64,000 nucleotides of DNA from Thiomicrorhabdus sp. (GTDB lineage: Bacteria > Pseudomonadota > Gammaproteobacteria > Thiomicrospirales > Thiomicrospiraceae): contig WFQP01000006.1 of the NCBI GenBank assembly GCA_015487015.1, positions 2,184-66,183 of the forward strand, given 5' to 3'. Below, piece by piece: positions 1-64,000 of the stretch. Position 1 is the stretch's first letter, and each line of letters begins with the position of its first letter. The notes under the pieces were generated by a model. The model was not told where the DNA came from, made no database searches, and saw only the letters and a program-made list of their open reading frames with translations. A program made the position numbers and the translations under genes.

Positions 1-823
1 GTTGTGATTTATTTTCAAATTTATAGATACCAAACCCAAGATAAGCCCCAACTTGATCATTAAATCCAATAGCAATTTCAGGCTGGTTAATTTTTAAAAC
101 GCCATCTTGCCAAACCCTTAACAAACCAGAACCATCTGGATTCCACTTTATATGAAAAACAAAATGTATCCATTGATCTTTAGGCGTTTTACCTAAAGAG
201 AGGTGATGACTGTCCCAATTTCTAGACCAAGGAGGAGTAAACTTTCGTTGATCGTATAGCCACGTAACGGTAAGCTGATCTTTTCTATTATCTAGAGAGA
301 GTGGAGGCTTACGTGCACTTTCAAAGGCATCTGGAAAACCATGCCATTGAGTAATAATTTCAGATTTATTGTCTTTTTCCATTCCTTGTTTAGGGAAGTA
401 AACTCGAAATGACCAAATTTCTTCTTCTTTATTTGTTTGTCCAAAAAACCCATAAAGATGTGCTTTTTTTTGAGTATTTGAATCATACTCAGTGCCTTTA
501 GATTTATACCAAATAAACTGCATAACATGATTATTAGGGTCTTCAGGATCCACAACGACCCTACCAGAATCATCCCCTTGCATTTGTGAATAACGCCATT
601 TTTTTGCTTGACTGGATTGATTTTTTAAAGAACCCCTTCCATCAGTTGCCTGCCAACCTTTTTCAAAATCATACTCCCAAACAGGAGGGGCCAGCATAAA
701 GCTATTAATATTAGACACAGACGCTTTAGAAGGTAAATTATTTAATTCCTCTGAGGCTGGTGCTAAATAAAAACCATTCGCTATAGCAGGTAATAATGCC
801 ACTATAAAAACCATTGTTTTCAT
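1..823 (-). CDS. Secreted polysaccharide lyase / heparin lyase I-like family protein (3' end runs off the window; absent from ORF track)
   Basis: Manual translation from ATG at 823 stays open to base 1: MKTMVFIVALLPAIANG... with EIITQWHGFPD, RKPPLSL, WIHFVFHIKW, GWQDG, IGFND and FGIYK motifs typical of this fold. Confidence 0.7.
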   Translation of the reverse strand, partial: MKTMVFIVALLPAIANGFYLAPASEELNNLPSKASVSNINSFMLAPPVWEYDFEKGWQATDGRGSLKNQSSQAKKWRYSQMQGDDSGRVVVDPEDPNNHVMQFIWYKSKGTEYDSNTQKKAHLYGFFGQTNKEEEIWSFRVYFPKQGMEKDNKSEIITQWHGFPDAFESARKPPLSLDNRKDQLTVTWLYDQRKFTPPWSRNWDSHHLSLGKTPKDQWIHFVFHIKWNPDGSGLLRVWQDGVLKINQPEIAIGFNDQVGAYLGFGIYKFENKSQ

Positions 824-837
824 TTAAACAACCCCTT

Positions 838-1527
838 TTAAAACTGACGAATACCATTCTTTTTTTTCTTTTTTATTGATACTTTTACTTCTTTTTGAGG
901 AACGAATGACTTCTCTTTAACTGGGCGTTCATACTCCATCCATTCATCTAATTTATTCCACACCTGCGCTAACCCTTCTCGCTTTAAAGAGGAGAACAGT
1001 TGTGCGCTCGCCATCGGATAAGACTCTTTTAAAAGCGTTTGTAGCTTTAATAGAGCCGCTTTAGCAGGCCCTTTTTTAAGCTTATCTGATTTAGTTAGCA
1101 GAATATGAATTGGCAAACCTAATGACTCTGACCAATCCAACATTTGTAAATCAATATCCGTTGGGGGCATTCGGCAGTCCATCAATAAGATCAATCCTTT
1201 TAACCCTTTGCTTTTTTCAATGTACTCAGACAACCCAGCTTCCCAAGCACGTTTAATTTTAACGTTCACTTTAGCAAAACCATACCCTGGAAGATCTACC
1301 AATGCACGAGTTTCATCAACAGGAAAAAAATTAATCAGCTGAGTACGACCAGGGGTTTTACTGATTCGAGCCAAGCCTTTTTGTGAAGTAATTACATTTA
1401 ATGCACTGGATTTACCCGAATTAGAGCGCCCAGCAAAGGCCACTTCATGGGTTAAGTCATCAGGGCATAAAGCCAAAGTAGGTACACTTTTAAGGTAGGT
1501 GGCTTGTTGGTATAAAGGATGTTGCAT
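838..1527 (-). CDS. engB: Ribosome biogenesis GTP-binding protein YihA/EngB
   Basis: GRSNSGKS, SKTPGRTQ, DLPGYG and TKSDK GTPase motifs; ATG at 1527 preferred over the upstream TTG at 1545. Confidence 0.95.
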   Translation of the reverse strand: MQHPLYQQATYLKSVPTLALCPDDLTHEVAFAGRSNSGKSSALNVITSQKGLARISKTPGRTQLINFFPVDETRALVDLPGYGFAKVNVKIKRAWEAGLSEYIEKSKGLKGLILLMDCRMPPTDIDLQMLDWSESLGLPIHILLTKSDKLKKGPAKAALLKLQTLLKESYPMASAQLFSSLKREGLAQVWNKLDEWMEYERPVKEKSFVPQKEVKVSIKKKKKNGIRQF

Positions 1528-1719
1528 AATTTTAATTTGTTCCAAAGGTCTCTAATCTATACATAGAAAATACGAATTAAAGTATAAAATCTTGATGTAT
1601 TTTCTATGTAAGGATTGGCGAAGATTAATACTTTATCAATAATGTGCATAAGTATATACTCTATGCTGTTTTTTAACGACTCTATCCATTAAATAGATAA
1701 AATAATTGAGGTTACAACC

Positions 1720-2349
1720 ATGTTACGTAGAAAATTACTCTCTTCTTTTGCTGGCTTATTTATTGCCGCTGCATTCAGTACAAACGCTCTGGCAAGTGAC
1801 TCAGGATTATTGGTGGGTGTTGAGTACAAAAAGATTCCTAAAGAACAATCCATTGCACCTTTTAAAAGTAAAGTAGTCGAAGTTTTTCTATACACTTGCC
1901 CCTCTTGTTACAACCTAGAACCCAGTTTAGAAAAATGGCTCTCCACCAAACCAAAGCATGTTGAATTTGAACTGATGCCGGCTATTTTTAATCGCCCTAA
2001 ATTTATATTTTTAGGTAAAACTTTTTATACCTTAAAAGAACTGGGTATCTTAGACAAAGCACATAAAGCCTATTTTAAAGCCATTCATGATGACAATAAA
2101 CAAATGTACACCCCTGAAGAGTTGGCTAAATTTTTCTCTCAATTTGGGGTGACAGAATCTAACTTTATTGCCACCTTTAATAGTTTTAAAGTGGATCAAT
2201 TAGTTCGAAAAGCACGTCAATTAACACAAGAATACGGTGTTGAAGGCGTTCCTTCTATTGTTGTAAACGGTAAATATAGAACGGATGTACCGATGTCAGG
2301 TTCTCCAGAAGAACTTTGGGAAGTGGTCGATAAACTTATTAAAAAATAA
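1720..2349 (+). CDS. dsbA: Thiol:disulfide interchange protein DsbA family
   Basis: Signal peptide, CPSC active site, GVP cis-Pro loop, VNGKY; divergent from engB as in many gammaproteobacteria. Confidence 0.9.
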   Translation: MLRRKLLSSFAGLFIAAAFSTNALASDSGLLVGVEYKKIPKEQSIAPFKSKVVEVFLYTCPSCYNLEPSLEKWLSTKPKHVEFELMPAIFNRPKFIFLGKTFYTLKELGILDKAHKAYFKAIHDDNKQMYTPEELAKFFSQFGVTESNFIATFNSFKVDQLVRKARQLTQEYGVEGVPSIVVNGKYRTDVPMSGSPEELWEVVDKLIKK

Positions 2350-2407
2350 CATAACTTCTCAGATTATCGCTAAATCCTGAGAAACTACGATACACTTTAA
2401 CTCTGTT

Positions 2408-2437
2408 TTTAAAAGGCTCTTCATCGAGCCTTTTAAA
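2408..2437 (+). terminator. Intrinsic terminator after dsbA
   Basis: tttaaaaggctc-ttcatc-gagccttttaaa inverted repeat. Confidence 0.7.
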
Positions 2438-2576
2438 TTTCCCCCCCCCTCCTTTTTTATTCCCCTATCAATTTTTTTTACCCTATATAAGCTTGATAAC
2501 AGCAAAAAAACACCATCAATCTAATTTAATATATTATTATGGAAAACTGATTAAGGATTGAGATCTGTATGTTCGT

Positions 2577-4232
2577 ATGAAAGCGGCAAAATTATTTATA
2601 AAATGTCTGGAAAATGAAAACGTAGAATTTATTTTTGGTATTCCTGGTGAAGAAAACTTGGATGTCATGGATGCTTTACTGGATTCTGATATTCAATTTA
2701 TAACCACTCGGCATGAGCAAGGTGCGGCCTATATGGCCGATGTGTACGGCCGTTTAACAGGTAAACCAGGTGTATGCCTCTCTACCTTAGGACCTGGTGC
2801 CACCAACTTAGTTACAGGTGTCGCCGATGCCAATATGGATAATGCCCCCTTAGTGGCCATTGCAGGGCAAGCAGGCACCTCTCGTTTACATAAAGAATCT
2901 CACCAAGTGGTGGATTTGGTCAGTATGTTTAAACCCATCACCAAGTACGCCGCACAAGTACTGGAACCCGACACCATTCCTGAAATTGTTCGCAAAGCCT
3001 TTAAACTGGCCGAAGCTGAAAAACCAGGTGCTACCTTTATTGATCTGCCTGAAAATGTGGTGGAACTTGATTCATTAGAAACCCCCTTACCGGTGAGTGT
3101 TAACCGGTTAACGTTTGCAGATAAAGGCTTAATTAAAGAAGCTGCTCAGCTGGTTAAAAATGCTAAAAATCCTTTAATTTTAGTCGGTAATGGTGCTGTC
3201 AGAGCACGAGCAAGTGAACACATCAAAAACTTTGTAGACACCCACAAAATACCGCTTGTAAATACCTTTATGGCCAAAGGAATTATCCCTTTTTCACACG
3301 ATATGGCCATGGGAACCGCAGGTTTACAAAAAGGCGACTATGAAAATGGGGGCTTTGCAAAAGCCGATGTTATTATTTGTGTTGGTTTTGATATGGTGGA
3401 ATACCATCCTCATCTTTGGAACCCAAATAAAAAACATACCTTAATTCATATTGATACAAAAAAAGCCGAAGTAGACAGTCGTTACATTCCTAAAATTGAG
3501 CTCATTGGTAATACCGGTGAAAACTTCTCTTTATTAGGCAAAGCTTTAACCAAACTTAATTCTGGGCCCATAACAGAAACTAATATTGATTTTTTACTCC
3601 GAAATGCAATGGTAAACGAGATGGAACGCTGCCGTGATAGCGATGCATGGCCAATGCTGCCCCAAAAAATTATTTGGGACTTAAGAACTGCCATGAAATC
3701 TTCTGACATTGCCATCAGTGATGTGGGTTCCCATAAAATGTGGATGGCGCGTATGTTTCGCTGTGACGAACCCAATACCTGTATTATTTCAAATGGGTTT
3801 GCTGGCATGGGCATTGCTGTACCAGGAGCCGTTGCGGCAAAATTAGCCTACCCAGAAAAAGGGGTTGTCGCGATCAGCGGCGATGCGGGATTTATGATGA
3901 ATTCACAAGAGATAGAGACCGCTATTCGTTGCCAAGCGCCTATTGTGGTATTAATTTGGAATGATAGTCAATACGGCCTTATTGAATGGAAACAACAACG
4001 CCGCTTTGGTCGCTCTGCTTACATTGATTTTAAAAACCCTGATTTTGTGCAGTATGCAAAGTCATTTGGTGCAGAAGGGGTACGAATAGAATCCGCACAA
4101 CAACTCTTACCTGCGCTTGAAAAAGCACTAAATACAAACAACGTAACCATTATAGATTGCCCTGTTGATTACTCTCAAAATGATCGTTTAACAGCACTAT
4201 TAGGTAACATTTTATCTGAAGTTGAAGGTTAA
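2577..4232 (+). CDS. ThDP-dependent enzyme, acetolactate synthase large-subunit-like (possible 2-oxoglutarate decarboxylase)
   Basis: GIPGEENL, RHEQGAA, GPGATN and GDAGF...WND ThDP-binding motif; no small subunit adjacent. Confidence 0.85.
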   Translation: MKAAKLFIKCLENENVEFIFGIPGEENLDVMDALLDSDIQFITTRHEQGAAYMADVYGRLTGKPGVCLSTLGPGATNLVTGVADANMDNAPLVAIAGQAGTSRLHKESHQVVDLVSMFKPITKYAAQVLEPDTIPEIVRKAFKLAEAEKPGATFIDLPENVVELDSLETPLPVSVNRLTFADKGLIKEAAQLVKNAKNPLILVGNGAVRARASEHIKNFVDTHKIPLVNTFMAKGIIPFSHDMAMGTAGLQKGDYENGGFAKADVIICVGFDMVEYHPHLWNPNKKHTLIHIDTKKAEVDSRYIPKIELIGNTGENFSLLGKALTKLNSGPITETNIDFLLRNAMVNEMERCRDSDAWPMLPQKIIWDLRTAMKSSDIAISDVGSHKMWMARMFRCDEPNTCIISNGFAGMGIAVPGAVAAKLAYPEKGVVAISGDAGFMMNSQEIETAIRCQAPIVVLIWNDSQYGLIEWKQQRRFGRSAYIDFKNPDFVQYAKSFGAEGVRIESAQQLLPALEKALNTNNVTIIDCPVDYSQNDRLTALLGNILSEVEG

Positions 4233-4273
4233 TTTTAAAACCTTTCTTTTTTACAATATTTTAGGAGTCTTCA

Positions 4274-5347
4274 ATGAAACGACTTGCTTTAAAAATACTC
4301 GGTGTCAGTTTAATTTCTGCCAGTTTAATAGGCTGTCAAGAAGAGAGTGAAAGTTACCTTAATTTTACTAAAACCATTGAAGAGCCTATTTTAGTTGGAC
4401 TTTCAACAGAAAAATCAAGGGTTAAATACCATCAACCCTTGCCTAATCTTGAAGACCTAAACTTAAACCCTAAAAAAATAGATTTAGGTAATATGCTGTA
4501 TCACGATACCCGTTTATCAGGTGATGGTACACTCTCTTGCGCCAGTTGCCACATCTATTCAGACGGAGGCGACGATAACGCCCCAGTTTCAACCGGTATT
4601 AACGGTCAATTAGGCCCAATTAATTCACCTACCACCCTTAATAGTGGTTTAAACTTTAAGCAATTTTGGGATGGCCGAGCACCCAATTTACGCCGTCAAG
4701 CCGAAGGCCCCGTTGATAACCCTGGTGAAATGGGGGCTAAATGGCCCAATGCCGTTGCAAGAATTCAAGCCGTTGAACAATACCAAGAGCTATTTAAAGA
4801 TATTTACCCAAAGCAAGGCATTACTAAATACACCATTACCGATGCCATTGCAGAATTTGAACGCAGTTTAATTACTCCTGCACCCATTGATGCCTACTTA
4901 AGAGGCGATGATTCGGCCTTAACAGCCAATCAAGTAGCTGGGTATGAATTGTTTCAAAGTTATGGCTGTATCTCTTGTCATCAAGGGGCTAATTTTGGCG
5001 GTAATATGATGCAAAAATTTGGTGCGATTGCCGCCTTCTTCTCAGAAAAAGATCAAAACTTAGTCAATAATGGTCGTTTTAATTTAACCAACAATGAAGA
5101 GGATAAACACGTATTTAAAGTTCCCTCTTTACGTAATATCGAACTTACAGCCCCTTATTTTCATACAGCGGGAGCACAAACACTAGACCAAGCTATTACC
5201 ACAATGGGAATAAACCAATTAGGTCGACAAATCCCCAAAGAAGATCGAGTTAAAATAGCCGATTTTTTAACCTCTCTAACCGGTACCATTAATGTCAAAC
5301 CTGTTTCACCACCACCGATTAATTCCGCTACTAACAGCCAACATTAA
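4274..5347 (+). CDS. Di-heme cytochrome c peroxidase family lipoprotein
   Basis: Lipobox LIGC, CASCH and CISCH heme motifs, QFWDGRA, NPGEM, FKVPSLRNIELTAPYFH. Confidence 0.92.
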   Translation: MKRLALKILGVSLISASLIGCQEESESYLNFTKTIEEPILVGLSTEKSRVKYHQPLPNLEDLNLNPKKIDLGNMLYHDTRLSGDGTLSCASCHIYSDGGDDNAPVSTGINGQLGPINSPTTLNSGLNFKQFWDGRAPNLRRQAEGPVDNPGEMGAKWPNAVARIQAVEQYQELFKDIYPKQGITKYTITDAIAEFERSLITPAPIDAYLRGDDSALTANQVAGYELFQSYGCISCHQGANFGGNMMQKFGAIAAFFSEKDQNLVNNGRFNLTNNEEDKHVFKVPSLRNIELTAPYFHTAGAQTLDQAITTMGINQLGRQIPKEDRVKIADFLTSLTGTINVKPVSPPPINSATNSQH

Positions 5348-5359
5348 GGAGACGCTATA

Positions 5360-7378
5360 ATGAAAAATACCTCTCAAAATACGTTATTAACGTTAATTGC
5401 ACTCATTATGGTGGCTGTGGTAACTGTGATCGCCATTAAACCTTCCATCAATATTGCACACCATGAATCTTATCAAAATACCTTTAATAACCTAGTGAAA
5501 CACCGCTTATTAGCCAGTGAGAATACTTACAAAACTACACAAGGATATATCGGTCATTACGATTACGTTCAACAAAATGTATTAAAGTTATTACGCGATT
5601 CAGATGCCCTTTTTTACATGCCTGATTTTTTAGATGAAAACGCTAAAACCAAGTTACTAGAAGGTGTAAAAAAGATTGCGCAAGAAGCTAAAAAAATTGA
5701 TGAATTAAGCATTCACTTTATGCGTAAAAACTCTGTTTTAAATAACTCTAATAACTACTTAACCGTTTTAGTTAAGGAGTATCAAGACAGTGCTCCCACT
5801 TTTCAAATGAAGCAACTGCTTGCCTTATTAGAAATACAATTAATGCATTTTAGAAATGGAAATAAAGACTTTACTGCAAAAAATATTTTAGATACTTATA
5901 ACCAAATTTATCAGATCAATACACACATTAACCAAGGCGATTTAATTAATTTAAAAACACATATTGATATCGCTTTAAAATACAAACCTGTAGTAAAAGC
6001 TTTACAAGCTGAAATCAGTGATGGACATATTGATCAAGTTGTTGCCAACACTTTAAAAGATTATTTAAGCTTTCATCATGAAAATAAAATATTTTCTGAT
6101 CTATTAACCAATATTTTAATTGGTTTAGTACTTACCCTACTTATTTTAATTGCTATTACGATGGTGTTAATTCGTAAAAGTTCTAAAGAATCTGAAATAG
6201 CGAATGAAAATTTAGCCGTTAAACTCAGTGAATTAGACAAACAAAAACAGTTGGCTGATCAACAAGTTGAAGAAGTTAATAAAGCACAAGTTAAGATATC
6301 CAAACATCAAAAAGAGTCCGAAGAAAATAATAAAAAACTCACTTTAGCTATTGAAACAACCAATCAATTAATGGAACAAATTTCACAAGGAAATTTTTCA
6401 GATCGTTTAGATGAAGAGTTATTCCAAGGAAACTTAGCCCCATTAAGAATCAGTATTCATAAAGCACTCGATAATGTGCAAGCCAGTATGAAAGAGATCT
6501 CAAACGTCTCTTCAAAATTAGCACAAGGGGATTTAAGCAGCAAAATAACCGGACAATATGGTGGGGAGCTGGATCAAGTAAAACAAGCCATCAATGGTTC
6601 TATTGAAAACTTATCTCGTTTAATTTCAAAAATTTCTACCGTATCCATTAATATTCAACACGATATTGAACAAGTTCGTTCAGATGCTCAAAAAGTGGCT
6701 GAAAGTTCTAACCAACAATCTCAGACCTTATTAGCCACTATTAATATAGTCGATGACACCACCAAACAAATTCAATCTAATACTCAAAATACCCAAAAAG
6801 CCACGCTCATTACCACTGAGCAAGCGGATGTATTAAATGAAGGTATGTTAGTCATGTCACAAATGATTGAAGCGATGGATGAAATTAAAGGCTCTTCAGA
6901 GAAGATTGCTGACATCATTAGCCTGATTGATAGCATTGCTTTCCAAACTAACCTACTGGCCTTAAATGCGGCTGTAGAAGCGGCTAGAGCAGGGGAGCAA
7001 GGTCGAGGTTTTGCCGTTGTTGCAGGAGAAGTACGAAATCTAGCAGGTAAATCAGCCGATGCGGCAAAAGACATTTCGAATTTAATTAAAGATTCCAATG
7101 AAAAAGTACAAACAGGATCAGAATTAGTCAATAAAGTGAACAGTTCACTAGAAAGTATTAAACAAAAAGTAGAAATACTGCAAGACTCTGTTCATTCGAT
7201 TAATCAATCTAGTATTGAACAAGCCAGTGGCGCTGAAAATATTACCCACTCTGTCTCTCAAGCCGATAGTATTAGCCAACAAAACTCACAAATGATTCAA
7301 AACACCGCAAATCAAATTAATGAAATTGTCGCTAAAACCCAAGAACTTGATCAGGTCGTTAAATCATTTAAACTCTAA
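5360..7378 (+). CDS. Methyl-accepting chemotaxis protein with DAHL-like periplasmic domain
   Basis: Two TM segments, HAMP region, [37 protein letters not shown] signalling core; periplasmic G..GHYD and [12 protein letters not shown] patterns resemble DAHL. Confidence 0.9.
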
Positions 7379-7433
7379 ATAACTTGGCCATTACAACGGG
7401 ATTAAACTATTTTTAATCCCATAAGGAATCAAT

Positions 7434-7772
7434 ATGATTTACGTTGAGCGTAATCCAAAAGGACATATAACCAATGTCGAATTAACCTCTGGAATAAATC
7501 GTGAAGAGATATCTGTGGGTGATTCTGAATTAATTGAATTTATAAAACAATCACCTAGTTGTGAAGAGTTAACTAATCTTATTTTGCATCGTCTTGATTT
7601 AGATATGGTGCGAGTGATTGAAGATTTATTGGATATCATGATCGAGCGTGATTTAATTCGATTTACCGATTTACCGCTTCCTGTACAAGAAAAATTGATG
7701 TTTAAACGAAAAATTCGTACACTTTCAAATGAAAAAACACTGCTTCAAGAAGAAGAAATTCTTAATTTATAA
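7434..7772 (+). CDS. Conserved small hypothetical protein (RVIEDL..I...LIRFTDLP family)
   Basis: AAGGA RBS, 112 aa, motif shared with a widespread uncharacterised proteobacterial family. Confidence 0.7.
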   Translation: MIYVERNPKGHITNVELTSGINREEISVGDSELIEFIKQSPSCEELTNLILHRLDLDMVRVIEDLLDIMIERDLIRFTDLPLPVQEKLMFKRKIRTLSNEKTLLQEEEILNL

Positions 7773-7792
7773 CTTTCTTTAAAATCAAAATA

Positions 7793-8413
7793 TTAATTCA
7801 AAAAAGTAGTTACTTCATTAATAGGCTTTCGTTTAAGCTCTTTATTAGGTAAACAATCTTCATCAATATGCCCTAAATACAACGCGCCAATTAGTTCAAT
7901 ATTCTCTTTTTCAATATTAAGAGCATCATAAGTTCGTTGATCTGAAATAATAGGACCAGTACTCCACTGTACACCTATATTTAACGACCAAGCCATTAAC
8001 TGAAAGTTTTGAATAGCACAGCTACACGCTGCATAATCTTCTTTATAAGCCACTTTATTCATTGATAAATGCTGCCCAACTAATATAACGGAAGGAATGG
8101 CCATAAATTTATCAAATGCTTTTTGATAAAAACGGTCATAATCCATCTCTAATTTACCCAATAACTCTTTTGTTAAGGTTTGTGTATTTTTTAAGGCTCT
8201 ATTATCAGCATAAATATGTGCTAATTGACGCTGTGTGTCCTCACCAGCCAACCAAAACCTCCAGGGCTGGGTTAGCTTATGATTTGGTGCATAAATAGCA
8301 GCATTCAAACACATTTGAATGGATTTTAAATGAACTGGAAATTCTGTTTTTTCTAAAAACTGATAACAGGTTCTTCTTGATTGAATAAAGGGTAATAAAT
8401 GGTTAGGATTCAT
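7793..8413 (-). CDS. Nitroreductase family protein (YdjA-like)
   Basis: SRRT, APNHKLTQPWRF and AIQNFQLMAWSLNIGVQWSTG motifs. Confidence 0.88.
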   Translation of the reverse strand: MNPNHLLPFIQSRRTCYQFLEKTEFPVHLKSIQMCLNAAIYAPNHKLTQPWRFWLAGEDTQRQLAHIYADNRALKNTQTLTKELLGKLEMDYDRFYQKAFDKFMAIPSVILVGQHLSMNKVAYKEDYAACSCAIQNFQLMAWSLNIGVQWSTGPIISDQRTYDALNIEKENIELIGALYLGHIDEDCLPNKELKRKPINEVTTFLN

Positions 8414-8549
8414 TTAGTCAAACTCATAAATAATGCATAAAAAAACATTATCGCTTTTAAAAGAAATTAAATAAATCTAAACTTTTTAAAAAGCCTTTAA
8501 GGCATTCAAAAAGAAGAGTCCTACTCATTAATATTTGAATTTAAGAGCA

Positions 8550-8800
8550 TGGGATAACTTGTGCTATTTTGTGGATAAATAGCTCTTTTAAATTTATTTA
8601 ACATTTTATCCACAAATAACGCACTTTTATCAACATGTTTTATCTAAAGACCTGTGCACACCTTTACCACAAGCTAACACATTGAAAAATATTAATATTT
8701 TGTACTTATATACAGATATTCAATCACTAACAGTAATAATAAAGAAGTTTATATATAAAATATATATACTTAACTTAATATAACTTTTTATCCAAATCCT
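8550..8800. other. Putative chromosomal replication origin oriC
   Basis: Perfect DnaA boxes at 8570-8578 (TGTGGATAA) and 8606-8614 (TTATCCACA); near-consensus boxes at 8627, 8652, 8663, 8706, 8788; IHF-like TAACACATTGAAA at 8675-8687; TAA-CAG-TAA-TAA-TAA trio-like run then TA-rich segment; GC skew appears to invert nearby. Confidence 0.75.
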
Positions 8801-8826
8801 CTTTAAAAAACTCAAAAACGACCTCT

Positions 8827-9765
8827 ATGACACTAAATGAACTTAGATACATTATTGCCTTAAACCAAGAAAAACATTTTAGAAAAGCAGCTGAAAAATG
8901 TTTTGTAAGCCAACCTACTTTAAGTATTGCAATTAAAAAACTAGAAGAAGAATTAGGAGTCCATTTATTTGAACGACATAAACACGACATTCTAATAACC
9001 CCTATTGGTCAACAAATAATTAAACTTTCAGAAGAGATTTTAAAATTAAGTCAAAACATTAAAGAACTTGCAAAAGAGTATCAAGGTGATCTTTCAACAG
9101 AATTAAAAATAGGGGCTATTTACACCATTGCACCTTACCTATTTCCAAGATTAATTCCTAATTTTCATGCATTAGCTCCCAATGTATCTTTAATAATTGA
9201 AGAAAATTACACTCATGTTTTAGCTGAAAAATTAAAAACAGGTGAATTAGATATCGCTATTTTATCTCTGCCTTTTGATGAACCTAATATTGAAACCTTT
9301 GATTTATATAAAGAACCTTTTAAATTAATTCTTCCAAAAGAAAAAGAAATTACAAAAGAGACCTATTTAGGTTCTATTGATCAAATTCAAAATGAAACTG
9401 TTTTATTACTCGGAGCAGGGCACTGTTTTAGAGATCAAGTCATTGCATCTTTTCCACACTTACTCAATTCCAATCAACAAAATAATCAATTACAAAAAAC
9501 ATTTGAAGGCAGTTCCTTAGAAACCATTCGGTATATGGTCGCATCAGGTGTAGGAGTATCTATTTTTCCTTGTAGCACGCTCTCAGAACGTGATGAGAGC
9601 CTTTTAAACATAAAAGAGTTACCTAACCCTAAACCAAATAGAACCGTTGCGTTAGCATGGCGTAAGAGCTTTCCTAGAGTAAAAATATTAGAATTATTTA
9701 AACAAGCAGCTTTAGGTGTAAATATTCCTTGTACAATACCCTGTTCAAATACATCAAATAAATAA
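8827..9765 (+). CDS. oxyR: LysR-family regulator OxyR (resolving Cys absent)
   Basis: HFRKAAEKCFVSQPTLS HTH, GHCFRDQ peroxidatic Cys motif, GSSLETIRYMVASG. Confidence 0.88.
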   Translation: MTLNELRYIIALNQEKHFRKAAEKCFVSQPTLSIAIKKLEEELGVHLFERHKHDILITPIGQQIIKLSEEILKLSQNIKELAKEYQGDLSTELKIGAIYTIAPYLFPRLIPNFHALAPNVSLIIEENYTHVLAEKLKTGELDIAILSLPFDEPNIETFDLYKEPFKLILPKEKEITKETYLGSIDQIQNETVLLLGAGHCFRDQVIASFPHLLNSNQQNNQLQKTFEGSSLETIRYMVASGVGVSIFPCSTLSERDESLLNIKELPNPKPNRTVALAWRKSFPRVKILELFKQAALGVNIPCTIPCSNTSNK

Positions 9766-9772
9766 TAACTAT

Positions 9773-10543
9773 ATGAAATTTAAAATAATATTATTAATAT
9801 TAATAACTGTTTTTTTTACATCTATAACATCTGCTTTTTCAAATGAAATTAATTATGTAGAAATAGATCAAAATCAAATAGTAGAACCCATAAAAAGTGA
9901 AGACCCTTACGAATCATTTAATCGCACCATGTTTGATTTTAATATGTCATTTAATGATTCTATTGGAAAACCAGTGGTAGATACTTATGAATTTATTTTT
10001 CCAAAACCGATTAAAACAGGGTTTAATAATTTTTTTAGTAATCTTGGAGATCCGCTTTCCAGCTTAAATAGTTTTTTACAAGGAAATGTAGAGGATGGAC
10101 TGTCTAGTTTTATGCGTTTTGCCATAAATAGTACATTTGGATTATTTGGGTTGTTAGATATTGCGACCCCAGCAGGACTGGAAAAAATAAATGAAGATTT
10201 TGGTCAAACGCTTTATACATGGGGTGTTTGGAAAGAAGCTAATTATGTTGTGTTGCCTTTTTTAGGCCCTTATACCACACGAGGTTTGGCTGGTTCTTCA
10301 ATAGATGGTTATCTTAATCCTCTTTATCCAAATATCATTAATGCAGACAGTGAAGAACGTGTTCTGCTCTATTTAAGTGGCCAATTTGTTTCTTACGTTA
10401 AAGTTATGAAAATTATTGATGATTTACATAATCAGCCTGATCCATATATTTTTGCTAGAGAAAGTTATTTGCAATATAGAGTCAATTTACTTTATAACGG
10501 TCATCCACCTGAAGTGGATTTAGATGATTTTGATTTTGAATGA
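9773..10543 (+). CDS. mlaA: MlaA/VacJ family outer-membrane lipid asymmetry protein
   Basis: DPYESFNR, RFAINSTFGLFGLLDIA, EDFGQTL, YVVLPFLGP, DPY..RESYLQ.R. Confidence 0.9.
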   Translation: MKFKIILLILITVFFTSITSAFSNEINYVEIDQNQIVEPIKSEDPYESFNRTMFDFNMSFNDSIGKPVVDTYEFIFPKPIKTGFNNFFSNLGDPLSSLNSFLQGNVEDGLSSFMRFAINSTFGLFGLLDIATPAGLEKINEDFGQTLYTWGVWKEANYVVLPFLGPYTTRGLAGSSIDGYLNPLYPNIINADSEERVLLYLSGQFVSYVKVMKIIDDLHNQPDPYIFARESYLQYRVNLLYNGHPPEVDLDDFDFE

Positions 10544-10566
10544 TCTAAAATATCAAATAAATATAG

Positions 10567-11031
10567 TCAACCAATATAAATAGCCGTTTTATCCACCACT
10601 TTTCGTAATACAAAACTGGTGTGTACACCGCTAACACCTTTAATTTGGGTAATATGGTTTAGCAATAAATCTTGATACGCTTCCAAATCTTTTACGACTA
10701 TCTTAAGTTGGTAATCGGCACTTTGGCCAGTAAGCAATAAACACTCTAAAACGTTGGGTAAAGCCTGTACAGCCTGTTCAAATTGATTAAACCGTTCTTT
10801 GGTATGTTTATCCATTGAAATATGGATGAGCGCCATCAAATCCAATCCTAATGCTTTGGCATCTAAAACGGTTCGATAGCCTGTAATGATTCCTGAAGAT
10901 TCTAATGCTTTAAACCGTCGTAAACAAGCGGAAGGGGAGAGCCCTATTTGATCGGCTAACTCTTGGTTGCTTAATCGACCATTGTCTTGCAAAGCATTTA
11001 AAATCGATTTATCAAACTTATCTAGCTTCAT
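10567..11031 (-). CDS. Lrp/AsnC family transcriptional regulator
   Basis: LDKFDKSIL..LQDNGRLSNQELA..IGLSPSACLRR HTH plus RAM domain; divergent from leuA. Confidence 0.93.
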   Translation of the reverse strand: MKLDKFDKSILNALQDNGRLSNQELADQIGLSPSACLRRFKALESSGIITGYRTVLDAKALGLDLMALIHISMDKHTKERFNQFEQAVQALPNVLECLLLTGQSADYQLKIVVKDLEAYQDLLLNHITQIKGVSGVHTSFVLRKVVDKTAIYIG

Positions 11032-11190
11032 AAAGCACCTTATTAGAATTTAATTTTGTTATTTTAATATTTATTGAAATAATATTGTTTATATTAAGTC
11101 TTAATAGCAATTATTTGCAATAAAAAATCACAGTATTTAACCTAAAATAGTTCTTGAAATTGATGAAACCCTAATACTTGAAGAGTAATT

Positions 11191-12840
11191 ATGAATCCTT
11201 CTAAATATAAACGAATGGCCACCCCTGATTTACCCAATCGTCAGTGGCCTAATCAACACCATACAAAAGCCCCTATCTGGGTAAGTGTGGATTTGCGTGA
11301 TGGCAACCAAGCCTTAGCGACTCCCATGAGCGTAGACCAAAAGTTAGCACTCTGGCAAGAGTTGATTCAAATTGGGTTTAAAACTATTGAGATAGGGTTC
11401 CCTTCTGCCAGCCAATTGGAATTTGATTTTACACGTCGTTTAATAGAAGAGAACCTCATTCCTGATGATGTGACCATTCAAGTACTGGTGCAGGCTAGAG
11501 AACACTTAATTGAACGAACCTATGAAGCCCTTAAAGGGGTTAAAAAAGCGGTGGTGCATGTGTATAACACCACCTCCAAATTGCAGCGTGATTATGTGTT
11601 TGAAAAGAGTCAAGATGAAATTAAAGCCATGGCGGTTCAAGGGGCACAATGGGTAAAAGAGTATGCCGTTAAAGCTTCAGAAAGTAATCCTGAATCACAA
11701 TGGATTTTTCAATACTCTCCAGAAAGCTTTTCACAAACAGAAACCGATTATGCGGTAGAAGTGTGTCAAGCAGTGATGGATGTTTGGCAACCTACAGCAG
11801 ATAATAAATGTATTTTAAATTTACCGTCTACGGTGGAAAGTACCTCACCCAATCGATTTGCCGATCAAGTGGAATACTTTATTACGCACTTAAAAAATAG
11901 AGAATCGGTTTTAATTTCAATTCACACCCATAATGATCGTGGTTGTGCTGTTGCCGCAGCCGAATTAGCGTTATTAGCAGGGGCAGATCGTATTGAAGGA
12001 ACTTTGTTAGGCAATGGTGAGCGTACTGGAAATATGGACATTGTGACTTTGGCCATGAACTTATTCAGTGAAGGCATTGATCCAGAATTAGATTTTTCTA
12101 AACCACATCAATGGATTTCTGTGGTCGAGGAGGTAACTAAAATTGAAACACATCCTCGTCATCCGTGGGTAGGAGAGGTGGTATATACCGCTTATTCAGG
12201 CAGTCATCAAGATGCTATTCGTAAATGTTTATTAAAACAACAACCAAATGATTATTGGAATGTGGCGTATTTGCCGATTGATCCTAAAGATATTGGACGA
12301 GATTACGAAGCGATTATTCGAGTAAATAGTCAGTCAGGTAAAGCCGGTTCTAGTTTTGTTTTGGCACAAGAGTACGGTCTGAATTTACCTAAATGGATCC
12401 AGTTAGATTTTGCCCCCGTTGCACAAAAATTAGCTGAATCTCATGGTGGTGTATTAAGTCATAAAGCACTTTATAACGCCTTTATTAAGCATTATCGTTG
12501 TGATCAAACAGAGTTCTCTTTAAACCATTATCAGCTAGATAAACAGGGGGGGGAAGAAATTTTATCACTTGAAATAAATGGTGAAACTTGGCAAGGAAAG
12601 GGTAATGGAACGCTCAGTGCTTTATGTGATGCATGGCAAAAACGTACGGGTAAATCGGTAGATGTTATTGATTATGCCGAACATGCGATACACAATGAGA
12701 TGGTAACAGTTGAAGGCAAAAATGCACAGGCGATGGCCTATGTGTATTTACAACAAGATAACAAGCGTTCAGTAGGGGTTGCATTGGCCAAAGATTCAGT
12801 GAGTGCAATGTTGTTGGCAGTATTAAACGCATTACATTAA
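11191..12840 (+). CDS. leuA: 2-isopropylmalate synthase (LeuA, yeast/actinobacterial-type clade)
   Basis: [41 protein letters not shown]. Confidence 0.93.
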
Positions 12841-12862
12841 TCTGTTGTGAATACATACGATA

Positions 12863-12878
12863 TGTTTCACGTGAAATA
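12863..12878. other. parS site (1 mismatch)
   Basis: TGTTTCACGTGAAATA vs consensus TGTTTCACGTGAAACA. Confidence 0.8.
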
Positions 12879-12880
12879 AA

Positions 12881-12906
12881 AAAAGCCTGTTTTTTTACAG
12901 GCTTTT
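12881..12906. terminator. Bidirectional intrinsic terminator between leuA and rhodanese
   Basis: aaaagcctgt-tttttt-acaggctttt between convergent genes. Confidence 0.8.
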
Positions 12907-12936
12907 AAATTAAAGAGGGGGGGGATTTAATAAAGG

Positions 12937-13527
12937 TTATTTTACAAAGTAAGCATTTGCTTCTGTAATGTCATACGTCCAAGACTCTCCAGAGTTTTTC
13001 CAACCATTTTCAAGTCTAAAGCCTTTCTTATCACCTTTTTTGGTCTTTTTACCTTCAAAACCATCCACCATAATATAGACATTTTCATAACCGTATTGAT
13101 CCAGCATTTTAGCGGCAGGTTGAGAACGTGAAGAACCAGAACGACACATAATGATGTAAGTGCTGTCTTCATCAGCGTCTAAATCAGCGGCTTTATCTTC
13201 CAGTTCAGAGATAAAATTAGAGTTTGGAACAGGTTGATAACGTGGTTTTTTAGTATCTAATTTGCTGTAATTAAATGTAACGGAAGGAATCATAATTTGT
13301 GCCACACCAGTGTGCCCCACAAACTGCCACTCTTCAGGGGTACGAACGTCCACTAAAATGACACTGGGATCTTTTTTCATCATCTCAGCGGCTTCTTTTG
13401 CCGTGACATATAAGCCCTGTGGAGTTTGATGTTTTGGGTTTTCAGGAACAGGTGCTGCCATTGTTGAGGAAGCAAAAAATAGCCCTGCTGCAAACGCAAG
13501 AGAGGTTACGTGTACTGTTTTTTTCAT
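12937..13527 (-). CDS. Exported rhodanese-like sulfurtransferase
   Basis: Signal peptide, DVRTPEEW, CRSGSSRS active-site loop, DGFEG..GWK; ATG at 13527 has a GGAGA RBS. Confidence 0.88.
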   Translation of the reverse strand: MKKTVHVTSLAFAAGLFFASSTMAAPVPENPKHQTPQGLYVTAKEAAEMMKKDPSVILVDVRTPEEWQFVGHTGVAQIMIPSVTFNYSKLDTKKPRYQPVPNSNFISELEDKAADLDADEDSTYIIMCRSGSSRSQPAAKMLDQYGYENVYIMVDGFEGKKTKKGDKKGFRLENGWKNSGESWTYDITEANAYFVK

Positions 13528-13723
13528 AAAATTCTCCACATTGATCATAATGAATAGTATTAAATATATTAATATAAATTAATATGTTTAAGCAAATAGA
13601 TTTACACAGAAGGGGGGTAAAAAAAATTAATGATGATAAGTAGATCGAGTATTATTAATAAGGTATGTATTGATAATTATTATTAAAGGACTTGTTTAGA
13701 GGTTCCTTAAATAGGTAGGTTTA

Positions 13724-15571
13724 ATGCCACGATTTAATCGAAATAAAAGGGATTGTTTTTATATCAATAGTCGAATAAATAGGATGATTTTATTTGGTAT
13801 TTGCTTATCATTTTTTTTGATTTCAATTTTTTCCCCCCCTTTTGTTTATGCACAAATAAATACTAAAGAAACACTGGATTGGTTCACCATGTTTATGTGG
13901 TTATCTGGTGGTTTGGCGTTGTTTTTATTTGGCATGGAACAGATGATTAAAGGATTGCTAGTCATTGCTGGCGATCAAATGAAAAATATTTTAGCGCGTC
14001 TCACTCAAAATAGAGTGATGGGTGCTGTAACCGGTGCGGCTGTGACAGCGGTGATTCAATCCTCTTCCGTTACAACGGTCTTAACGGTTGGGTTTGTTTC
14101 TGCTGGGTTAATGAGTGTTACACAAGCCGCAGGGGTTATTATGGGTGCCAATTTGGGTACTACCATAACCGCTCAAATAGTGGCTTTTAAGGTTACTAAT
14201 TATGCTTTATTGGCTGTGGCATTGGGATTTGTATTGCAATTTTTATCTCAAAAACATAAAAACATTGCCATTGGTCAGTTAATTATGGGGTTGGGTTTGC
14301 TGTTTTTTGGTATGAATGTAATGAGCGAAGGTATGGCTCCTTTACGAGATTATCAACCTTTTTTAGATCTGATGATGGAGATGCAAAATCCTTTTTTAGG
14401 CATTTTAGTGGCATTTATTTTTACCGCTTTAGTGCAATCTTCTTCGGCGACCATCGGTATTATTATTGTCATGGCGAGTAATGGATTTTTAACACTTCCA
14501 GCAGGTATAGCTTTGTTAATGGGAGCTAATTTAGGAACAACGGTTACTGCATTATTATCGGCTATTGGTAAGTCCAGAGAAGCATTAAGAACCGCATTGG
14601 TTCACTCTTTGTTTAGTATTTTAGGGATTTTAATTTGGCTGCCATTTATTCCTATTTTAGTAGATTTGGCTACTTTTATTTCAGCTAACGAGATCATTCA
14701 CAATGGTTTAGATAGAGTGGTTTTGGCAGAACAAACGCCGCGAGAAATTGCCAATGCTAACACCATTTTTAATTTAGTAAGTTTAATTATTTTTTTACCA
14801 CTAATTCCTGTTTTTATTTGGGTAGTCAACAAGTTGGTTCCGGTTTTAGAAGAGGAAAAAACCACCACTACATTTAAAGCCGAGTTTTTAGATGAAACTT
14901 TTATTGCTACACCCTCTATGGCTTTGCAAGCAGTAATGCTTGAAATAGAGCACTACCAAAAAGTATACGGTCTGTTCTATAAACGCACCATTGCATTAAT
15001 TGTGGAACCCAATACAAAAAAGTTGTCACGAGAAATTTTGAATATTGAAAAGTTCAGGGTGTATCAAGCGGAAATTTTGACTTATTTAGGACGAAGTAGC
15101 CAAGTAGAGTTGTCTGTTTCAGAGCAAAATCAACACCTTAAATTGATTACGGTTTTGCACAATTTAGAATCTATGCTTGATATTGTTCAAAGTAATATTT
15201 TTAATGTACTGCATCAGATGATTCATAATGACATTAAACCGAGTGAGACAATGCTTAATTTAGTGGGAAAATTGACCAATGAAGTTGGTCATGCCATTGA
15301 AAATGCATTAACCAGTGTTTGTAAATCTGATTACGAAGCAGCGATGTCGGTGATTGCAATGAGCCCAACCATTGAGTTATTAATTCAAGATGCATTGAGT
15401 CATCAATTTAAGCGTTTTCAAACCACCGAAAAACGCTTAAAAACATTTCGATATGAAATGCAGTTAGTGGAAGGATTTAAACAGATGTATTCATTGGCTC
15501 AACGTATCGCGTATTTGCAAGAAGAGCCAGTTGAAAAATCCGAAGTGCCTAAAAGCCCTAAAGTGGATTAA
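13724..15571 (+). CDS. Na+/Pi cotransporter family protein (NptA/YjbB-like) with PhoU-like C-terminus
   Basis: Duplicated QSSS and GANLGTT motifs; exact start uncertain. Confidence 0.9.
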   Translation: MPRFNRNKRDCFYINSRINRMILFGICLSFFLISIFSPPFVYAQINTKETLDWFTMFMWLSGGLALFLFGMEQMIKGLLVIAGDQMKNILARLTQNRVMGAVTGAAVTAVIQSSSVTTVLTVGFVSAGLMSVTQAAGVIMGANLGTTITAQIVAFKVTNYALLAVALGFVLQFLSQKHKNIAIGQLIMGLGLLFFGMNVMSEGMAPLRDYQPFLDLMMEMQNPFLGILVAFIFTALVQSSSATIGIIIVMASNGFLTLPAGIALLMGANLGTTVTALLSAIGKSREALRTALVHSLFSILGILIWLPFIPILVDLATFISANEIIHNGLDRVVLAEQTPREIANANTIFNLVSLIIFLPLIPVFIWVVNKLVPVLEEEKTTTTFKAEFLDETFIATPSMALQAVMLEIEHYQKVYGLFYKRTIALIVEPNTKKLSREILNIEKFRVYQAEILTYLGRSSQVELSVSEQNQHLKLITVLHNLESMLDIVQSNIFNVLHQMIHNDIKPSETMLNLVGKLTNEVGHAIENALTSVCKSDYEAAMSVIAMSPTIELLIQDALSHQFKRFQTTEKRLKTFRYEMQLVEGFKQMYSLAQRIAYLQEEPVEKSEVPKSPKVD

Positions 15572-15705
15572 TTTAAAAATTACGTAAAAAAACGAAAAAT
15601 TTTGAATCCCATAAACCTACCTATATTGTGTTTTTAGACCTAAAGGGATGCAAAGGGTTGGGTTTTAGTGAAAAGCGTCTCATAGAGGCTGTATTTAAGT
15701 ATTTT

Positions 15706-16125
15706 TTAAATACCTTGGATGGTTATCACGATTTTCCGATCAAAAGTTCCTATTCGGTGTTCATATAAAAATACACTTTGCCAAGTGCCTAAATTAAGTT
15801 GTCCATGGGTGACAGGAATAGTTTGGCTCGTATCGGTAAGAATGCAGCGAAGGTGACCACTCATGTCATCGTCTCCTTCATAACAGTGTTGGTAATTTGA
15901 ATCACCATCTGTAACATGTTTTTGCATCCAATACTCAATGTCATCACGTACAGTAGGGTCTGCATTTTCGGTAATAATAAGAGATGCAGAGGTATGCTGA
16001 ATAAAAAGGTGACACAGCCCTGATTGAATCTTTGATTGAGTGATGGCTTCGTTTATACGTTGAGTAATATTGTAAGTACCTCGACCAGGGTTTTTGAGTA
16101 CGATTTCTGTTTGAAAATGGTGCAT
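15706..16125 (-). CDS. YjbQ/UPF0047 family protein
   Basis: HTSASLIITENADP, H..EG.DDM..H, LGTWQ.VFLYEH; ATG at 16125 has a GGAG RBS. Confidence 0.9.
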   Translation of the reverse strand: MHHFQTEIVLKNPGRGTYNITQRINEAITQSKIQSGLCHLFIQHTSASLIITENADPTVRDDIEYWMQKHVTDGDSNYQHCYEGDDDMSGHLRCILTDTSQTIPVTHGQLNLGTWQSVFLYEHRIGTFDRKIVITIQGI

Positions 16126-16192
16126 AAGCACTCCTAAGATTCTTTTATAAAGGCTGATTACGTTATAATTAATTAATTTTATAATTAAGTTT

Positions 16193-18250
16193 ATGGCGAC
16201 TATGATATCAACAGACAACCCTTTATTAAACCTTTCTGATTTACCTCAATTTGAACTGTTTCACGTGGAACATATTGAACCCGCCGTGGATCAATTATTG
16301 TTAGAGTGCCGTGCTGAAATAAACCGTTTAACTTCCATGAAAGAAGCGCCTACATGGCAAAACTTTATTGAACCTTTAGAGGTTATTGATAATCGATTTG
16401 AGCGTGTTTGGGGACCTATTGGGCACTTAGATGGTGTTAAAAATAGCGATGAATGGCATGAGGCCTATGTAAAATGTTTGGATAAAGTGACTGCTTATCA
16501 TACCGAACGCGGCCAAAATTCTGCACTGTATACCAAATTTAAAGTGCTTTCGGAGTCAGCAGAGTGTGAGCATTATAATATTGCTCAAAAAAAGGTCATT
16601 GAACAGGCTCTACGTAGCTTCCAATTAAGTGGCATTGCATTGCCTAAAGAGAAACAAATTGAATTTCAAACCATCTCGCAACAGTTATCCAAATTAAACA
16701 GCCAGTTTAGTAATTATGTTTTAAAGTCTACCCAAGCGTGGTTTAAGCATATTATTGATGAAACTCAATTAGCAGGATTACCTGAATCGGCGATGGGTAC
16801 TTTACAGCAGTTGGCGCAACAAAAAGGGCTAGAAGGTTGGTGTGTGACGCTCGATTTTCCCTCTTATTTAGCTGTTATGACCTATGCCGATAATCGTTTA
16901 TTAAGAGAAGAGGTGTACCGCGCTTTTATCACTCGTGCGTCAGATCAGGCAGATAATACCGAGTTTGATAATAGTGAACATATGGCATTGATTCGTTCAC
17001 TGCGTCATCAAAAAGCAAAATTACTAGGATTTGAACAGTATTCAGAATACTCATTGGCAACTAAAATGGCTGAAAGTACACAACAAGTGTTAGGTTTTTT
17101 ACGAGATTTAGCGACTAAATCAAAACCTCAAGCTGAGCAAGAGTTGGATTCTTTAAAAGATTTTGCGCTCAAAGCGTTCTCAATGACTGATGTTCAAGCT
17201 TGGGATGTTACCTATCTTTCTGAAAAGTTGAAAGATCAAACGTTATCGCTTTCCCAGGAAAAGTTGCGGGTATATTTTCCAGTTGAATCAGCTTTAAACG
17301 GATTATTTACCATTACTCAACGTCTGTTTGGCGTGACTATTCAAGCCAAAGAGGGCGTGTCTACTTGGCATTCTGATGTACATTTTTATGAATTGATCAA
17401 TGAAAATAAAGAGGTGATTGGACAATTTTATTTAGACCTGTACGCACGTGAAAACAAACGGGGCGGGGCTTGGATGGATACCGTGGTCACTCGTTGGAAA
17501 TCCCCTGATGGCCATGTACAAACACCCGTCGCTTACTTGGTTTGTAATTTTACTCCCCCTGTTGAGGGTAAACCGACTTGCTTAACACATAATGAACTGA
17601 CTACTTTATTTCATGAGTTTGGTCATGGTATTCATCACTTAATGACGGAAATGCAGTATTTGGATATTTCGGGAATCAGTGGTGTACCTTGGGATGCGGT
17701 GGAACTTCCTTCACAGTTTATGGAAAATTTTTGTTGGGAGCGTGAAAGTTTGGACTTAATTGCTTCGCATGTGGAAACGGGTGAGACTTTACCCGACTCT
17801 CTGTTCGAATCATTAAAAGCTAGCCGAGGATTTTTATCGGCCATGATGATGTTACGTCAGATTGAATTTGCACTGTCAGATTTTGAAATGCACGCATTTT
17901 ATGATGAACAAAATGTAGAGCCTATTGATCAACTATTAGCTCGTATTCGTAATGAAGTGGCTGTGATTCAACCCCCAGAATACAGTCGTAGCATGCATAG
18001 TTTTAGCCATATTTTTGCAGGAGGATATGCTGCTGGATACTTCAGTTATAAGTGGGCTGAAGTATTATCGGCTGATGCGTTTAGTCTGTTTGAAGAGACC
18101 GGTATTTTAAATGCAGACACGGGGGCTAAATTTAAAAATACTATTTTAGCCGCGGGTGGCTCGGTGGATCCAATGGTGTTGTTTAAAGCTTTTAGAGGTA
18201 GAGAGCCTAATATTGATTCTCTGTTAAAACACTGTGGTATTGCTGTTTAA
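16193..18250 (+). CDS. prlC: Oligopeptidase A (M3 metallopeptidase)
   Basis: HEFGH zinc motif, WDAVELPSQFMEN, FSHIFAGGYAAGYFSYKWAEVL. Confidence 0.95.
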   Translation: MATMISTDNPLLNLSDLPQFELFHVEHIEPAVDQLLLECRAEINRLTSMKEAPTWQNFIEPLEVIDNRFERVWGPIGHLDGVKNSDEWHEAYVKCLDKVTAYHTERGQNSALYTKFKVLSESAECEHYNIAQKKVIEQALRSFQLSGIALPKEKQIEFQTISQQLSKLNSQFSNYVLKSTQAWFKHIIDETQLAGLPESAMGTLQQLAQQKGLEGWCVTLDFPSYLAVMTYADNRLLREEVYRAFITRASDQADNTEFDNSEHMALIRSLRHQKAKLLGFEQYSEYSLATKMAESTQQVLGFLRDLATKSKPQAEQELDSLKDFALKAFSMTDVQAWDVTYLSEKLKDQTLSLSQEKLRVYFPVESALNGLFTITQRLFGVTIQAKEGVSTWHSDVHFYELINENKEVIGQFYLDLYARENKRGGAWMDTVVTRWKSPDGHVQTPVAYLVCNFTPPVEGKPTCLTHNELTTLFHEFGHGIHHLMTEMQYLDISGISGVPWDAVELPSQFMENFCWERESLDLIASHVETGETLPDSLFESLKASRGFLSAMMMLRQIEFALSDFEMHAFYDEQNVEPIDQLLARIRNEVAVIQPPEYSRSMHSFSHIFAGGYAAGYFSYKWAEVLSADAFSLFEETGILNADTGAKFKNTILAAGGSVDPMVLFKAFRGREPNIDSLLKHCGIAV
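16257..16272. other. parS site (within prlC)
   Basis: TGTTTCACGTGGAACA, the reverse complement of TGTTCCACGTGAAACA. Confidence 0.88.
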
Positions 18251-18278
18251 ATGATGAAAAAAAAAAGGGGGAGATTAA

Positions 18279-19586
18279 ATGTCTTTTTTACGACTCAACC
18301 CCTCCTTTTTTAGTCTCTTTATATGCCAGTTTTTAGGTGCATTTAACGATAATTTATATAAAAATGCGATGATTATGTTCATCACATTTAAATTGAGTCA
18401 AAATATTGAACAAACAGGTTTTCTGATTACTTTGGCAGCGGGCTTATTTATTTTACCCTTCTTTTTATTCTCCTCTTTGGCCGGTCAATTGGCCGATCGT
18501 TATCCAAAATCGATGTTAATTCAAAAAATAAAGCTGGTTGAAATACTGGTGATGCTTATAGGTGCGATGGCGTTAATCAGCCAACAAGTTGAACTGCTTT
18601 TTATGACTCTATTTTTAATGGGCACACAATCGGCTTTTTTTGGACCACTTAAGTACTCTGTTGTGCCTGAACTATTAAAGGATGAATCGCTTATGAAAGG
18701 GAATGCGTTATTAAGCAGCTCTACTTTTATTGCGATTTTACTGGGTTCGATTATAGGTGGTGTGGGTGTATTGATTGAAGGGGGTACTGAGATCATGGCA
18801 GCGGTGGTTGTGGTAGTTTCTATGTTGGGGTATCTGGCCAGCTTAGGTGTGAAGTCAACGGATGTGTATCAACCTAATTTGGTAATTGAAAAGAATATTT
18901 TAAAAAGCACTTGGCAAATGATTGAGGAGTGCCGAAATTATAAAAAGCCTTTTTTTGCATTGTTGGCTATCTCTTGGTTTTGGTTTTTAGGGGCGACTTT
19001 ATTAAGCCAAATACCTGCATGGGTTAAATACGATTTAAAAGCCGATGATTCGGTGGTGGTGACTTTTTTATCTTTGTTTTCAATTGGAATTGGGTTGGGT
19101 GCGTTCTGGGTAACGCGTTGGTTTAAGGGTCAAGTGCATTTAAAATGGCATGGGTTGTTTTTACTGGGCATCTCTTTGTGCTTCATTTTGATGGATTGGG
19201 TAGTGACAAATTATGTATCCTCTTTGAGTGTGTCTACGGAAACCTTAATGAATATAGACTCTTTTTTAGAAGTAGGTGCTTTAAACAGTTTATTGGTTTT
19301 ATTGTTGGTACTCGCCATACTGGGTGGAGCCTATATTGTGCCTTTGTATACGGTTTTGCAAACACAAACTCCAGAACCATTGCGTGCTAGAATGATGGCC
19401 GTTAATAATATATTGAATGCGCTTTTTATGGTGCTATCGTCGGTTTTAATTATGATCGGCTACGCGCACTCATTGAGTTTAATGGCTATGTTTTTAGGAG
19501 TGGCCATTGCAAATGGTTTGGTTGCATCTGTCTTTTATTTATATAGAGATCTTTGCACGAAAAGATGCATGGATAAAAAAGGCTAA
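18279..19586 (+). CDS. MFS lysophospholipid transporter LplT-like
   Basis: QFLGAFNDN, LFILPFFLFS..AGQLAD, SAFFGP.KY; directly upstream of aas. Confidence 0.85.
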   Translation: MSFLRLNPSFFSLFICQFLGAFNDNLYKNAMIMFITFKLSQNIEQTGFLITLAAGLFILPFFLFSSLAGQLADRYPKSMLIQKIKLVEILVMLIGAMALISQQVELLFMTLFLMGTQSAFFGPLKYSVVPELLKDESLMKGNALLSSSTFIAILLGSIIGGVGVLIEGGTEIMAAVVVVVSMLGYLASLGVKSTDVYQPNLVIEKNILKSTWQMIEECRNYKKPFFALLAISWFWFLGATLLSQIPAWVKYDLKADDSVVVTFLSLFSIGIGLGAFWVTRWFKGQVHLKWHGLFLLGISLCFILMDWVVTNYVSSLSVSTETLMNIDSFLEVGALNSLLVLLLVLAILGGAYIVPLYTVLQTQTPEPLRARMMAVNNILNALFMVLSSVLIMIGYAHSLSLMAMFLGVAIANGLVASVFYLYRDLCTKRCMDKKG

Positions 19587-19678
19587 AATATATCTGATTT
19601 TCTTTTGCGCCCCTCTCATGCAAAGGCCTTATATTAAAAAAATAAAAATTATATTCGTTAAAATTTATGTGGAGAACA

Positions 19679-21850
19679 ATGATGAAAGGGTTATTTAAGT
19701 TTTTTTCTAAGCTGTTATTTAAAATGCTGTACCGCGTTGAAGTAAAGGGCTTGGAGCACTACCATGCGGTGGATCAAAATGAGCAGCCTCTTTTAATCAT
19801 TGCCAATCATGTCTCCAGTTTAGATGGACCGATGATTGATCTGTTTATTCCCGGTGAAACATCTTTTATGGTGGATGCATCACACACTAAGAAGTGGCAT
19901 GAACGTTTTATTTTGAGCATGACTCACTATTTTAAAGTCGATTTACAAAGCCCCTATGCTGCCAAACATATGATTAAGGAGTTGAAGCAGGGCAAGCAGT
20001 GTATGATTTTTCCAGAAGGTCGTATAACCACTACTGGTAGCTTAATGAAGGTGTATGACGGAACAGGATTGGTGGCTGAAAAAACAGGCGCTATGGTGCT
20101 TCCAATTCATATCAGTGGTGCGGTATACAGCAAGTTTTCTTATTTAAATGGCTCTAAGTTTGCCTACATTAAACAGTTTTGGTTTCCTAAAATTACCTTA
20201 ACCCTTCGACCTGCTGAAAAAATGATGGATATCACTGGGCTAAAAGGACATAAAAGGCACACGGTATTAACCGAACAGATCATGCGTTTATTACGAGATG
20301 GTACCTACCATGGTCAAGTAAAACGACACTCTATTTTTGCATCGTTGATTCAAGCTAAATCTTTTTTTAGAAAAAAAGAGGTGTGTGTTGAAGATGTAAA
20401 TGGGCAAGAATTGAGCCTAAAAAAACTCACATTGGCTTCCATTATTTTAGGAAAGCAGCTAAAAAAAGTACTTAAAGATGAAGCGCATGTGGGGCTAATG
20501 TTACCCAATGTATCGGGGATGCCAGCCAGTTTTTTTGCACTGCAAGCCTATGGGTATGTGCCTGCGATGATTAACTTTACCTCGGGTATTTCATCCATTA
20601 AATCAGCATGTGATACCGCAGAACTTAAAAGTATTATTACCTCTAAAAAGTTTGTAGAGGTGTTTGAACTGGCACCTTTAATTGAGTCGTTAGAAAATGA
20701 GGTTCGGTTTATTTATTTAGAGGATATTAAAGAAAAAATAGGAGCGGGGGCAAAAATATCGGGGTTATTAACCTGCCCAAGAAAATTGCCAGGCTTTCAA
20801 GTGGATCCTGAAAAATCGGCGGTTATTTTGTTTACCTCGGGTTCAGAAGGTATCCCAAAAGGGGTGGTGTTATCGCACCAAAATATTAACAGTAATATTG
20901 CACAAATTCGCTCTATGATAACGTTGTTACCTGGGGAGACAATCTTAAATGCACTGCCTACTTTTCACTGTTTTGGTTTAACGGCAGGAATGCTTTGGCC
21001 GATATTATCGGGTACAAAAGTATACCTATATCCCTCTCCAATTCACTATGCCATTGTGCCTGAAATGGCCTATCAAAAAAATGTCAAACTGATGTTTGGA
21101 ACCGATACCTTTTATGCGGGGTATGCTCGTAAAGCTCATCGGTATGATTTTTACAGTATGGAAGGGCTTATTGCTGGAGCGGAGCGTTTGCGTCCAGAAA
21201 CCAGAAGACTGTATGCCGATAAATACCATAAACCTATTTTTGAAGGTTATGGAGTGACAGAAACCACACCTGTATTATCCATTAATACCCCTTTGGCTTA
21301 TAAAGATGGTTCGGTGGGACAATTTGTGCCAGAAATTTCATATCGTTTAGAACCTGTTGATGGCATTGAAGAAGGTGGCCGCTTGTTCGTAAAAGGGCCT
21401 AATATTATGAAAGGGTATTTAATGCCTGATAACCCAGGAGTATTACTTCCCCCTAAGAATGGCTGGCATGATACTGGTGACATTGTGGATGTGGATGAAG
21501 ACGGTTTTGTTTGGATTAAAGGGCGAGCTAAACGCTTTGCTAAGATAGGTGGTGAAATGGTCTCTTTAATGGCAGTAGAGGGCTATATTAATGAAGCCAG
21601 CCCAGAAGGGCATCATGTTGTGGTGGCCGTATCGGATGAGCGTAAAGGAGAGCGTTTGGTTTTGGTTACTGATGATTCAGTTTTATGTAGATCCACGATT
21701 ACGAATGCGGCTAAGAAGAAACAGCTTTCTGAAATTATGATTCCTAAAACCATTATTTTAGTGGAGCAAGTGCCTATTTTAGGTACTGGAAAAACCAACT
21801 ACCCAGAGGTTCAAAAACTGGCGGAACAAAACTTTAATTCGGTTAAATAA
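19679..21850 (+). CDS. aas: Bifunctional 2-acylglycerophosphoethanolamine acyltransferase / acyl-ACP synthetase Aas
   Basis: NHVSSLD and FPEGRIT acyltransferase motifs; FTSGSEGIPKGV, EGYGVTE and GRAKRFAKIGGEM AMP-binding motifs; GGAGA RBS before 19679. Confidence 0.92.
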   Translation: MMKGLFKFFSKLLFKMLYRVEVKGLEHYHAVDQNEQPLLIIANHVSSLDGPMIDLFIPGETSFMVDASHTKKWHERFILSMTHYFKVDLQSPYAAKHMIKELKQGKQCMIFPEGRITTTGSLMKVYDGTGLVAEKTGAMVLPIHISGAVYSKFSYLNGSKFAYIKQFWFPKITLTLRPAEKMMDITGLKGHKRHTVLTEQIMRLLRDGTYHGQVKRHSIFASLIQAKSFFRKKEVCVEDVNGQELSLKKLTLASIILGKQLKKVLKDEAHVGLMLPNVSGMPASFFALQAYGYVPAMINFTSGISSIKSACDTAELKSIITSKKFVEVFELAPLIESLENEVRFIYLEDIKEKIGAGAKISGLLTCPRKLPGFQVDPEKSAVILFTSGSEGIPKGVVLSHQNINSNIAQIRSMITLLPGETILNALPTFHCFGLTAGMLWPILSGTKVYLYPSPIHYAIVPEMAYQKNVKLMFGTDTFYAGYARKAHRYDFYSMEGLIAGAERLRPETRRLYADKYHKPIFEGYGVTETTPVLSINTPLAYKDGSVGQFVPEISYRLEPVDGIEEGGRLFVKGPNIMKGYLMPDNPGVLLPPKNGWHDTGDIVDVDEDGFVWIKGRAKRFAKIGGEMVSLMAVEGYINEASPEGHHVVVAVSDERKGERLVLVTDDSVLCRSTITNAAKKKQLSEIMIPKTIILVEQVPILGTGKTNYPEVQKLAEQNFNSVK

Positions 21851-21884
21851 AAATGAACTAAGTGGTTACAAATGAATAAAACTT

Positions 21885-21914
21885 AAAAGGCACTCAATTG
21901 AGTGCCTTTTTTTT
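21885..21914 (+). terminator. Intrinsic terminator after aas
   Basis: Perfect palindrome aaaaggcactcaattgagtgcctttt followed by T run. Confidence 0.85.
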
Positions 21915-21957
21915 GATATGATGAATTACGTATAAATTAAGGGTTCAGAGGTTTATC

Positions 21958-24213
21958 ATGCAAAAAATAGTTCAAGTGGTTTCTGTTTGCTTATCGCTCT
22001 CTTTGTTAAGTGGTTGTCAGTCTCTTAATATAAAAACACACTCTTCCGTTTTAAGTGAGCAACTAGGTCAGGTAAGTTCACTTGTGATAGATTCAGGTAC
22101 GGTTATTACCGACAATCAACAGGCCTTTGACGCTAAGATCGCTTTAATTGACCAAGCTAAAGAGTCGATTGATTTGGTATATTTTATTTTTTCAGACGAT
22201 TACAGTTCGTCAGTATTGGCTAGTCACTTAATTGCCGCCAGTCAGCGAGGCGTTAAGATTCGTTTATTGGTGGATTATGTCACCAATTACAGTCGTTTAG
22301 ATTGGTTTTCGATGCTGGAAGTAGAGGGGGGGGGAAATTTAACTGTACGTTTTTATGGCCGTCCAACTCAAAATATGATTAAAGATGCCGTGTACATGAC
22401 GCTAGGCTGTAATGAGGTTGCGCCAAGAGAGGATAAAAGTGCTTGCTCTCAAGAGAAGTTATCTAAAATTGAATCAATTTTTCAAGCTGAAAAAATAGAT
22501 GGTGTACCGACAGAGTCACTTAATATTTCCAATATAAATTTAGCAGAATCGGGGCTATTTTTATCAGGCTTATATGGCAAAAATATAGATGCGATGACGC
22601 TTGCCATTGAGCAAGGACAGAATATCTCGATTGAGCACTTGAGCTCAACAAGCAGTACGCCTAATTCGGAGCAAATTAAACGTTTAAAACATTTTGGTAA
22701 AATTTATTGGAAGTCACGTACTGGCCCAGCGTATCAAAGAGTTTTTAACCGTGTTAAAACGGCCTTTGCATTCAAGCATTATGGCGATGCATTAAACCCC
22801 GTTTACGCTTCTTTTTCACAGTTCCTACCGATTGAGCGACAAAATATTGATGAAGCTGCAAGAGATTGGGATTTTTTCACCGACTACACACACCATAAAT
22901 TGCTGTTCGTGGATAACCAATCTTTTATATTGGGCGGACGAAATATTGAAGACTCGTACCATATGCATCCAAACCCATTAAGTGCTAAGTACACCTTTAT
23001 GGACACCGATTTAACCCTTCACTTGTCTGAACCTAGTACCAAAGTGCAGCACCGTTTTGATCAGTTATGGTCTTTTGTTCGCACGGCTTCATTATCAGAA
23101 GTTCGTCAACACGCGCCCAATGATTTTATTGCCAATTGGCATTGGGCTAATAAATCTTGTTCAGAGGCTGTTCAGTTGACAGGGTGTCGAACTGATTGGT
23201 TAAACCGAGTAAATTTAAGTTTACCAAAACGCATTGAACTTGAAAAAGCCAAGCTCAAAAAAAATCAAGAAACGTATCAAACGGAATACCAACCTTCAGA
23301 TACCTTTGCTAAACGGTTTCCCTCTTTTTCAGTAACACCGATGACGATAGGTACTTATCTTGAAAATCTGTCTTATCGCGCAACAGATAAAGATCAAAAA
23401 AGGCAGTTTGGTGCAGAGTACAATCAGGCATTAAAGAGTAATAAGAACATTCATCACTACTGGTTAAGAAAATTAAAAGGACTCTGTTCTGTTGAGGATA
23501 AATCCTCACGGAATGTTTATTTTTATAACGCCTATTTTTTCCCCCCCCTTAATATGATCTTGGCATTTAAGGAGTTGGTGAATGGTTCTAATGATTGTAG
23601 TCATGTCACCTTAAACATCATTACCAACTCGGTAGGTACTACCGATTTGGTGCCGGTTAATATTTTGGCAAGCCATAGCATGAAAGCCTTTGCAGATTTT
23701 TATACAGATCATTTTGATGAGAAAAAAAGTGCCACCATACGCTATTTTGAATATCAAAAAACGGCAGAAGAGGCGTTGTCACTGCACAGTAAAGTGACTT
23801 TGTTTGACGATGCTTTGGTGATTGGTTCGGCTAATTTAGATGCACGCAGTTATTTTATGGACACCAATAATGCACTGGCCATTGAAGGCGATGAAGGGTT
23901 GATAAAGCAGTATCAACAATATCTTGAGTCTCGAATAAATAATTCAAAACTTTTGCAGCTTAAAAATGTGGCACTCTCTTCTGCCACACTGGAGAAGATG
24001 ATGTTGAATGATCGACGGTTATTACAGGCGTCTTTGGAAAAGTACGCGGTACAAAATAAGTTGTCTGAAGCACAACACCAAGATCTGATTCAAAAAATGG
24101 AAGAGTTAACGATGGCGGCTTATCAATTAACCAAACGTTTGTTAGAGAGTGATTTAAACAGTGAGCAACAAACAATCAGTGAACGATTTTATCAACTGTT
24201 TAAAACCATTTAA
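21958..24213 (+). CDS. Phospholipase D family lipoprotein (two HKD motifs, ClsC/YmdC-like, enlarged)
   Basis: Lipobox LLSGC; HHKLLFVD..GGRN and HSKVTLFD..GSANLD. Confidence 0.85.
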   Translation: MQKIVQVVSVCLSLSLLSGCQSLNIKTHSSVLSEQLGQVSSLVIDSGTVITDNQQAFDAKIALIDQAKESIDLVYFIFSDDYSSSVLASHLIAASQRGVKIRLLVDYVTNYSRLDWFSMLEVEGGGNLTVRFYGRPTQNMIKDAVYMTLGCNEVAPREDKSACSQEKLSKIESIFQAEKIDGVPTESLNISNINLAESGLFLSGLYGKNIDAMTLAIEQGQNISIEHLSSTSSTPNSEQIKRLKHFGKIYWKSRTGPAYQRVFNRVKTAFAFKHYGDALNPVYASFSQFLPIERQNIDEAARDWDFFTDYTHHKLLFVDNQSFILGGRNIEDSYHMHPNPLSAKYTFMDTDLTLHLSEPSTKVQHRFDQLWSFVRTASLSEVRQHAPNDFIANWHWANKSCSEAVQLTGCRTDWLNRVNLSLPKRIELEKAKLKKNQETYQTEYQPSDTFAKRFPSFSVTPMTIGTYLENLSYRATDKDQKRQFGAEYNQALKSNKNIHHYWLRKLKGLCSVEDKSSRNVYFYNAYFFPPLNMILAFKELVNGSNDCSHVTLNIITNSVGTTDLVPVNILASHSMKAFADFYTDHFDEKKSATIRYFEYQKTAEEALSLHSKVTLFDDALVIGSANLDARSYFMDTNNALAIEGDEGLIKQYQQYLESRINNSKLLQLKNVALSSATLEKMMLNDRRLLQASLEKYAVQNKLSEAQHQDLIQKMEELTMAAYQLTKRLLESDLNSEQQTISERFYQLFKTI

Positions 24214-24245
24214 ACAGCTCTTCTTTGATGAGATATACCGGTTTG

Positions 24246-24271
24246 AGGCACGTCAATGACGTGCCTTTTTT
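24246..24271 (+). terminator. Intrinsic terminator between PLD and batD
   Basis: aggcacgtca-a-tgacgtgcct plus T run. Confidence 0.8.
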
Positions 24272-24274
24272 ATT

Positions 24275-26047
24275 TTAATGTTTATAAAGTGAGGCCAGTT
24301 GTTTGCCTTTTTTCCCCTCTTTTTGAGAAGGGGGGGGGAAATCTTTTGCCCCTTCTTTAAGTTGTTTGCAGAGTGTTTCTAATAACCCATCAGGCAACTC
24401 AGTATTTGAAAATAGGTGTTCTTCCAATTGGTAAATTCCCTGTTTTAAATCGGTGTTTTCTAAGTCGCTTAGTGACCCTATAGAGTGGTTTTCTTTCAAG
24501 TATTTTTTGAGCTGTTTGTAAAACTCACTGGGCTCAGGCATTGTACTGCTGTTGCAGAATGGGGCGGTGCTTGTTTGTTTGAGTGGTACAGCAAAAGAGT
24601 CACGGTTAGGTGAGTCGTTTGTTTCAAGCTGTTGCAATTGAGATTTCAGTTTTTGGGTTTGTTTACGCCATAAAATAAGGGTGATAAACCATGCAAAACC
24701 TAACAGACTGGTAATCAGTGGCCAGACAAAAGAGGTTTCAGATGTTTCACGTGAAACACCTGATGGAATGATGCTATTCATATCACTCAATACCGTTGTG
24801 TTTGGGGTTTGTGTTGGTTGTGAGGGTGTATTAGCTGAGGAATTTAACTCTGGCAATACGGTCAGTTGACGTGCTTTGATAACCGCTGTTTCCATAGTTT
24901 GGGTTTCGGTATTAAACCAGCTTAAACGTTGCTCAGGTAATGTTATTTTACCCGCTTGGGTAAAGATAATGGTTTGCTTGGTTTGTTGCACACTACGAAC
25001 CCCACTATCTAACAGAGTCTCCTCTGTAACGGGTTGATCGCTGTATACCTTAAAGCTGGCTTGGTTTTCGGTTTTTATTTCGGGCAGTTGGCTGGCACGT
25101 AGCCCTGTAGCGGTTAAGGTGAGGGTACGGGTTAAACTGTCCCCAACACGCAGAGTCTTCTGCTGTGTATTAGTCAGTGTTTCAGATAGGGTGATAGACT
25201 TGGCGGGTAACCAAAGTGCATTTGGATTGGATTTCTGCTGTATGGGTTCTGGCAATACGGTAAGTGTTTGGTCTTTGGCGACTTCTTGAACACCTTTTTG
25301 GCGATTACGGTACTGTTGTATGCCTGAAAAAATAGGCCCTTTAATTACAACCTCTCCACTTTTTTGTGGGTAAAAGGCATATAGCCATTCATAAACCGTA
25401 TAGTTTTTTCCATTGATATTTTTACCATAAACGGCTTGGTCTTTGATTGTGGTGGTGAGACTGTTCTCAAAAATAGGAGGGCGAATATTGCCTTGAAAGG
25501 CTCCTAAAAAATAAAATTTTAAACGATAGAGAACCTCTTCTTGTACATAAGCTTGTTGTTTATTAAGGCTGGATTCTAGAAAGTAATTGCCCATTGTTGT
25601 AATGGATTTTTTGGGGGCAGGCCGTACCTTTATTTTATAGGGGGCACTTTGAACGCCATCAATGTGTAGAGGGGGCACAATTAAGTCCCCTTCTTGTTTA
25701 GGAAGTAGGGTAATTTGCCATTGTGTGCTGCTGTTAAAACTGCCATTAATAATAGAGATTTGATTGCTTTGTTGACGCCCTAAAATTTCAAACTGATCTT
25801 TAAGGTTGTCTAAGTTGAGCTGGCTGTTACGAGTTTGAAAATCAGCTCGAATAGTGAGGGTGATGATGTCTCCCAGTTCAACCGTTTGACGGTCGGTAAA
25901 CACATCCAATGTTTTTGCAAAAACCCATAAAGGAAGTGTTAATAAGACAATCAACAGCACAACACGCCATGACAGTATGGAGTGCTGTTTTGGATAGTTT
26001 AGAATGGATTGAGTATTGAGTTGTATCGTATTCATAAGGCTTACCAT
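24275..26047 (-). CDS. batD: BatD family protein
   Basis: Signal peptide, Ig-like repeats, IINGSF, YVQEEV, W(F)NTET, C-terminal TM; last gene of the MoxR operon. Confidence 0.85.
   Translation of the reverse strand: MVSLMNTIQLNTQSILNYPKQHSILSWRVVLLIVLLTLPLWVFAKTLDVFTDRQTVELGDIITLTIRADFQTRNSQLNLDNLKDQFEILGRQQSNQISIINGSFNSSTQWQITLLPKQEGDLIVPPLHIDGVQSAPYKIKVRPAPKKSITTMGNYFLESSLNKQQAYVQEEVLYRLKFYFLGAFQGNIRPPIFENSLTTTIKDQAVYGKNINGKNYTVYEWLYAFYPQKSGEVVIKGPIFSGIQQYRNRQKGVQEVAKDQTLTVLPEPIQQKSNPNALWLPAKSITLSETLTNTQQKTLRVGDSLTRTLTLTATGLRASQLPEIKTENQASFKVYSDQPVTEETLLDSGVRSVQQTKQTIIFTQAGKITLPEQRLSWFNTETQTMETAVIKARQLTVLPELNSSANTPSQPTQTPNTTVLSDMNSIIPSGVSRETSETSFVWPLITSLLGFAWFITLILWRKQTQKLKSQLQQLETNDSPNRDSFAVPLKQTSTAPFCNSSTMPEPSEFYKQLKKYLKENHSIGSLSDLENTDLKQGIYQLEEHLFSNTELPDGLLETLCKQLKEGAKDFPPPSQKEGKKGKQLASLYKH
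24743..24758. other. parS site, perfect consensus (within batD)
   Basis: TGTTTCACGTGAAACA. Confidence 0.92.
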
Positions 26048-28149
26048 TGCTTGCTATTTGGGTTAGACGGAGTGGACTGTTGTTGGTATTGGTGCTCAAA
26101 TTTTCGTTTTAAAAACAGCCCAGGTTCATCAGGAATTTGATTTAACCAGTTTTGAATCGCACGTTGTTGCTCCTGCTCTTTGGCGGTTAAAGGTTGAATG
26201 TTTTCGGCTGGATTGGTTTGAGTGTTCTTTTCATCCTCTCCAAGCTTTCCTGAGTCACGTTTGGTTTGTTTTTGGTGTGCTTGACTACTGTTTGAGTCTT
26301 GCGTACGCTCGTTGTTTGAGGGGGTTTCTTCAGATTCGGATGTACTTTTTTCATTTGATGGTTCATTTTTATCTTGGCCTTCTTTTGCCTCATTTTTCTC
26401 GCTTTTAGGCACGGGTTCATTGTTTAAATCATTGGAGGCTTGATTTTGATCAGATTTTTCTGAATCAGAATCTGAAGCGTCATCCCCACTTTTTTGATGG
26501 TCAGCATTACCGTCACTTTTACTTTTTTGTTGGTCCTTATTGGATGATTGCTGATCGGATTGTGACTTCGACTCTTCTGGTTTGTTAGGCGTATCTTCTG
26601 AATCTCCGAATTCATTTTTAGACTTACTTTTATCTTTGTCTTTTTGATCTTCTGAGGGTGAGTCTTGATCCTTTTTAGGAGGCTGTTTTTTTTGTTCCTC
26701 CTCTTTTTGTTTGGCTAATAACTGTTTAATCAGCGTTAAGTTTTTTTGTGCTTTTTGAAAATTAGGTTGTTGTTCCAGTGCTTTTTCATAAGCCTCTTTT
26801 GCCGCATTCAATTCGCCACTTTTAGCCAGTGCATTGCCAAGGTTGTAGTACCCTGTGGCGCTGTTGTCTTTACGAAATAGGTTAGCGGCTTCTTGGTATT
26901 TTCCTTGTTTATAGAGGGTACTGGCACGCCACTGTTCGTTTTCAAACAGAGATTCTGCGGCACTTAAATTGTTCTCTTGCCAAGCTTGATAGGCTTGTTG
27001 ATCGGGAGATTTAAAGGCTTCACTTAAAGAGGGAAGTGTTGTTTCGGCATAGCTGGTGTTAGGTGCTAAGAGTCCAACCGAAAGCAGGCCAGCGGAGAGA
27101 AGCCCAACCAGAGGCAAGCTAATGGCCGAGAGGCTTAATACCCAACCACGGCGAAACAGCAGAGCGACCAAAGGCAGAAGCAAGAGCAACAGGTATCCCC
27201 CTTGATCTAACGGCAACAGCAGTTGATTTTCTGTATCGGCGTCGGCTTTGTGTGTGGCAAACTGACTGAATGTGGGGGGCATTAAAGCGGTTAAAGATTG
27301 ATCTTGAGTGCTTAAATGGCTAACACGTACCGTATTGAGTTCGCTGAACTTATTAAACCGTTCCAGAGGGAGGGGGGGTAAAATAATATTATCGTTGTCA
27401 TCTTTAAGCAAACCGTAGTTTGGAATATGAACCGCACCACCGGTTGGGGTTCCCACGGTTAAGATACTGATGCTGTAGTCATGTTGTTGAATCCACTGTT
27501 TTATTTGCGGCACTTGATACGGCTCAATATCATCGGTAATCCAGATAATATGACCGTGATTAATGTGACTGCCTTTAAAGAGTGCATCGGCTTTTTTAAA
27601 CCCCAAAATAGGATTGGAGCCATAGCTGGGCATCACCACGGGATTAAGCGCAGGCAACAAGCTCAATAGCGTTTGATTGTCCTCGGAGATGGGCGAGATG
27701 GTATGAGCAGAATTGGCATAGCCGATCAAGCCTACAGACAACTCAGGATGCTGGGTAAGCAGATCAGTAATTTTATATTTGGCTCGCTCAAGACGACTGG
27801 GTGGCACATCATCGGCCAGCATGGAGAGTGATAAATCTAAAATAATCACGGTACCCTGCTGGTTTTTTTGGGCAGGCATCTCAACAGTTTGAGTGGAGGG
27901 CCCCGCCAGTGCAATAATGGCTAATAACCAAATAAAGGTTAAGCCACTGAGTGCAAGCGTATGGCGAAAATGGGATTGACTATTTGAAGATTCGCCTAAT
28001 AACAGTGGTCTAAATTGAGGCGCAATAATTTGATGCCAAGACCCCTGTTTTTGTTTAATTTGCCAAATTTTCCAAAGTAAAAAAGCAGTTGGTAGTAGCG
28101 CCAGTAACCAATAAGGGCGTAAAAATTGCAGTGTAAACAGTTCGTTCAT
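26041..28149 (-). CDS. BatB/C-like VWA + TPR protein
   Basis: DLSLSM MIDAS motif, YNLGNALAKSG TPR, long Q/K/S/D low-complexity linker, WLNQIPDEPG.FLKRKF tail. Confidence 0.88.
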   Translation of the reverse strand: MNELFTLQFLRPYWLLALLPTAFLLWKIWQIKQKQGSWHQIIAPQFRPLLLGESSNSQSHFRHTLALSGLTFIWLLAIIALAGPSTQTVEMPAQKNQQGTVIILDLSLSMLADDVPPSRLERAKYKITDLLTQHPELSVGLIGYANSAHTISPISEDNQTLLSLLPALNPVVMPSYGSNPILGFKKADALFKGSHINHGHIIWITDDIEPYQVPQIKQWIQQHDYSISILTVGTPTGGAVHIPNYGLLKDDNDNIILPPLPLERFNKFSELNTVRVSHLSTQDQSLTALMPPTFSQFATHKADADTENQLLLPLDQGGYLLLLLLPLVALLFRRGWVLSLSAISLPLVGLLSAGLLSVGLLAPNTSYAETTLPSLSEAFKSPDQQAYQAWQENNLSAAESLFENEQWRASTLYKQGKYQEAANLFRKDNSATGYYNLGNALAKSGELNAAKEAYEKALEQQPNFQKAQKNLTLIKQLLAKQKEEEQKKQPPKKDQDSPSEDQKDKDKSKSKNEFGDSEDTPNKPEESKSQSDQQSSNKDQQKSKSDGNADHQKSGDDASDSDSEKSDQNQASNDLNNEPVPKSEKNEAKEGQDKNEPSNEKSTSESEETPSNNERTQDSNSSQAHQKQTKRDSGKLGEDEKNTQTNPAENIQPLTAKEQEQQRAIQNWLNQIPDEPGLFLKRKFEHQYQQQSTPSNPNSKQW

Positions 28150-28252
28150 TATATTTCCCCCCCCCTTAGGAGTTTATCCGTGAATAAAAATTTATTGCGG
28201 AAAAGATATTTTGGCCATCTTTTATGTTTATTTTCCTCGCTACGATATTTAT

Positions 28253-29314
28253 TCACGGGCGGGCTCCTAGTGTTTTTCTAAGAGATAAGCTGGCAAACAA
28301 CAGACTGAAAATAAATGCTAACCCTAAAGGCCACACGTACAATTCAGATCGATTTCGGTAGTTAAATACTTCATGTTCGCTGCTTTCCAGTTGGTTAATG
28401 TATTGATAAATTTCACTGAGCTGTTGGGTGTCGTTTGCTTGAAAAAATTGCCCGTCGGTTAGCTGTGCAATGCGTTTTAGGGTGTCGGTATCAATGTCAC
28501 TTTTACCCGATAAAAAGAGATCAAGTCCCGTTCTGTGAGACACACGCCCCACCGCAATGGTGTAAATTTTTAAGCCTTGTTCTTTGGCTTTTTCGGCTGC
28601 TTGCAACGGTTCAACTTGCCCAGCGGTATTGGAACCATCGGTTAATAAAATCAACACAGCGTTATTGTACTTTCCTGTTTTTGGATTGGGTTTTAGGTGT
28701 TTTAGGGTTAAACCAATGGCATCACCAATGGCGGTGTTGTTACCGGCCATACCAATCGCGGTTTCATTTAAAAGGGTTTTGACGGTGTGTAAATCGTAGG
28801 TAAGCGGGCTTTGTAAAAAAGCTTGGGTACCAAAGACAATCAATCCCATTCGATCGCCTTGTCGTTGCTCGATAAAGGTGGAGACCACGGCTTTTACTGC
28901 GGTGAGTCGATCGACATCATAACCGCCCAAATACATATCCTCTTTTTGCATACTGCCAGATAAATCTACAGACAACATCATCTCTTTTCCGCTGGCTTCA
29001 AATGGGTTAGGGCTCATAAATAAAACAGGACGGGTGGCAGCTAAAATTAGCAGACACCAAAGGGCAATTAAGAGCAGGGGAATACGGCGTGTATTTTTAT
29101 TGGGAGCAATGAGTTGCTCCGGTGGCATCTGTTGCTCTAAACGCTGCACAATGTTTGGGGCTAAAAGTGGAGTTTGTTGTTGTGAAACAGGTTTCACAAA
29201 ACGATATATCAACCAAGGGAGGGGTAAAAAAGCGATGGCCCACGGCCAAAGAAGCTCAATTTCACTTAAAAAAGCGACCCAGTTGAGGGTGTATAAATTT
29301 GCAAGCCAATCCAT
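28253..29314 (-). CDS. BatA-like VWA domain protein
   Basis: DLSGSM, GDRMGLIVFG, TAIGDAIG, LLTDGSNTAG. Confidence 0.9.
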   Translation of the reverse strand: MDWLANLYTLNWVAFLSEIELLWPWAIAFLPLPWLIYRFVKPVSQQQTPLLAPNIVQRLEQQMPPEQLIAPNKNTRRIPLLLIALWCLLILAATRPVLFMSPNPFEASGKEMMLSVDLSGSMQKEDMYLGGYDVDRLTAVKAVVSTFIEQRQGDRMGLIVFGTQAFLQSPLTYDLHTVKTLLNETAIGMAGNNTAIGDAIGLTLKHLKPNPKTGKYNNAVLILLTDGSNTAGQVEPLQAAEKAKEQGLKIYTIAVGRVSHRTGLDLFLSGKSDIDTDTLKRIAQLTDGQFFQANDTQQLSEIYQYINQLESSEHEVFNYRNRSELYVWPLGLAFIFSLLFASLSLRKTLGARP

Positions 29315-29817
29315 TATTGATGGTGTCCTTTAATCCACTGTGCGGCATAACGCTTAAATTTATTCAATGCATTGATGTCCATTTGGTGTTGTACAGGGTC
29401 TTGGCTCGGCGCTTGATAAGCACGTTGTAAAATATCGGCCAATGACTCGGGTTGTTTGATGTGTTGGGCGCTGTTGGCTAAAAATAGTAACCACGCTTGT
29501 TCATTAAGTGAGGCGACCTCTGTGCGAGGGTAGCAGGTTAGTGCCACACGTTTAAGTAATGCATTGATCTCTAATAGTTGTTGATTGGGGTTGTTAGGCT
29601 CCGATTCAAGTTGGTTTAAATATGTTAAGGCCTCGGTACGATAGGCATTGCGTTTTTTTTGATCAAAATAGTACCAAATAGCGCCTATTAAGAGCGTACC
29701 AAACATAAAAATTAACAGCCACCATGCATACGACAGTGGCCACCAACCAATAGGATCGGGCAGTTGGATGTCTTCAAGTTGATTGAGTAGTTGCAGTTGT
29801 TGTTCCGTCAGTTTCAT
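29314..29817 (-). CDS. DUF4381 family protein
   Basis: L.DIQLPDPIGWWP..WW and LLKRVAL..YPR motifs; position in Bat operon. Confidence 0.85.
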   Translation of the reverse strand: MKLTEQQLQLLNQLEDIQLPDPIGWWPLSYAWWLLIFMFGTLLIGAIWYYFDQKKRNAYRTEALTYLNQLESEPNNPNQQLLEINALLKRVALTCYPRTEVASLNEQAWLLFLANSAQHIKQPESLADILQRAYQAPSQDPVQHQMDINALNKFKRYAAQWIKGHHQ

Positions 29818-30809
29818 AGAATGACCTTATGGCGACAAAGGGCTTCGACTGGGTTTTCATGGTTGCTGATCTCTAACAAGGGAATGTTGAGTTGTGTAAA
29901 TTGGTCAAATGCATTTTGCCACTGTTTTTGATACATTTGGGCATACCATTGTTGTATTTTAGGGTTGGTGCTGTTTAATGTTATGGAGCTGCTGGAGGCT
30001 CGGCTTTGAGTTAAGCTCAGAGAACCGAGGATCGGCAGTGATTTTTCTAATGGTTCCACAATGTGCAGCGCCACAATGTCATTATGACGGCGTAGCTTTT
30101 GCAAATACCCTCGACTGGTATGGCTGAGTTGTAGCATGTCGCCAATTAAAAACAGCTTACTACCGGGCTTGACCACTTGAGTGAGTTGTTTGAGGCTATT
30201 TTGCCAAAGCAACGGATTGACAGCCTCAGGCTGTTGAATACTCGATTGCATTTGAATGCTTTTTTGCAGGCTGTACAGCAGTGTGTGTTGGCTTCTTTTA
30301 GGGGCAACCCATGCTTGTTGGGTTTGATTAAAGGTAAAGCCACCCACGCGTTCATTTTGGTTTAAGGCGACCCACGCTAAAATAGCTGATACATTGAGTG
30401 CCTGATTTACTTTTAAGCGCACTTGAGAGCCAAAAAAAAGGGCAGGGGTTTGTTCTGTAACCAAAATAGTGGGGCGTTCATGCTCTTCAATAAAGACTTT
30501 GGTATGAGGTTTTTGAGTACGCGCGGTGACACGCCAGTCAATGTGACGAATGTCATCACCGGGTTGATATTGGCGTACCTCACTAAATGTCATGCCTTGA
30601 CCTTTTCGCAGTGCGTGATGACTGCCAGAGCTGCTCGACATAATACGATTTTGGTGTGCCAGTTTTTTTTGTTTCACGTGAAACCTAAAGGCCACTAACG
30701 CTTCTAGATTTGAGTACAAAGCATTTAAGGGGGGGGTAAATTTAGGTTCCGAATCCACCGCTTGATTTGTTTGCACAGGTTTACGTTTTTTAGGAAAAAA
30801 TGGCCACAT
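29814..30809 (-). CDS. DUF58 family protein
   Basis: GMTFSEVRQYQPGDDIRHIDWRVTAR. Confidence 0.92.
   Translation of the reverse strand: MWPFFPKKRKPVQTNQAVDSEPKFTPPLNALYSNLEALVAFRFHVKQKKLAHQNRIMSSSSGSHHALRKGQGMTFSEVRQYQPGDDIRHIDWRVTARTQKPHTKVFIEEHERPTILVTEQTPALFFGSQVRLKVNQALNVSAILAWVALNQNERVGGFTFNQTQQAWVAPKRSQHTLLYSLQKSIQMQSSIQQPEAVNPLLWQNSLKQLTQVVKPGSKLFLIGDMLQLSHTSRGYLQKLRRHNDIVALHIVEPLEKSLPILGSLSLTQSRASSSSITLNSTNPKIQQWYAQMYQKQWQNAFDQFTQLNIPLLEISNHENPVEALCRHKVIL
30670..30685. other. parS site (1 mismatch, within DUF58 gene)
   Basis: TGTTTCACGTGAAACC. Confidence 0.8.
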
Positions 30810-30842
30810 TATGAGTGCTGTTCCTTCATCATGAGATATCTA

Positions 30843-31832
30843 TTAAACTGCTGGCACAAAGCTGAGTATTTGGTTAATCACTTGGTTGGGCGTGATATTT
30901 TGTGCTTCGGCTTCAAAGCTTAATAGTAGTCGGTGACGAAACACATCGTGTACCACGGCTTGAATGTCGTCTGGGCTGACAAACTCTTTTCCTTGTAACC
31001 AAGCGTGTGCTCGTGCGCAGCGAGACAGTGCAATAGTGGCACGCGGACTGACACCTACGGCAATCAGTTTGGCTAAGTCTTCACTGTACTGTTGAGGGTT
31101 ACGGGTGGCCATAACCAGTTCAACCAAGTAGGTTTTCATGGCATCAGCCATATGGATGTCCAAAATAGCTCGACGAGCACTGAACAGGTCGGCCTGGCTT
31201 AAAGGTTCAAACAGTTGAGGGACAACCGCTCTGGCTTCATCTTCGACCAAGTCGAGTATTTGACGTTCACTCTCTGCATTGGGGTAGTCAATATTGACGT
31301 GCATCATAAAACGGTCTAACTGGGCTTCGGGTAGCGGGTAAGTCCCCTCCTGCTCTAATGGGTTTTGGGTGGCCATGACCATAAAAAACTTTTCCATGGG
31401 CAGGGTACGTTTACCGATACTAACCTGACCTTCTCCCATCGCTTCGAGCAACGCGGCTTGAACTTTAGCGGGCGCACGGTTAATCTCATCGGCTAAGACT
31501 AAATTATTAAAAATAGGCCCAGCTTGAAATTCAAACTCGCCTGTTTCTGGACGATAAATATCGGTACCCGTAATATCTGAAGGCAGTAAATCGGGGGTAA
31601 ATTGAATACGATGAAATTGACCTTCCAATAAGTTAGACAATACCTTAATGGCTTTAGTTTTTGCCAATCCCGGAGGACCTTCTACCAATAAATGCCCATC
31701 TGAAAGCAAGGTAATTAATAGACGTTGCGTTAAGTGGGGTTGGCCAATAATATTTTGATTAATGTGTGCTTGTAACGCTTGAAAACGTTGTGTAAGCATG
31801 TTGTTTTGATCTGTTTGCGGTGTCTCTGACAT
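30843..31832 (-). CDS. moxR: MoxR family AAA+ ATPase
   Basis: GPPGLAKT, RIQFTPDLLPSD, DEINRA, ATQNPLEQEGTYPLPEAQLDRF. Confidence 0.95.
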   Translation of the reverse strand: MSETPQTDQNNMLTQRFQALQAHINQNIIGQPHLTQRLLITLLSDGHLLVEGPPGLAKTKAIKVLSNLLEGQFHRIQFTPDLLPSDITGTDIYRPETGEFEFQAGPIFNNLVLADEINRAPAKVQAALLEAMGEGQVSIGKRTLPMEKFFMVMATQNPLEQEGTYPLPEAQLDRFMMHVNIDYPNAESERQILDLVEDEARAVVPQLFEPLSQADLFSARRAILDIHMADAMKTYLVELVMATRNPQQYSEDLAKLIAVGVSPRATIALSRCARAHAWLQGKEFVSPDDIQAVVHDVFRHRLLLSFEAEAQNITPNQVINQILSFVPAV

Positions 31833-32029
31833 GGTTGAACCATCCAAAAAGTTATAAATTAATAAAATTGATTATACTGAATATATAGGGGTGTTAAGCA
31901 AAGAAACAAGAGAGAAAATATTGAGACTTTATTAAGAGATTTTTTAGAGGTTACTTAAATCTTTTTTGTTTTAAAATAGGGAATATTATTTGTTTGTGTT
32001 GAAAGGAGGGAGGTATTAAATATCTTTGG

Positions 32030-32623
32030 TTGATTATTTTTAGTGGGGTACTTGTTTGGTCGGCTATTGACCCAAAAGACCCGTTTACATGGTTTCTTGA
32101 GGCATTTCCAGCCATAGCGGGTCTCGGTATTTTACTGTATACCTATAAGTCGTTTAGGTTGACCCCGTTGGTGTATGGGTTAATTTTAATACACAGCATT
32201 ATTTTGATGGTCGGTGCACACTACACTTATGCCGAAGTGCCGTTCTTTAATACCTTGCAAGAGTTGATGGGTTCGTCGCGTAATAATTACGATAAACTTG
32301 GCCATTTTGCACAGGGGTTTGTACCTGCACTTATTGCAAGAGAGATTGTTTTAAGAAAACATATTATTCAGGGAGCCACGTGGCAAGCTGTGTTTATTGT
32401 GGCATTTTGTTTAGCATTGAGTGCATTTTATGAATTAATTGAGTGGTGGGTGGCTCTGTTTTCAGGAGAGGGTGCTGAAGCCTTTTTGGGTACTCAAGGG
32501 TATATTTGGGATACACAGTCGGATATGGGGTTTGCCTTATTAGGTGCAATTGTTGGATTAATTTTATTGAGTAAGCTGCATGATAAACAGTTGAAGAGGT
32601 TGTTAAAAGAGAGGCTTATTTAG
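32030..32623 (+). CDS. DUF2238/YjdF family inner membrane protein (start possibly ATT at 32015)
   Basis: HYTYAEVP, RNNYDKLGHFAQG, YELIEW, FLGTQG..WDTQSDM. Confidence 0.88.
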   Translation: MIIFSGVLVWSAIDPKDPFTWFLEAFPAIAGLGILLYTYKSFRLTPLVYGLILIHSIILMVGAHYTYAEVPFFNTLQELMGSSRNNYDKLGHFAQGFVPALIAREIVLRKHIIQGATWQAVFIVAFCLALSAFYELIEWWVALFSGEGAEAFLGTQGYIWDTQSDMGFALLGAIVGLILLSKLHDKQLKRLLKERLI

Positions 32624-32629
32624 GAGGTG

Positions 32630-32650
32630 AAAGGGCTTGGTAAGCCCTTT
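32630..32650. terminator. Hairpin between convergent DUF2238 and topA
   Basis: aaagggctt-ggt-aagcccttt. Confidence 0.65.
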
Positions 32651-32674
32651 GTTAAAGGGATGATAATAGGTTTT

Positions 32675-35206
32675 TTATGCATCACTTTTTGTTTTAGAGC
32701 TGGCTTTTTTTGTAACCGTTTTCTTTTTGACCGTTGTTTTTTTCGTAGCCGATTTTTTGGTGGTGGCCTTTTTGGCCGTCGTTTTTTTAGTGGTTGTTTT
32801 CTTAGCCGCGGCCTTCTTTTTAGGTGCCGCTTTTTTTGCTTTAGCGCCAGCACGACCACGTTTTTTAGGCTCGGGTGCTTCGTCTAAACGCTTTTGGCAC
32901 TCTTCTAGGGTAAGCTCTAAAGCGTCTTCATCCTTGGCTATTTTGGCGTTCTTTTTGGTGGTGATGTCGGTAATATAAGGCCCCCAGCGACCTTTTAATA
33001 TTTTTACATCGGTGTCAGGAAAGGTTTTAATGATTTTATCGGCATCGGCTTGAATTTTGGTTTCAATGAGGGCAATGGAGTCCTCTAGACTGATTTCGAG
33101 TGGATTAAAGCCTTTCATAGGACAGTATTTTTTAACACCATACTCTAAGTAGGGGCCAAAAGGCCCTTGTTTAGCGATGATGACTTGCCCTTTTTCGACT
33201 TCAAATACCGAACCATCAACGGCGGTTGCTTTAAAGGAAGTGGGCATTTCACCTACTTCTCGTGGCAATTTGAATAGTTCTAATGCATCCTCAAGCTTAA
33301 GTAAGTCCATTTTCTGACCGGGCATGAGGCTGGCAAAAACAGGTTTTTCTTCATTTTCACCATCGCCTACTTGAACATAGGGGCCATAACGCCCAATTTT
33401 GACAAACATCGGTTTGCCACTTTGGGGATGGTTTCCGAGAAGTCGAGATTGCCCTGCTTCTTCACGAGAGACTTCTTCGGCGGCTTCCACTTTAGGGTGA
33501 AATTGTGTGTAAAACTCGTCGAGCATGTCTTGCCACTGGAGCTTTCCTTGCGCAATGACATCAAATTTTTCTTCCACTTTGGCGGTAAATTGATAGTCGA
33601 GTACATCCCCAAAATGTTTGGTTAAAAAGTTGGTGACAATGCGAGCAATATCGGTTGGAAACAGTTTATTTTTTTCACTGCCTGCCATTTCAGTTAGGCT
33701 TTCAGCTGAAACCGTGCCTTTTTCTAAGGTAATTTGACGGTAGCTACGTTCTTTACCTTCGCGATCTTCTTTGACCACATAACCACGCTGTTGAACAGTA
33801 TCAATGGTGGGGGCATAGGTAGAGGGGCGACCGATTCCCATCTCTTCGAGTGTACGGACTAAACTCGCTTCGTTATAGCGTGCAGGGGGGCGGCTAAAGC
33901 TTTGACGAGCCGTGAGTTGATCTACACTAACGGCTTGACCAACGGTCATAGGAGGCAGCAATCCTGAGTCTTTATCTGAACCAAAATCATAGACTTTTAA
34001 GAATCCTTCAAAAGTAACCACTTCACCTTTAGCTGTCAGTTTGTCATTGGGTAACGACTCTATGGCGATATCAACGGTGGTACGCTTGAGTTGAGCATCT
34101 GACATTTGTGAGGCAATAGCTCGACGCCAAATCAGTTGATATAAACGTTGTTCATTACGTTCGCCGGTGACTTGTTCGACATTAAAGTCAGTAGGGCGAA
34201 TGGCTTCATGCGCTTCTTGGGCATCGGCATTTTTAGTTTTATAGCGTTTAACATTGCTGAACTCAGAACCATAGTTTTTAAGAATGGTTTGTTTGGCTTG
34301 TTCAATGGCGGTCTCTGATAAATTCAGAGAGTCGGTTCGCATGTAGGTGATCTTTCCTGCTTCGTATAAACGTTGCGCGACGACCATTGTTTGTTTAACA
34401 GAAAAGCCAAGTTTAGCAGCGGCTTCTTGTTGCAATGTAGAGGTGGTAAAAGGGGCTTTAGGGCTTCTTTTAGCGGGCTTCTCTTCGAGTGATGCAACAG
34501 ATAAGTTTGTAGTAGATACGGCTTCAAGAAAGGCGCTGGCTTCGGCTTCTGTTTTAAAGGTTGCGGTACGCTTAACGTCAAGTTTTCCGATGGTTTTTTG
34601 ATTTTCATCGAGTAAATTTAAAGCGCCTTGTACTCGAAATACAAAGGTGGATTCAAAAGCATCCACCTCTTTTTCTCGTTCTACAATTAAGCGAACGGCA
34701 ACGGATTGAACACGCCCAGCTGACAGTCCTGAACGAATTTTTTTCCATAAGATAGGAGAGAGCTCAAACCCTACAATTCGATCCAACACACGGCGAGCTT
34801 GTTGAGCATCGACGACGTCCATATTAACAGTACGAGGTTCGGCCACGGCTTTTTGAATGGCTGGTTTGGTTATTTCGTGAAAGACGATGCGTTTGGTGGT
34901 TTTAATATCGAGTTTTAAGGCTTCGGCAAGGTGCCATGCAATGGCTTCTCCCTCGCGATCCTCATCCGTTGCCAACCATACGGCCTCAGCAGTTTTGGCA
35001 ACTTTTCTTAGCTCGGCCACGGTTTTCTTTTTATCGGGTGATATTTCATAGGTAGGCTCAAAGCGATTTTCTAAATCAATCCCCATGCCCTTTTTTTGCA
35101 TATCTCTAATATGACCGTAACTGGATAAAACGGTAAAGTCTTTGCCTAAATATTTTTCAATGGTTTTAGCCTTTGCCGGTGATTCCACGATAACCAAATT
35201 TGTCAT
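32675..35206 (-). CDS. topA: DNA topoisomerase I (type IA), zinc-ribbon-less, with Lys/Ala/Thr-rich tail
   Basis: LVIVESPAKAKTI, DEDREGEAI, SAGRVQS, ITYMRTD, GIGRPSTY; C-terminal GRYGPY/GPFGPY/GRWGPY repeats. Confidence 0.96.
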   Translation of the reverse strand: MTNLVIVESPAKAKTIEKYLGKDFTVLSSYGHIRDMQKKGMGIDLENRFEPTYEISPDKKKTVAELRKVAKTAEAVWLATDEDREGEAIAWHLAEALKLDIKTTKRIVFHEITKPAIQKAVAEPRTVNMDVVDAQQARRVLDRIVGFELSPILWKKIRSGLSAGRVQSVAVRLIVEREKEVDAFESTFVFRVQGALNLLDENQKTIGKLDVKRTATFKTEAEASAFLEAVSTTNLSVASLEEKPAKRSPKAPFTTSTLQQEAAAKLGFSVKQTMVVAQRLYEAGKITYMRTDSLNLSETAIEQAKQTILKNYGSEFSNVKRYKTKNADAQEAHEAIRPTDFNVEQVTGERNEQRLYQLIWRRAIASQMSDAQLKRTTVDIAIESLPNDKLTAKGEVVTFEGFLKVYDFGSDKDSGLLPPMTVGQAVSVDQLTARQSFSRPPARYNEASLVRTLEEMGIGRPSTYAPTIDTVQQRGYVVKEDREGKERSYRQITLEKGTVSAESLTEMAGSEKNKLFPTDIARIVTNFLTKHFGDVLDYQFTAKVEEKFDVIAQGKLQWQDMLDEFYTQFHPKVEAAEEVSREEAGQSRLLGNHPQSGKPMFVKIGRYGPYVQVGDGENEEKPVFASLMPGQKMDLLKLEDALELFKLPREVGEMPTSFKATAVDGSVFEVEKGQVIIAKQGPFGPYLEYGVKKYCPMKGFNPLEISLEDSIALIETKIQADADKIIKTFPDTDVKILKGRWGPYITDITTKKNAKIAKDEDALELTLEECQKRLDEAPEPKKRGRAGAKAKKAAPKKKAAAKKTTTKKTTAKKATTKKSATKKTTVKKKTVTKKASSKTKSDA

Positions 35207-35496
35207 ATATGCTTGCTCTATTATTATCTTTTTTAAAAACAGAAAATGTTTCCCTTTTTTAAGGGTGCAAAATTTTTAGGCATTTTGCAAACACTTAATG
35301 AGTTTTTTTATGGAAAGGGGAGCTTTACTTAAGTTGATTTATTTGGGTTGTAAGGTTTATTACTTGTTTTTTATGTACTTTTTCTTTAAAAGTGGTTTAA
35401 TGGCTACTTTAAGAGTAGAGAGTGGCAGACTATTTTTCTGTCTAGATGTGTGTTTTTAGATACAATCTAGCGCTATTTTAAGCAAGAAGGTAATTT

Positions 35497-36429
35497 GTGT
35501 TAAAAAACTGTAATACAGGTCCTATAAAAAATATATCCGTGTTGGTGGTTGGATCAAGTTCTGATTCTAAACATCACCTGCAAGAAATGCTTAAAGATCA
35601 GTCTGTCACGTTGACCTTTGCTGGAAGTGTGCAAGAAGCAAAACAGTGTATTCTTCAAGATACGTTGTCTCTGTACGATGCCTATCTATTTGATAATAGC
35701 CAATATTATGAGGATAATTTAATGCTTTTAAAAGCATTAAAAAAGAATGGTCAATATGCCGTTGTTCCAGTTATTTTTCAAGCCGATATCGAGGATATGT
35801 CTTTAGTTCAGCAGGGGTTACAGCACGGTGTTTATTTTTATTTACTAAAGCCTTATACACAAGAATTTTTATTGTCCGTTTTAAAGGCTGCTGTAACTGG
35901 GTTTGATCATCAGCAAGCGTTAAGTCAAAATTTAACGGCTTTAGAGAGTAGTAATGGGGGATTAGAGTCAAAATTGCAGGTTGCTAAATTTCATATTAAA
36001 ACGGTTGAAGACGCAAAAAGCCTTTCATGTACATTGGCGTTCATTGCCCCTAAGCCAAAAGAGGTGGCGTTGGGATTATTTGAGTTGATGACCAATGCGA
36101 TTGAACACGGCAGTTTAAATATTTCTTATCAAGAAAAAACGCACTTAATTCAAGCAAATTGTTTGCAAGCAGAAATTAACCACCGTCAAAAATTACCTAA
36201 ATATTGTAAAAAAATAGTGACAGTTGAGTTTGAACGTAAGCCTAATTTTTTACAATTTACTATTCGAGATATGGGGGAGGGGTTTGATTACATTCCGTAC
36301 CTAGATTTCTCTGTAGAGCGTGCGATGGACAGCCATGGTCGTGGGGTGATGATTGCCAATAAGCTCAGTTTTGATGAGCTGTTTTATGAAGACAATGGCT
36401 GCACCGTAGTCGGTCGAGTTTTTAATTAA
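35497..36429 (+). CDS. Receiver-like domain + HATPase (RsbW/anti-sigma-like) protein
   Basis: N-terminal REC-like fold (YLLKP); ELMTNAIEHG, IRDMGEGFD and HGRGV ATP-lid motifs. Confidence 0.8.
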   Translation: MLKNCNTGPIKNISVLVVGSSSDSKHHLQEMLKDQSVTLTFAGSVQEAKQCILQDTLSLYDAYLFDNSQYYEDNLMLLKALKKNGQYAVVPVIFQADIEDMSLVQQGLQHGVYFYLLKPYTQEFLLSVLKAAVTGFDHQQALSQNLTALESSNGGLESKLQVAKFHIKTVEDAKSLSCTLAFIAPKPKEVALGLFELMTNAIEHGSLNISYQEKTHLIQANCLQAEINHRQKLPKYCKKIVTVEFERKPNFLQFTIRDMGEGFDYIPYLDFSVERAMDSHGRGVMIANKLSFDELFYEDNGCTVVGRVFN

Positions 36430-37546
36430 GTCTGCGCCAGCGCCCTGCTGAAAGTGCTTCGATTGTTCCCGAGAGTTCTAGTAACATTAATTGGCTTTGA
36501 ATTTCATAAACGGGTTGTTTGCTCAGTACCACCAATTCATCCATTCCAATAGGTTCATAGCCAATATGCTCTAAAATGGCTGCCTGAGAGGGGGGGGATA
36601 ATTTTTGTATGGTTTGATTTTGATTGGTTTCAAATAAGTCCATACTTTGTGGTGTGAGTGAGCGTTGAAGTTGTGTGGACAGCTCTTCTAAAATGTCTTG
36701 CCCTGATTCGACCAATTTGGCACCTTGTTTAATCAATTGGTGGCAGCCTTTAGCTTGAGGGTTATTGATGGAACCCGGTACGGCAAAAACCTCTCTTCCT
36801 TGATCTGTTGCTATTTTAGCGGTAATTAAAGAGCCACTTTTGAGTGCAGCTTCGACCACCAGTGTTCCCACGCTTAACCCACTAATAATTCGATTGCGTT
36901 TAGGAAAGTGGTAGGCCAAAGGTTTGGTACCTAAAGGAAATTCTGAAACCATTACTCCCTCTTCTGCAATTTGGCGACCAAGTGTTTGATTGGCTGCTGG
37001 GTAAATACGATCTAATCCTGTTGCGACAACGGCAATGGTTTTTCCGATACCTTGAAGCCCACCTTGGTGTGCTGCGGCATCAATGCCTAAGGCGAGACCG
37101 CTGGTAATGGTGAGGCCTTGACTTGAAAGGTGTTGCGCAAAGTCCTTAGCGATAAGAGTGCCTTGTTTTGAAGCGTGACGGCTGCCTACAATGGCAATTT
37201 GAGGGTCTTGCAGAAGTTCAAAGCGTCCTCGAGTTGCGAGTAGCAGAGGGGCGTCATCTATGGTTTGAAGTAAATCTGGGTAATGAGCGTCCCCAAAGGG
37301 TAACCAGTTTTGCCCTGTCTGCTCTCCCCAGAGCATGGCCTCTTCTACCCGTTTTGGCCGTTCTGTTTCAAACCATCGGTTGAGTTGCTGGGGTTTGAGT
37401 ATATTTGTGGTAGACAGTTCTTCTTTACTGGCCAAGAGTGCATGGTTGAGGCTACCAAAGTAGGCTTGCAGTGCTTGAGCCTGTTTTAATGAAATATGGC
37501 TGATATGCAAGGCTAAAAGGCTGGGTAAGTCAGAAAAAATAGACAT
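36422..37546 (-). CDS. dprA: DNA processing protein DprA
   Basis: IAIVGSR, ITSGLALGIDAAAH, FPKRNRIISGLS, SGSLITA, GREVFAVPG. Confidence 0.95.
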   Translation of the reverse strand: MSIFSDLPSLLALHISHISLKQAQALQAYFGSLNHALLASKEELSTTNILKPQQLNRWFETERPKRVEEAMLWGEQTGQNWLPFGDAHYPDLLQTIDDAPLLLATRGRFELLQDPQIAIVGSRHASKQGTLIAKDFAQHLSSQGLTITSGLALGIDAAAHQGGLQGIGKTIAVVATGLDRIYPAANQTLGRQIAEEGVMVSEFPLGTKPLAYHFPKRNRIISGLSVGTLVVEAALKSGSLITAKIATDQGREVFAVPGSINNPQAKGCHQLIKQGAKLVESGQDILEELSTQLQRSLTPQSMDLFETNQNQTIQKLSPPSQAAILEHIGYEPIGMDELVVLSKQPVYEIQSQLMLLELSGTIEALSAGRWRRLN

Positions 37547-37605
37547 AGTTCGCTATAATATAAAGATTGATTAAAATTAAGTATAACTGAAGCCAGAAAA
37601 TAACC

Positions 37606-38112
37606 ATGGAAAAACTCGATATTGTTCTTTACCCTGATGAGGGATTAAGAGAAACTTGCGCACCCATTCCAGAAATGAATGACGCATTGGATAAACTGAT
37701 TGATGACATGTTGTATACCATGTATGACGCACCTGGAATCGGACTTGCAGCCCCTCAAGTGGCTGTGCAACAACGACTGATCGTGATGGATGTGTCTGAA
37801 AAAGGTAATCAACCAATTGTATTAATAAACCCTGAAGTGATACAAAGTGCAGGCAGTCTGACTTGGGAAGAGGGTTGTCTTTCAATGCCTGGTATTTATG
37901 CAACGATTAAACGTCCCAGTGAAATTTTGGTTCGAGGCATGAATCGAGAGGGTAAAGTTATTGAACTTGAGGCAAATGAGCTTTTGGCGGTGTGTATTCA
38001 GCATGAAATTGATCACTTAGACGGCAAAATGTTTATTGACCACCTCTCAAGGCTTAAACGAACACGTGCGATGCAACAATTTCGTAAACTGATGGAACAA
38101 AAAGAGTCTTAA
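37606..38112 (+). CDS. def: Peptide deformylase
   Basis: GIGLAAPQ, EGCLS, QHEIDHL. Confidence 0.97.
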   Translation: MEKLDIVLYPDEGLRETCAPIPEMNDALDKLIDDMLYTMYDAPGIGLAAPQVAVQQRLIVMDVSEKGNQPIVLINPEVIQSAGSLTWEEGCLSMPGIYATIKRPSEILVRGMNREGKVIELEANELLAVCIQHEIDHLDGKMFIDHLSRLKRTRAMQQFRKLMEQKES

Positions 38113-38118
38113 AATTTT

Positions 38119-39093
38119 ATGACCAATGGTTTAAATCACCCCCCTTTACGTATTATTTTTGCAGGTACTCCTGATTTTTCGGTGTCCGCTTTGCAGGCTT
38201 TACTGGATTCTGAACACGAGGTGGTTGCGGTGTATACACAGCCAGATCGACCCGCTGGACGGGGGCGAAAGTTAACAGAAAGCCCTGTTAAAATAGTGGC
38301 GTTAGAGCATAACCTTCCTATTTTTCAACCTGAAACACTTAAAGATAAGGCAGCACAGCAAACGTTGTCTTTGCTTAAGGCTGATGTGATGGTGGTGGTG
38401 GCGTATGGATTGTTGCTGCCTAAAGCGGTGTTGGATATGCCAACGTACGGCTGTTTAAATATTCATGCTTCATTACTGCCACGTTGGCGGGGAGCTGCTC
38501 CTATTCAGAGAGCGATTGAGGCGGGAGATAGCCAAAGTGGTGTAACAATTATGCAGATGGATATTGGCTTGGATACGGGCGATATGCTGTATAAAGTGAG
38601 CACTGATATTACAGCAGAAGACAATGCGGCTCGTTTACACGATCGTTTAAGTGTATTAGGTTCTACGGCATTAATGCAAACACTAAATGCGTTGCAGTCT
38701 CAACAGCTTACACCTGAAAAGCAAGATGAGTCGTGTGTAACCTATGCCAAAAAGCTCACGAAGGCAGAGGCTGAAATTCAGTGGGATGAACCAGCGGATA
38801 CTATTGTGAGAAAAATTCAGGCATTTAACCCATGGCCGGTTGCATTTACCTCGTTTAAAGAGAAGCCACTACGAATAGGGCAGGCAAGACTACTTTCTAA
38901 TGAGAAAGGGGCAACGGATCAAGGGGGGGGGAAAACTTCTGGAACGGTACTTTCGATTGATCGAGAGGGGATGGTGGTGGCCACAGGCAGTGACCCTATT
39001 TTGATTCAGCAGGTGCAACCTTCGGGTAAAAAAATGATGTCGGCCTATGATTTTGCGCAATCAAGATCACTGCTTGGACACCAGTTTTTATGA
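38119..39093 (+). CDS. fmt: Methionyl-tRNA formyltransferase
   Basis: FAGTPDF, NIHASLLPRWRGAAPIQ, GLDTGD. Confidence 0.97.
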   Translation: MTNGLNHPPLRIIFAGTPDFSVSALQALLDSEHEVVAVYTQPDRPAGRGRKLTESPVKIVALEHNLPIFQPETLKDKAAQQTLSLLKADVMVVVAYGLLLPKAVLDMPTYGCLNIHASLLPRWRGAAPIQRAIEAGDSQSGVTIMQMDIGLDTGDMLYKVSTDITAEDNAARLHDRLSVLGSTALMQTLNALQSQQLTPEKQDESCVTYAKKLTKAEAEIQWDEPADTIVRKIQAFNPWPVAFTSFKEKPLRIGQARLLSNEKGATDQGGGKTSGTVLSIDREGMVVATGSDPILIQQVQPSGKKMMSAYDFAQSRSLLGHQFL

Positions 39094-40427
39094 AAGGGTC
39101 TTCAGGTCAGCCAACCGTTTTAAACACACGTTTTATTGCGCTTAAAATCAGCTTATCGGTGATTGAACATGGGCGCTCTTTAAGTCAGGCGTTACCAGAA
39201 GGTTTGGCACAGTTTTCAGATCGCCGTGAACGTAATTTTACTCAAAACATGGTGCTGGGGTCGTTACGTTGGCAGGTTCGTTTGGAAGCGATTCGGGATC
39301 GACTGCTTAAAAAGAAATTGAAAGCCAAAGATGAGGATATTAATCAGTTAATTGTGCTGGGATTGTATCAAATTTTGTACATGGATACACCAGAGCATGC
39401 TGCAGTGTCTGAAACAGTAGGAGTGTTACCTAAACTTAAAAAACCTTGGGCCAAAGGGTTGGTCAATGGAATTTTACGAAACTTTTTACGCGAGAAAGAG
39501 GCTATTTGTGCAGAGGTCGATTTAAAGCCAGCGTACCGTTATGCCCATCCTCAGTGGATGGTTCGTACCTTACGAAAAGCCTACCCTGAACAGTGGGAAG
39601 AGGTATTGGTAGCGAATAACCAAATTGCTCCGCTCACTTTGCGTGTGAATGTTCGTTATCAGACTCGTGATGCCTTATTAGCTAAATTAACCGAGGCGGG
39701 CATTGAAGCGATTAAGCATGATGTGGCACCCCAAGGTATCGTTTTGTTACAGAGTGTGGATGTGGCTAGTTTACCTACCTATGAGGAGGGGGGCTTTAGT
39801 GTTCAAGACCCTGCGGCACAACAAGCGGCTAATATTTTAATGCCTCTGGCAGGTGAACGTATTTTGGATGCGTGTGCAGCACCGGGGGGAAAAACCACCC
39901 ATCTATTGGAATTTTCAGATAATCAATCACAGGTTTTTGCGCTTGAAAAAGAGCCCGAACGATTAGAGCGTTTGGCGGAGAACTTGTATCGTTTAGAGCT
40001 TGAAGCGGACTATCAAGCGGGCGATGCTTCGCAACCGAAATCATGGTGGAACGGTGAGTTGTTTGATAAAATTTTATTGGATGCCCCGTGTTCAGCTACA
40101 GGTATTATTCGCCGTCATCCAGACATTAAGTGGCACAGAACAGAAGAGGACATTGAGGCTCTGGTAGCTATTCAAGCGGATATTTTAAAGGCGCTTTGGC
40201 CTTTATTAAAAGAGGGGGGGCAATTATTGTATGCAACGTGTTCGATTTTGCCACAAGAAAATACGTTGCAAATACAACAATTTTTGGTTTCTGAACCCTC
40301 AGCCAAAGAGATTTGTATTGAAGCCGAATGGGGGGTGCGTCAAGAAGGTGCTGGGCGACAAATCTTTCCTGGTTCTTATGGAATGGATGGTTTTTTTTAT
40401 TGTTTGCTTGAAAAAGTGACTGTGTGA
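39090..40427 (+). CDS. rsmB: 16S rRNA m5C967 methyltransferase RsmB
   Basis: NusB-like N-terminus, DACAAPGGKT, DAPCSATG, YATCS. Confidence 0.96.
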   Translation: MKGSSGQPTVLNTRFIALKISLSVIEHGRSLSQALPEGLAQFSDRRERNFTQNMVLGSLRWQVRLEAIRDRLLKKKLKAKDEDINQLIVLGLYQILYMDTPEHAAVSETVGVLPKLKKPWAKGLVNGILRNFLREKEAICAEVDLKPAYRYAHPQWMVRTLRKAYPEQWEEVLVANNQIAPLTLRVNVRYQTRDALLAKLTEAGIEAIKHDVAPQGIVLLQSVDVASLPTYEEGGFSVQDPAAQQAANILMPLAGERILDACAAPGGKTTHLLEFSDNQSQVFALEKEPERLERLAENLYRLELEADYQAGDASQPKSWWNGELFDKILLDAPCSATGIIRRHPDIKWHRTEEDIEALVAIQADILKALWPLLKEGGQLLYATCSILPQENTLQIQQFLVSEPSAKEICIEAEWGVRQEGAGRQIFPGSYGMDGFFYCLLEKVTV

Positions 40428-41011
40428 TGCCATTTTCTCCCCCCCCTTTGTTGGCTCTATGTTTGTTTCTTTTGAGTTATTCTAATTTTGCTTTTTCTAA
40501 AAACGCCATTCACTTTTCGTATTTAAAAGAGGTGTTTCAAAATGAACAACTGGCTTTGAATGCGGTGGTGGATTTTAAGCTGCCTGAACAAGTGCTAGAT
40601 GCCATTCAACATGATATTCCTATTTTATTTAAAACAGAAATTGTGCTTTTTGAGAAACGTGATTTTTTTGGTTTTCAAATTGAACAGACTCAAAAAAAAA
40701 TTGAATATTATACGGAGCTGTATGCGTATGGCGTGAATCGGTATTATGTTTTATATAACCACCGAAACCATAAACGACAAACTTTTCCAACGCTTAAAAA
40801 TGCATTGCAAACATTAGGTACCTTGCAGGCGCTTCCTGTTGTAAACCAGTCGGTACTGGATCCAGAGAAACACTATTTTTTTAAAATACGTATTTCTCTG
40901 GATAAATGGAAACTTCCCCCCCCCTTATTTATTGAAGCGTTGATTGAGACGTATTGGCAATTGGACAGCGATTGGCAAGAAATTACTATACAACTTCCAA
41001 AAAGTGGGTAA
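40424..41011 (+). CDS. DUF4390 family exported protein
   Basis: Signal peptide, LD..KLPPPL...W motif, conserved position between rsmB and the NtrY-like kinase. Confidence 0.8.
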   Translation: MMPFSPPPLLALCLFLLSYSNFAFSKNAIHFSYLKEVFQNEQLALNAVVDFKLPEQVLDAIQHDIPILFKTEIVLFEKRDFFGFQIEQTQKKIEYYTELYAYGVNRYYVLYNHRNHKRQTFPTLKNALQTLGTLQALPVVNQSVLDPEKHYFFKIRISLDKWKLPPPLFIEALIETYWQLDSDWQEITIQLPKSG

Positions 41012-41017
41012 TCCATT

Positions 41018-43228
41018 ATGCACTCTGGTTCTTGGACATTTTTAAAACAGTACGGTTGGATCACGTTAATCTCGAGTGTTTTGATGATATCTCTGGTGAT
41101 TATGAGCCAGATTTTACAAAATGCATCGAGTTTTGCTGACACCTACTCTTCTCTGTTATTTTTTACCCTTGCAGGTATTGGGGTGGTGCTCTTTGTGTTA
41201 TTTAAAACACTTTGGACTCTCCGAAAACAGTACAAACGAAAAACACCTGGTATTAAGATTACCCTTCGATTAACACTCGCTTCTACGTTAATGATTGGTA
41301 TTCCGACAGCGATTATTTTTTATTTTTCATTGATGTTTATTCAGCAAGGTATTAATCAGTGGTTTGATGTGAAAACAGAAACGGCACTTGCTAATGCATC
41401 GGCGTTAGTACGAATGTCGTTGGATAACAGTACTCGAGATCGCTTAAAGCTGACACAGGCGATGGTGAATGAAAAAGGGATTTTATTAGCTACTTCGCCT
41501 GTGATTGAGGTGAACCGTTTGCGCAGTTTATTGGATGCACAAGAGGTGGCTCTGTACCACTCTAATCAGCAGTTAATTGCATTTAGTAGTGAAGAAGATA
41601 TGAATATCTTACCTGAAGCACCTGGGGCTAACTTGTTTCAACAAATTCGTCAGAAAAAAACCTATGCAGCGGTTGAGACACGCGCGGGTTTGACCTCTGA
41701 TGATCAATTTATTCGTGTCATTATTCCTTTTTCAGATTTAGATTTTTCTGGAACCTATGCATTACAAGTCATCTTTTTAATTCCACAATCGATGACAGTT
41801 TTGGCAGAATCTGTGACGGCAGCTTCGGCTCAATATAAAGAACTTTCGTATTTAAAAGGGCCTTTGATTACTAGTTTTACCTTGATTTTATCGATGGTAT
41901 TTTTATTGACCTTGGTAACAGCCATTTTATTTACTATTAAGGCGGTACAAAATTTTACCAAACCAATTCAAACGCTTGCACGAGGTACACGTGCAGTTTC
42001 GAAAGGGGACTACAGTGTTAAAATGCCGATTAAAGAGAGTGATGAATTTGGGGATTTAACACAGTCGTTTAACGATATGATTCAGCGTATTTCTCAAGCT
42101 AGAAATGAGATCAAATTAGGGCATCAACAGACGGAAGTTCAAAAACTGTATTTGCAGGCAATTATTAAAAACTTAACCAGTGGTGTTTTAACCTTGGATA
42201 TGAATTTGCGAATACGCACCAGTAATGATGTGGCGAATCAAATTTTTAATACGGAGTTTTCAAACTATACTGGACAGCATTTTGATCACTTGCTGTATCA
42301 AGATAAGAGCTTACCTAGATTGGTGGAGTTTTTTTCTCATATTTCGCCTTTATTAAAGCAAGATGCTAAATCATGGAGTTTGCAATATGAATTTTCCTCT
42401 CAGTATGGACAAAAAATATTGATGATTCACGGTTCAACACTTCCAAGTATGGATAAAAAAATTGGGGGGTATGTCATTGTTATTGATGATATTACTGAAT
42501 TAGTTCAAGCTCAATTGAATGCCGCATGGAGTGATGTGGCACGTCGTTTAGCGCATGAAATTAAAAACCCACTCACCCCTATTCAACTCTCTGCAGAACG
42601 TTTAAATTTTAAGTTGGACAGTGAGCTTGAGGGGGAAAATAGAGCATTATTAGAGCGAATGACGCATACGATCATTGAACAGGTGGCCACGATGAAAAAC
42701 TTGGTTCAGGCCTTTTCGGATTATGCGAATACGCCCGAGGTACTATTGGAAGAGACAAACCTTAATCGATTGATTACAGACATTGCTGTGATGTATCAAG
42801 ACCCTGTGGCTAAGTGGACATTAACATTGGATTTGATGGATCATTGTCCAATGGTATTGGCAGATAAAGCACGTTTACGTCAGTTGTTTCATAATTTAAT
42901 TAAAAATGCGATTGAGGCAACAGAAAATACTATTTTGCCTAACATTCAAATTAAGACCTATTGTGATGACCAAGAGAACTTTATGGTTCAGGTATCAGAT
43001 AATGGTCCAGGCATTGCAGAAGAGGCTCAAAAGTGGATTTTTGAGCCTTATGCAACAGATAAACCAAAAGGGTCTGGTTTGGGATTAGCGATTGTTCGTA
43101 AAATAGTGGAAGAGCATCATGGTCATATCTCTTTAAATTCGACACCGGATTCTGATACCTGTTTTATAATTAGATTTCCCTGCATGACACCGAGTACAAA
43201 CACAACCAACACCAATACGGACACATAA
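41018..43228 (+). CDS. NtrY-like sensor histidine kinase (HAMP-PAS-HisKA-HATPase)
   Basis: AWSDVARRLAHEIKNPLTPIQLSAERL, NLIKNA, DNGPG, GSGLGL. Confidence 0.92.
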   Translation: MHSGSWTFLKQYGWITLISSVLMISLVIMSQILQNASSFADTYSSLLFFTLAGIGVVLFVLFKTLWTLRKQYKRKTPGIKITLRLTLASTLMIGIPTAIIFYFSLMFIQQGINQWFDVKTETALANASALVRMSLDNSTRDRLKLTQAMVNEKGILLATSPVIEVNRLRSLLDAQEVALYHSNQQLIAFSSEEDMNILPEAPGANLFQQIRQKKTYAAVETRAGLTSDDQFIRVIIPFSDLDFSGTYALQVIFLIPQSMTVLAESVTAASAQYKELSYLKGPLITSFTLILSMVFLLTLVTAILFTIKAVQNFTKPIQTLARGTRAVSKGDYSVKMPIKESDEFGDLTQSFNDMIQRISQARNEIKLGHQQTEVQKLYLQAIIKNLTSGVLTLDMNLRIRTSNDVANQIFNTEFSNYTGQHFDHLLYQDKSLPRLVEFFSHISPLLKQDAKSWSLQYEFSSQYGQKILMIHGSTLPSMDKKIGGYVIVIDDITELVQAQLNAAWSDVARRLAHEIKNPLTPIQLSAERLNFKLDSELEGENRALLERMTHTIIEQVATMKNLVQAFSDYANTPEVLLEETNLNRLITDIAVMYQDPVAKWTLTLDLMDHCPMVLADKARLRQLFHNLIKNAIEATENTILPNIQIKTYCDDQENFMVQVSDNGPGIAEEAQKWIFEPYATDKPKGSGLGLAIVRKIVEEHHGHISLNSTPDSDTCFIIRFPCMTPSTNTTNTNTDT

Positions 43229-43233
43229 GGCGA

Positions 43234-44577
43234 ATGCAAAAACCCAGTAAGTTATTAATTGTGGATGATGAAAAAGACATCCGAAATTTAATGCAAGAAA
43301 TCTTTGAAGAAGAAGGTTATCAGGTAGAAACTGCTGCCAATGGCATTCAGGCACAAAAAGCATGGCGTAAACGTTTACCTGATGTTATTTTTTTAGATGT
43401 TTGGATGCCTGATATTGATGGTATTTCATTGTTAAAAGACATGCAAAAAGAGCATGTTCTTGACCATGCGAAAGTCGTGATGATGTCTGGGCATGGTACG
43501 ATTGAAACGGCGATTGAAGCGACTAAGTTAGGGGCGTATGATTTCTTAGAAAAACCACTCTCTCTTGCAAAATTAATTGTAACGGCTGAACGAGCGATTG
43601 AACATGGACGGTTGCATCAAGAAAATCGACAATTGAAACAAAAGCAGCCTGATCAAGTGTTACCGATTGGTAAAAGCAAGGTGATGGTGCAATTGAGAGA
43701 GACGATTGAACGTTTGTCTAAATTTACCATGCCGATTTTAATTACAGGTGAGTCGGGAAGTGGGCGACGACATCTTGCTAAAGCGCTTCATAAAACGGGC
43801 ATACGGAAAGCGTTTGCACTGATAGAAATTTCGGCTGTAGATTTGAATCGTTATATGTTGGAAGAGAACTATCTTCAGTTGAATAACCTAATGAGAGAGG
43901 CGGATAATGGAACCTTAGTGGTGTCTCACTTGGAGCAGCTGAGCGCGGAGTCTCAAAATGTATTGGCCGATCTGATTCAATATCAACGTTATCAACCGAA
44001 GGCTTCGCTGGAGGAGGTTACGTTAGACATTCGTATTATTGGGTTGTCAAAAGGGGCTTTAGAGCATCATGTATTGCATGGTGCATTTAGAGAGGATCTT
44101 TATCAGCGGTTAAAGGTGATGCCGATTGATATTCCTGCTTTGCGTCAGCATACGGAGGACATTCCTGAATTGGTGGACTACTTTGTAGACTACTTTGTGA
44201 CCCGAGAGGGGTTAGAATATCGACATTTTTCGGTTCCTGCACAAAATGCATTGCGCCAATATGGTTGGCCAGGTAACCTAAAAGAGTTACAAAATTTAAT
44301 TCAGCGTTTGCTAATTTTAGGCAACGGTGAGGTAACTGATGCTGAAATCAAAAATGTACTCATTAAAACAGTGAATACAGCGGAATCTAGCTCTTCTATT
44401 GATACTACGGTGCTGTTAAAAGAGGCTAAGGATCGTTTGGAAGCGTCTTATTTAAGCCAGTTATTACGAGAGACAGGGGGAAATGTATCTGAAACAGCTA
44501 AGCGTTCAGGTATTGACCGAACCAACCTGTATCGAAAACTTAAAAGCTTAGGCATTGACCCTAAAAACCCAGTTTAA
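43234..44577 (+). CDS. NtrX-like response regulator (REC, degenerate AAA+, Fis HTH)
   Basis: LIVDDE, LDVWMP, MSGHG, EKP; WPGN; GGNVSETA...DRTNLYRKL. Confidence 0.9.
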   Translation: MQKPSKLLIVDDEKDIRNLMQEIFEEEGYQVETAANGIQAQKAWRKRLPDVIFLDVWMPDIDGISLLKDMQKEHVLDHAKVVMMSGHGTIETAIEATKLGAYDFLEKPLSLAKLIVTAERAIEHGRLHQENRQLKQKQPDQVLPIGKSKVMVQLRETIERLSKFTMPILITGESGSGRRHLAKALHKTGIRKAFALIEISAVDLNRYMLEENYLQLNNLMREADNGTLVVSHLEQLSAESQNVLADLIQYQRYQPKASLEEVTLDIRIIGLSKGALEHHVLHGAFREDLYQRLKVMPIDIPALRQHTEDIPELVDYFVDYFVTREGLEYRHFSVPAQNALRQYGWPGNLKELQNLIQRLLILGNGEVTDAEIKNVLIKTVNTAESSSSIDTTVLLKEAKDRLEASYLSQLLRETGGNVSETAKRSGIDRTNLYRKLKSLGIDPKNPV

Positions 44578-44592
44578 TGAGGGGATAAACAG

Positions 44593-45990
44593 ATGAATAT
44601 TGTTATTTTAGGGGCAGGACAAGTGGGCTCTTCGTTGGCGGAGTTGTTGGCTTATGAAAACCACAATGTCACTGTTGTGGATTTAGATCGTCTGCGTTTG
44701 CAACGTTTGCAAGACCGTTTGGATATTCGAACGATTTGTGGCCATGCTTCGCACCCTGATGTTTTGTCGCAAACAGGTTTAGATGGCGCTGACTTGCTCA
44801 TTGCGGCGACTCAGAATGATGAAACCAATATATTGGCATGTCAAATTGCACATATAAATCACAAGGCCGTTACTAAAATTGCTCGGGTTCGAAGTCAATC
44901 GTATTTAGATCACCCTGAGTTGTTTAATCGTGATGCGGAGGCGGGTTGTGTGCCGATTGATGTGTTAATCAGTCCTGAAAGTTTAGTAAAAGATTATATT
45001 TTACAGTTGATTGATTATCCAGGGTCTTTGCAGGTGATTAACTTTGCGCAAGGCAAGGTTCGGTTAGTGGCGGTTAGGGCTGAAGAGAGTGGTCTATTAG
45101 TTAATAAAAAAATAGGATTGATTAAGGAACACTTACCTGAAAATATTAAAACTCGAATTGTCGCTATCTATCGCAAAGATGAAATTGTGATGCCAACCGC
45201 GGATGTAGTGATAAAAGAAGAAGATGAAGTGTTTTTTTTGGCAAAATCAGAGCATATTTCAACCATTGTTTCGGAGTTAAGACGTCGTAAAATAAGACCT
45301 TCACGTAATATTATGATTGGGGGGGGGGGAAATATTGGGTTTAGTTTGGCGCAAGCGCTTGAAAAAGCCCACCAAGTTAAACTGATTGACCGTAGCATTC
45401 AACAAGCTCGACAAAATGCTGAAATTTTAGAAAAAACCATTATTATTCATGGTGATGTCTCAGATAAAGACCTGCTTCTTGAAGAAAATATTGATGATAT
45501 TGATCTGTTTATTGCGGTGACCAATAATGATGAAGCCAATATTATTTCAGGCATGTTAGCGAAAAAACTGGGTGTTAAGCGGGTGATTGCTCTGGTGAAT
45601 AACCAATCGTATGTTGAGTTGATTCAGCGTAATAGTATTGATGTGGCGATTTCAGCGGACAGCATTACCACCAGTCATTTATTGCACTATATGCGTGAAG
45701 GCGATACGGTTAAAGCGGCCGCATTACGTCGTGGTACGGCTGAAGCGATGGAAGTGGTGGCACACGGCAGTGAAAACAGCTCTGATATCATAGGGAAACA
45801 AATCGGAGATATTCCTTGGCCTAAAGACATTACGATTGGCTGTATTATTCGTGATGAAGAGGTGTTGATTGCACATCGAAATTTGGTGATTGAAGCAGAA
45901 GATCACGCTATTTTATTTGTTTCGGATACCAGCAGTGCCGCAGAGGTTTTGCAGTTATTTTCTCCAGAGGTTAAGAAAAGTTGGTTTTAA
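44593..45990 (+). CDS. trkA: Trk potassium uptake NAD-binding subunit TrkA
   Basis: GAGQVG and GGGNIG Rossmann motifs, two RCK domains. Confidence 0.95.
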   Translation: MNIVILGAGQVGSSLAELLAYENHNVTVVDLDRLRLQRLQDRLDIRTICGHASHPDVLSQTGLDGADLLIAATQNDETNILACQIAHINHKAVTKIARVRSQSYLDHPELFNRDAEAGCVPIDVLISPESLVKDYILQLIDYPGSLQVINFAQGKVRLVAVRAEESGLLVNKKIGLIKEHLPENIKTRIVAIYRKDEIVMPTADVVIKEEDEVFFLAKSEHISTIVSELRRRKIRPSRNIMIGGGGNIGFSLAQALEKAHQVKLIDRSIQQARQNAEILEKTIIIHGDVSDKDLLLEENIDDIDLFIAVTNNDEANIISGMLAKKLGVKRVIALVNNQSYVELIQRNSIDVAISADSITTSHLLHYMREGDTVKAAALRRGTAEAMEVVAHGSENSSDIIGKQIGDIPWPKDITIGCIIRDEEVLIAHRNLVIEAEDHAILFVSDTSSAAEVLQLFSPEVKKSWF

Positions 45991-45993
45991 TCG

Positions 45994-47448
45994 ATGCACT
46001 CTAAAATTATATTAAAAGTACTGGGCTTGCTGTTGATGTTATTCAGCTTAAGCCTACTGCCGCCTATTGTCGTTGCTTTGATTTATCAAGATGGTGCCCT
46101 CAGTGAGTTTTTACAGGTTTTAGTGGGGGTTTTAACGCTAGGGTTATTGCTTTGGTATCCTTCTCGAAACCATAAACGAGATTTAAAAATTCGGGATGGA
46201 TTTTTAATTGTCGTCATGTTTTGGACGGTGTTAGGGTTTGTGGGTGCGATTCCTTTTTATTTGCTCGAACAGTTGGGTCCTTTAAGTCTAACAGATGCTA
46301 TTTTTGAGTCTTTTTCTGGTTTAACGACAACGGGTGCAACCGTTATTACAGGTTTAGACAGTTTACCCCATGCTATTTTATGGTATCGCCAGCAGTTGCA
46401 ATGGATGGGGGGAATGGGAATTATTGTATTGGCCGTTGCGATTCTTCCAATGCTCGGAGTTGGGGGGATGCAGCTCTATCGTGCAGAAACGCCTGGCCCG
46501 ATGAAAGACTCTAAAATTGCCCCACGAATTTCAGAAACAGCTAAAGCACTTTGGTACATTTATGCAGGGTTAACCTTGGCATGTGCTGGAGCCTATTGGC
46601 TGGCTGGAATGGATGTGTTTGATGCTTTTAGTCACAGTTTTTCAACGGTGGCGATAGGAGGCTTTTCTACCCATGATGCCAGCATAGGTTATTTTGATAG
46701 TATTGCTATTGAGGGGGTTGCAATATTTTTTATGTTTTTGGCTGGTATTAATTTTGCCTTACATTTTAGTGCATTTAGGCAGTTTAATGGTTTTGCATAT
46801 TTTAAAGACCCAGAGTTTAAAGCGTATTTGGGGATACTCATTGCGGGTGTGGTCATTGCAACGCTTTACTTGTTCTATCAACAGGTCTACCCTACGTTTG
46901 AAGAGGCGTTACGTTATGGACTGTTTCAAACCGTTTCGATCGCAACCACAACGGGGTTTGCCAATGCAGATTTTTCAGCTTGGCCTGCTTTTTTACCTTT
47001 TATGTTGATTTTTATGAGTTTTATTGGGGGGTGTGCAGGTTCTACGGCCGGTGGTATGAAAATGATTCGTTTTGTTTTGCTTTTTAAGCAAGGCATGCGA
47101 GAGATTAAAGGGTTGTTGCATCCAAATGCTATTTTGCCCGTTAAGCTGAATGGTAAAAGTATTCCTGAAAAAGTAATGACCGCTGTTTGGGGCTTTTTTG
47201 CAGTGTATGTATTTACGTTTGCAGTATTAATGTTGGCGATTATGGCTCTCGGCGTGGATGAGGTGACGGCTTTTTCATCCATTGCAGCCATGATGAATAA
47301 TTTAGGTCCTGGATTGGGGGAGGTTTCTGAAAATTTTCAGTCCATGAGTGACCCTGTTAAGTGGATTTTAACTTTTGCTATGCTGTTGGGACGACTTGAA
47401 ATTTTTACATTGTTAGTTTTGTTTACAGCAGCTTTTTGGCGTAAATAA
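45994..47448 (+). CDS. trkH: Trk potassium uptake membrane protein TrkH
   Basis: SGLTTTGAT, GGMGII, IGGFST, TTTGF, GGCAGSTAGG, GRLEIF. Confidence 0.96.
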   Translation: MHSKIILKVLGLLLMLFSLSLLPPIVVALIYQDGALSEFLQVLVGVLTLGLLLWYPSRNHKRDLKIRDGFLIVVMFWTVLGFVGAIPFYLLEQLGPLSLTDAIFESFSGLTTTGATVITGLDSLPHAILWYRQQLQWMGGMGIIVLAVAILPMLGVGGMQLYRAETPGPMKDSKIAPRISETAKALWYIYAGLTLACAGAYWLAGMDVFDAFSHSFSTVAIGGFSTHDASIGYFDSIAIEGVAIFFMFLAGINFALHFSAFRQFNGFAYFKDPEFKAYLGILIAGVVIATLYLFYQQVYPTFEEALRYGLFQTVSIATTTGFANADFSAWPAFLPFMLIFMSFIGGCAGSTAGGMKMIRFVLLFKQGMREIKGLLHPNAILPVKLNGKSIPEKVMTAVWGFFAVYVFTFAVLMLAIMALGVDEVTAFSSIAAMMNNLGPGLGEVSENFQSMSDPVKWILTFAMLLGRLEIFTLLVLFTAAFWRK

Positions 47449-47487
47449 AGTAGGAAGAGTGAATAATTTTTATATATTTTTTAAGTG

Positions 47488-47517
47488 AAAAAAAACCCGC
47501 TAGAAGCGGGTTTTTTT
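47488..47517. terminator. Bidirectional terminator between trkH and prk
   Basis: A8-cccgc-tagaa-gcggg-T7. Confidence 0.88.
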
Positions 47518-47537
47518 GGAATATAATCAGTTATTAA

Positions 47538-48479
47538 CTATTTTTCCAGGGCGGCCATTGCAGCACGTTTTTTAGCAATCAATTTTTGGATAATAGGGGT
47601 CATAATAATATCCATTGCTTTTACCATGTGTGTACCTGAGCAGATCATGGTGTGAGGGTTTTGTAACCAAGCCCCTTCAATTTTATCAACGATGGTTGAA
47701 AGATCAACTTCATCATGGCGAACATGAGTGATGATAAGGGAATCTTCAGGTGCAGGACCCATTGTAGCGGTTTCTGCTTGCGTTGAGAATGGATCAGAAG
47801 TATCTATTAATGGCACACGTTGAAAGTTAACATCGGTACGGTGAAATTGTGGCACGATGTATTCAATGTAGTCATCCATACGCTCCATAATGGTGTCACG
47901 TACTTGAGCAACGGTATAAGGACGCTCAGAGGTATCACGGTAGATCTTTTGCATCCATTCGATGTTGATTACAGGAGCCACACCAATTCCTAGGTCAACG
48001 TGTTGTGCTACATCGTACATACCTTCTTTAGGACCGTGGTCTTTACGCTTAACAGCACCGTGCAGTCCTTCGTAAAATAAAATATCTGTATCTGGCTCAA
48101 TGTCTTCCCAAGGGGTAAATTCACCAGGGCTTAGGTTGGTGCCTAAGCGTGCATTATGTTCAGCGGCTTCTTCTTCACTGTGAAGGTAGTAACGCTTTTT
48201 ACCGGTTGCCGTTTCTTTGTAAGAGGCAAACAGCTCTTCTAGTTTTTGAAATTCATTCGCATGTTCTGAAAAATGAGTCAGAGGCTTGCCACCATCTTTT
48301 TTTGATTCAGCTACTTTTGCACGCATTTCAACACGTGAATACTTATGAAAGCTATCGCCTTCAATAACGGCTACTTTTAATTTTTCGCGTTCAAAAATTG
48401 TTTCTACGGCACGCTTTACAAATGATGTTCCTGCACCAGATGAACCGGTAACGGCGACGATAGGGTGTTGTACTGACAT
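47538..48479 (-). CDS. prkB: Phosphoribulokinase (proteobacterial type)
   Basis: HPIVAVTGSSGAGTS, EGDSFH, YEGLHG, KIYRD, FQRVPLIDTSDPF. Confidence 0.93.
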   Translation of the reverse strand: MSVQHPIVAVTGSSGAGTSFVKRAVETIFEREKLKVAVIEGDSFHKYSRVEMRAKVAESKKDGGKPLTHFSEHANEFQKLEELFASYKETATGKKRYYLHSEEEAAEHNARLGTNLSPGEFTPWEDIEPDTDILFYEGLHGAVKRKDHGPKEGMYDVAQHVDLGIGVAPVINIEWMQKIYRDTSERPYTVAQVRDTIMERMDDYIEYIVPQFHRTDVNFQRVPLIDTSDPFSTQAETATMGPAPEDSLIITHVRHDEVDLSTIVDKIEGAWLQNPHTMICSGTHMVKAMDIIMTPIIQKLIAKKRAAMAALEK

Positions 48480-48549
48480 AAACAGTCTCCTAAAAAGTTA
48501 TGAGTTACCATACTGGTAACGGATTAAATATTAAAATTAAAAACTAATA

Positions 48550-48581
48550 AGACCCTTGAAAACTTGTAAGTTCAAGGGTCT
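48550..48581 (-). terminator. Probable terminator downstream of gyrB
   Basis: agacccttgaa...ttcaagggtct inverted repeat followed by T-rich sequence on the minus strand. Confidence 0.6.
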
Positions 48582-48654
48582 GGTTATATGGATTGACAGT
48601 ATTAAAAACTAAAACTGACTCAATTTCAAAAATATTCTTGAGTTTACCTGTGTT

Positions 48655-51099
<2,445 letters not shown>

Positions 51100-51207
51100 T
51101 TATGGAGACCCGAAAAGATCGAGTCTCAATTGTTTTGAGGGCTAAATTAGACAGCCAATTCTACCATAAATGCAATGCAAATGCAGAGCCGAGAGTGTTG
51201 AGAATCA

Positions 51208-51582
51208 TCAGCCAAACATCCAGCTGGTTGGGTTAGGGATGGGTTGTTGGTCATTGAGGTATTTAAACCCTTTGACACAGCGGATGATAAGCCAAATGGC
51301 ATAAAATAGTAAGATAATCCAACCAATAAGAATAATGGTTAATATGCCTCCAATAATGAGGTATAGCAGGCCTATCCAGAAGGTACGAATTTGAAACTGG
51401 TAGTGTGATTGTAAAAAAGTTGTTTCATCGCTTTTATTTATATAGGCCATGATAACACCGATTAAGGCGGTAAATGGAACGGCAAGGTTAGCTAAGTAAA
51501 GGGCATAAATAATCATAGGAAGGGTGCTGTTACTATTTTTGGGGTATGGGGAGGAATTTGGTATCTTAGTTGGATTATCCAT
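51208..51582 (-). CDS. DUF4870-like small membrane protein
   Basis: GVIMAY, SHYQFQIRTFW, W..IR.VKG motifs. Confidence 0.75.
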   Translation of the reverse strand: MDNPTKIPNSSPYPKNSNSTLPMIIYALYLANLAVPFTALIGVIMAYINKSDETTFLQSHYQFQIRTFWIGLLYLIIGGILTIILIGWIILLFYAIWLIIRCVKGFKYLNDQQPIPNPTSWMFG

Positions 51583-51652
51583 AGAAAAAGGCCTTTTTGA
51601 GCATTAAAAGTTCCATTTGATTTTATCAAAATAATAAAGGATTTAATATGCA

Positions 51653-52762
51653 TTAGGGAGGGGGGATTTGTGTTAACTCCCCTTCATTTAGTTGCCATAT
51701 ATGGGTAGTTTCTGGGTTGAGTATGGAAATGAGAGTTTGAGATGTGCTGGTAATAATGTGCTGTATTTTTAGAACTTGAAGGAGTTCAAGTAATTTTAAA
51801 CGGTGTGTTTCATCGAGTTCAGCAGGCAGGTCGTCAATGAGCATGATGACGGGTTCTTGCAGTGTTTTTTCATGCAGACTTGCTTGTGCAAGGAGTAGTG
51901 CGCACACAAACAATTTTTGCTGGCCTCTTGAAAGGGTATTGATGGCTTCTTGTCCCGAAAATTTAAAGCGAATATCGGCTCGGTGTGCACCGTATTGTGT
52001 ATGCCCGAGAGTGCTTTCTTTTTGAAAGTTATGGGAGTAGAGAGCCATTAAATCTTCGGTATTTTTAGGCCAGCCCGCACGGTATTGGCAGATAACATTT
52101 TCAGTTATTTCAGGCATTAAGGCTTGGCAAAATGTAACAAGGTAGGGGGTTAAATTTTTTAAATAAGCTTGGCGAATTTGATCTATTTTGAGTGCATTTT
52201 CAACCAGTGTTTGATCCCACAGTTGTACTTGTTTTTTGGGTAATTTTTTTTTGAGTGCTTGATTACGCTGTTTAAGGCCACGCTGATAATTTCGCCATAA
52301 GGGCATAAAATCAGGTGATTGGTGAAAGCAGCCCCAGTCCATAAATTGACGGCGAGCTTTGGGGCCATCTTCGAGCAATTTATGGCTCTCTGGTGTAAGC
52401 AGTTGCACAGGAAGGTGTTGTGCGATGGTTGATTGGGATTGAATTGTTTCACCGTCCATACGAAGTTGACTTTGTTGTGCTGTTTTTTGTACGCCTAAGC
52501 GGTGTGAGTTGATATTTGTACGTTTATGGCTGGAAGTCACTTCGGCAAATACGGTGAGTGCTGTTTGTTGGTGCTGAATTAAAAGGTGTGATTTAGCGGT
52601 TCGAAAAGAGCGGCCTGTTGCCAATACCCAAATGGCTTCGATAATGGATGTTTTTCCTGATGCATTATCGCCAATAATTAAGTTTAAGCCACGGCTGAGC
52701 TCACACTGAATTTGTTGGCAGTTTCGAAAGTATTGGAGGGAGAGTTGGGTGATTTGTGTCAA
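51653..52762 (-). CDS. recF: DNA replication/repair protein RecF
   Basis: FRN, GDNASGKTS, GRSFR, LSRGQQK, LIDDLPAELD. Confidence 0.96.
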   Translation of the reverse strand: MTQITQLSLQYFRNCQQIQCELSRGLNLIIGDNASGKTSIIEAIWVLATGRSFRTAKSHLLIQHQQTALTVFAEVTSSHKRTNINSHRLGVQKTAQQSQLRMDGETIQSQSTIAQHLPVQLLTPESHKLLEDGPKARRQFMDWGCFHQSPDFMPLWRNYQRGLKQRNQALKKKLPKKQVQLWDQTLVENALKIDQIRQAYLKNLTPYLVTFCQALMPEITENVICQYRAGWPKNTEDLMALYSHNFQKESTLGHTQYGAHRADIRFKFSGQEAINTLSRGQQKLFVCALLLAQASLHEKTLQEPVIMLIDDLPAELDETHRLKLLELLQVLKIQHIITSTSQTLISILNPETTHIWQLNEGELTQIPPP

Positions 52763-52875
52763 AAGTATTGAGCCGTTTTACTTGGCGTTTGTCCAAGAAT
52801 GAAAGTTGTTTTAAAAAAGGGAAGCTGGATTAAGATGTTTTTAATCCAGTTATTTTGAGCTCTGATTTATCTGAT

Positions 52876-53985
52876 CTACAGGCGCATTGGCATAATAACA
52901 TGCTGGCAATGACAAGCATCGGTTTGAGTTTCAATTAAACAGCTACTACTGGCGTCTTTAAGTATTAGGGTAACGCAATCGTCTTGTATGGAGTTGAGTA
53001 CGTCAATAATGTAGTTTACGTTAAAGCCTATTTCCATCTCAGTACCGTTGTAGTCAATGGCCATGTCTTCATGTGACTCATCTTGTTCACTGTTGGATGC
53101 GTTGACGGCTAAAAGATTTTGGCTTAAGACTAAACGGATGCCTTTGAATTTATCATTGGATAAAATAGAAGCGCGCTGTAGTAAACTGCGTAATAACTCT
53201 TTATCTGTTTGAATAAATTGATCATTCTCGGTCGGTATTACTCGAAGGTAATCAGGGAAGCGACCATCAACCAATTTACAGGTAAATACGGTATTTTCAA
53301 GCTGTACAGTAAGGTAGTTTTTAGCGAGTGAAAACTCAATTAAAGTGTCATCATCGCTCATTAGTTTTTGCAATTCAAGCACGCCTTTTCGCGGTAAAAT
53401 AGCTTGCGTTGAAGGCAGTCCTTCCATAGCGAGTTGAGTTGAGCAGGTTGATAAGCGGTGACCATCAGTTGCCACCACTCGTAACGTATTATTATTAATA
53501 TCAAATAACATGCCGTTTAAATAAAAGCGTACATCTTGACTGGCCATTGCAAACCCAGAGTGCAAGATGAGCTGTTTTAATTGATGTTGTGACAGTGAAA
53601 ATGATAGGTCAGTTTGAGTAAGATCCATGGTTGGAAAATCATCGGCAGGCAGTGTCGACAGTTTAAAGCGTGATCGCCCTGCCGAAAGGGTACAGCGCGA
53701 TGCATCAAAATCTAAGGAGATCGTCAGTCCATTAGGAAGTGAGCGTACAATATTAATCAGCTTAATTGCTGGCAGTGTAATCGCAAGTTGATTGGCTTCA
53801 CTGGACTCTAATTCTGTTTTTGCACGGGTTTCAATTTCTAAATCAGATGCGGTAACGGTCAGGGTATTTTCAGAAACTTGAAATAAAACGTTGCCTAAAA
53901 TTGGCATTGTTTGACGTTTTTCAACAACTCCGCCAACGGTTTGTAGAACACTTAAAAGGTTTTCACGAGTTAATGTAATTTTCAT
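52876..53985 (-). CDS. dnaN: DNA polymerase III beta sliding clamp
   Basis: PILGNV, ASDLEI, DVRFYLNG, ATDGHRL, GRFPDY, VIMPMRL. Confidence 0.98.
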   Translation of the reverse strand: MKITLTRENLLSVLQTVGGVVEKRQTMPILGNVLFQVSENTLTVTASDLEIETRAKTELESSEANQLAITLPAIKLINIVRSLPNGLTISLDFDASRCTLSAGRSRFKLSTLPADDFPTMDLTQTDLSFSLSQHQLKQLILHSGFAMASQDVRFYLNGMLFDINNNTLRVVATDGHRLSTCSTQLAMEGLPSTQAILPRKGVLELQKLMSDDDTLIEFSLAKNYLTVQLENTVFTCKLVDGRFPDYLRVIPTENDQFIQTDKELLRSLLQRASILSNDKFKGIRLVLSQNLLAVNASNSEQDESHEDMAIDYNGTEMEIGFNVNYIIDVLNSIQDDCVTLILKDASSSCLIETQTDACHCQHVIMPMRL

Positions 53986-54002
53986 GCCAAGGTCTCTTAG
54001 TC

Positions 54003-55373
54003 TTAGTTGGTGATAATACGAATTAAACTGTTAAAGTCATTATCTATGTGATGATCTTGTTCTCGTAGCTCTTTAATTTTTCGTACAGCATGGAGCACTG
54101 TGGTGTGATCTCGTCCACCAAATGCATCACCAATCTCAGGTAAGCTGTGATTGGTGAGCTCTTTGGCGATGGCCATTGCAACTTGTCGTGGTCGTGCAAT
54201 ATTTCGAGTACGTCGTTTGGAGAGCAAATCTGTAACGCGCAGCTTAAAGTAGTCAGCCACGGTTTTTTGAATGTTATCTAAGGTCACCATTTTTTGTTGC
54301 AGTGCTAATAAGTCTTTGAGTGCGTCTTTGACTACTTCAACGGTTAATGCTTTTTGAGTAAATTGTGAGTAAGCGCCAACACGTCTTAAAGCCCCTTCTA
54401 AATCTCGGACATTGCCTCGTAATCGTTTAGCGATAAAAAAGGCGACTTCCTCTGGGAGTGCAATACCAAATTCAGATGCTTTTTTGAGTAAAATTGCAAC
54501 GCGCATTTCAAATTCAGGAGGCTCGACAGCAATGGTTAGCCCCCAGCCAAAACGAGATTTTAAACGGTCCTCCAGTCCATCGACTTCTTTAGGGAATCGA
54601 TCACTGGTTAAAATAACCTGTTTATTGCCCTCAAGTAGGGTATTGAAGGTATGAAAGAACTCTTCTTGGGACTGCTCTTTATTGGAAAAAAATTGAATAT
54701 CATCGATTAAAAGGGCATCTAATGAACGATAAAACCGTTTGAATTCATCAATTTTATTATGGCGCAATGCATTGACCATGTCGGCCACAAAACGTTCTGA
54801 GTGTAGATACACGACACGGGCATCTGGCTTGTCTTTTAAGAGTTGATTACCAATGGCGTGCATTAAGTGAGTTTTACCTAATCCTACGCCACCATAGATA
54901 AAAAAGGGATTGTAGCTTCCGCCTGGATTTTCAGCTACTTGTCTTGCCGCTGCGGCAGCTAGTTGGTTGGCCTTACCTTCTACAAATGTTTCAAATGTAA
55001 AGTTAGCATTTAAGCTATGCTTTATGCTTGATTTTTGAGGTCTATTTTTTGTAGAGGCTGGGCTATTTTGAGTTGGTTTACTTTGCAATGGTTGTGGAAT
55101 GGTTGTCTCAGCTTCAGGAAGTACTTCTACTGTATAATCTCCGATTTCGAGTAAAATATCGGGCGTATTTACAGGAGCTACTGTTGCAACCGCTTGACGA
55201 ATATTGCTCATCAATTTTTTATTCACCCAGTCTAAAATAAAGCTAGAGGGAGCTAATAGACGAATAGATGAGTCCTCTTCAATGGCTTGAAGGGGCCTAA
55301 TCCAAGTATGAAATTGCTGATCATTCAGATCATTTTCTAGGTATTTAAGACTTTGAGCCCACAATGATGACAA
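54003..55373 (-). CDS. dnaA: Chromosomal replication initiator DnaA (probable TTG start at 55373)
   Basis: [43 protein letters not shown]; AAGGA precedes the TTG. Confidence 0.98.
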
Positions 55374-55461
55374 AGGAGTATCCTTACAGAGTTGAGAGGG
55401 GTTGTTTAAAAAATAACTTAAGAAGTAACGCTTTCTTAAATAACAATCCAGCAATTATACT

Positions 55462-55583
55462 TGTGAATAACTTTAAAACAAGAGCTTGCTTGTGGATAAG
55501 TCTGTGCGCAAGCCCTGTGGATAAGGTTGGTTTTTATGATTATATCTTGTTGATAAAAAAGCATTTTCTTCGGTTGTGAATTA
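55462..55583. promoter_or_regulatory. DnaA-box cluster upstream of dnaA
   Basis: TGTGAATAA at 55462, TGTGGATAA at 55491 and 55516, TGTTGATAA at 55548, degenerate boxes at 55503 and 55575, all in one orientation. Confidence 0.85.
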
Positions 55584-55695
55584 AAAAGTATATTTTTTAT
55601 GTATTTCAGTTTTCTCTTCCTATATTTTGGCTTGTATCGGGTAAAAGTTGACTGTTAAAAAGGGTCATCTGGTTTTTATAAACTTTTAGAGTGTT

Positions 55696-56148
55696 ATGGA
55701 ATTTTTTACAGAGTTAGGTTTTTTAGGTCTTTTTTTGTCTGCTTTTTTAGCAGCAACTATTTTGCCACTGAGTTCAGAGATTGTTTTGAGCTTTTTATTG
55801 CTATCAGGATTGGATCCTGTTTTGTTAGTTGTGCTTGCAACAGTGGGTAATGTATTAGGATCTTTGGTCAATTATGCCATTGGTTTTTGGGGAAGTATCT
55901 TTGTCATTAATAAAATTTTAAGAGTTTCAGAGGCACAGTTTGAAAAATCAGAACAGCGTTTTAGAAAGTTTGGCGCATGGAGTCTGCTGTTTGCATGGGT
56001 ACCGATTATAGGAGATCCCTTAACACTCATTGCGGGTGTATTAAAAGTGAATATAGTTTGGTTTTTAGTATTGGTTATATTGGGAAAATTAGGTCGATAT
56101 ATTGTGGTGGCTTATGTTGCGTTACCAAATGGTTTTTTAAGTTTGTAG
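55696..56148 (+). CDS. YqaA/DedA (VTT) family membrane protein
   Basis: FLAATILPLSSE, GNVLGS.VNY.IG, WVPIIGDPLT..AG, GK..RY. Confidence 0.92.
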   Translation: MEFFTELGFLGLFLSAFLAATILPLSSEIVLSFLLLSGLDPVLLVVLATVGNVLGSLVNYAIGFWGSIFVINKILRVSEAQFEKSEQRFRKFGAWSLLFAWVPIIGDPLTLIAGVLKVNIVWFLVLVILGKLGRYIVVAYVALPNGFLSL

Positions 56149-56291
56149 AAGAGCCAAAGTGATGATAAATTTCCTAATTTAAACAAAGCGTTATAAATAA
56201 TTTCAGGTTGTTGTCTTGTTTTCTGGTTGATTACTCTATATAATTCCCGTTTTTCCGGATGTCGGAATAGAAAATTTAAGGATTTAGTGAC

Positions 56292-56426
56292 ATGAAACGT
56301 ACATTTCAACCTAGTGTTATAAAACGTGCCCGTACACACGGATTTCGTGCTCGTATGGCGACTAAAAATGGTCGTAAAATTTTAGCTGCTCGTCGTGCAA
56401 AAGGACGTAAGCGCTTAGCTGTATAG
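56292..56426 (+). CDS. rpmH: 50S ribosomal protein L34 (absent from ORF track)
   Basis: Manual translation [44 protein letters not shown]. Confidence 0.98.
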
Positions 56427-56477
56427 TATTTTAGTGTGCTGAATGGTACACATAAATCTAAATTCTGGTGAGTTTAA

Positions 56478-56915
56478 ATGCATTCAAACAATGATATATT
56501 GACTCACTCAGAACCTCCCTCTTCCTCCTCCCCTCCTCCTTTTTTGATGAAATCTGCAAATGGTTTTTCGAAATCTGTACGTATTTTAAAGCCGAAAGAC
56601 TTTCAACACGTATTTTCAAATGCTGAAAAATTTGGTAATCGTAACTGGACATTTATAGTTCGAGCCAACCAAAAACCCTATCCTAGACTTGGTTTAGCGA
56701 TTGCAAAAAAGCAATTACCGCATGCTGTTTGGCGAAATCGTGTAAAAAGATTGGCAAGAGAAGCATTTCGGTTACATAAGAAAGAGTTAAGTGGGTATGA
56801 TATTGTCGTTTTAGGGCGAAAAGGTATGCAAGATATTGATAATCAGACCTTGCATAAAAGTTTTTTGCATCTAGTGCGCAAAATTAAAAAAAGCGATCTA
56901 AAGGATCGTCTATAA
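56478..56915 (+). CDS. rnpA: Ribonuclease P protein component (alternative start 56547)
   Basis: PRLGLAIAKK, AVWRNRVKRLAREAFR RNR motif, DIVV. Confidence 0.95.
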   Translation: MHSNNDILTHSEPPSSSSPPPFLMKSANGFSKSVRILKPKDFQHVFSNAEKFGNRNWTFIVRANQKPYPRLGLAIAKKQLPHAVWRNRVKRLAREAFRLHKKELSGYDIVVLGRKGMQDIDNQTLHKSFLHLVRKIKKSDLKDRL

Positions 56916-56968
56916 ATAAAGTGGTTAGAGCCCTTGATAAATAGGGACTTTTAAGTAAGGTTTTTTCA

Positions 56969-58693
56969 ATGAATATGAGATCGTTTTGGTGGTTGGCATT
57001 GGCATTTACGTTAACGTGGATGTGGCTTGAGTGGATGCAATTTTCGTCAGCAAAAGTTGAAGCAACGGTGCAGGCAAGTGCCGCACAAGAGGTACCGCTT
57101 GCAAATGTTACATCAACGGTACAGGCTTCTGGCTCTGTATCGGATGTTCCTGGCGCAAATATAGGTAGTGTAAAGCATAGTGCAGTTCCTGTATTGCAGA
57201 ATGGTATTTCTCAAGGTGAGCGAGTTCATGTTAAAACCGATACTTTAGAGTTGGTGATTGATACGGTTGGCGGTGATATTCGTTCGGTAAAATTATTAGA
57301 ATATGGTGCGTCTAAAGATCCTTCTCAACCCTTTCAATTATTAAGCGATTCAGGCCCTTTAATCTATATGGTTCAAAATGGGTTAGCGACTCAGCCGAAT
57401 GCTAAATTACCTGCGCCGACACATAAAACTCAGTATCAAACAGCTCAAACAGAGTATGTTATGACAGGGGATACGTTAACGGTACCATTAACTTGGACAG
57501 AGGGTGGCGTGACGGTAACAAAAAGTTATATCTTTCAAAAGGGAAAATATTTGATTGATGTGGCTTATAAAATAGATAATCAAACAAGTGAAGCTTGGTC
57601 AGGGAGTATGTATTCTCAAATAGTACGTAACCGCTATAACCCTGATGAAAACTTTATGATGTATACCTATACAGGTCCTGTTTTATATGACCCTCATGCT
57701 GAGGATAAGTATGTTAAATATTCATTTGATGATTTAAATACACAGCCTGTTTCTGGTCGTATGGTAACGGGTGGTTGGGCTGCAATGATTCAGCAATATT
57801 TTTTAACCGCTTTGGTTCCTAATCAAGAAGCACAAAATACTTATTATGCAAAACCTTTAGCAGAAGGGCGCTATGCTGTCGGTGTGGTTGAGCCAATGAT
57901 GCTTGTTGAGCCTGGTCAGTCTGGTATTTTGTCATCTTCTGTTTATATAGGGCCTGAAAAACAAGATATTTTGGCCGAAATTGCACCAGGGTTAGAATTG
58001 ACTATCGATTATGGTGTATTAACAATTTTGGCCGAACCTCTTTTTTGGTTGCTGGATAAAATACATAGTATTGTAGGTAACTGGGGGGTTGCAATTATAT
58101 TGCTGACAGTTTTGATTAAGCTTGTTTTTTATAAGCTTTCAGAAACCAGTTATCGCTCGATGGCGCGCTTGAAAAAATTTCAGCCTAAATTGAAGCAGTT
58201 AAAAGAGAATTATGGTGATGATAAAGCGCTCTTTCAACAGAAGATGATGAAGCTTTATAAAGAGGAAAAGATTAATCCTTTAGGGGGGTGTTTACCTATT
58301 TTGATTCAGATGCCTGTGTTCATTGCGCTGTACTGGGTATTGTTGTATTCGGTAGAAATGCGTCATGCACCATTTATGCTATGGATTCAAGATTTGTCAG
58401 CAACGGATCCTTATTATATTTTGCCAATCATTATGGGTGTTACGATGTTTATTCAGCAGAAGCTGAACCCTTCTGCAATGATGGATGAAATGCAGCAAAA
58501 GGTAATGAAGTTTTTACCGTTTATTTTTACGATCTTCTTTATTTTCTTCCCAGCTGGATTAGTACTTTATTGGGTTGTAAACAATATTTTATCGGTCACT
58601 CAGCAGTGGTACATCACTAAAAAAATTGATGAAATTGATGCTAAAGAGAAAGAAAAAGAGAAAGAAAAGGCAAAAGAGAGAGCAGGTAAATAG
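56969..58693 (+). CDS. yidC: Membrane protein insertase YidC
   Basis: IDYG, NWGVAII, NPLGGCLP, DLSATDPYYILP, PAGLVLYW. Confidence 0.97.
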   Translation: MNMRSFWWLALAFTLTWMWLEWMQFSSAKVEATVQASAAQEVPLANVTSTVQASGSVSDVPGANIGSVKHSAVPVLQNGISQGERVHVKTDTLELVIDTVGGDIRSVKLLEYGASKDPSQPFQLLSDSGPLIYMVQNGLATQPNAKLPAPTHKTQYQTAQTEYVMTGDTLTVPLTWTEGGVTVTKSYIFQKGKYLIDVAYKIDNQTSEAWSGSMYSQIVRNRYNPDENFMMYTYTGPVLYDPHAEDKYVKYSFDDLNTQPVSGRMVTGGWAAMIQQYFLTALVPNQEAQNTYYAKPLAEGRYAVGVVEPMMLVEPGQSGILSSSVYIGPEKQDILAEIAPGLELTIDYGVLTILAEPLFWLLDKIHSIVGNWGVAIILLTVLIKLVFYKLSETSYRSMARLKKFQPKLKQLKENYGDDKALFQQKMMKLYKEEKINPLGGCLPILIQMPVFIALYWVLLYSVEMRHAPFMLWIQDLSATDPYYILPIIMGVTMFIQQKLNPSAMMDEMQQKVMKFLPFIFTIFFIFFPAGLVLYWVVNNILSVTQQWYITKKIDEIDAKEKEKEKEKAKERAGK

Positions 58694-58695
58694 AG

Positions 58696-59028
58696 ATGCA
58701 GTTAACTTATCAAAAACTTGGTCAGGATCACCCTATGTATGGGAAAGTGGACTTTTTGGTTGCAGATGGTACAACTCCAATTTGTTATAAAACAAAAACA
58801 GGATATTTTCCTTTAGAGTCAAACGCTTCAGTAACCAGCGTTACCAGTCCTATTGCAACGGCTGAAGTAGATTCGAAGCCATTGTATGTGTTATCTTTTA
58901 AGGTAAACGGAGAAGCAGAAGAGATGACGTTTTCTTCTAAAAAGAAGTTGGATAAGCGTATTGCTTTATTTTCTGAGAAAGCATTTATTACAGATATGAA
59001 GACAACGGTGTATAAAACGATCGTTTAA
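58696..59028 (+). CDS. Hypothetical protein
   Basis: 110 aa ORF starting 2 nt after the yidC stop and ending just before a terminator; no recognised motif. Confidence 0.65.
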   Translation: MQLTYQKLGQDHPMYGKVDFLVADGTTPICYKTKTGYFPLESNASVTSVTSPIATAEVDSKPLYVLSFKVNGEAEEMTFSSKKKLDKRIALFSEKAFITDMKTTVYKTIV

Positions 59029-59059
59029 AACTCAATTAGAATGTATTGAGCTTTCTTTT

Positions 59060-59086
59060 AAAACGCCCTTTAATGGGCGTTTTTTT
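59060..59086 (+). terminator. Intrinsic terminator after yidC and the hypothetical gene
   Basis: aaaacgccc-tttaat-gggcgtttttt. Confidence 0.8.
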
Positions 59087-59117
59087 ATTGGTCACTTTGA
59101 GTAAAGTAGGGTAAAGA

Positions 59118-60479
59118 ATGATATTTGATAATATAGATACCATTGCTGCAATTGCCACCCCTCTTGGGAGAGGAGGGGTTGGAATTGTTCGGATTTCAGG
59201 AAAAAGAGTGGCAAAGATTACTCAAGCAATTTTAGGTACTTTACCTCAGCCCCGTTACGCTTACTATGGTAATTTTTTGGGCTCAGAGGGGCAAGTGTTA
59301 GACCGAGGGATCGCTCTTTATTTTCCAAGCCCCAACTCATTTACAGGTGAGGATATTTTAGAGTTACAAGCGCATGGTGGCCCTATTGTCTTACAGTGGT
59401 TGTTAAATAGAGTGGTTGAGTTAGGCGCACGGCTGGCTGAGCCAGGTGAGTTCTCAAAGCAAGCTTTTATGAATGATAAATTAGACCTAGCTCAAGCCGA
59501 AGCAATTTCAGATTTAATTGAAGCATCCTCGGAGCAAGCTGCACGGTCAGCGATGCGTTCATTACAGGGTGAATTTTCACGAGAGATTAATGCATTAGTG
59601 GAGGAGACCATTCGTTTGCGAATTTATGTAGAAGCAGCGATTGATTTTCCAGAAGAGGAAATAGATTTTTTATCAGATGGTAAGGTTGCTCGTGACTTAC
59701 AGGTTATTTTATCGCGTTTACAACAGGTTTTTAGTGCAGCAAAACAGGGGGCTTTATTACGAGAGGGAATGTCGGTTGTGATTTTAGGGCGGCCTAATGC
59801 GGGTAAATCGAGTTTATTGAATGCACTCTCCGGTCGAGAAAGTGCCATCGTTACGAATGTTGCTGGTACGACGCGAGATATTGTTAAAGAAGAAATTAAT
59901 ATTGATGGGCTTCCATTACATATTTTAGATACGGCTGGTGTTCGAGAAGCGACAGATCAAGTTGAAAAAATAGGTATTGAGCGTGCATGGCAGGCACTGG
60001 ATGATGCAGATAGAGTGTTAGTGATATTACAGGCAGGTGAGAAAATTCATATAGAAGACCAAATGATTTTAGAGCGATTACCAGCTCATATTCCGGTAAC
60101 ACTGGTGCGTAATAAAATTGATTTAATTGGCCATCAACCGATGATTGAAGTGGATAAAAATACACAAGAGGCAGTGGTTTGGCTCTCAGCAAAGCACCGC
60201 CAAGGACTGGATCTTTTAAGAGAGCACCTTAAGGCAGAAATGGGGTTTTCTCAAACAGGGGAAGGCGTCTTTATGGCTAGAAAGCGTCATTTGGATGCCT
60301 TAGAAATAGCATTATCTTGGATTGAGAGTGGTCAGCAACAGCTAGAAGGGTTTGCGGCGGGAGAGCTTTTAGCAGAAGATTTACGTTTGGCACAGCAAGC
60401 ACTGTCTGAAATTACGGGTCGTTTTACCTCTGACGATTTGTTAGGGCGTATTTTTACCTCTTTTTGTATCGGTAAATAG
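59118..60479 (+). CDS. mnmE: tRNA modification GTPase MnmE
   Basis: [36 protein letters not shown]-terminus. Confidence 0.98.
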
Positions 60480-60481
60480 CT

Positions 60482-61081
60482 TTGGGGTTGTACTTGATTC
60501 CTATTGAAGTGGCCTCTGCTGAAGTCATTGTTAAAAAAAGTCATTTTATTGCCTATGCTAAAAATATTGTTTCACGTGAAGCAGGCATGCTCTGGTTAGC
60601 TGAAATTAAAAAACAGTACCCTGATGCTCGCCATCACTGCTGGGCCTATATTATGGGTGATCCTAAGTGTGCACTTAATGCCGGAATGGGAGATGATGGT
60701 GAACCATCAGGTACTGCGGGCAAGCCTATTTTAAATGTACTAAATCATAAAAATGTTGGGGATGTGATGGTGATTGTCGTACGTTATTTTGGTGGTATTA
60801 AACTGGGAGCAGGCGGCTTAGCTAGAGCTTATGGGCAGGCGACTCAAGTGGTTATGGAGGCGTTGCTCACGAAAGAGCAGATTGAAATGGTCTCTATTTG
60901 GGTAATCTGTGATTTTTCGTTAGAACAGCAGGTTCGTTATTGGGTGGATAATATGGGTGGTAAGATATTAAAAACGGATTATACTCAACAGGTGAAGATA
61001 AATCTTTCTGTTCCATTGAAGAATAAGTTAACCTTAGTTTCATTATTGCAGGCAGAGAAGTGTACTTTTAAAGTGTTATAG
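60482..61081 (+). CDS. yigZ: IMPACT family protein YigZ
   Basis: ARHHCWAY, DDGEPSGTAGKPIL, RYFGGIKLG.GGL.RAY. Confidence 0.93.
   Translation: MGLYLIPIEVASAEVIVKKSHFIAYAKNIVSREAGMLWLAEIKKQYPDARHHCWAYIMGDPKCALNAGMGDDGEPSGTAGKPILNVLNHKNVGDVMVIVVRYFGGIKLGAGGLARAYGQATQVVMEALLTKEQIEMVSIWVICDFSLEQQVRYWVDNMGGKILKTDYTQQVKINLSVPLKNKLTLVSLLQAEKCTFKVL
60568..60583. other. parS-like site (1 mismatch, within yigZ)
   Basis: TGTTTCACGTGAAGCA. Confidence 0.7.
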
Positions 61082-61123
61082 TACTTGGATTGTGACAAGT
61101 ATTGTTTGAAAGGGTTGAAGCAG

Positions 61124-62437
61124 ATGAGTTATGTATTACAGCAGCGAAAAAAAATAGTCATAATTTTAATCCTGAGCTTTTTTATTGTAGGTACTCTAGC
61201 TATTTTTGTTGTAAGAGATACCACACAATTTTTTATTGAAAAGCAAGCAGAGGAGGTAGCAAAAATTGTGGGCACCTTTGCAAAGACAGCACGTTCTGTC
61301 TATTCTGATGTGGCAATTTCTAAACTAAAAAATGATGGTTATGGCTCGCATGTTGATTCAGAAGTTCATGAGGGATATATTCCTATCCCTGCTCAGTTTT
61401 TAAAAGCCTTAGGGAAAGCAACCGAACAAAATACAGCTAATTTGTTTCATTATCGCCCTGTGAGTCGCTGGAATATTGAACCCTCTCAAGGGCTTTCAAA
61501 TGATTTTTTAAAGTGGGCATGGCCTCAACTTGAAGCTCAAGATCAGGCAAACCCTAAAGGTCCAATAGATTGGCAACCTATTTTTCGCATTGAGCAAGAG
61601 AATGGTGTGAATGTATTTCGATATTTAACAGCAGATTCAGCAACCTCTGCAAGTTGTGTGGCTTGCCATAATCATTATGAAACAACAGAGAATGTGAAAA
61701 AATTTCGTGAACAGGCAGGGGTTCCACTTGGAAAGTCATGGAAGCAACATCAATTATTAGGTGCGCTTGAAATTACCATTCCATTGAGTCGTATTGAGCA
61801 CGTTGCGGAAGAGCAGCTTAATCGAGCAGTACTGTGGATTTCGATTATCTTTTTTGGTTGTTTGGCATTAATAGGAGCGATTTATTTTTTAAATGCTCGA
61901 CTGCATCGAAACTTAGAAAACCTTTCTTGGGAAGCGAATCATGATTCGATGACGGAGTTATTAAACCGCCGCGGCTTTGAACATGAAGCGGAGGCTTTAT
62001 GGGAAGAGGCGATCAATAATCATAAAGAGCACTCATTGTTATTTTTAGATTTGGATAAATTTAAAGCGATTAATGATACTTACGGACATCAGGCTGGAGA
62101 TGCTATTTTAAAAGAGGTCGCACTTACTTTGAGCTATGAACGACGAGACTATGATGTGGTGGCTCGTTTAGGGGGGGATGAATTTGCTGTTTTATTGCCT
62201 TACTGTCCAATTGAAATTGCTGAGTTAGTGGCAAAAAGAATTTTACGTAAGATTGATGAAATTTGTATTGATTGGGAGGGAGATGTTCTTACCGTTGGTG
62301 TGAGCATTGGTTTAGCTAAAATTGATGAAAATGCTGAAAGTATTCACGAGGTTATGGAAAGAGCTGATTCCGCCAGTTATGTTGCAAAAAGATCGCCTGA
62401 TAATAAGGTGGTGGCTTATTTAGAGCCTTCGGAGTAA
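61124..62437 (+). CDS. Diguanylate cyclase with periplasmic c-type heme (DUF3365/Tll0287-like) sensor domain
   Basis: TM, then IPAQF...FRYL..D..SCVACH...W..LLGAL, TM, then D..T.LLNRR, DLDKFK.INDTYGH..GD, RLGGDEF. Confidence 0.88.
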   Translation: MSYVLQQRKKIVIILILSFFIVGTLAIFVVRDTTQFFIEKQAEEVAKIVGTFAKTARSVYSDVAISKLKNDGYGSHVDSEVHEGYIPIPAQFLKALGKATEQNTANLFHYRPVSRWNIEPSQGLSNDFLKWAWPQLEAQDQANPKGPIDWQPIFRIEQENGVNVFRYLTADSATSASCVACHNHYETTENVKKFREQAGVPLGKSWKQHQLLGALEITIPLSRIEHVAEEQLNRAVLWISIIFFGCLALIGAIYFLNARLHRNLENLSWEANHDSMTELLNRRGFEHEAEALWEEAINNHKEHSLLFLDLDKFKAINDTYGHQAGDAILKEVALTLSYERRDYDVVARLGGDEFAVLLPYCPIEIAELVAKRILRKIDEICIDWEGDVLTVGVSIGLAKIDENAESIHEVMERADSASYVAKRSPDNKVVAYLEPSE

Positions 62438-62527
62438 GAAGGATATGGTTTGTAGTTTTTTGATATTTTAAACTGAGTATATGGTTTTTTATTTCAACTT
62501 TGTGTGGAATGAATTATAATCGAAATC

Positions 62528-62920
62528 ATGAAACACTCGTTGATGGCTTTTTTAATCCTATTTTCAGCGCTCTCCTCTTCGTGGGCAGTGGCAGTGTTTC
62601 CGAGTGTTCAACTGAATTATTTGTCTACGACAGAACAAGTGAACACGAATGATTCAGTCTTAACCCTTGGGCATTCTAATTGCCCTTCTATGGGTATGAC
62701 AGAGTCGCTTAAAATCCAAGAAGATTATACTTGTCCAAACTGTTTGGATAACTGTCAGTGTGACCATAATAGTTGTCATAAAATGAGCTCTCCTTTGGTA
62801 GGTATGACGGTTTATACGCTTAATACTCCAACCCTAACGGAAGTATCCATTACTTTTGTCCCTCCCCATTTAGAAAACGCCCCTGTTTTTCTTAATTTTC
62901 GTCCCCCTAAAATTTCATAA
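62528..62920 (+). CDS. Exported Cys/His-rich small protein ending in RPP (DUF2946/CopL-like)
   Basis: Signal peptide, CPNCLDNCQCDHNSCH, C-terminal FRPPKIS; directly upstream of the cusB-like gene. Confidence 0.7.
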   Translation: MKHSLMAFLILFSALSSSWAVAVFPSVQLNYLSTTEQVNTNDSVLTLGHSNCPSMGMTESLKIQEDYTCPNCLDNCQCDHNSCHKMSSPLVGMTVYTLNTPTLTEVSITFVPPHLENAPVFLNFRPPKIS

Positions 62921-63005
62921 AATTACTTTTATTTAAGCTTGATGTGTCATTCAGCCGAATTGGGTGGGTGCCTCTATTTAATATCATTTAAAAAGGTTTT
63001 TTATT

Positions 63006-64000
63006 ATGAAACGTTCATCTTCCTATGTATTGCTGTGCCTATATTTGGCTATTTTAATCCCCTCTTTTGTCAGTGCAGAAGGCACAGATATTCATGTGGG
63101 TCACTTAAGTGTATCAAATGAAGAGGATCATGTTTCTGAAATAGAGATTTTAGAAAGTGAATCTACCACTGTTTATAAATATGTCTGCCCAATGCATTCT
63201 CAAATTATTCGTGACCATGAAGGAACGTGTCCTATTTGTGGTATGGATTTAGTGAAGCAAGCAATTCAATCGTCAGAAGAGTCTGCAAGCCTTTCGATAG
63301 GGGGGGGAGAAAATTCTGCACAAGGCCTTAAACAAGGACTTGCTATCCGAACAATTGAGGTACAAAAAACCACTTTATGGCGTTATATTCCAACCTTTGG
63401 CAAGGTGGTAGCGGATGATGCTAAGGTGGTTCATATTCACCCAAGAGCTTCGGGCTGGATCAGTGATTTGAGTGTACACAGCTTGGGGGATACGGTTAAG
63501 AAAGGCCAGTTACTTTATCGTTTGTATTCGCCAGAAATTGTATCCGCACAACAGGACTTTTTATTGGCGTTGCAAAATCGTAAACGCTTAGGTGTATCGG
63601 CCAACTCTCTTGTGGCATCGGCTAAAACACGATTAGCCCTTTTAGGAGTGAGCAGAGGAGTGGTTAAGCAGATTCAACGTCATAAAAAACTGATTAATGA
63701 AACTCCTATTTATGCCAGTCAAAATGGAGTGGTTTCGGCTTTGTCCGTTCAAGAAGGGATGTATATTCAACCTCAAACAGAGTTAATGAGTATTTCAGAC
63801 TTGTCCAGTGTTTGGGTGGAAGCTGAAATCTTACCTTTACAGCAAAGCTGGGTAAAAGAGGGGCTAACGGCCGATTTAACCAGTGAGGCGTTTCCTGAAC
63901 AGCGTTGGGAGAGTCAAATTGAGTATATTTATCCATTAACCGATGTGCGTACCCAGGCGTTAAAGGTGCGCTTGCCTGTTTTAAATGAAAAGCATATTTT
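63006..64000 (+). CDS. CusB-like heavy-metal RND efflux periplasmic adaptor (partial; absent from ORF track)
   Basis: Manual translation from ATG 63006: YVCPMH...CPICGMDLV heavy-metal-binding motif, HPRASGWI, V.KGQLLYRLYSPEIVSAQQDF, DLSSVWVEA. Confidence 0.9.
   Translation, partial: MKRSSSYVLLCLYLAILIPSFVSAEGTDIHVGHLSVSNEEDHVSEIEILESESTTVYKYVCPMHSQIIRDHEGTCPICGMDLVKQAIQSSEESASLSIGGGENSAQGLKQGLAIRTIEVQKTTLWRYIPTFGKVVADDAKVVHIHPRASGWISDLSVHSLGDTVKKGQLLYRLYSPEIVSAQQDFLLALQNRKRLGVSANSLVASAKTRLALLGVSRGVVKQIQRHKKLINETPIYASQNGVVSALSVQEGMYIQPQTELMSISDLSSVWVEAEILPLQQSWVKEGLTADLTSEAFPEQRWESQIEYIYPLTDVRTQALKVRLPVLNEKHI

Follow-up and report, generated by a model that had tools for sequence, protein, structure and literature searches.

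What are the long poly-G tracts that recur through this 64-kb stretch of Thiomicrorhabdus DNA (the window, meaning the whole stretch analysed), and what keeps them there? An earlier note had counted 14 runs of 8–11 G or C and only four of exactly 7, with A preceding 13 and following 13 of the 14 on the G strand. All of these runs were found again, and both flank counts were reproduced.

A poly-G word at the DNA level

The excess of long over 7-G runs that had been seen in the window extends to the 1.98-Mb metagenome-assembled genome (MAG) as a bimodal length distribution of G/C tracts, with 1496 runs of length 5, 374 of 6, 265 of 7, 288 of 8, 174 of 9, 59 of 10 and 15 of 11. Runs of at least 8 number 540 genome-wide, or ∼1 word copy per 3.7 kb, whereas A/T runs in the same genome decay monotonically with length. 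Compared with motif-less relatives, G runs of 3–5 are only slightly commoner; the excess sets in abruptly at 7 and peaks at 8–9. The runs share an asymmetric consensus of ∼20 bp, (A)nA-G8-9-ARAWWTTT, which persists genome-wide. Its core varies from 7 to 13 G, and the flanks add ∼6 bits, the 3′ flank being specific out to +8. The reversed pattern is 3-fold rarer, interrupted one-off variants occur at about the chance level, and AGGGGGGGGA is present in six copies in the window versus 0.02 in dinucleotide-preserving shuffles. The spacing of copies is close to random (CV 0.97).

In a codon-preserving shuffle, 51 ± 6 coding runs of at least 8 were expected and 337 were observed, GGGGGG and CCCCCC codon pairs being 3.5–4 times as frequent as expected. 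Runs of this length encode 61% of PPP, 34% of GGG, 70% of EGGE and 100% of FPPP peptides. Copies are intragenic in 62% of cases, in both orientations, and since spacers, G-sense genes and C-sense genes give a consensus of equal strength, the word is a DNA-level one. The proposal of the earlier note that the runs are a selected dispersed chromosomal signal holds, in that the word is a selected or driven signal and not the result of chance, artefact or protein-level selection. Nothing was found in favour of the other options raised there, a G4-forming element or a nucleoid/segregation site; a single G-run should be unable to form an intramolecular G4.

Copies within genes, their origin and their stability

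Eleven runs of the window had been placed in frame within intact genes. ORF placement agrees for all 11, and Pfam supports the names given: LeuA, PLD (twice), BatD, DUF58, DprA, Fmt, DUF4390 (twice), TrkA and CusB-like. leuA (11191–12840) carries a G8 word in frame at 12546..12553 (plus strand), and another G8 lies in the convergent spacer past it (12917..12924, plus). A G9 word at 2441..2449 (minus strand, C9 on plus; aggaG9aaattt on the G strand) is also intergenic. The PLD-domain gene (21958–24213) holds a G9 at 22326..22334 (plus), which genomes G018 and G023 both keep (in G023 one base away, owing to A/G changes), and a G8 at 23541..23548 (minus, C8 on plus), which is kept in both G023 (as C9) and G018. 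Antisense copies on the plus strand are found in batD (24275–26047, minus; G9 at 24330..24338), in the DUF58 gene (29814–30809, minus; G8 at 30729..30736), whose orthologous G018 site is without the word, and in the linker of dprA (SPP; G8 at 36590..36597). At this last site, SPP or PPP is retained in four motif-bearing relatives, and other strains carry a T>G SNP at 36599 (+2) that changes ATAA to AGAA. A G9 at 28157..28165 (minus) occupies a Shine-Dalgarno-like position, 7 nt before the start codon (ATG) of the VWA/TPR gene (26041–28149, minus). On the plus strand, the variable linker of fmt (QGGGK) contains a G9 at 38923..38931, which L001 and L002 keep and which L003 and L014 have at a shifted position; a G11 at 45319..45329 spans the GxGxxG loop of TrkA (GGG GGG GGG GGA) and is identical in length in four runs from three studies; and a G8 (ataG8agaaaa) lies in the cusB-like gene at 63300..63307. 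The DUF4390 gene has a G8 in its signal-peptide region (FSPPPL; 40439..40446, minus, C8 on plus) and a G9 (CCC CCC CCC; 40916..40924, minus, C9 on plus) where LPAPL of relatives has become LPPPL. Among the 7-G runs, that at 13833..13839 (minus, C7 on plus; ORF 13724–15571) has A on both sides on the G strand and is a short member of the family; the others, all on the plus strand, lie antisense in the VWA/TPR gene (27372..27378), in rsmB (AAA GAG GGG GGC; 40214..40220) and in a GGDEF gene (61085–62437; 62171..62177).

When the affected codons were aligned with those of relatives, the tracts proved to have arisen by substitution, at some sites at the expense of conserved residues, as in DUF4390 and in RsmB, where the conserved KPGG is replaced by KEGG or KQGG, KEGG occurring only in the motif-bearing clade. 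For TrkA, the earlier note had contrasted IGGGGN with the IAGGGN of homologues; that Gly is not clade-specific, since motif-less relatives have both forms, but the use of GGG for all the Gly codons is, the relatives mixing GGT, GGC and GGA. Orthologous sites that are tract-less read GGC GGT or CCCCGCCT. Run boundaries move by A/G transitions with the frame kept, and length changes between species are substitutions. A miniature mobile insertion was rejected as the source, because conserved sites keep the same length in orthologue alignments.

The word is limited to six related species among 99 genomes of the family; other MAGs of the genus lack it. In a three-protein tree, four motif-bearing rows form one supported clade, which L004 adjoins in an unresolved fork. 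Tracts were kept at a length of at least 8 at 35 of 56 orthologous sites in G023 (flanks 79% identical) and at 21 of 62 in G018 (flanks 75% identical), retention that exceeds the 10–15% estimated for neutral decay from per-site identity. The bearers are a small group of uncultured bacteria, sulfur bacteria of deep-sea vents. An unrelated Piscirickettsiaceae MAG, G099, has another poly-G word, AAAAATCACCA-G7-9-T, with a wholly different flank of 11 nt; it has 103 copies of TCACCAGGGGGGG and a similar kind of distribution.

Contigs from four runs of three independent vent studies, at 45–650x depth, contain no tract indels despite ∼45 SNPs, a comparison at the level of contigs, which hide minority variants. 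Each of the 337 coding tracts preserves the reading frame, no gene is interrupted by a tract, and a possible frameshift junction was seen at only 1 of 203 spacer tracts. A sequencing or assembly artefact was rejected on the grounds that in-frame orthologous copies are present in six species from different projects and are reproduced by independent assemblies. We conclude that the runs are neither an artefact nor a phase switch. The word is very probably real, DNA-level, substitution-born, conserved, clade-restricted and stable.

Spacer copies and replication strand

Spacers are enriched, non-coding DNA (10% of the genome) holding 37% of copies. Close inverted pairs of the word number 41 and close direct pairs 0; a complementary partner run accompanies 35% of spacer copies versus 6% of controls, 17 copies have a T-rich tail, and 41% of spacer-copy neighbourhoods fold with z < −2. 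About 60 C-runs follow a stop codon at a distance of 2–15 nt, and 13 G-runs precede a start codon by 3–10 nt, that at 28157 being an example. Both strands are used. The earlier count of 10 of 14 runs on the leading strand is correct, given the sign change of the GC skew at ∼8–10 kb. Spacer copies show no replication polarity (86 on the G-rich strand and 77 on the other, or 53:47), and the 65% of all copies on the G-rich strand is below the 66–78% of ordinary G3–G7 runs. Polarity is likewise absent in G023, G018 and G099, which argues against signals of the KOPS or Chi type.

These features bear on several readings of the word. The inverted pairs, the folding and tails of spacer copies, and the runs beside stops and starts would suit a role in RNA or expression, in which G8...C8 hairpins act as terminators, post-stop C-runs serve termination or Rho loading, pre-start G-runs are ribosome-binding sites and genic copies are spill-over. 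We consider this very unlikely, since most copies are genic, in both orientations and with an identical logo, where termination and initiation are unwanted; hairpins hold only ∼13% of copies, and secondary use in terminators is also seen for the uptake sequences of Neisseriaceae (DUS) and Pasteurellaceae (USS). Chi and KOPS/AIMS, polar octamers, resemble the word in being G-rich and over-represented at about one per 4 kb, but they are strongly co-oriented with replication. A Chi-like hotspot or a KOPS/AIMS-like FtsK guide, to which the overall share on the G-rich strand might point, is grouped with a mobile insertion and an artefact (the word is so far seen in MAGs only) as highly improbable, given the near-even spacer copies, the G-run background, the constant lengths of alignments, the agreement of assemblies and the fact that other Thiomicrorhabdus MAGs lack the word. 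Poly-G/C contingency loci of Campylobacter, Helicobacter and Neisseria are also 8–11 nt homopolymers, some within ORFs, and G8–G11 tracts are the classical motif of phase variation; such loci number tens per genome and belong to surface or modification genes, their lengths differ both between strains and within a strain, and no consensus in the flanks is required. Hypermutable loci switching on a massive scale by slipped-strand mispairing are scarcely credible here, with 540 copies, a fixed flank that slippage does not need, housekeeping genes such as fmt, trkA, leuA and rsmB among the bearers, frames intact, lengths altered between species by substitution and no length variation among strains at the consensus level, even though simple sequence repeats are described as indel hotspots in PMC3315296.

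Possible readers of the word

The computable features of an uptake-sequence-like word are all present: abundance, both strands, permissive genic sites, spacer enrichment, inverted pairs and clade specificity. Genes for ComEC, DprA, PilT/PilU, a ComEA-like protein and prepilins were found; they are equally present in motif-less relatives, and so none explains the clade restriction. None of the six motif-bearing genomes has TfoX, and the secretins detected were GspD-like and MSHA-like only, none of them reaching the cut-off for PilQ. A literature search found no paper on DNA uptake or transformation in Thiomicrorhabdus.

The same absence of a clade-specific competence gene fits two other readings. 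The word might be the site of another non-polar reader of DNA, its copies kept by selection for that function: an abundant nucleoid-associated or structure-specific protein recognising a rigid G:C block beside an A-tract that bends readily, a 'self' mark for defence or repair, or a topoisomerase/gyrase site. The shared logo, codon shuffle, retention and substitutions fit this equally well, near-random spacing is expected of a dispersed binding site, and the G8 core with other flanks in G099 hints at a shared structural feature of G8:C8. We hold such a reader to be possible but rather doubtful: no candidate protein was found, and we know of no nucleoid protein that forces amino-acid changes in conserved enzymes or that has a 20-bp, ∼24-bit site in hundreds of copies. 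Chi and other known self marks are polar, unlike the word, and none of the phage contigs in IMG/VR shows enrichment for it, so that nothing suggests phages imitating a self mark. Alternatively, the word could be a by-product, with no reader, of biased mutation or mismatch repair, near-complete purine or G runs beside A-tracts being perfected by dislocation, templated misalignment or a context-specific repair enzyme gained by the clade. Very-short-patch repair and proposals for cyanobacterial HIP1 are parallels. HIP1 (GCGATCGC) and similar words are hyper-abundant in coding and non-coding DNA, spread by point substitution and have had an origin in repair bias proposed for them, but HIP1 has an invariant palindromic sequence and is linked to methyltransferases, whereas the word is asymmetric and variable in length, in bearers without a Vsr homologue. 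Frame-preserving A/G transitions, purine-rich flanks, the near absence of interrupted intermediates (as expected if conversion is fast) and action everywhere regardless of function agree with such a bias. We nevertheless judge it unlikely, as short runs are barely raised before the abrupt excess, the 3′ flank is specific and the reversed pattern rare, and a generic G-run process does not predict the different flank of G099; moreover, MutS is intact in all genomes examined, replication-strand asymmetry is not increased, and the CCN to GAG change of RsmB (Pro to Glu) needs substitutions that do not extend a G-run.

Among described systems, the closest analogue appears to be DUS and USS ('DUES'), and the word resembles the 'self' tags by which Neisseria and Haemophilus recognise their own DNA. 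By this analogy, we tentatively propose, as the likeliest of the readings considered, that uptake machinery may be the reader. A sequence-specific process on double-stranded DNA would maintain the word regardless of reading frame, transcription or replication direction: a DNA-binding part of the uptake or recombination machinery would prefer fragments that carry it, and repeated uptake of same-species DNA with homologous replacement would spread new copies (molecular drive), with selection for self-recognition possibly added. Purifying selection would limit copies to spacers, linkers, signal peptides and Gly-Gly or Pro-Pro positions, and some may have been co-opted as terminator hairpin arms and Shine-Dalgarno-like elements.

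Like DUS and USS, the word is short and lineage-specific, with hundreds of copies on both strands, in permissive genic positions and frames, arising by substitution, and with a GC-rich core beside an A/T-rich flank, as in Hin-USS; related lineages carry different words. Spacer enrichment and terminator-like inverted pairs are shared as well and are among the DUS/USS features described in 10.1101/2025.10.24.684340, which places about half of DUS/USS in terminators, against the ∼13% of copies in hairpins here. REP/REPIN and other extragenic palindromic repeats also reach hundreds of copies and form inverted-pair hairpins after genes, but REPs are extragenic and spread as units, whereas the word is mostly intragenic, made by substitution and leaves conserved protein lengths unchanged. 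Other differences from DUS/USS are the lower density, the host, a genus of Thiotrichales that lacks TfoX and a clear PilQ and for which competence has not been reported, and the homopolymer core of variable length, which to our knowledge is unlike any DUS or USS. USS genomes have many one-mismatch copies, whereas one-off variants are near chance here. Finally, the longest tract-free stretch of the window contains gyrB, recF, dnaN and dnaA, opposite to the bias towards genome-maintenance genes reported for DUS.

A dispersed poly-G word in the window and in its genome

The 14 G/C runs of 8–11 nucleotides and the four runs of 7 that an earlier note had described in the window are all present, and no others occur. 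On the G strand an A precedes 13 of the 14 longer runs and an A follows 13 of the 14, as had been claimed, and the over-representation is borne out by the six occurrences of AGGGGGGGGA in the window compared with 0.02 in dinucleotide-preserving shuffles. Eleven runs do lie in frame within ORFs, and Pfam searches agreed with the gene names proposed for them: LeuA, a PLD-domain protein (two runs), BatD, DUF58, DprA, Fmt, DUF4390 (two runs), TrkA and a CusB-like protein. The reported count of 10 of 14 runs on the leading strand is consistent with a change in the sign of GC skew at about 8–10 kb. The cumulative skew minimum falls near 10 kb of the window, consistent with the oriC proposed at 8414–8826. 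The longest stretch of the window without tracts (45.3–62.2 kb) holds trkH, prk, gyrB, recF, dnaN, dnaA, yidC and mnmE; since it is full of conserved genes, including those for genome maintenance, the word avoids highly constrained genes.

The window belongs to a MAG (G000; 1.98 Mb in 144 contigs, 42% GC, 85% complete) that groups by marker identity with uncultured Thiomicrorhabdus of hydrothermal vents. In this genome the number of G/C runs falls from 5227 at length 4 to 1496, 374 and 265 at lengths 5, 6 and 7, rises to 288 at length 8, and then declines through 174, 59, 15, 3 and 1 at lengths 9 to 13. A/T runs in the same genome decay monotonically with length. The 540 runs of at least 8, when read on the G strand, have one asymmetric consensus in common, (A)nA-G8-9-ARAWWTTT (referred to here as the word), so that the flank pattern first noticed in the window is upheld genome-wide. 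On the 5′ side an A is found at −1 (86–97%) and at −3, and the 3′ side reads A, A/G, A, W, W, T, T, T, with positions +1 to +5 nearly devoid of C. The footprint of the word is ∼20 bp, its flanks contribute ∼6 bits on top of the core, and the reversed pattern is found three times less often. Runs of 7 largely share these flanks and runs of 6 do so weakly. When helical phasing was looked for, another A/T bump was detected between +18 and +22, but it is too weak to interpret.

Gene calls for G000 were ORF-based and class 90% of the genome as coding. The runs comprise 195 G-sense copies in genes, 142 C-sense copies in genes and 201 intergenic copies; 37% of copies are thus intergenic compared with 10% of the genome that is non-coding, a 3.7-fold enrichment in spacers, and the logo is identical across the three classes. 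We conclude that the runs are a DNA-level word, neither a coding nor an RNA feature. A codon shuffle, which preserves each protein sequence and the codon usage of each gene and had been suggested as the appropriate null, gave 51 ± 6 coding runs of at least 8, compared with 337 observed. By the same shuffle, 127 Gly-Gly pairs would be expected to use GGGGGG and 57 Pro-Pro pairs CCCCCC, whereas 448 and 227, respectively, were observed. Runs of at least 8 encode 61% of PPP, 34% of GGG, 70% of EGGE, 74% of SPPL and 100% of FPPP peptides, and the word is usually present wherever the protein sequence permits. The favoured frame of G-sense G8 is xAG GGG GGG GAA (80 of 121), and the first tenth of genes is two-fold enriched in copies.

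Strand placement, which the earlier note had also proposed to map, was assessed by local GC skew, and the G-rich strand carries 65% of the runs. Ordinary G3–G7 runs show a stronger bias (66–78%), and spacer copies divide 86:77 (53%) between the G-rich and the other strand. With spacer copies at 53% and an overall bias below that of ordinary G-runs, we reject a polar signal of the Chi or KOPS type. Skew polarity is likewise lacking in G023 and G018, two other motif-bearing Thiomicrorhabdus MAGs, and in G099, an unrelated Piscirickettsiaceae MAG with a different poly-G word. Even spacing of copies was looked for and is absent, the spacing being near-random (CV 0.97).

Substitutional origin, stability and phylogenetic range

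Alignment of the affected codons with relatives, as had been recommended, revealed no length change at conserved sites. Sister-species sites without the word read GGC GGT or CCCCGCCT, and at orthologous sites the run boundaries move through A/G changes with the frame preserved. The TrkA glycine that had been singled out as unusual is not itself specific to the clade, but its codon choice is: members of the clade encode the GxGxxG loop as GGG GGG GGG GGA, and other relatives use mixed GGT, GGC and GGA codons. In RsmB the KPGG proline, present in 10 of 10 genomes without the motif, is replaced in the clade by KEGG or KQGG, creating A-G7. Similarly, LPAPL of DUF4390 has become LPPPL in the clade, encoded by CCC CCC CCC in the window and in two loci from motif-bearing relatives (L003 and L014); a third such locus, L002, has LPPPL but not the run. 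Variable linkers accommodate the word in both DprA and Fmt, its position in Fmt varying among relatives, and signal peptides are further permissive sites. These alignments indicate that the word is made by substitution, even against protein conservation. Because substitution occurs without length change at conserved sites, mobile insertion is ruled out, and REP- or MITE-like extragenic units spread by insertion are rejected on the same evidence and on the 62% of copies that are intragenic. In trkA of L003 (positions 13414–13424) the loop is IWGGGN, encoded by ATT TGG GGG GGG GGG AAT, in which a Trp at the first GxGxxG position apparently makes T-G11.

A homopolymer is expected to be mutationally dangerous. 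Logan contigs from four sequencing runs of three independent vent studies, covering window positions 36300–46000 at 45–650x, contain ∼45 SNPs and no inserted or deleted bases, the G11 of trkA included. No tract-interrupted genes were found, all coding tracts being in frame, and long open frames in different phases flank only one of 203 spacer tracts, an ordinary gene junction. All 42 genomes of the genus have an intact MutS, and loss of mismatch repair is rejected as the cause. Since there are no tract indels, no interrupted genes and no MutS defects, the word is, at least in consensus sequences, neither a sequencing artefact nor classical phase variation. The poly-G artefact that had been raised as a concern is contradicted by the agreement of contigs from independent studies as well as by the uninterrupted genes; phase-variable contingency loci are rejected at the level of the consensus, as contigs do not reveal minority variants. 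Despite its homopolymer core, the word is stably inherited in 276 genes, among them fmt, trkA, leuA and rsmB, and in MAG annotation such tracts would be mistaken for phase-variable loci or sequencing errors. At window position 36599 (+2 of the word in dprA) strains of two other studies carry a T>G change, G8-ATAA becoming G8-AGAA; both states are compatible with the A/G/T preference of the motif at +2.

Within the family set of 99 genomes, AGGGGGGGGARAW has 58–129 copies per genome in six Thiomicrorhabdus MAGs (G000, G018, G019, G023, G024 and G025), all of 1.8–2.2 Mb. It occurs 0–3 times in the other 36 genomes of the genus, including all complete isolates and nine other MAGs, and is essentially absent from the remaining 57 genomes of the family. 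In a tree of Fmt, RsmB and TrkA the window falls in a 100/100 clade with three motif-bearing relatives, and a fourth relative of lower word density is adjacent to it; the word is missing from the T. arctica group. The logos of G023 and G018 match that of G000 apart from small flank differences, and the spacer enrichment is the same. At orthologous sites G023 keeps 35 of 56 runs at 8 or more and seven more at 7 (flanks 79% identical), and G018 keeps 21 of 62 and 11 more at 7 (flanks 75% identical). With an expected retention of 10–15%, itself an estimate from per-site identity, words appear to be kept at orthologous positions above expectation. Relatives without the motif have almost as many runs of 3–5, the excess starting at length 7, and the origin of the word appears to be very recent and phylogenetically sharp. 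Six carriers can be set against sister species that lack the word but have nearly the same gene set, a contrast sharp enough to make its origin tractable by comparative genomics.

Candidate readers and competing explanations

The uptake-related genes found were those for ComEC, DprA, PilT/U, a ComEA-like protein scoring just below the cut-off and an MSHA-like pilin cluster, and the survey of competence genes recovered ten prepilin-type genes. The pilin cluster (L141, G000 C16:461-8601) encodes a two-component system alongside two PilA-like proteins; its three large prepilin-like proteins (292–502 aa) have no Pfam domain besides the N-methyl motif, and its overall appearance is MSHA-like. ComEC is found in nearly all genomes of the genus, and ComEC, PilT/U and the large pilin-like protein also occur in checked genomes without the motif; the 464-aa pilin-like protein is accordingly rejected as a clade-specific gene. 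Checks of PilQ, ComEA, PilT and PilM did not separate carriers from non-carriers. A search of G000, G099 and the three motif-bearing genomes that were tested gave no secretin above the PilQ cut-off, and TfoX_N is absent from all six motif-bearing genomes and present in nine without the motif. An IMG/VR scan for AGGGGGGGGAGAAAA returned 39 contigs with single matches only, none of them enriched.

G099, an uncultured Piscirickettsiaceae MAG of 1.6 Mb and 38% GC on a distant branch, carries a second poly-G word. Its locus L017 (G099:C9) has three copies of aaatcaccaG7-8t, at 1872–1879, 7946–7953 and 9812–9818, and one G099 copy occupies the same variable Fmt linker as the word of the window. Genome-wide, TCACCAGGGGGGG occurs 103 times and its reversed control not at all; the logo is AAAAA(T)TCACCA-G7-9-T, and 44% of copies are in spacers. 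The two lineages place different flanks on a shared G8 core, A-G8-ARAWWTTT in vent Thiomicrorhabdus and AAAAATCACCA-G8-T in G099. Recurrence of the core with unrelated but specific flanks favours sequence-specific reading and argues against a generic G-run mutation process.

To our knowledge, sequence-specific uptake signals occur in only two bacterial families, and their origin and their toleration by genomes, through molecular drive or through selection, have long been debated. The cognate receptor is ComP in Neisseria and the predicted ComN in Pasteurellaceae. In the searchable literature we found no description of the word or of competence in Thiomicrorhabdus, nor of such a word among over-represented poly-G tracts. 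The hallmarks of the uptake sequences of Neisseriaceae (DUS) and Pasteurellaceae (USS) are occurrence in genes and spacers, permissive positions and frames, terminator inverted repeats, dialects and a molecular-drive model (10.1101/2025.10.24.684340). The word displays those hallmarks that can be computed: hundreds of copies, many more than base composition or codon usage predicts, both orientations without replication-strand polarity beyond base skew, enrichment in spacers, genic copies made by substitution at permissive positions in preferred frames, and inverted-repeat copies that resemble terminators, here from sequence folding alone. It differs in that the terminator-like share is lower (∼13% of copies), the homopolymer core varies in length and one-off variants are nearly absent. 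As to dialects, the word is confined to six species, with slight flank differences in G023, and G099 has an unrelated poly-G word; no graded series was seen.

Since the computable hallmarks of DUS and USS are present, we tentatively favour uptake-type machinery as the reader, at something short of an even chance. Such a DNA-binding reader would prefer fragments bearing the word, homologous replacement would spread it, purifying selection would restrict its permissible sites, and some copies would be co-opted as terminators or ribosome-binding sites. That a DNA-level reader other than uptake machinery is responsible seems rather unlikely. A mutation or repair bias acting without any reader is unlikely, given the sharp length threshold of the runs, the specific asymmetric flanks, the different flanks in G099, an intact MutS and the absence of Vsr; as Vsr was not found in the motif-bearing genomes, biased repair of that type is rejected. 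Words of the HIP1 type are palindromic and tied to a methyltransferase and Vsr-type repair, whereas this word is asymmetric and its carriers lack Vsr. A primarily RNA-level role is very improbable, and phase variation, polar signals, insertion or artefact each retain only a slight chance.

Returning to uptake-type reading, poly-G-core words could conceivably form an unrecognised class of lineage-specific ‘self’ DNA tags, read by a receptor through a rigid G8:C8 core with flanks proper to each lineage, although we regard this broader proposal as doubtful. They would possibly be the first sequence-specific DNA-uptake systems beyond Neisseriaceae and Pasteurellaceae. If uptake machinery does read the word, self-recognition in transformation extends further than before, both phylogenetically and chemically, and vent communities gain a gene-flow marker. 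If the word is not read by uptake machinery, it points to an unrecognised process at the DNA level, one powerful enough to replace conserved residues. Among hyper-abundant lineage-specific DNA words, the unusual aspects of this one are the homopolymer core, its stable inheritance in hundreds of essential genes, the sharp and very recent origin and the sister ‘dialect’ in another lineage.

Paired copies and copies near stop and start codons

Pairs of runs no more than 45 nt apart are all inverted (24 G..C and 17 C..G, 41 in total), with no direct pair. A complementary run of at least 5 lies within 55 nt of 35% of spacer copies compared with 6% of controls, and 41% of spacer neighbourhoods fold at z below −2, with a T-rich tail in 17. 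From the inverted pairs, the folding and the T-rich tails, a subset of copies resembles bidirectional intrinsic terminators. A start codon follows at a distance of 3–10 nt in about 13 cases, for instance at window position 28157. In addition, ∼60 single copies in G000 are so oriented that the mRNA strand has their C-run 2–15 nt 3′ of a stop codon (for example C4:5031-5039 and C7:11814-11821). They may act in termination or in the loading of Rho, or the A/T flank may supply the stop codons. This orientation is about three times commoner than the opposite one.
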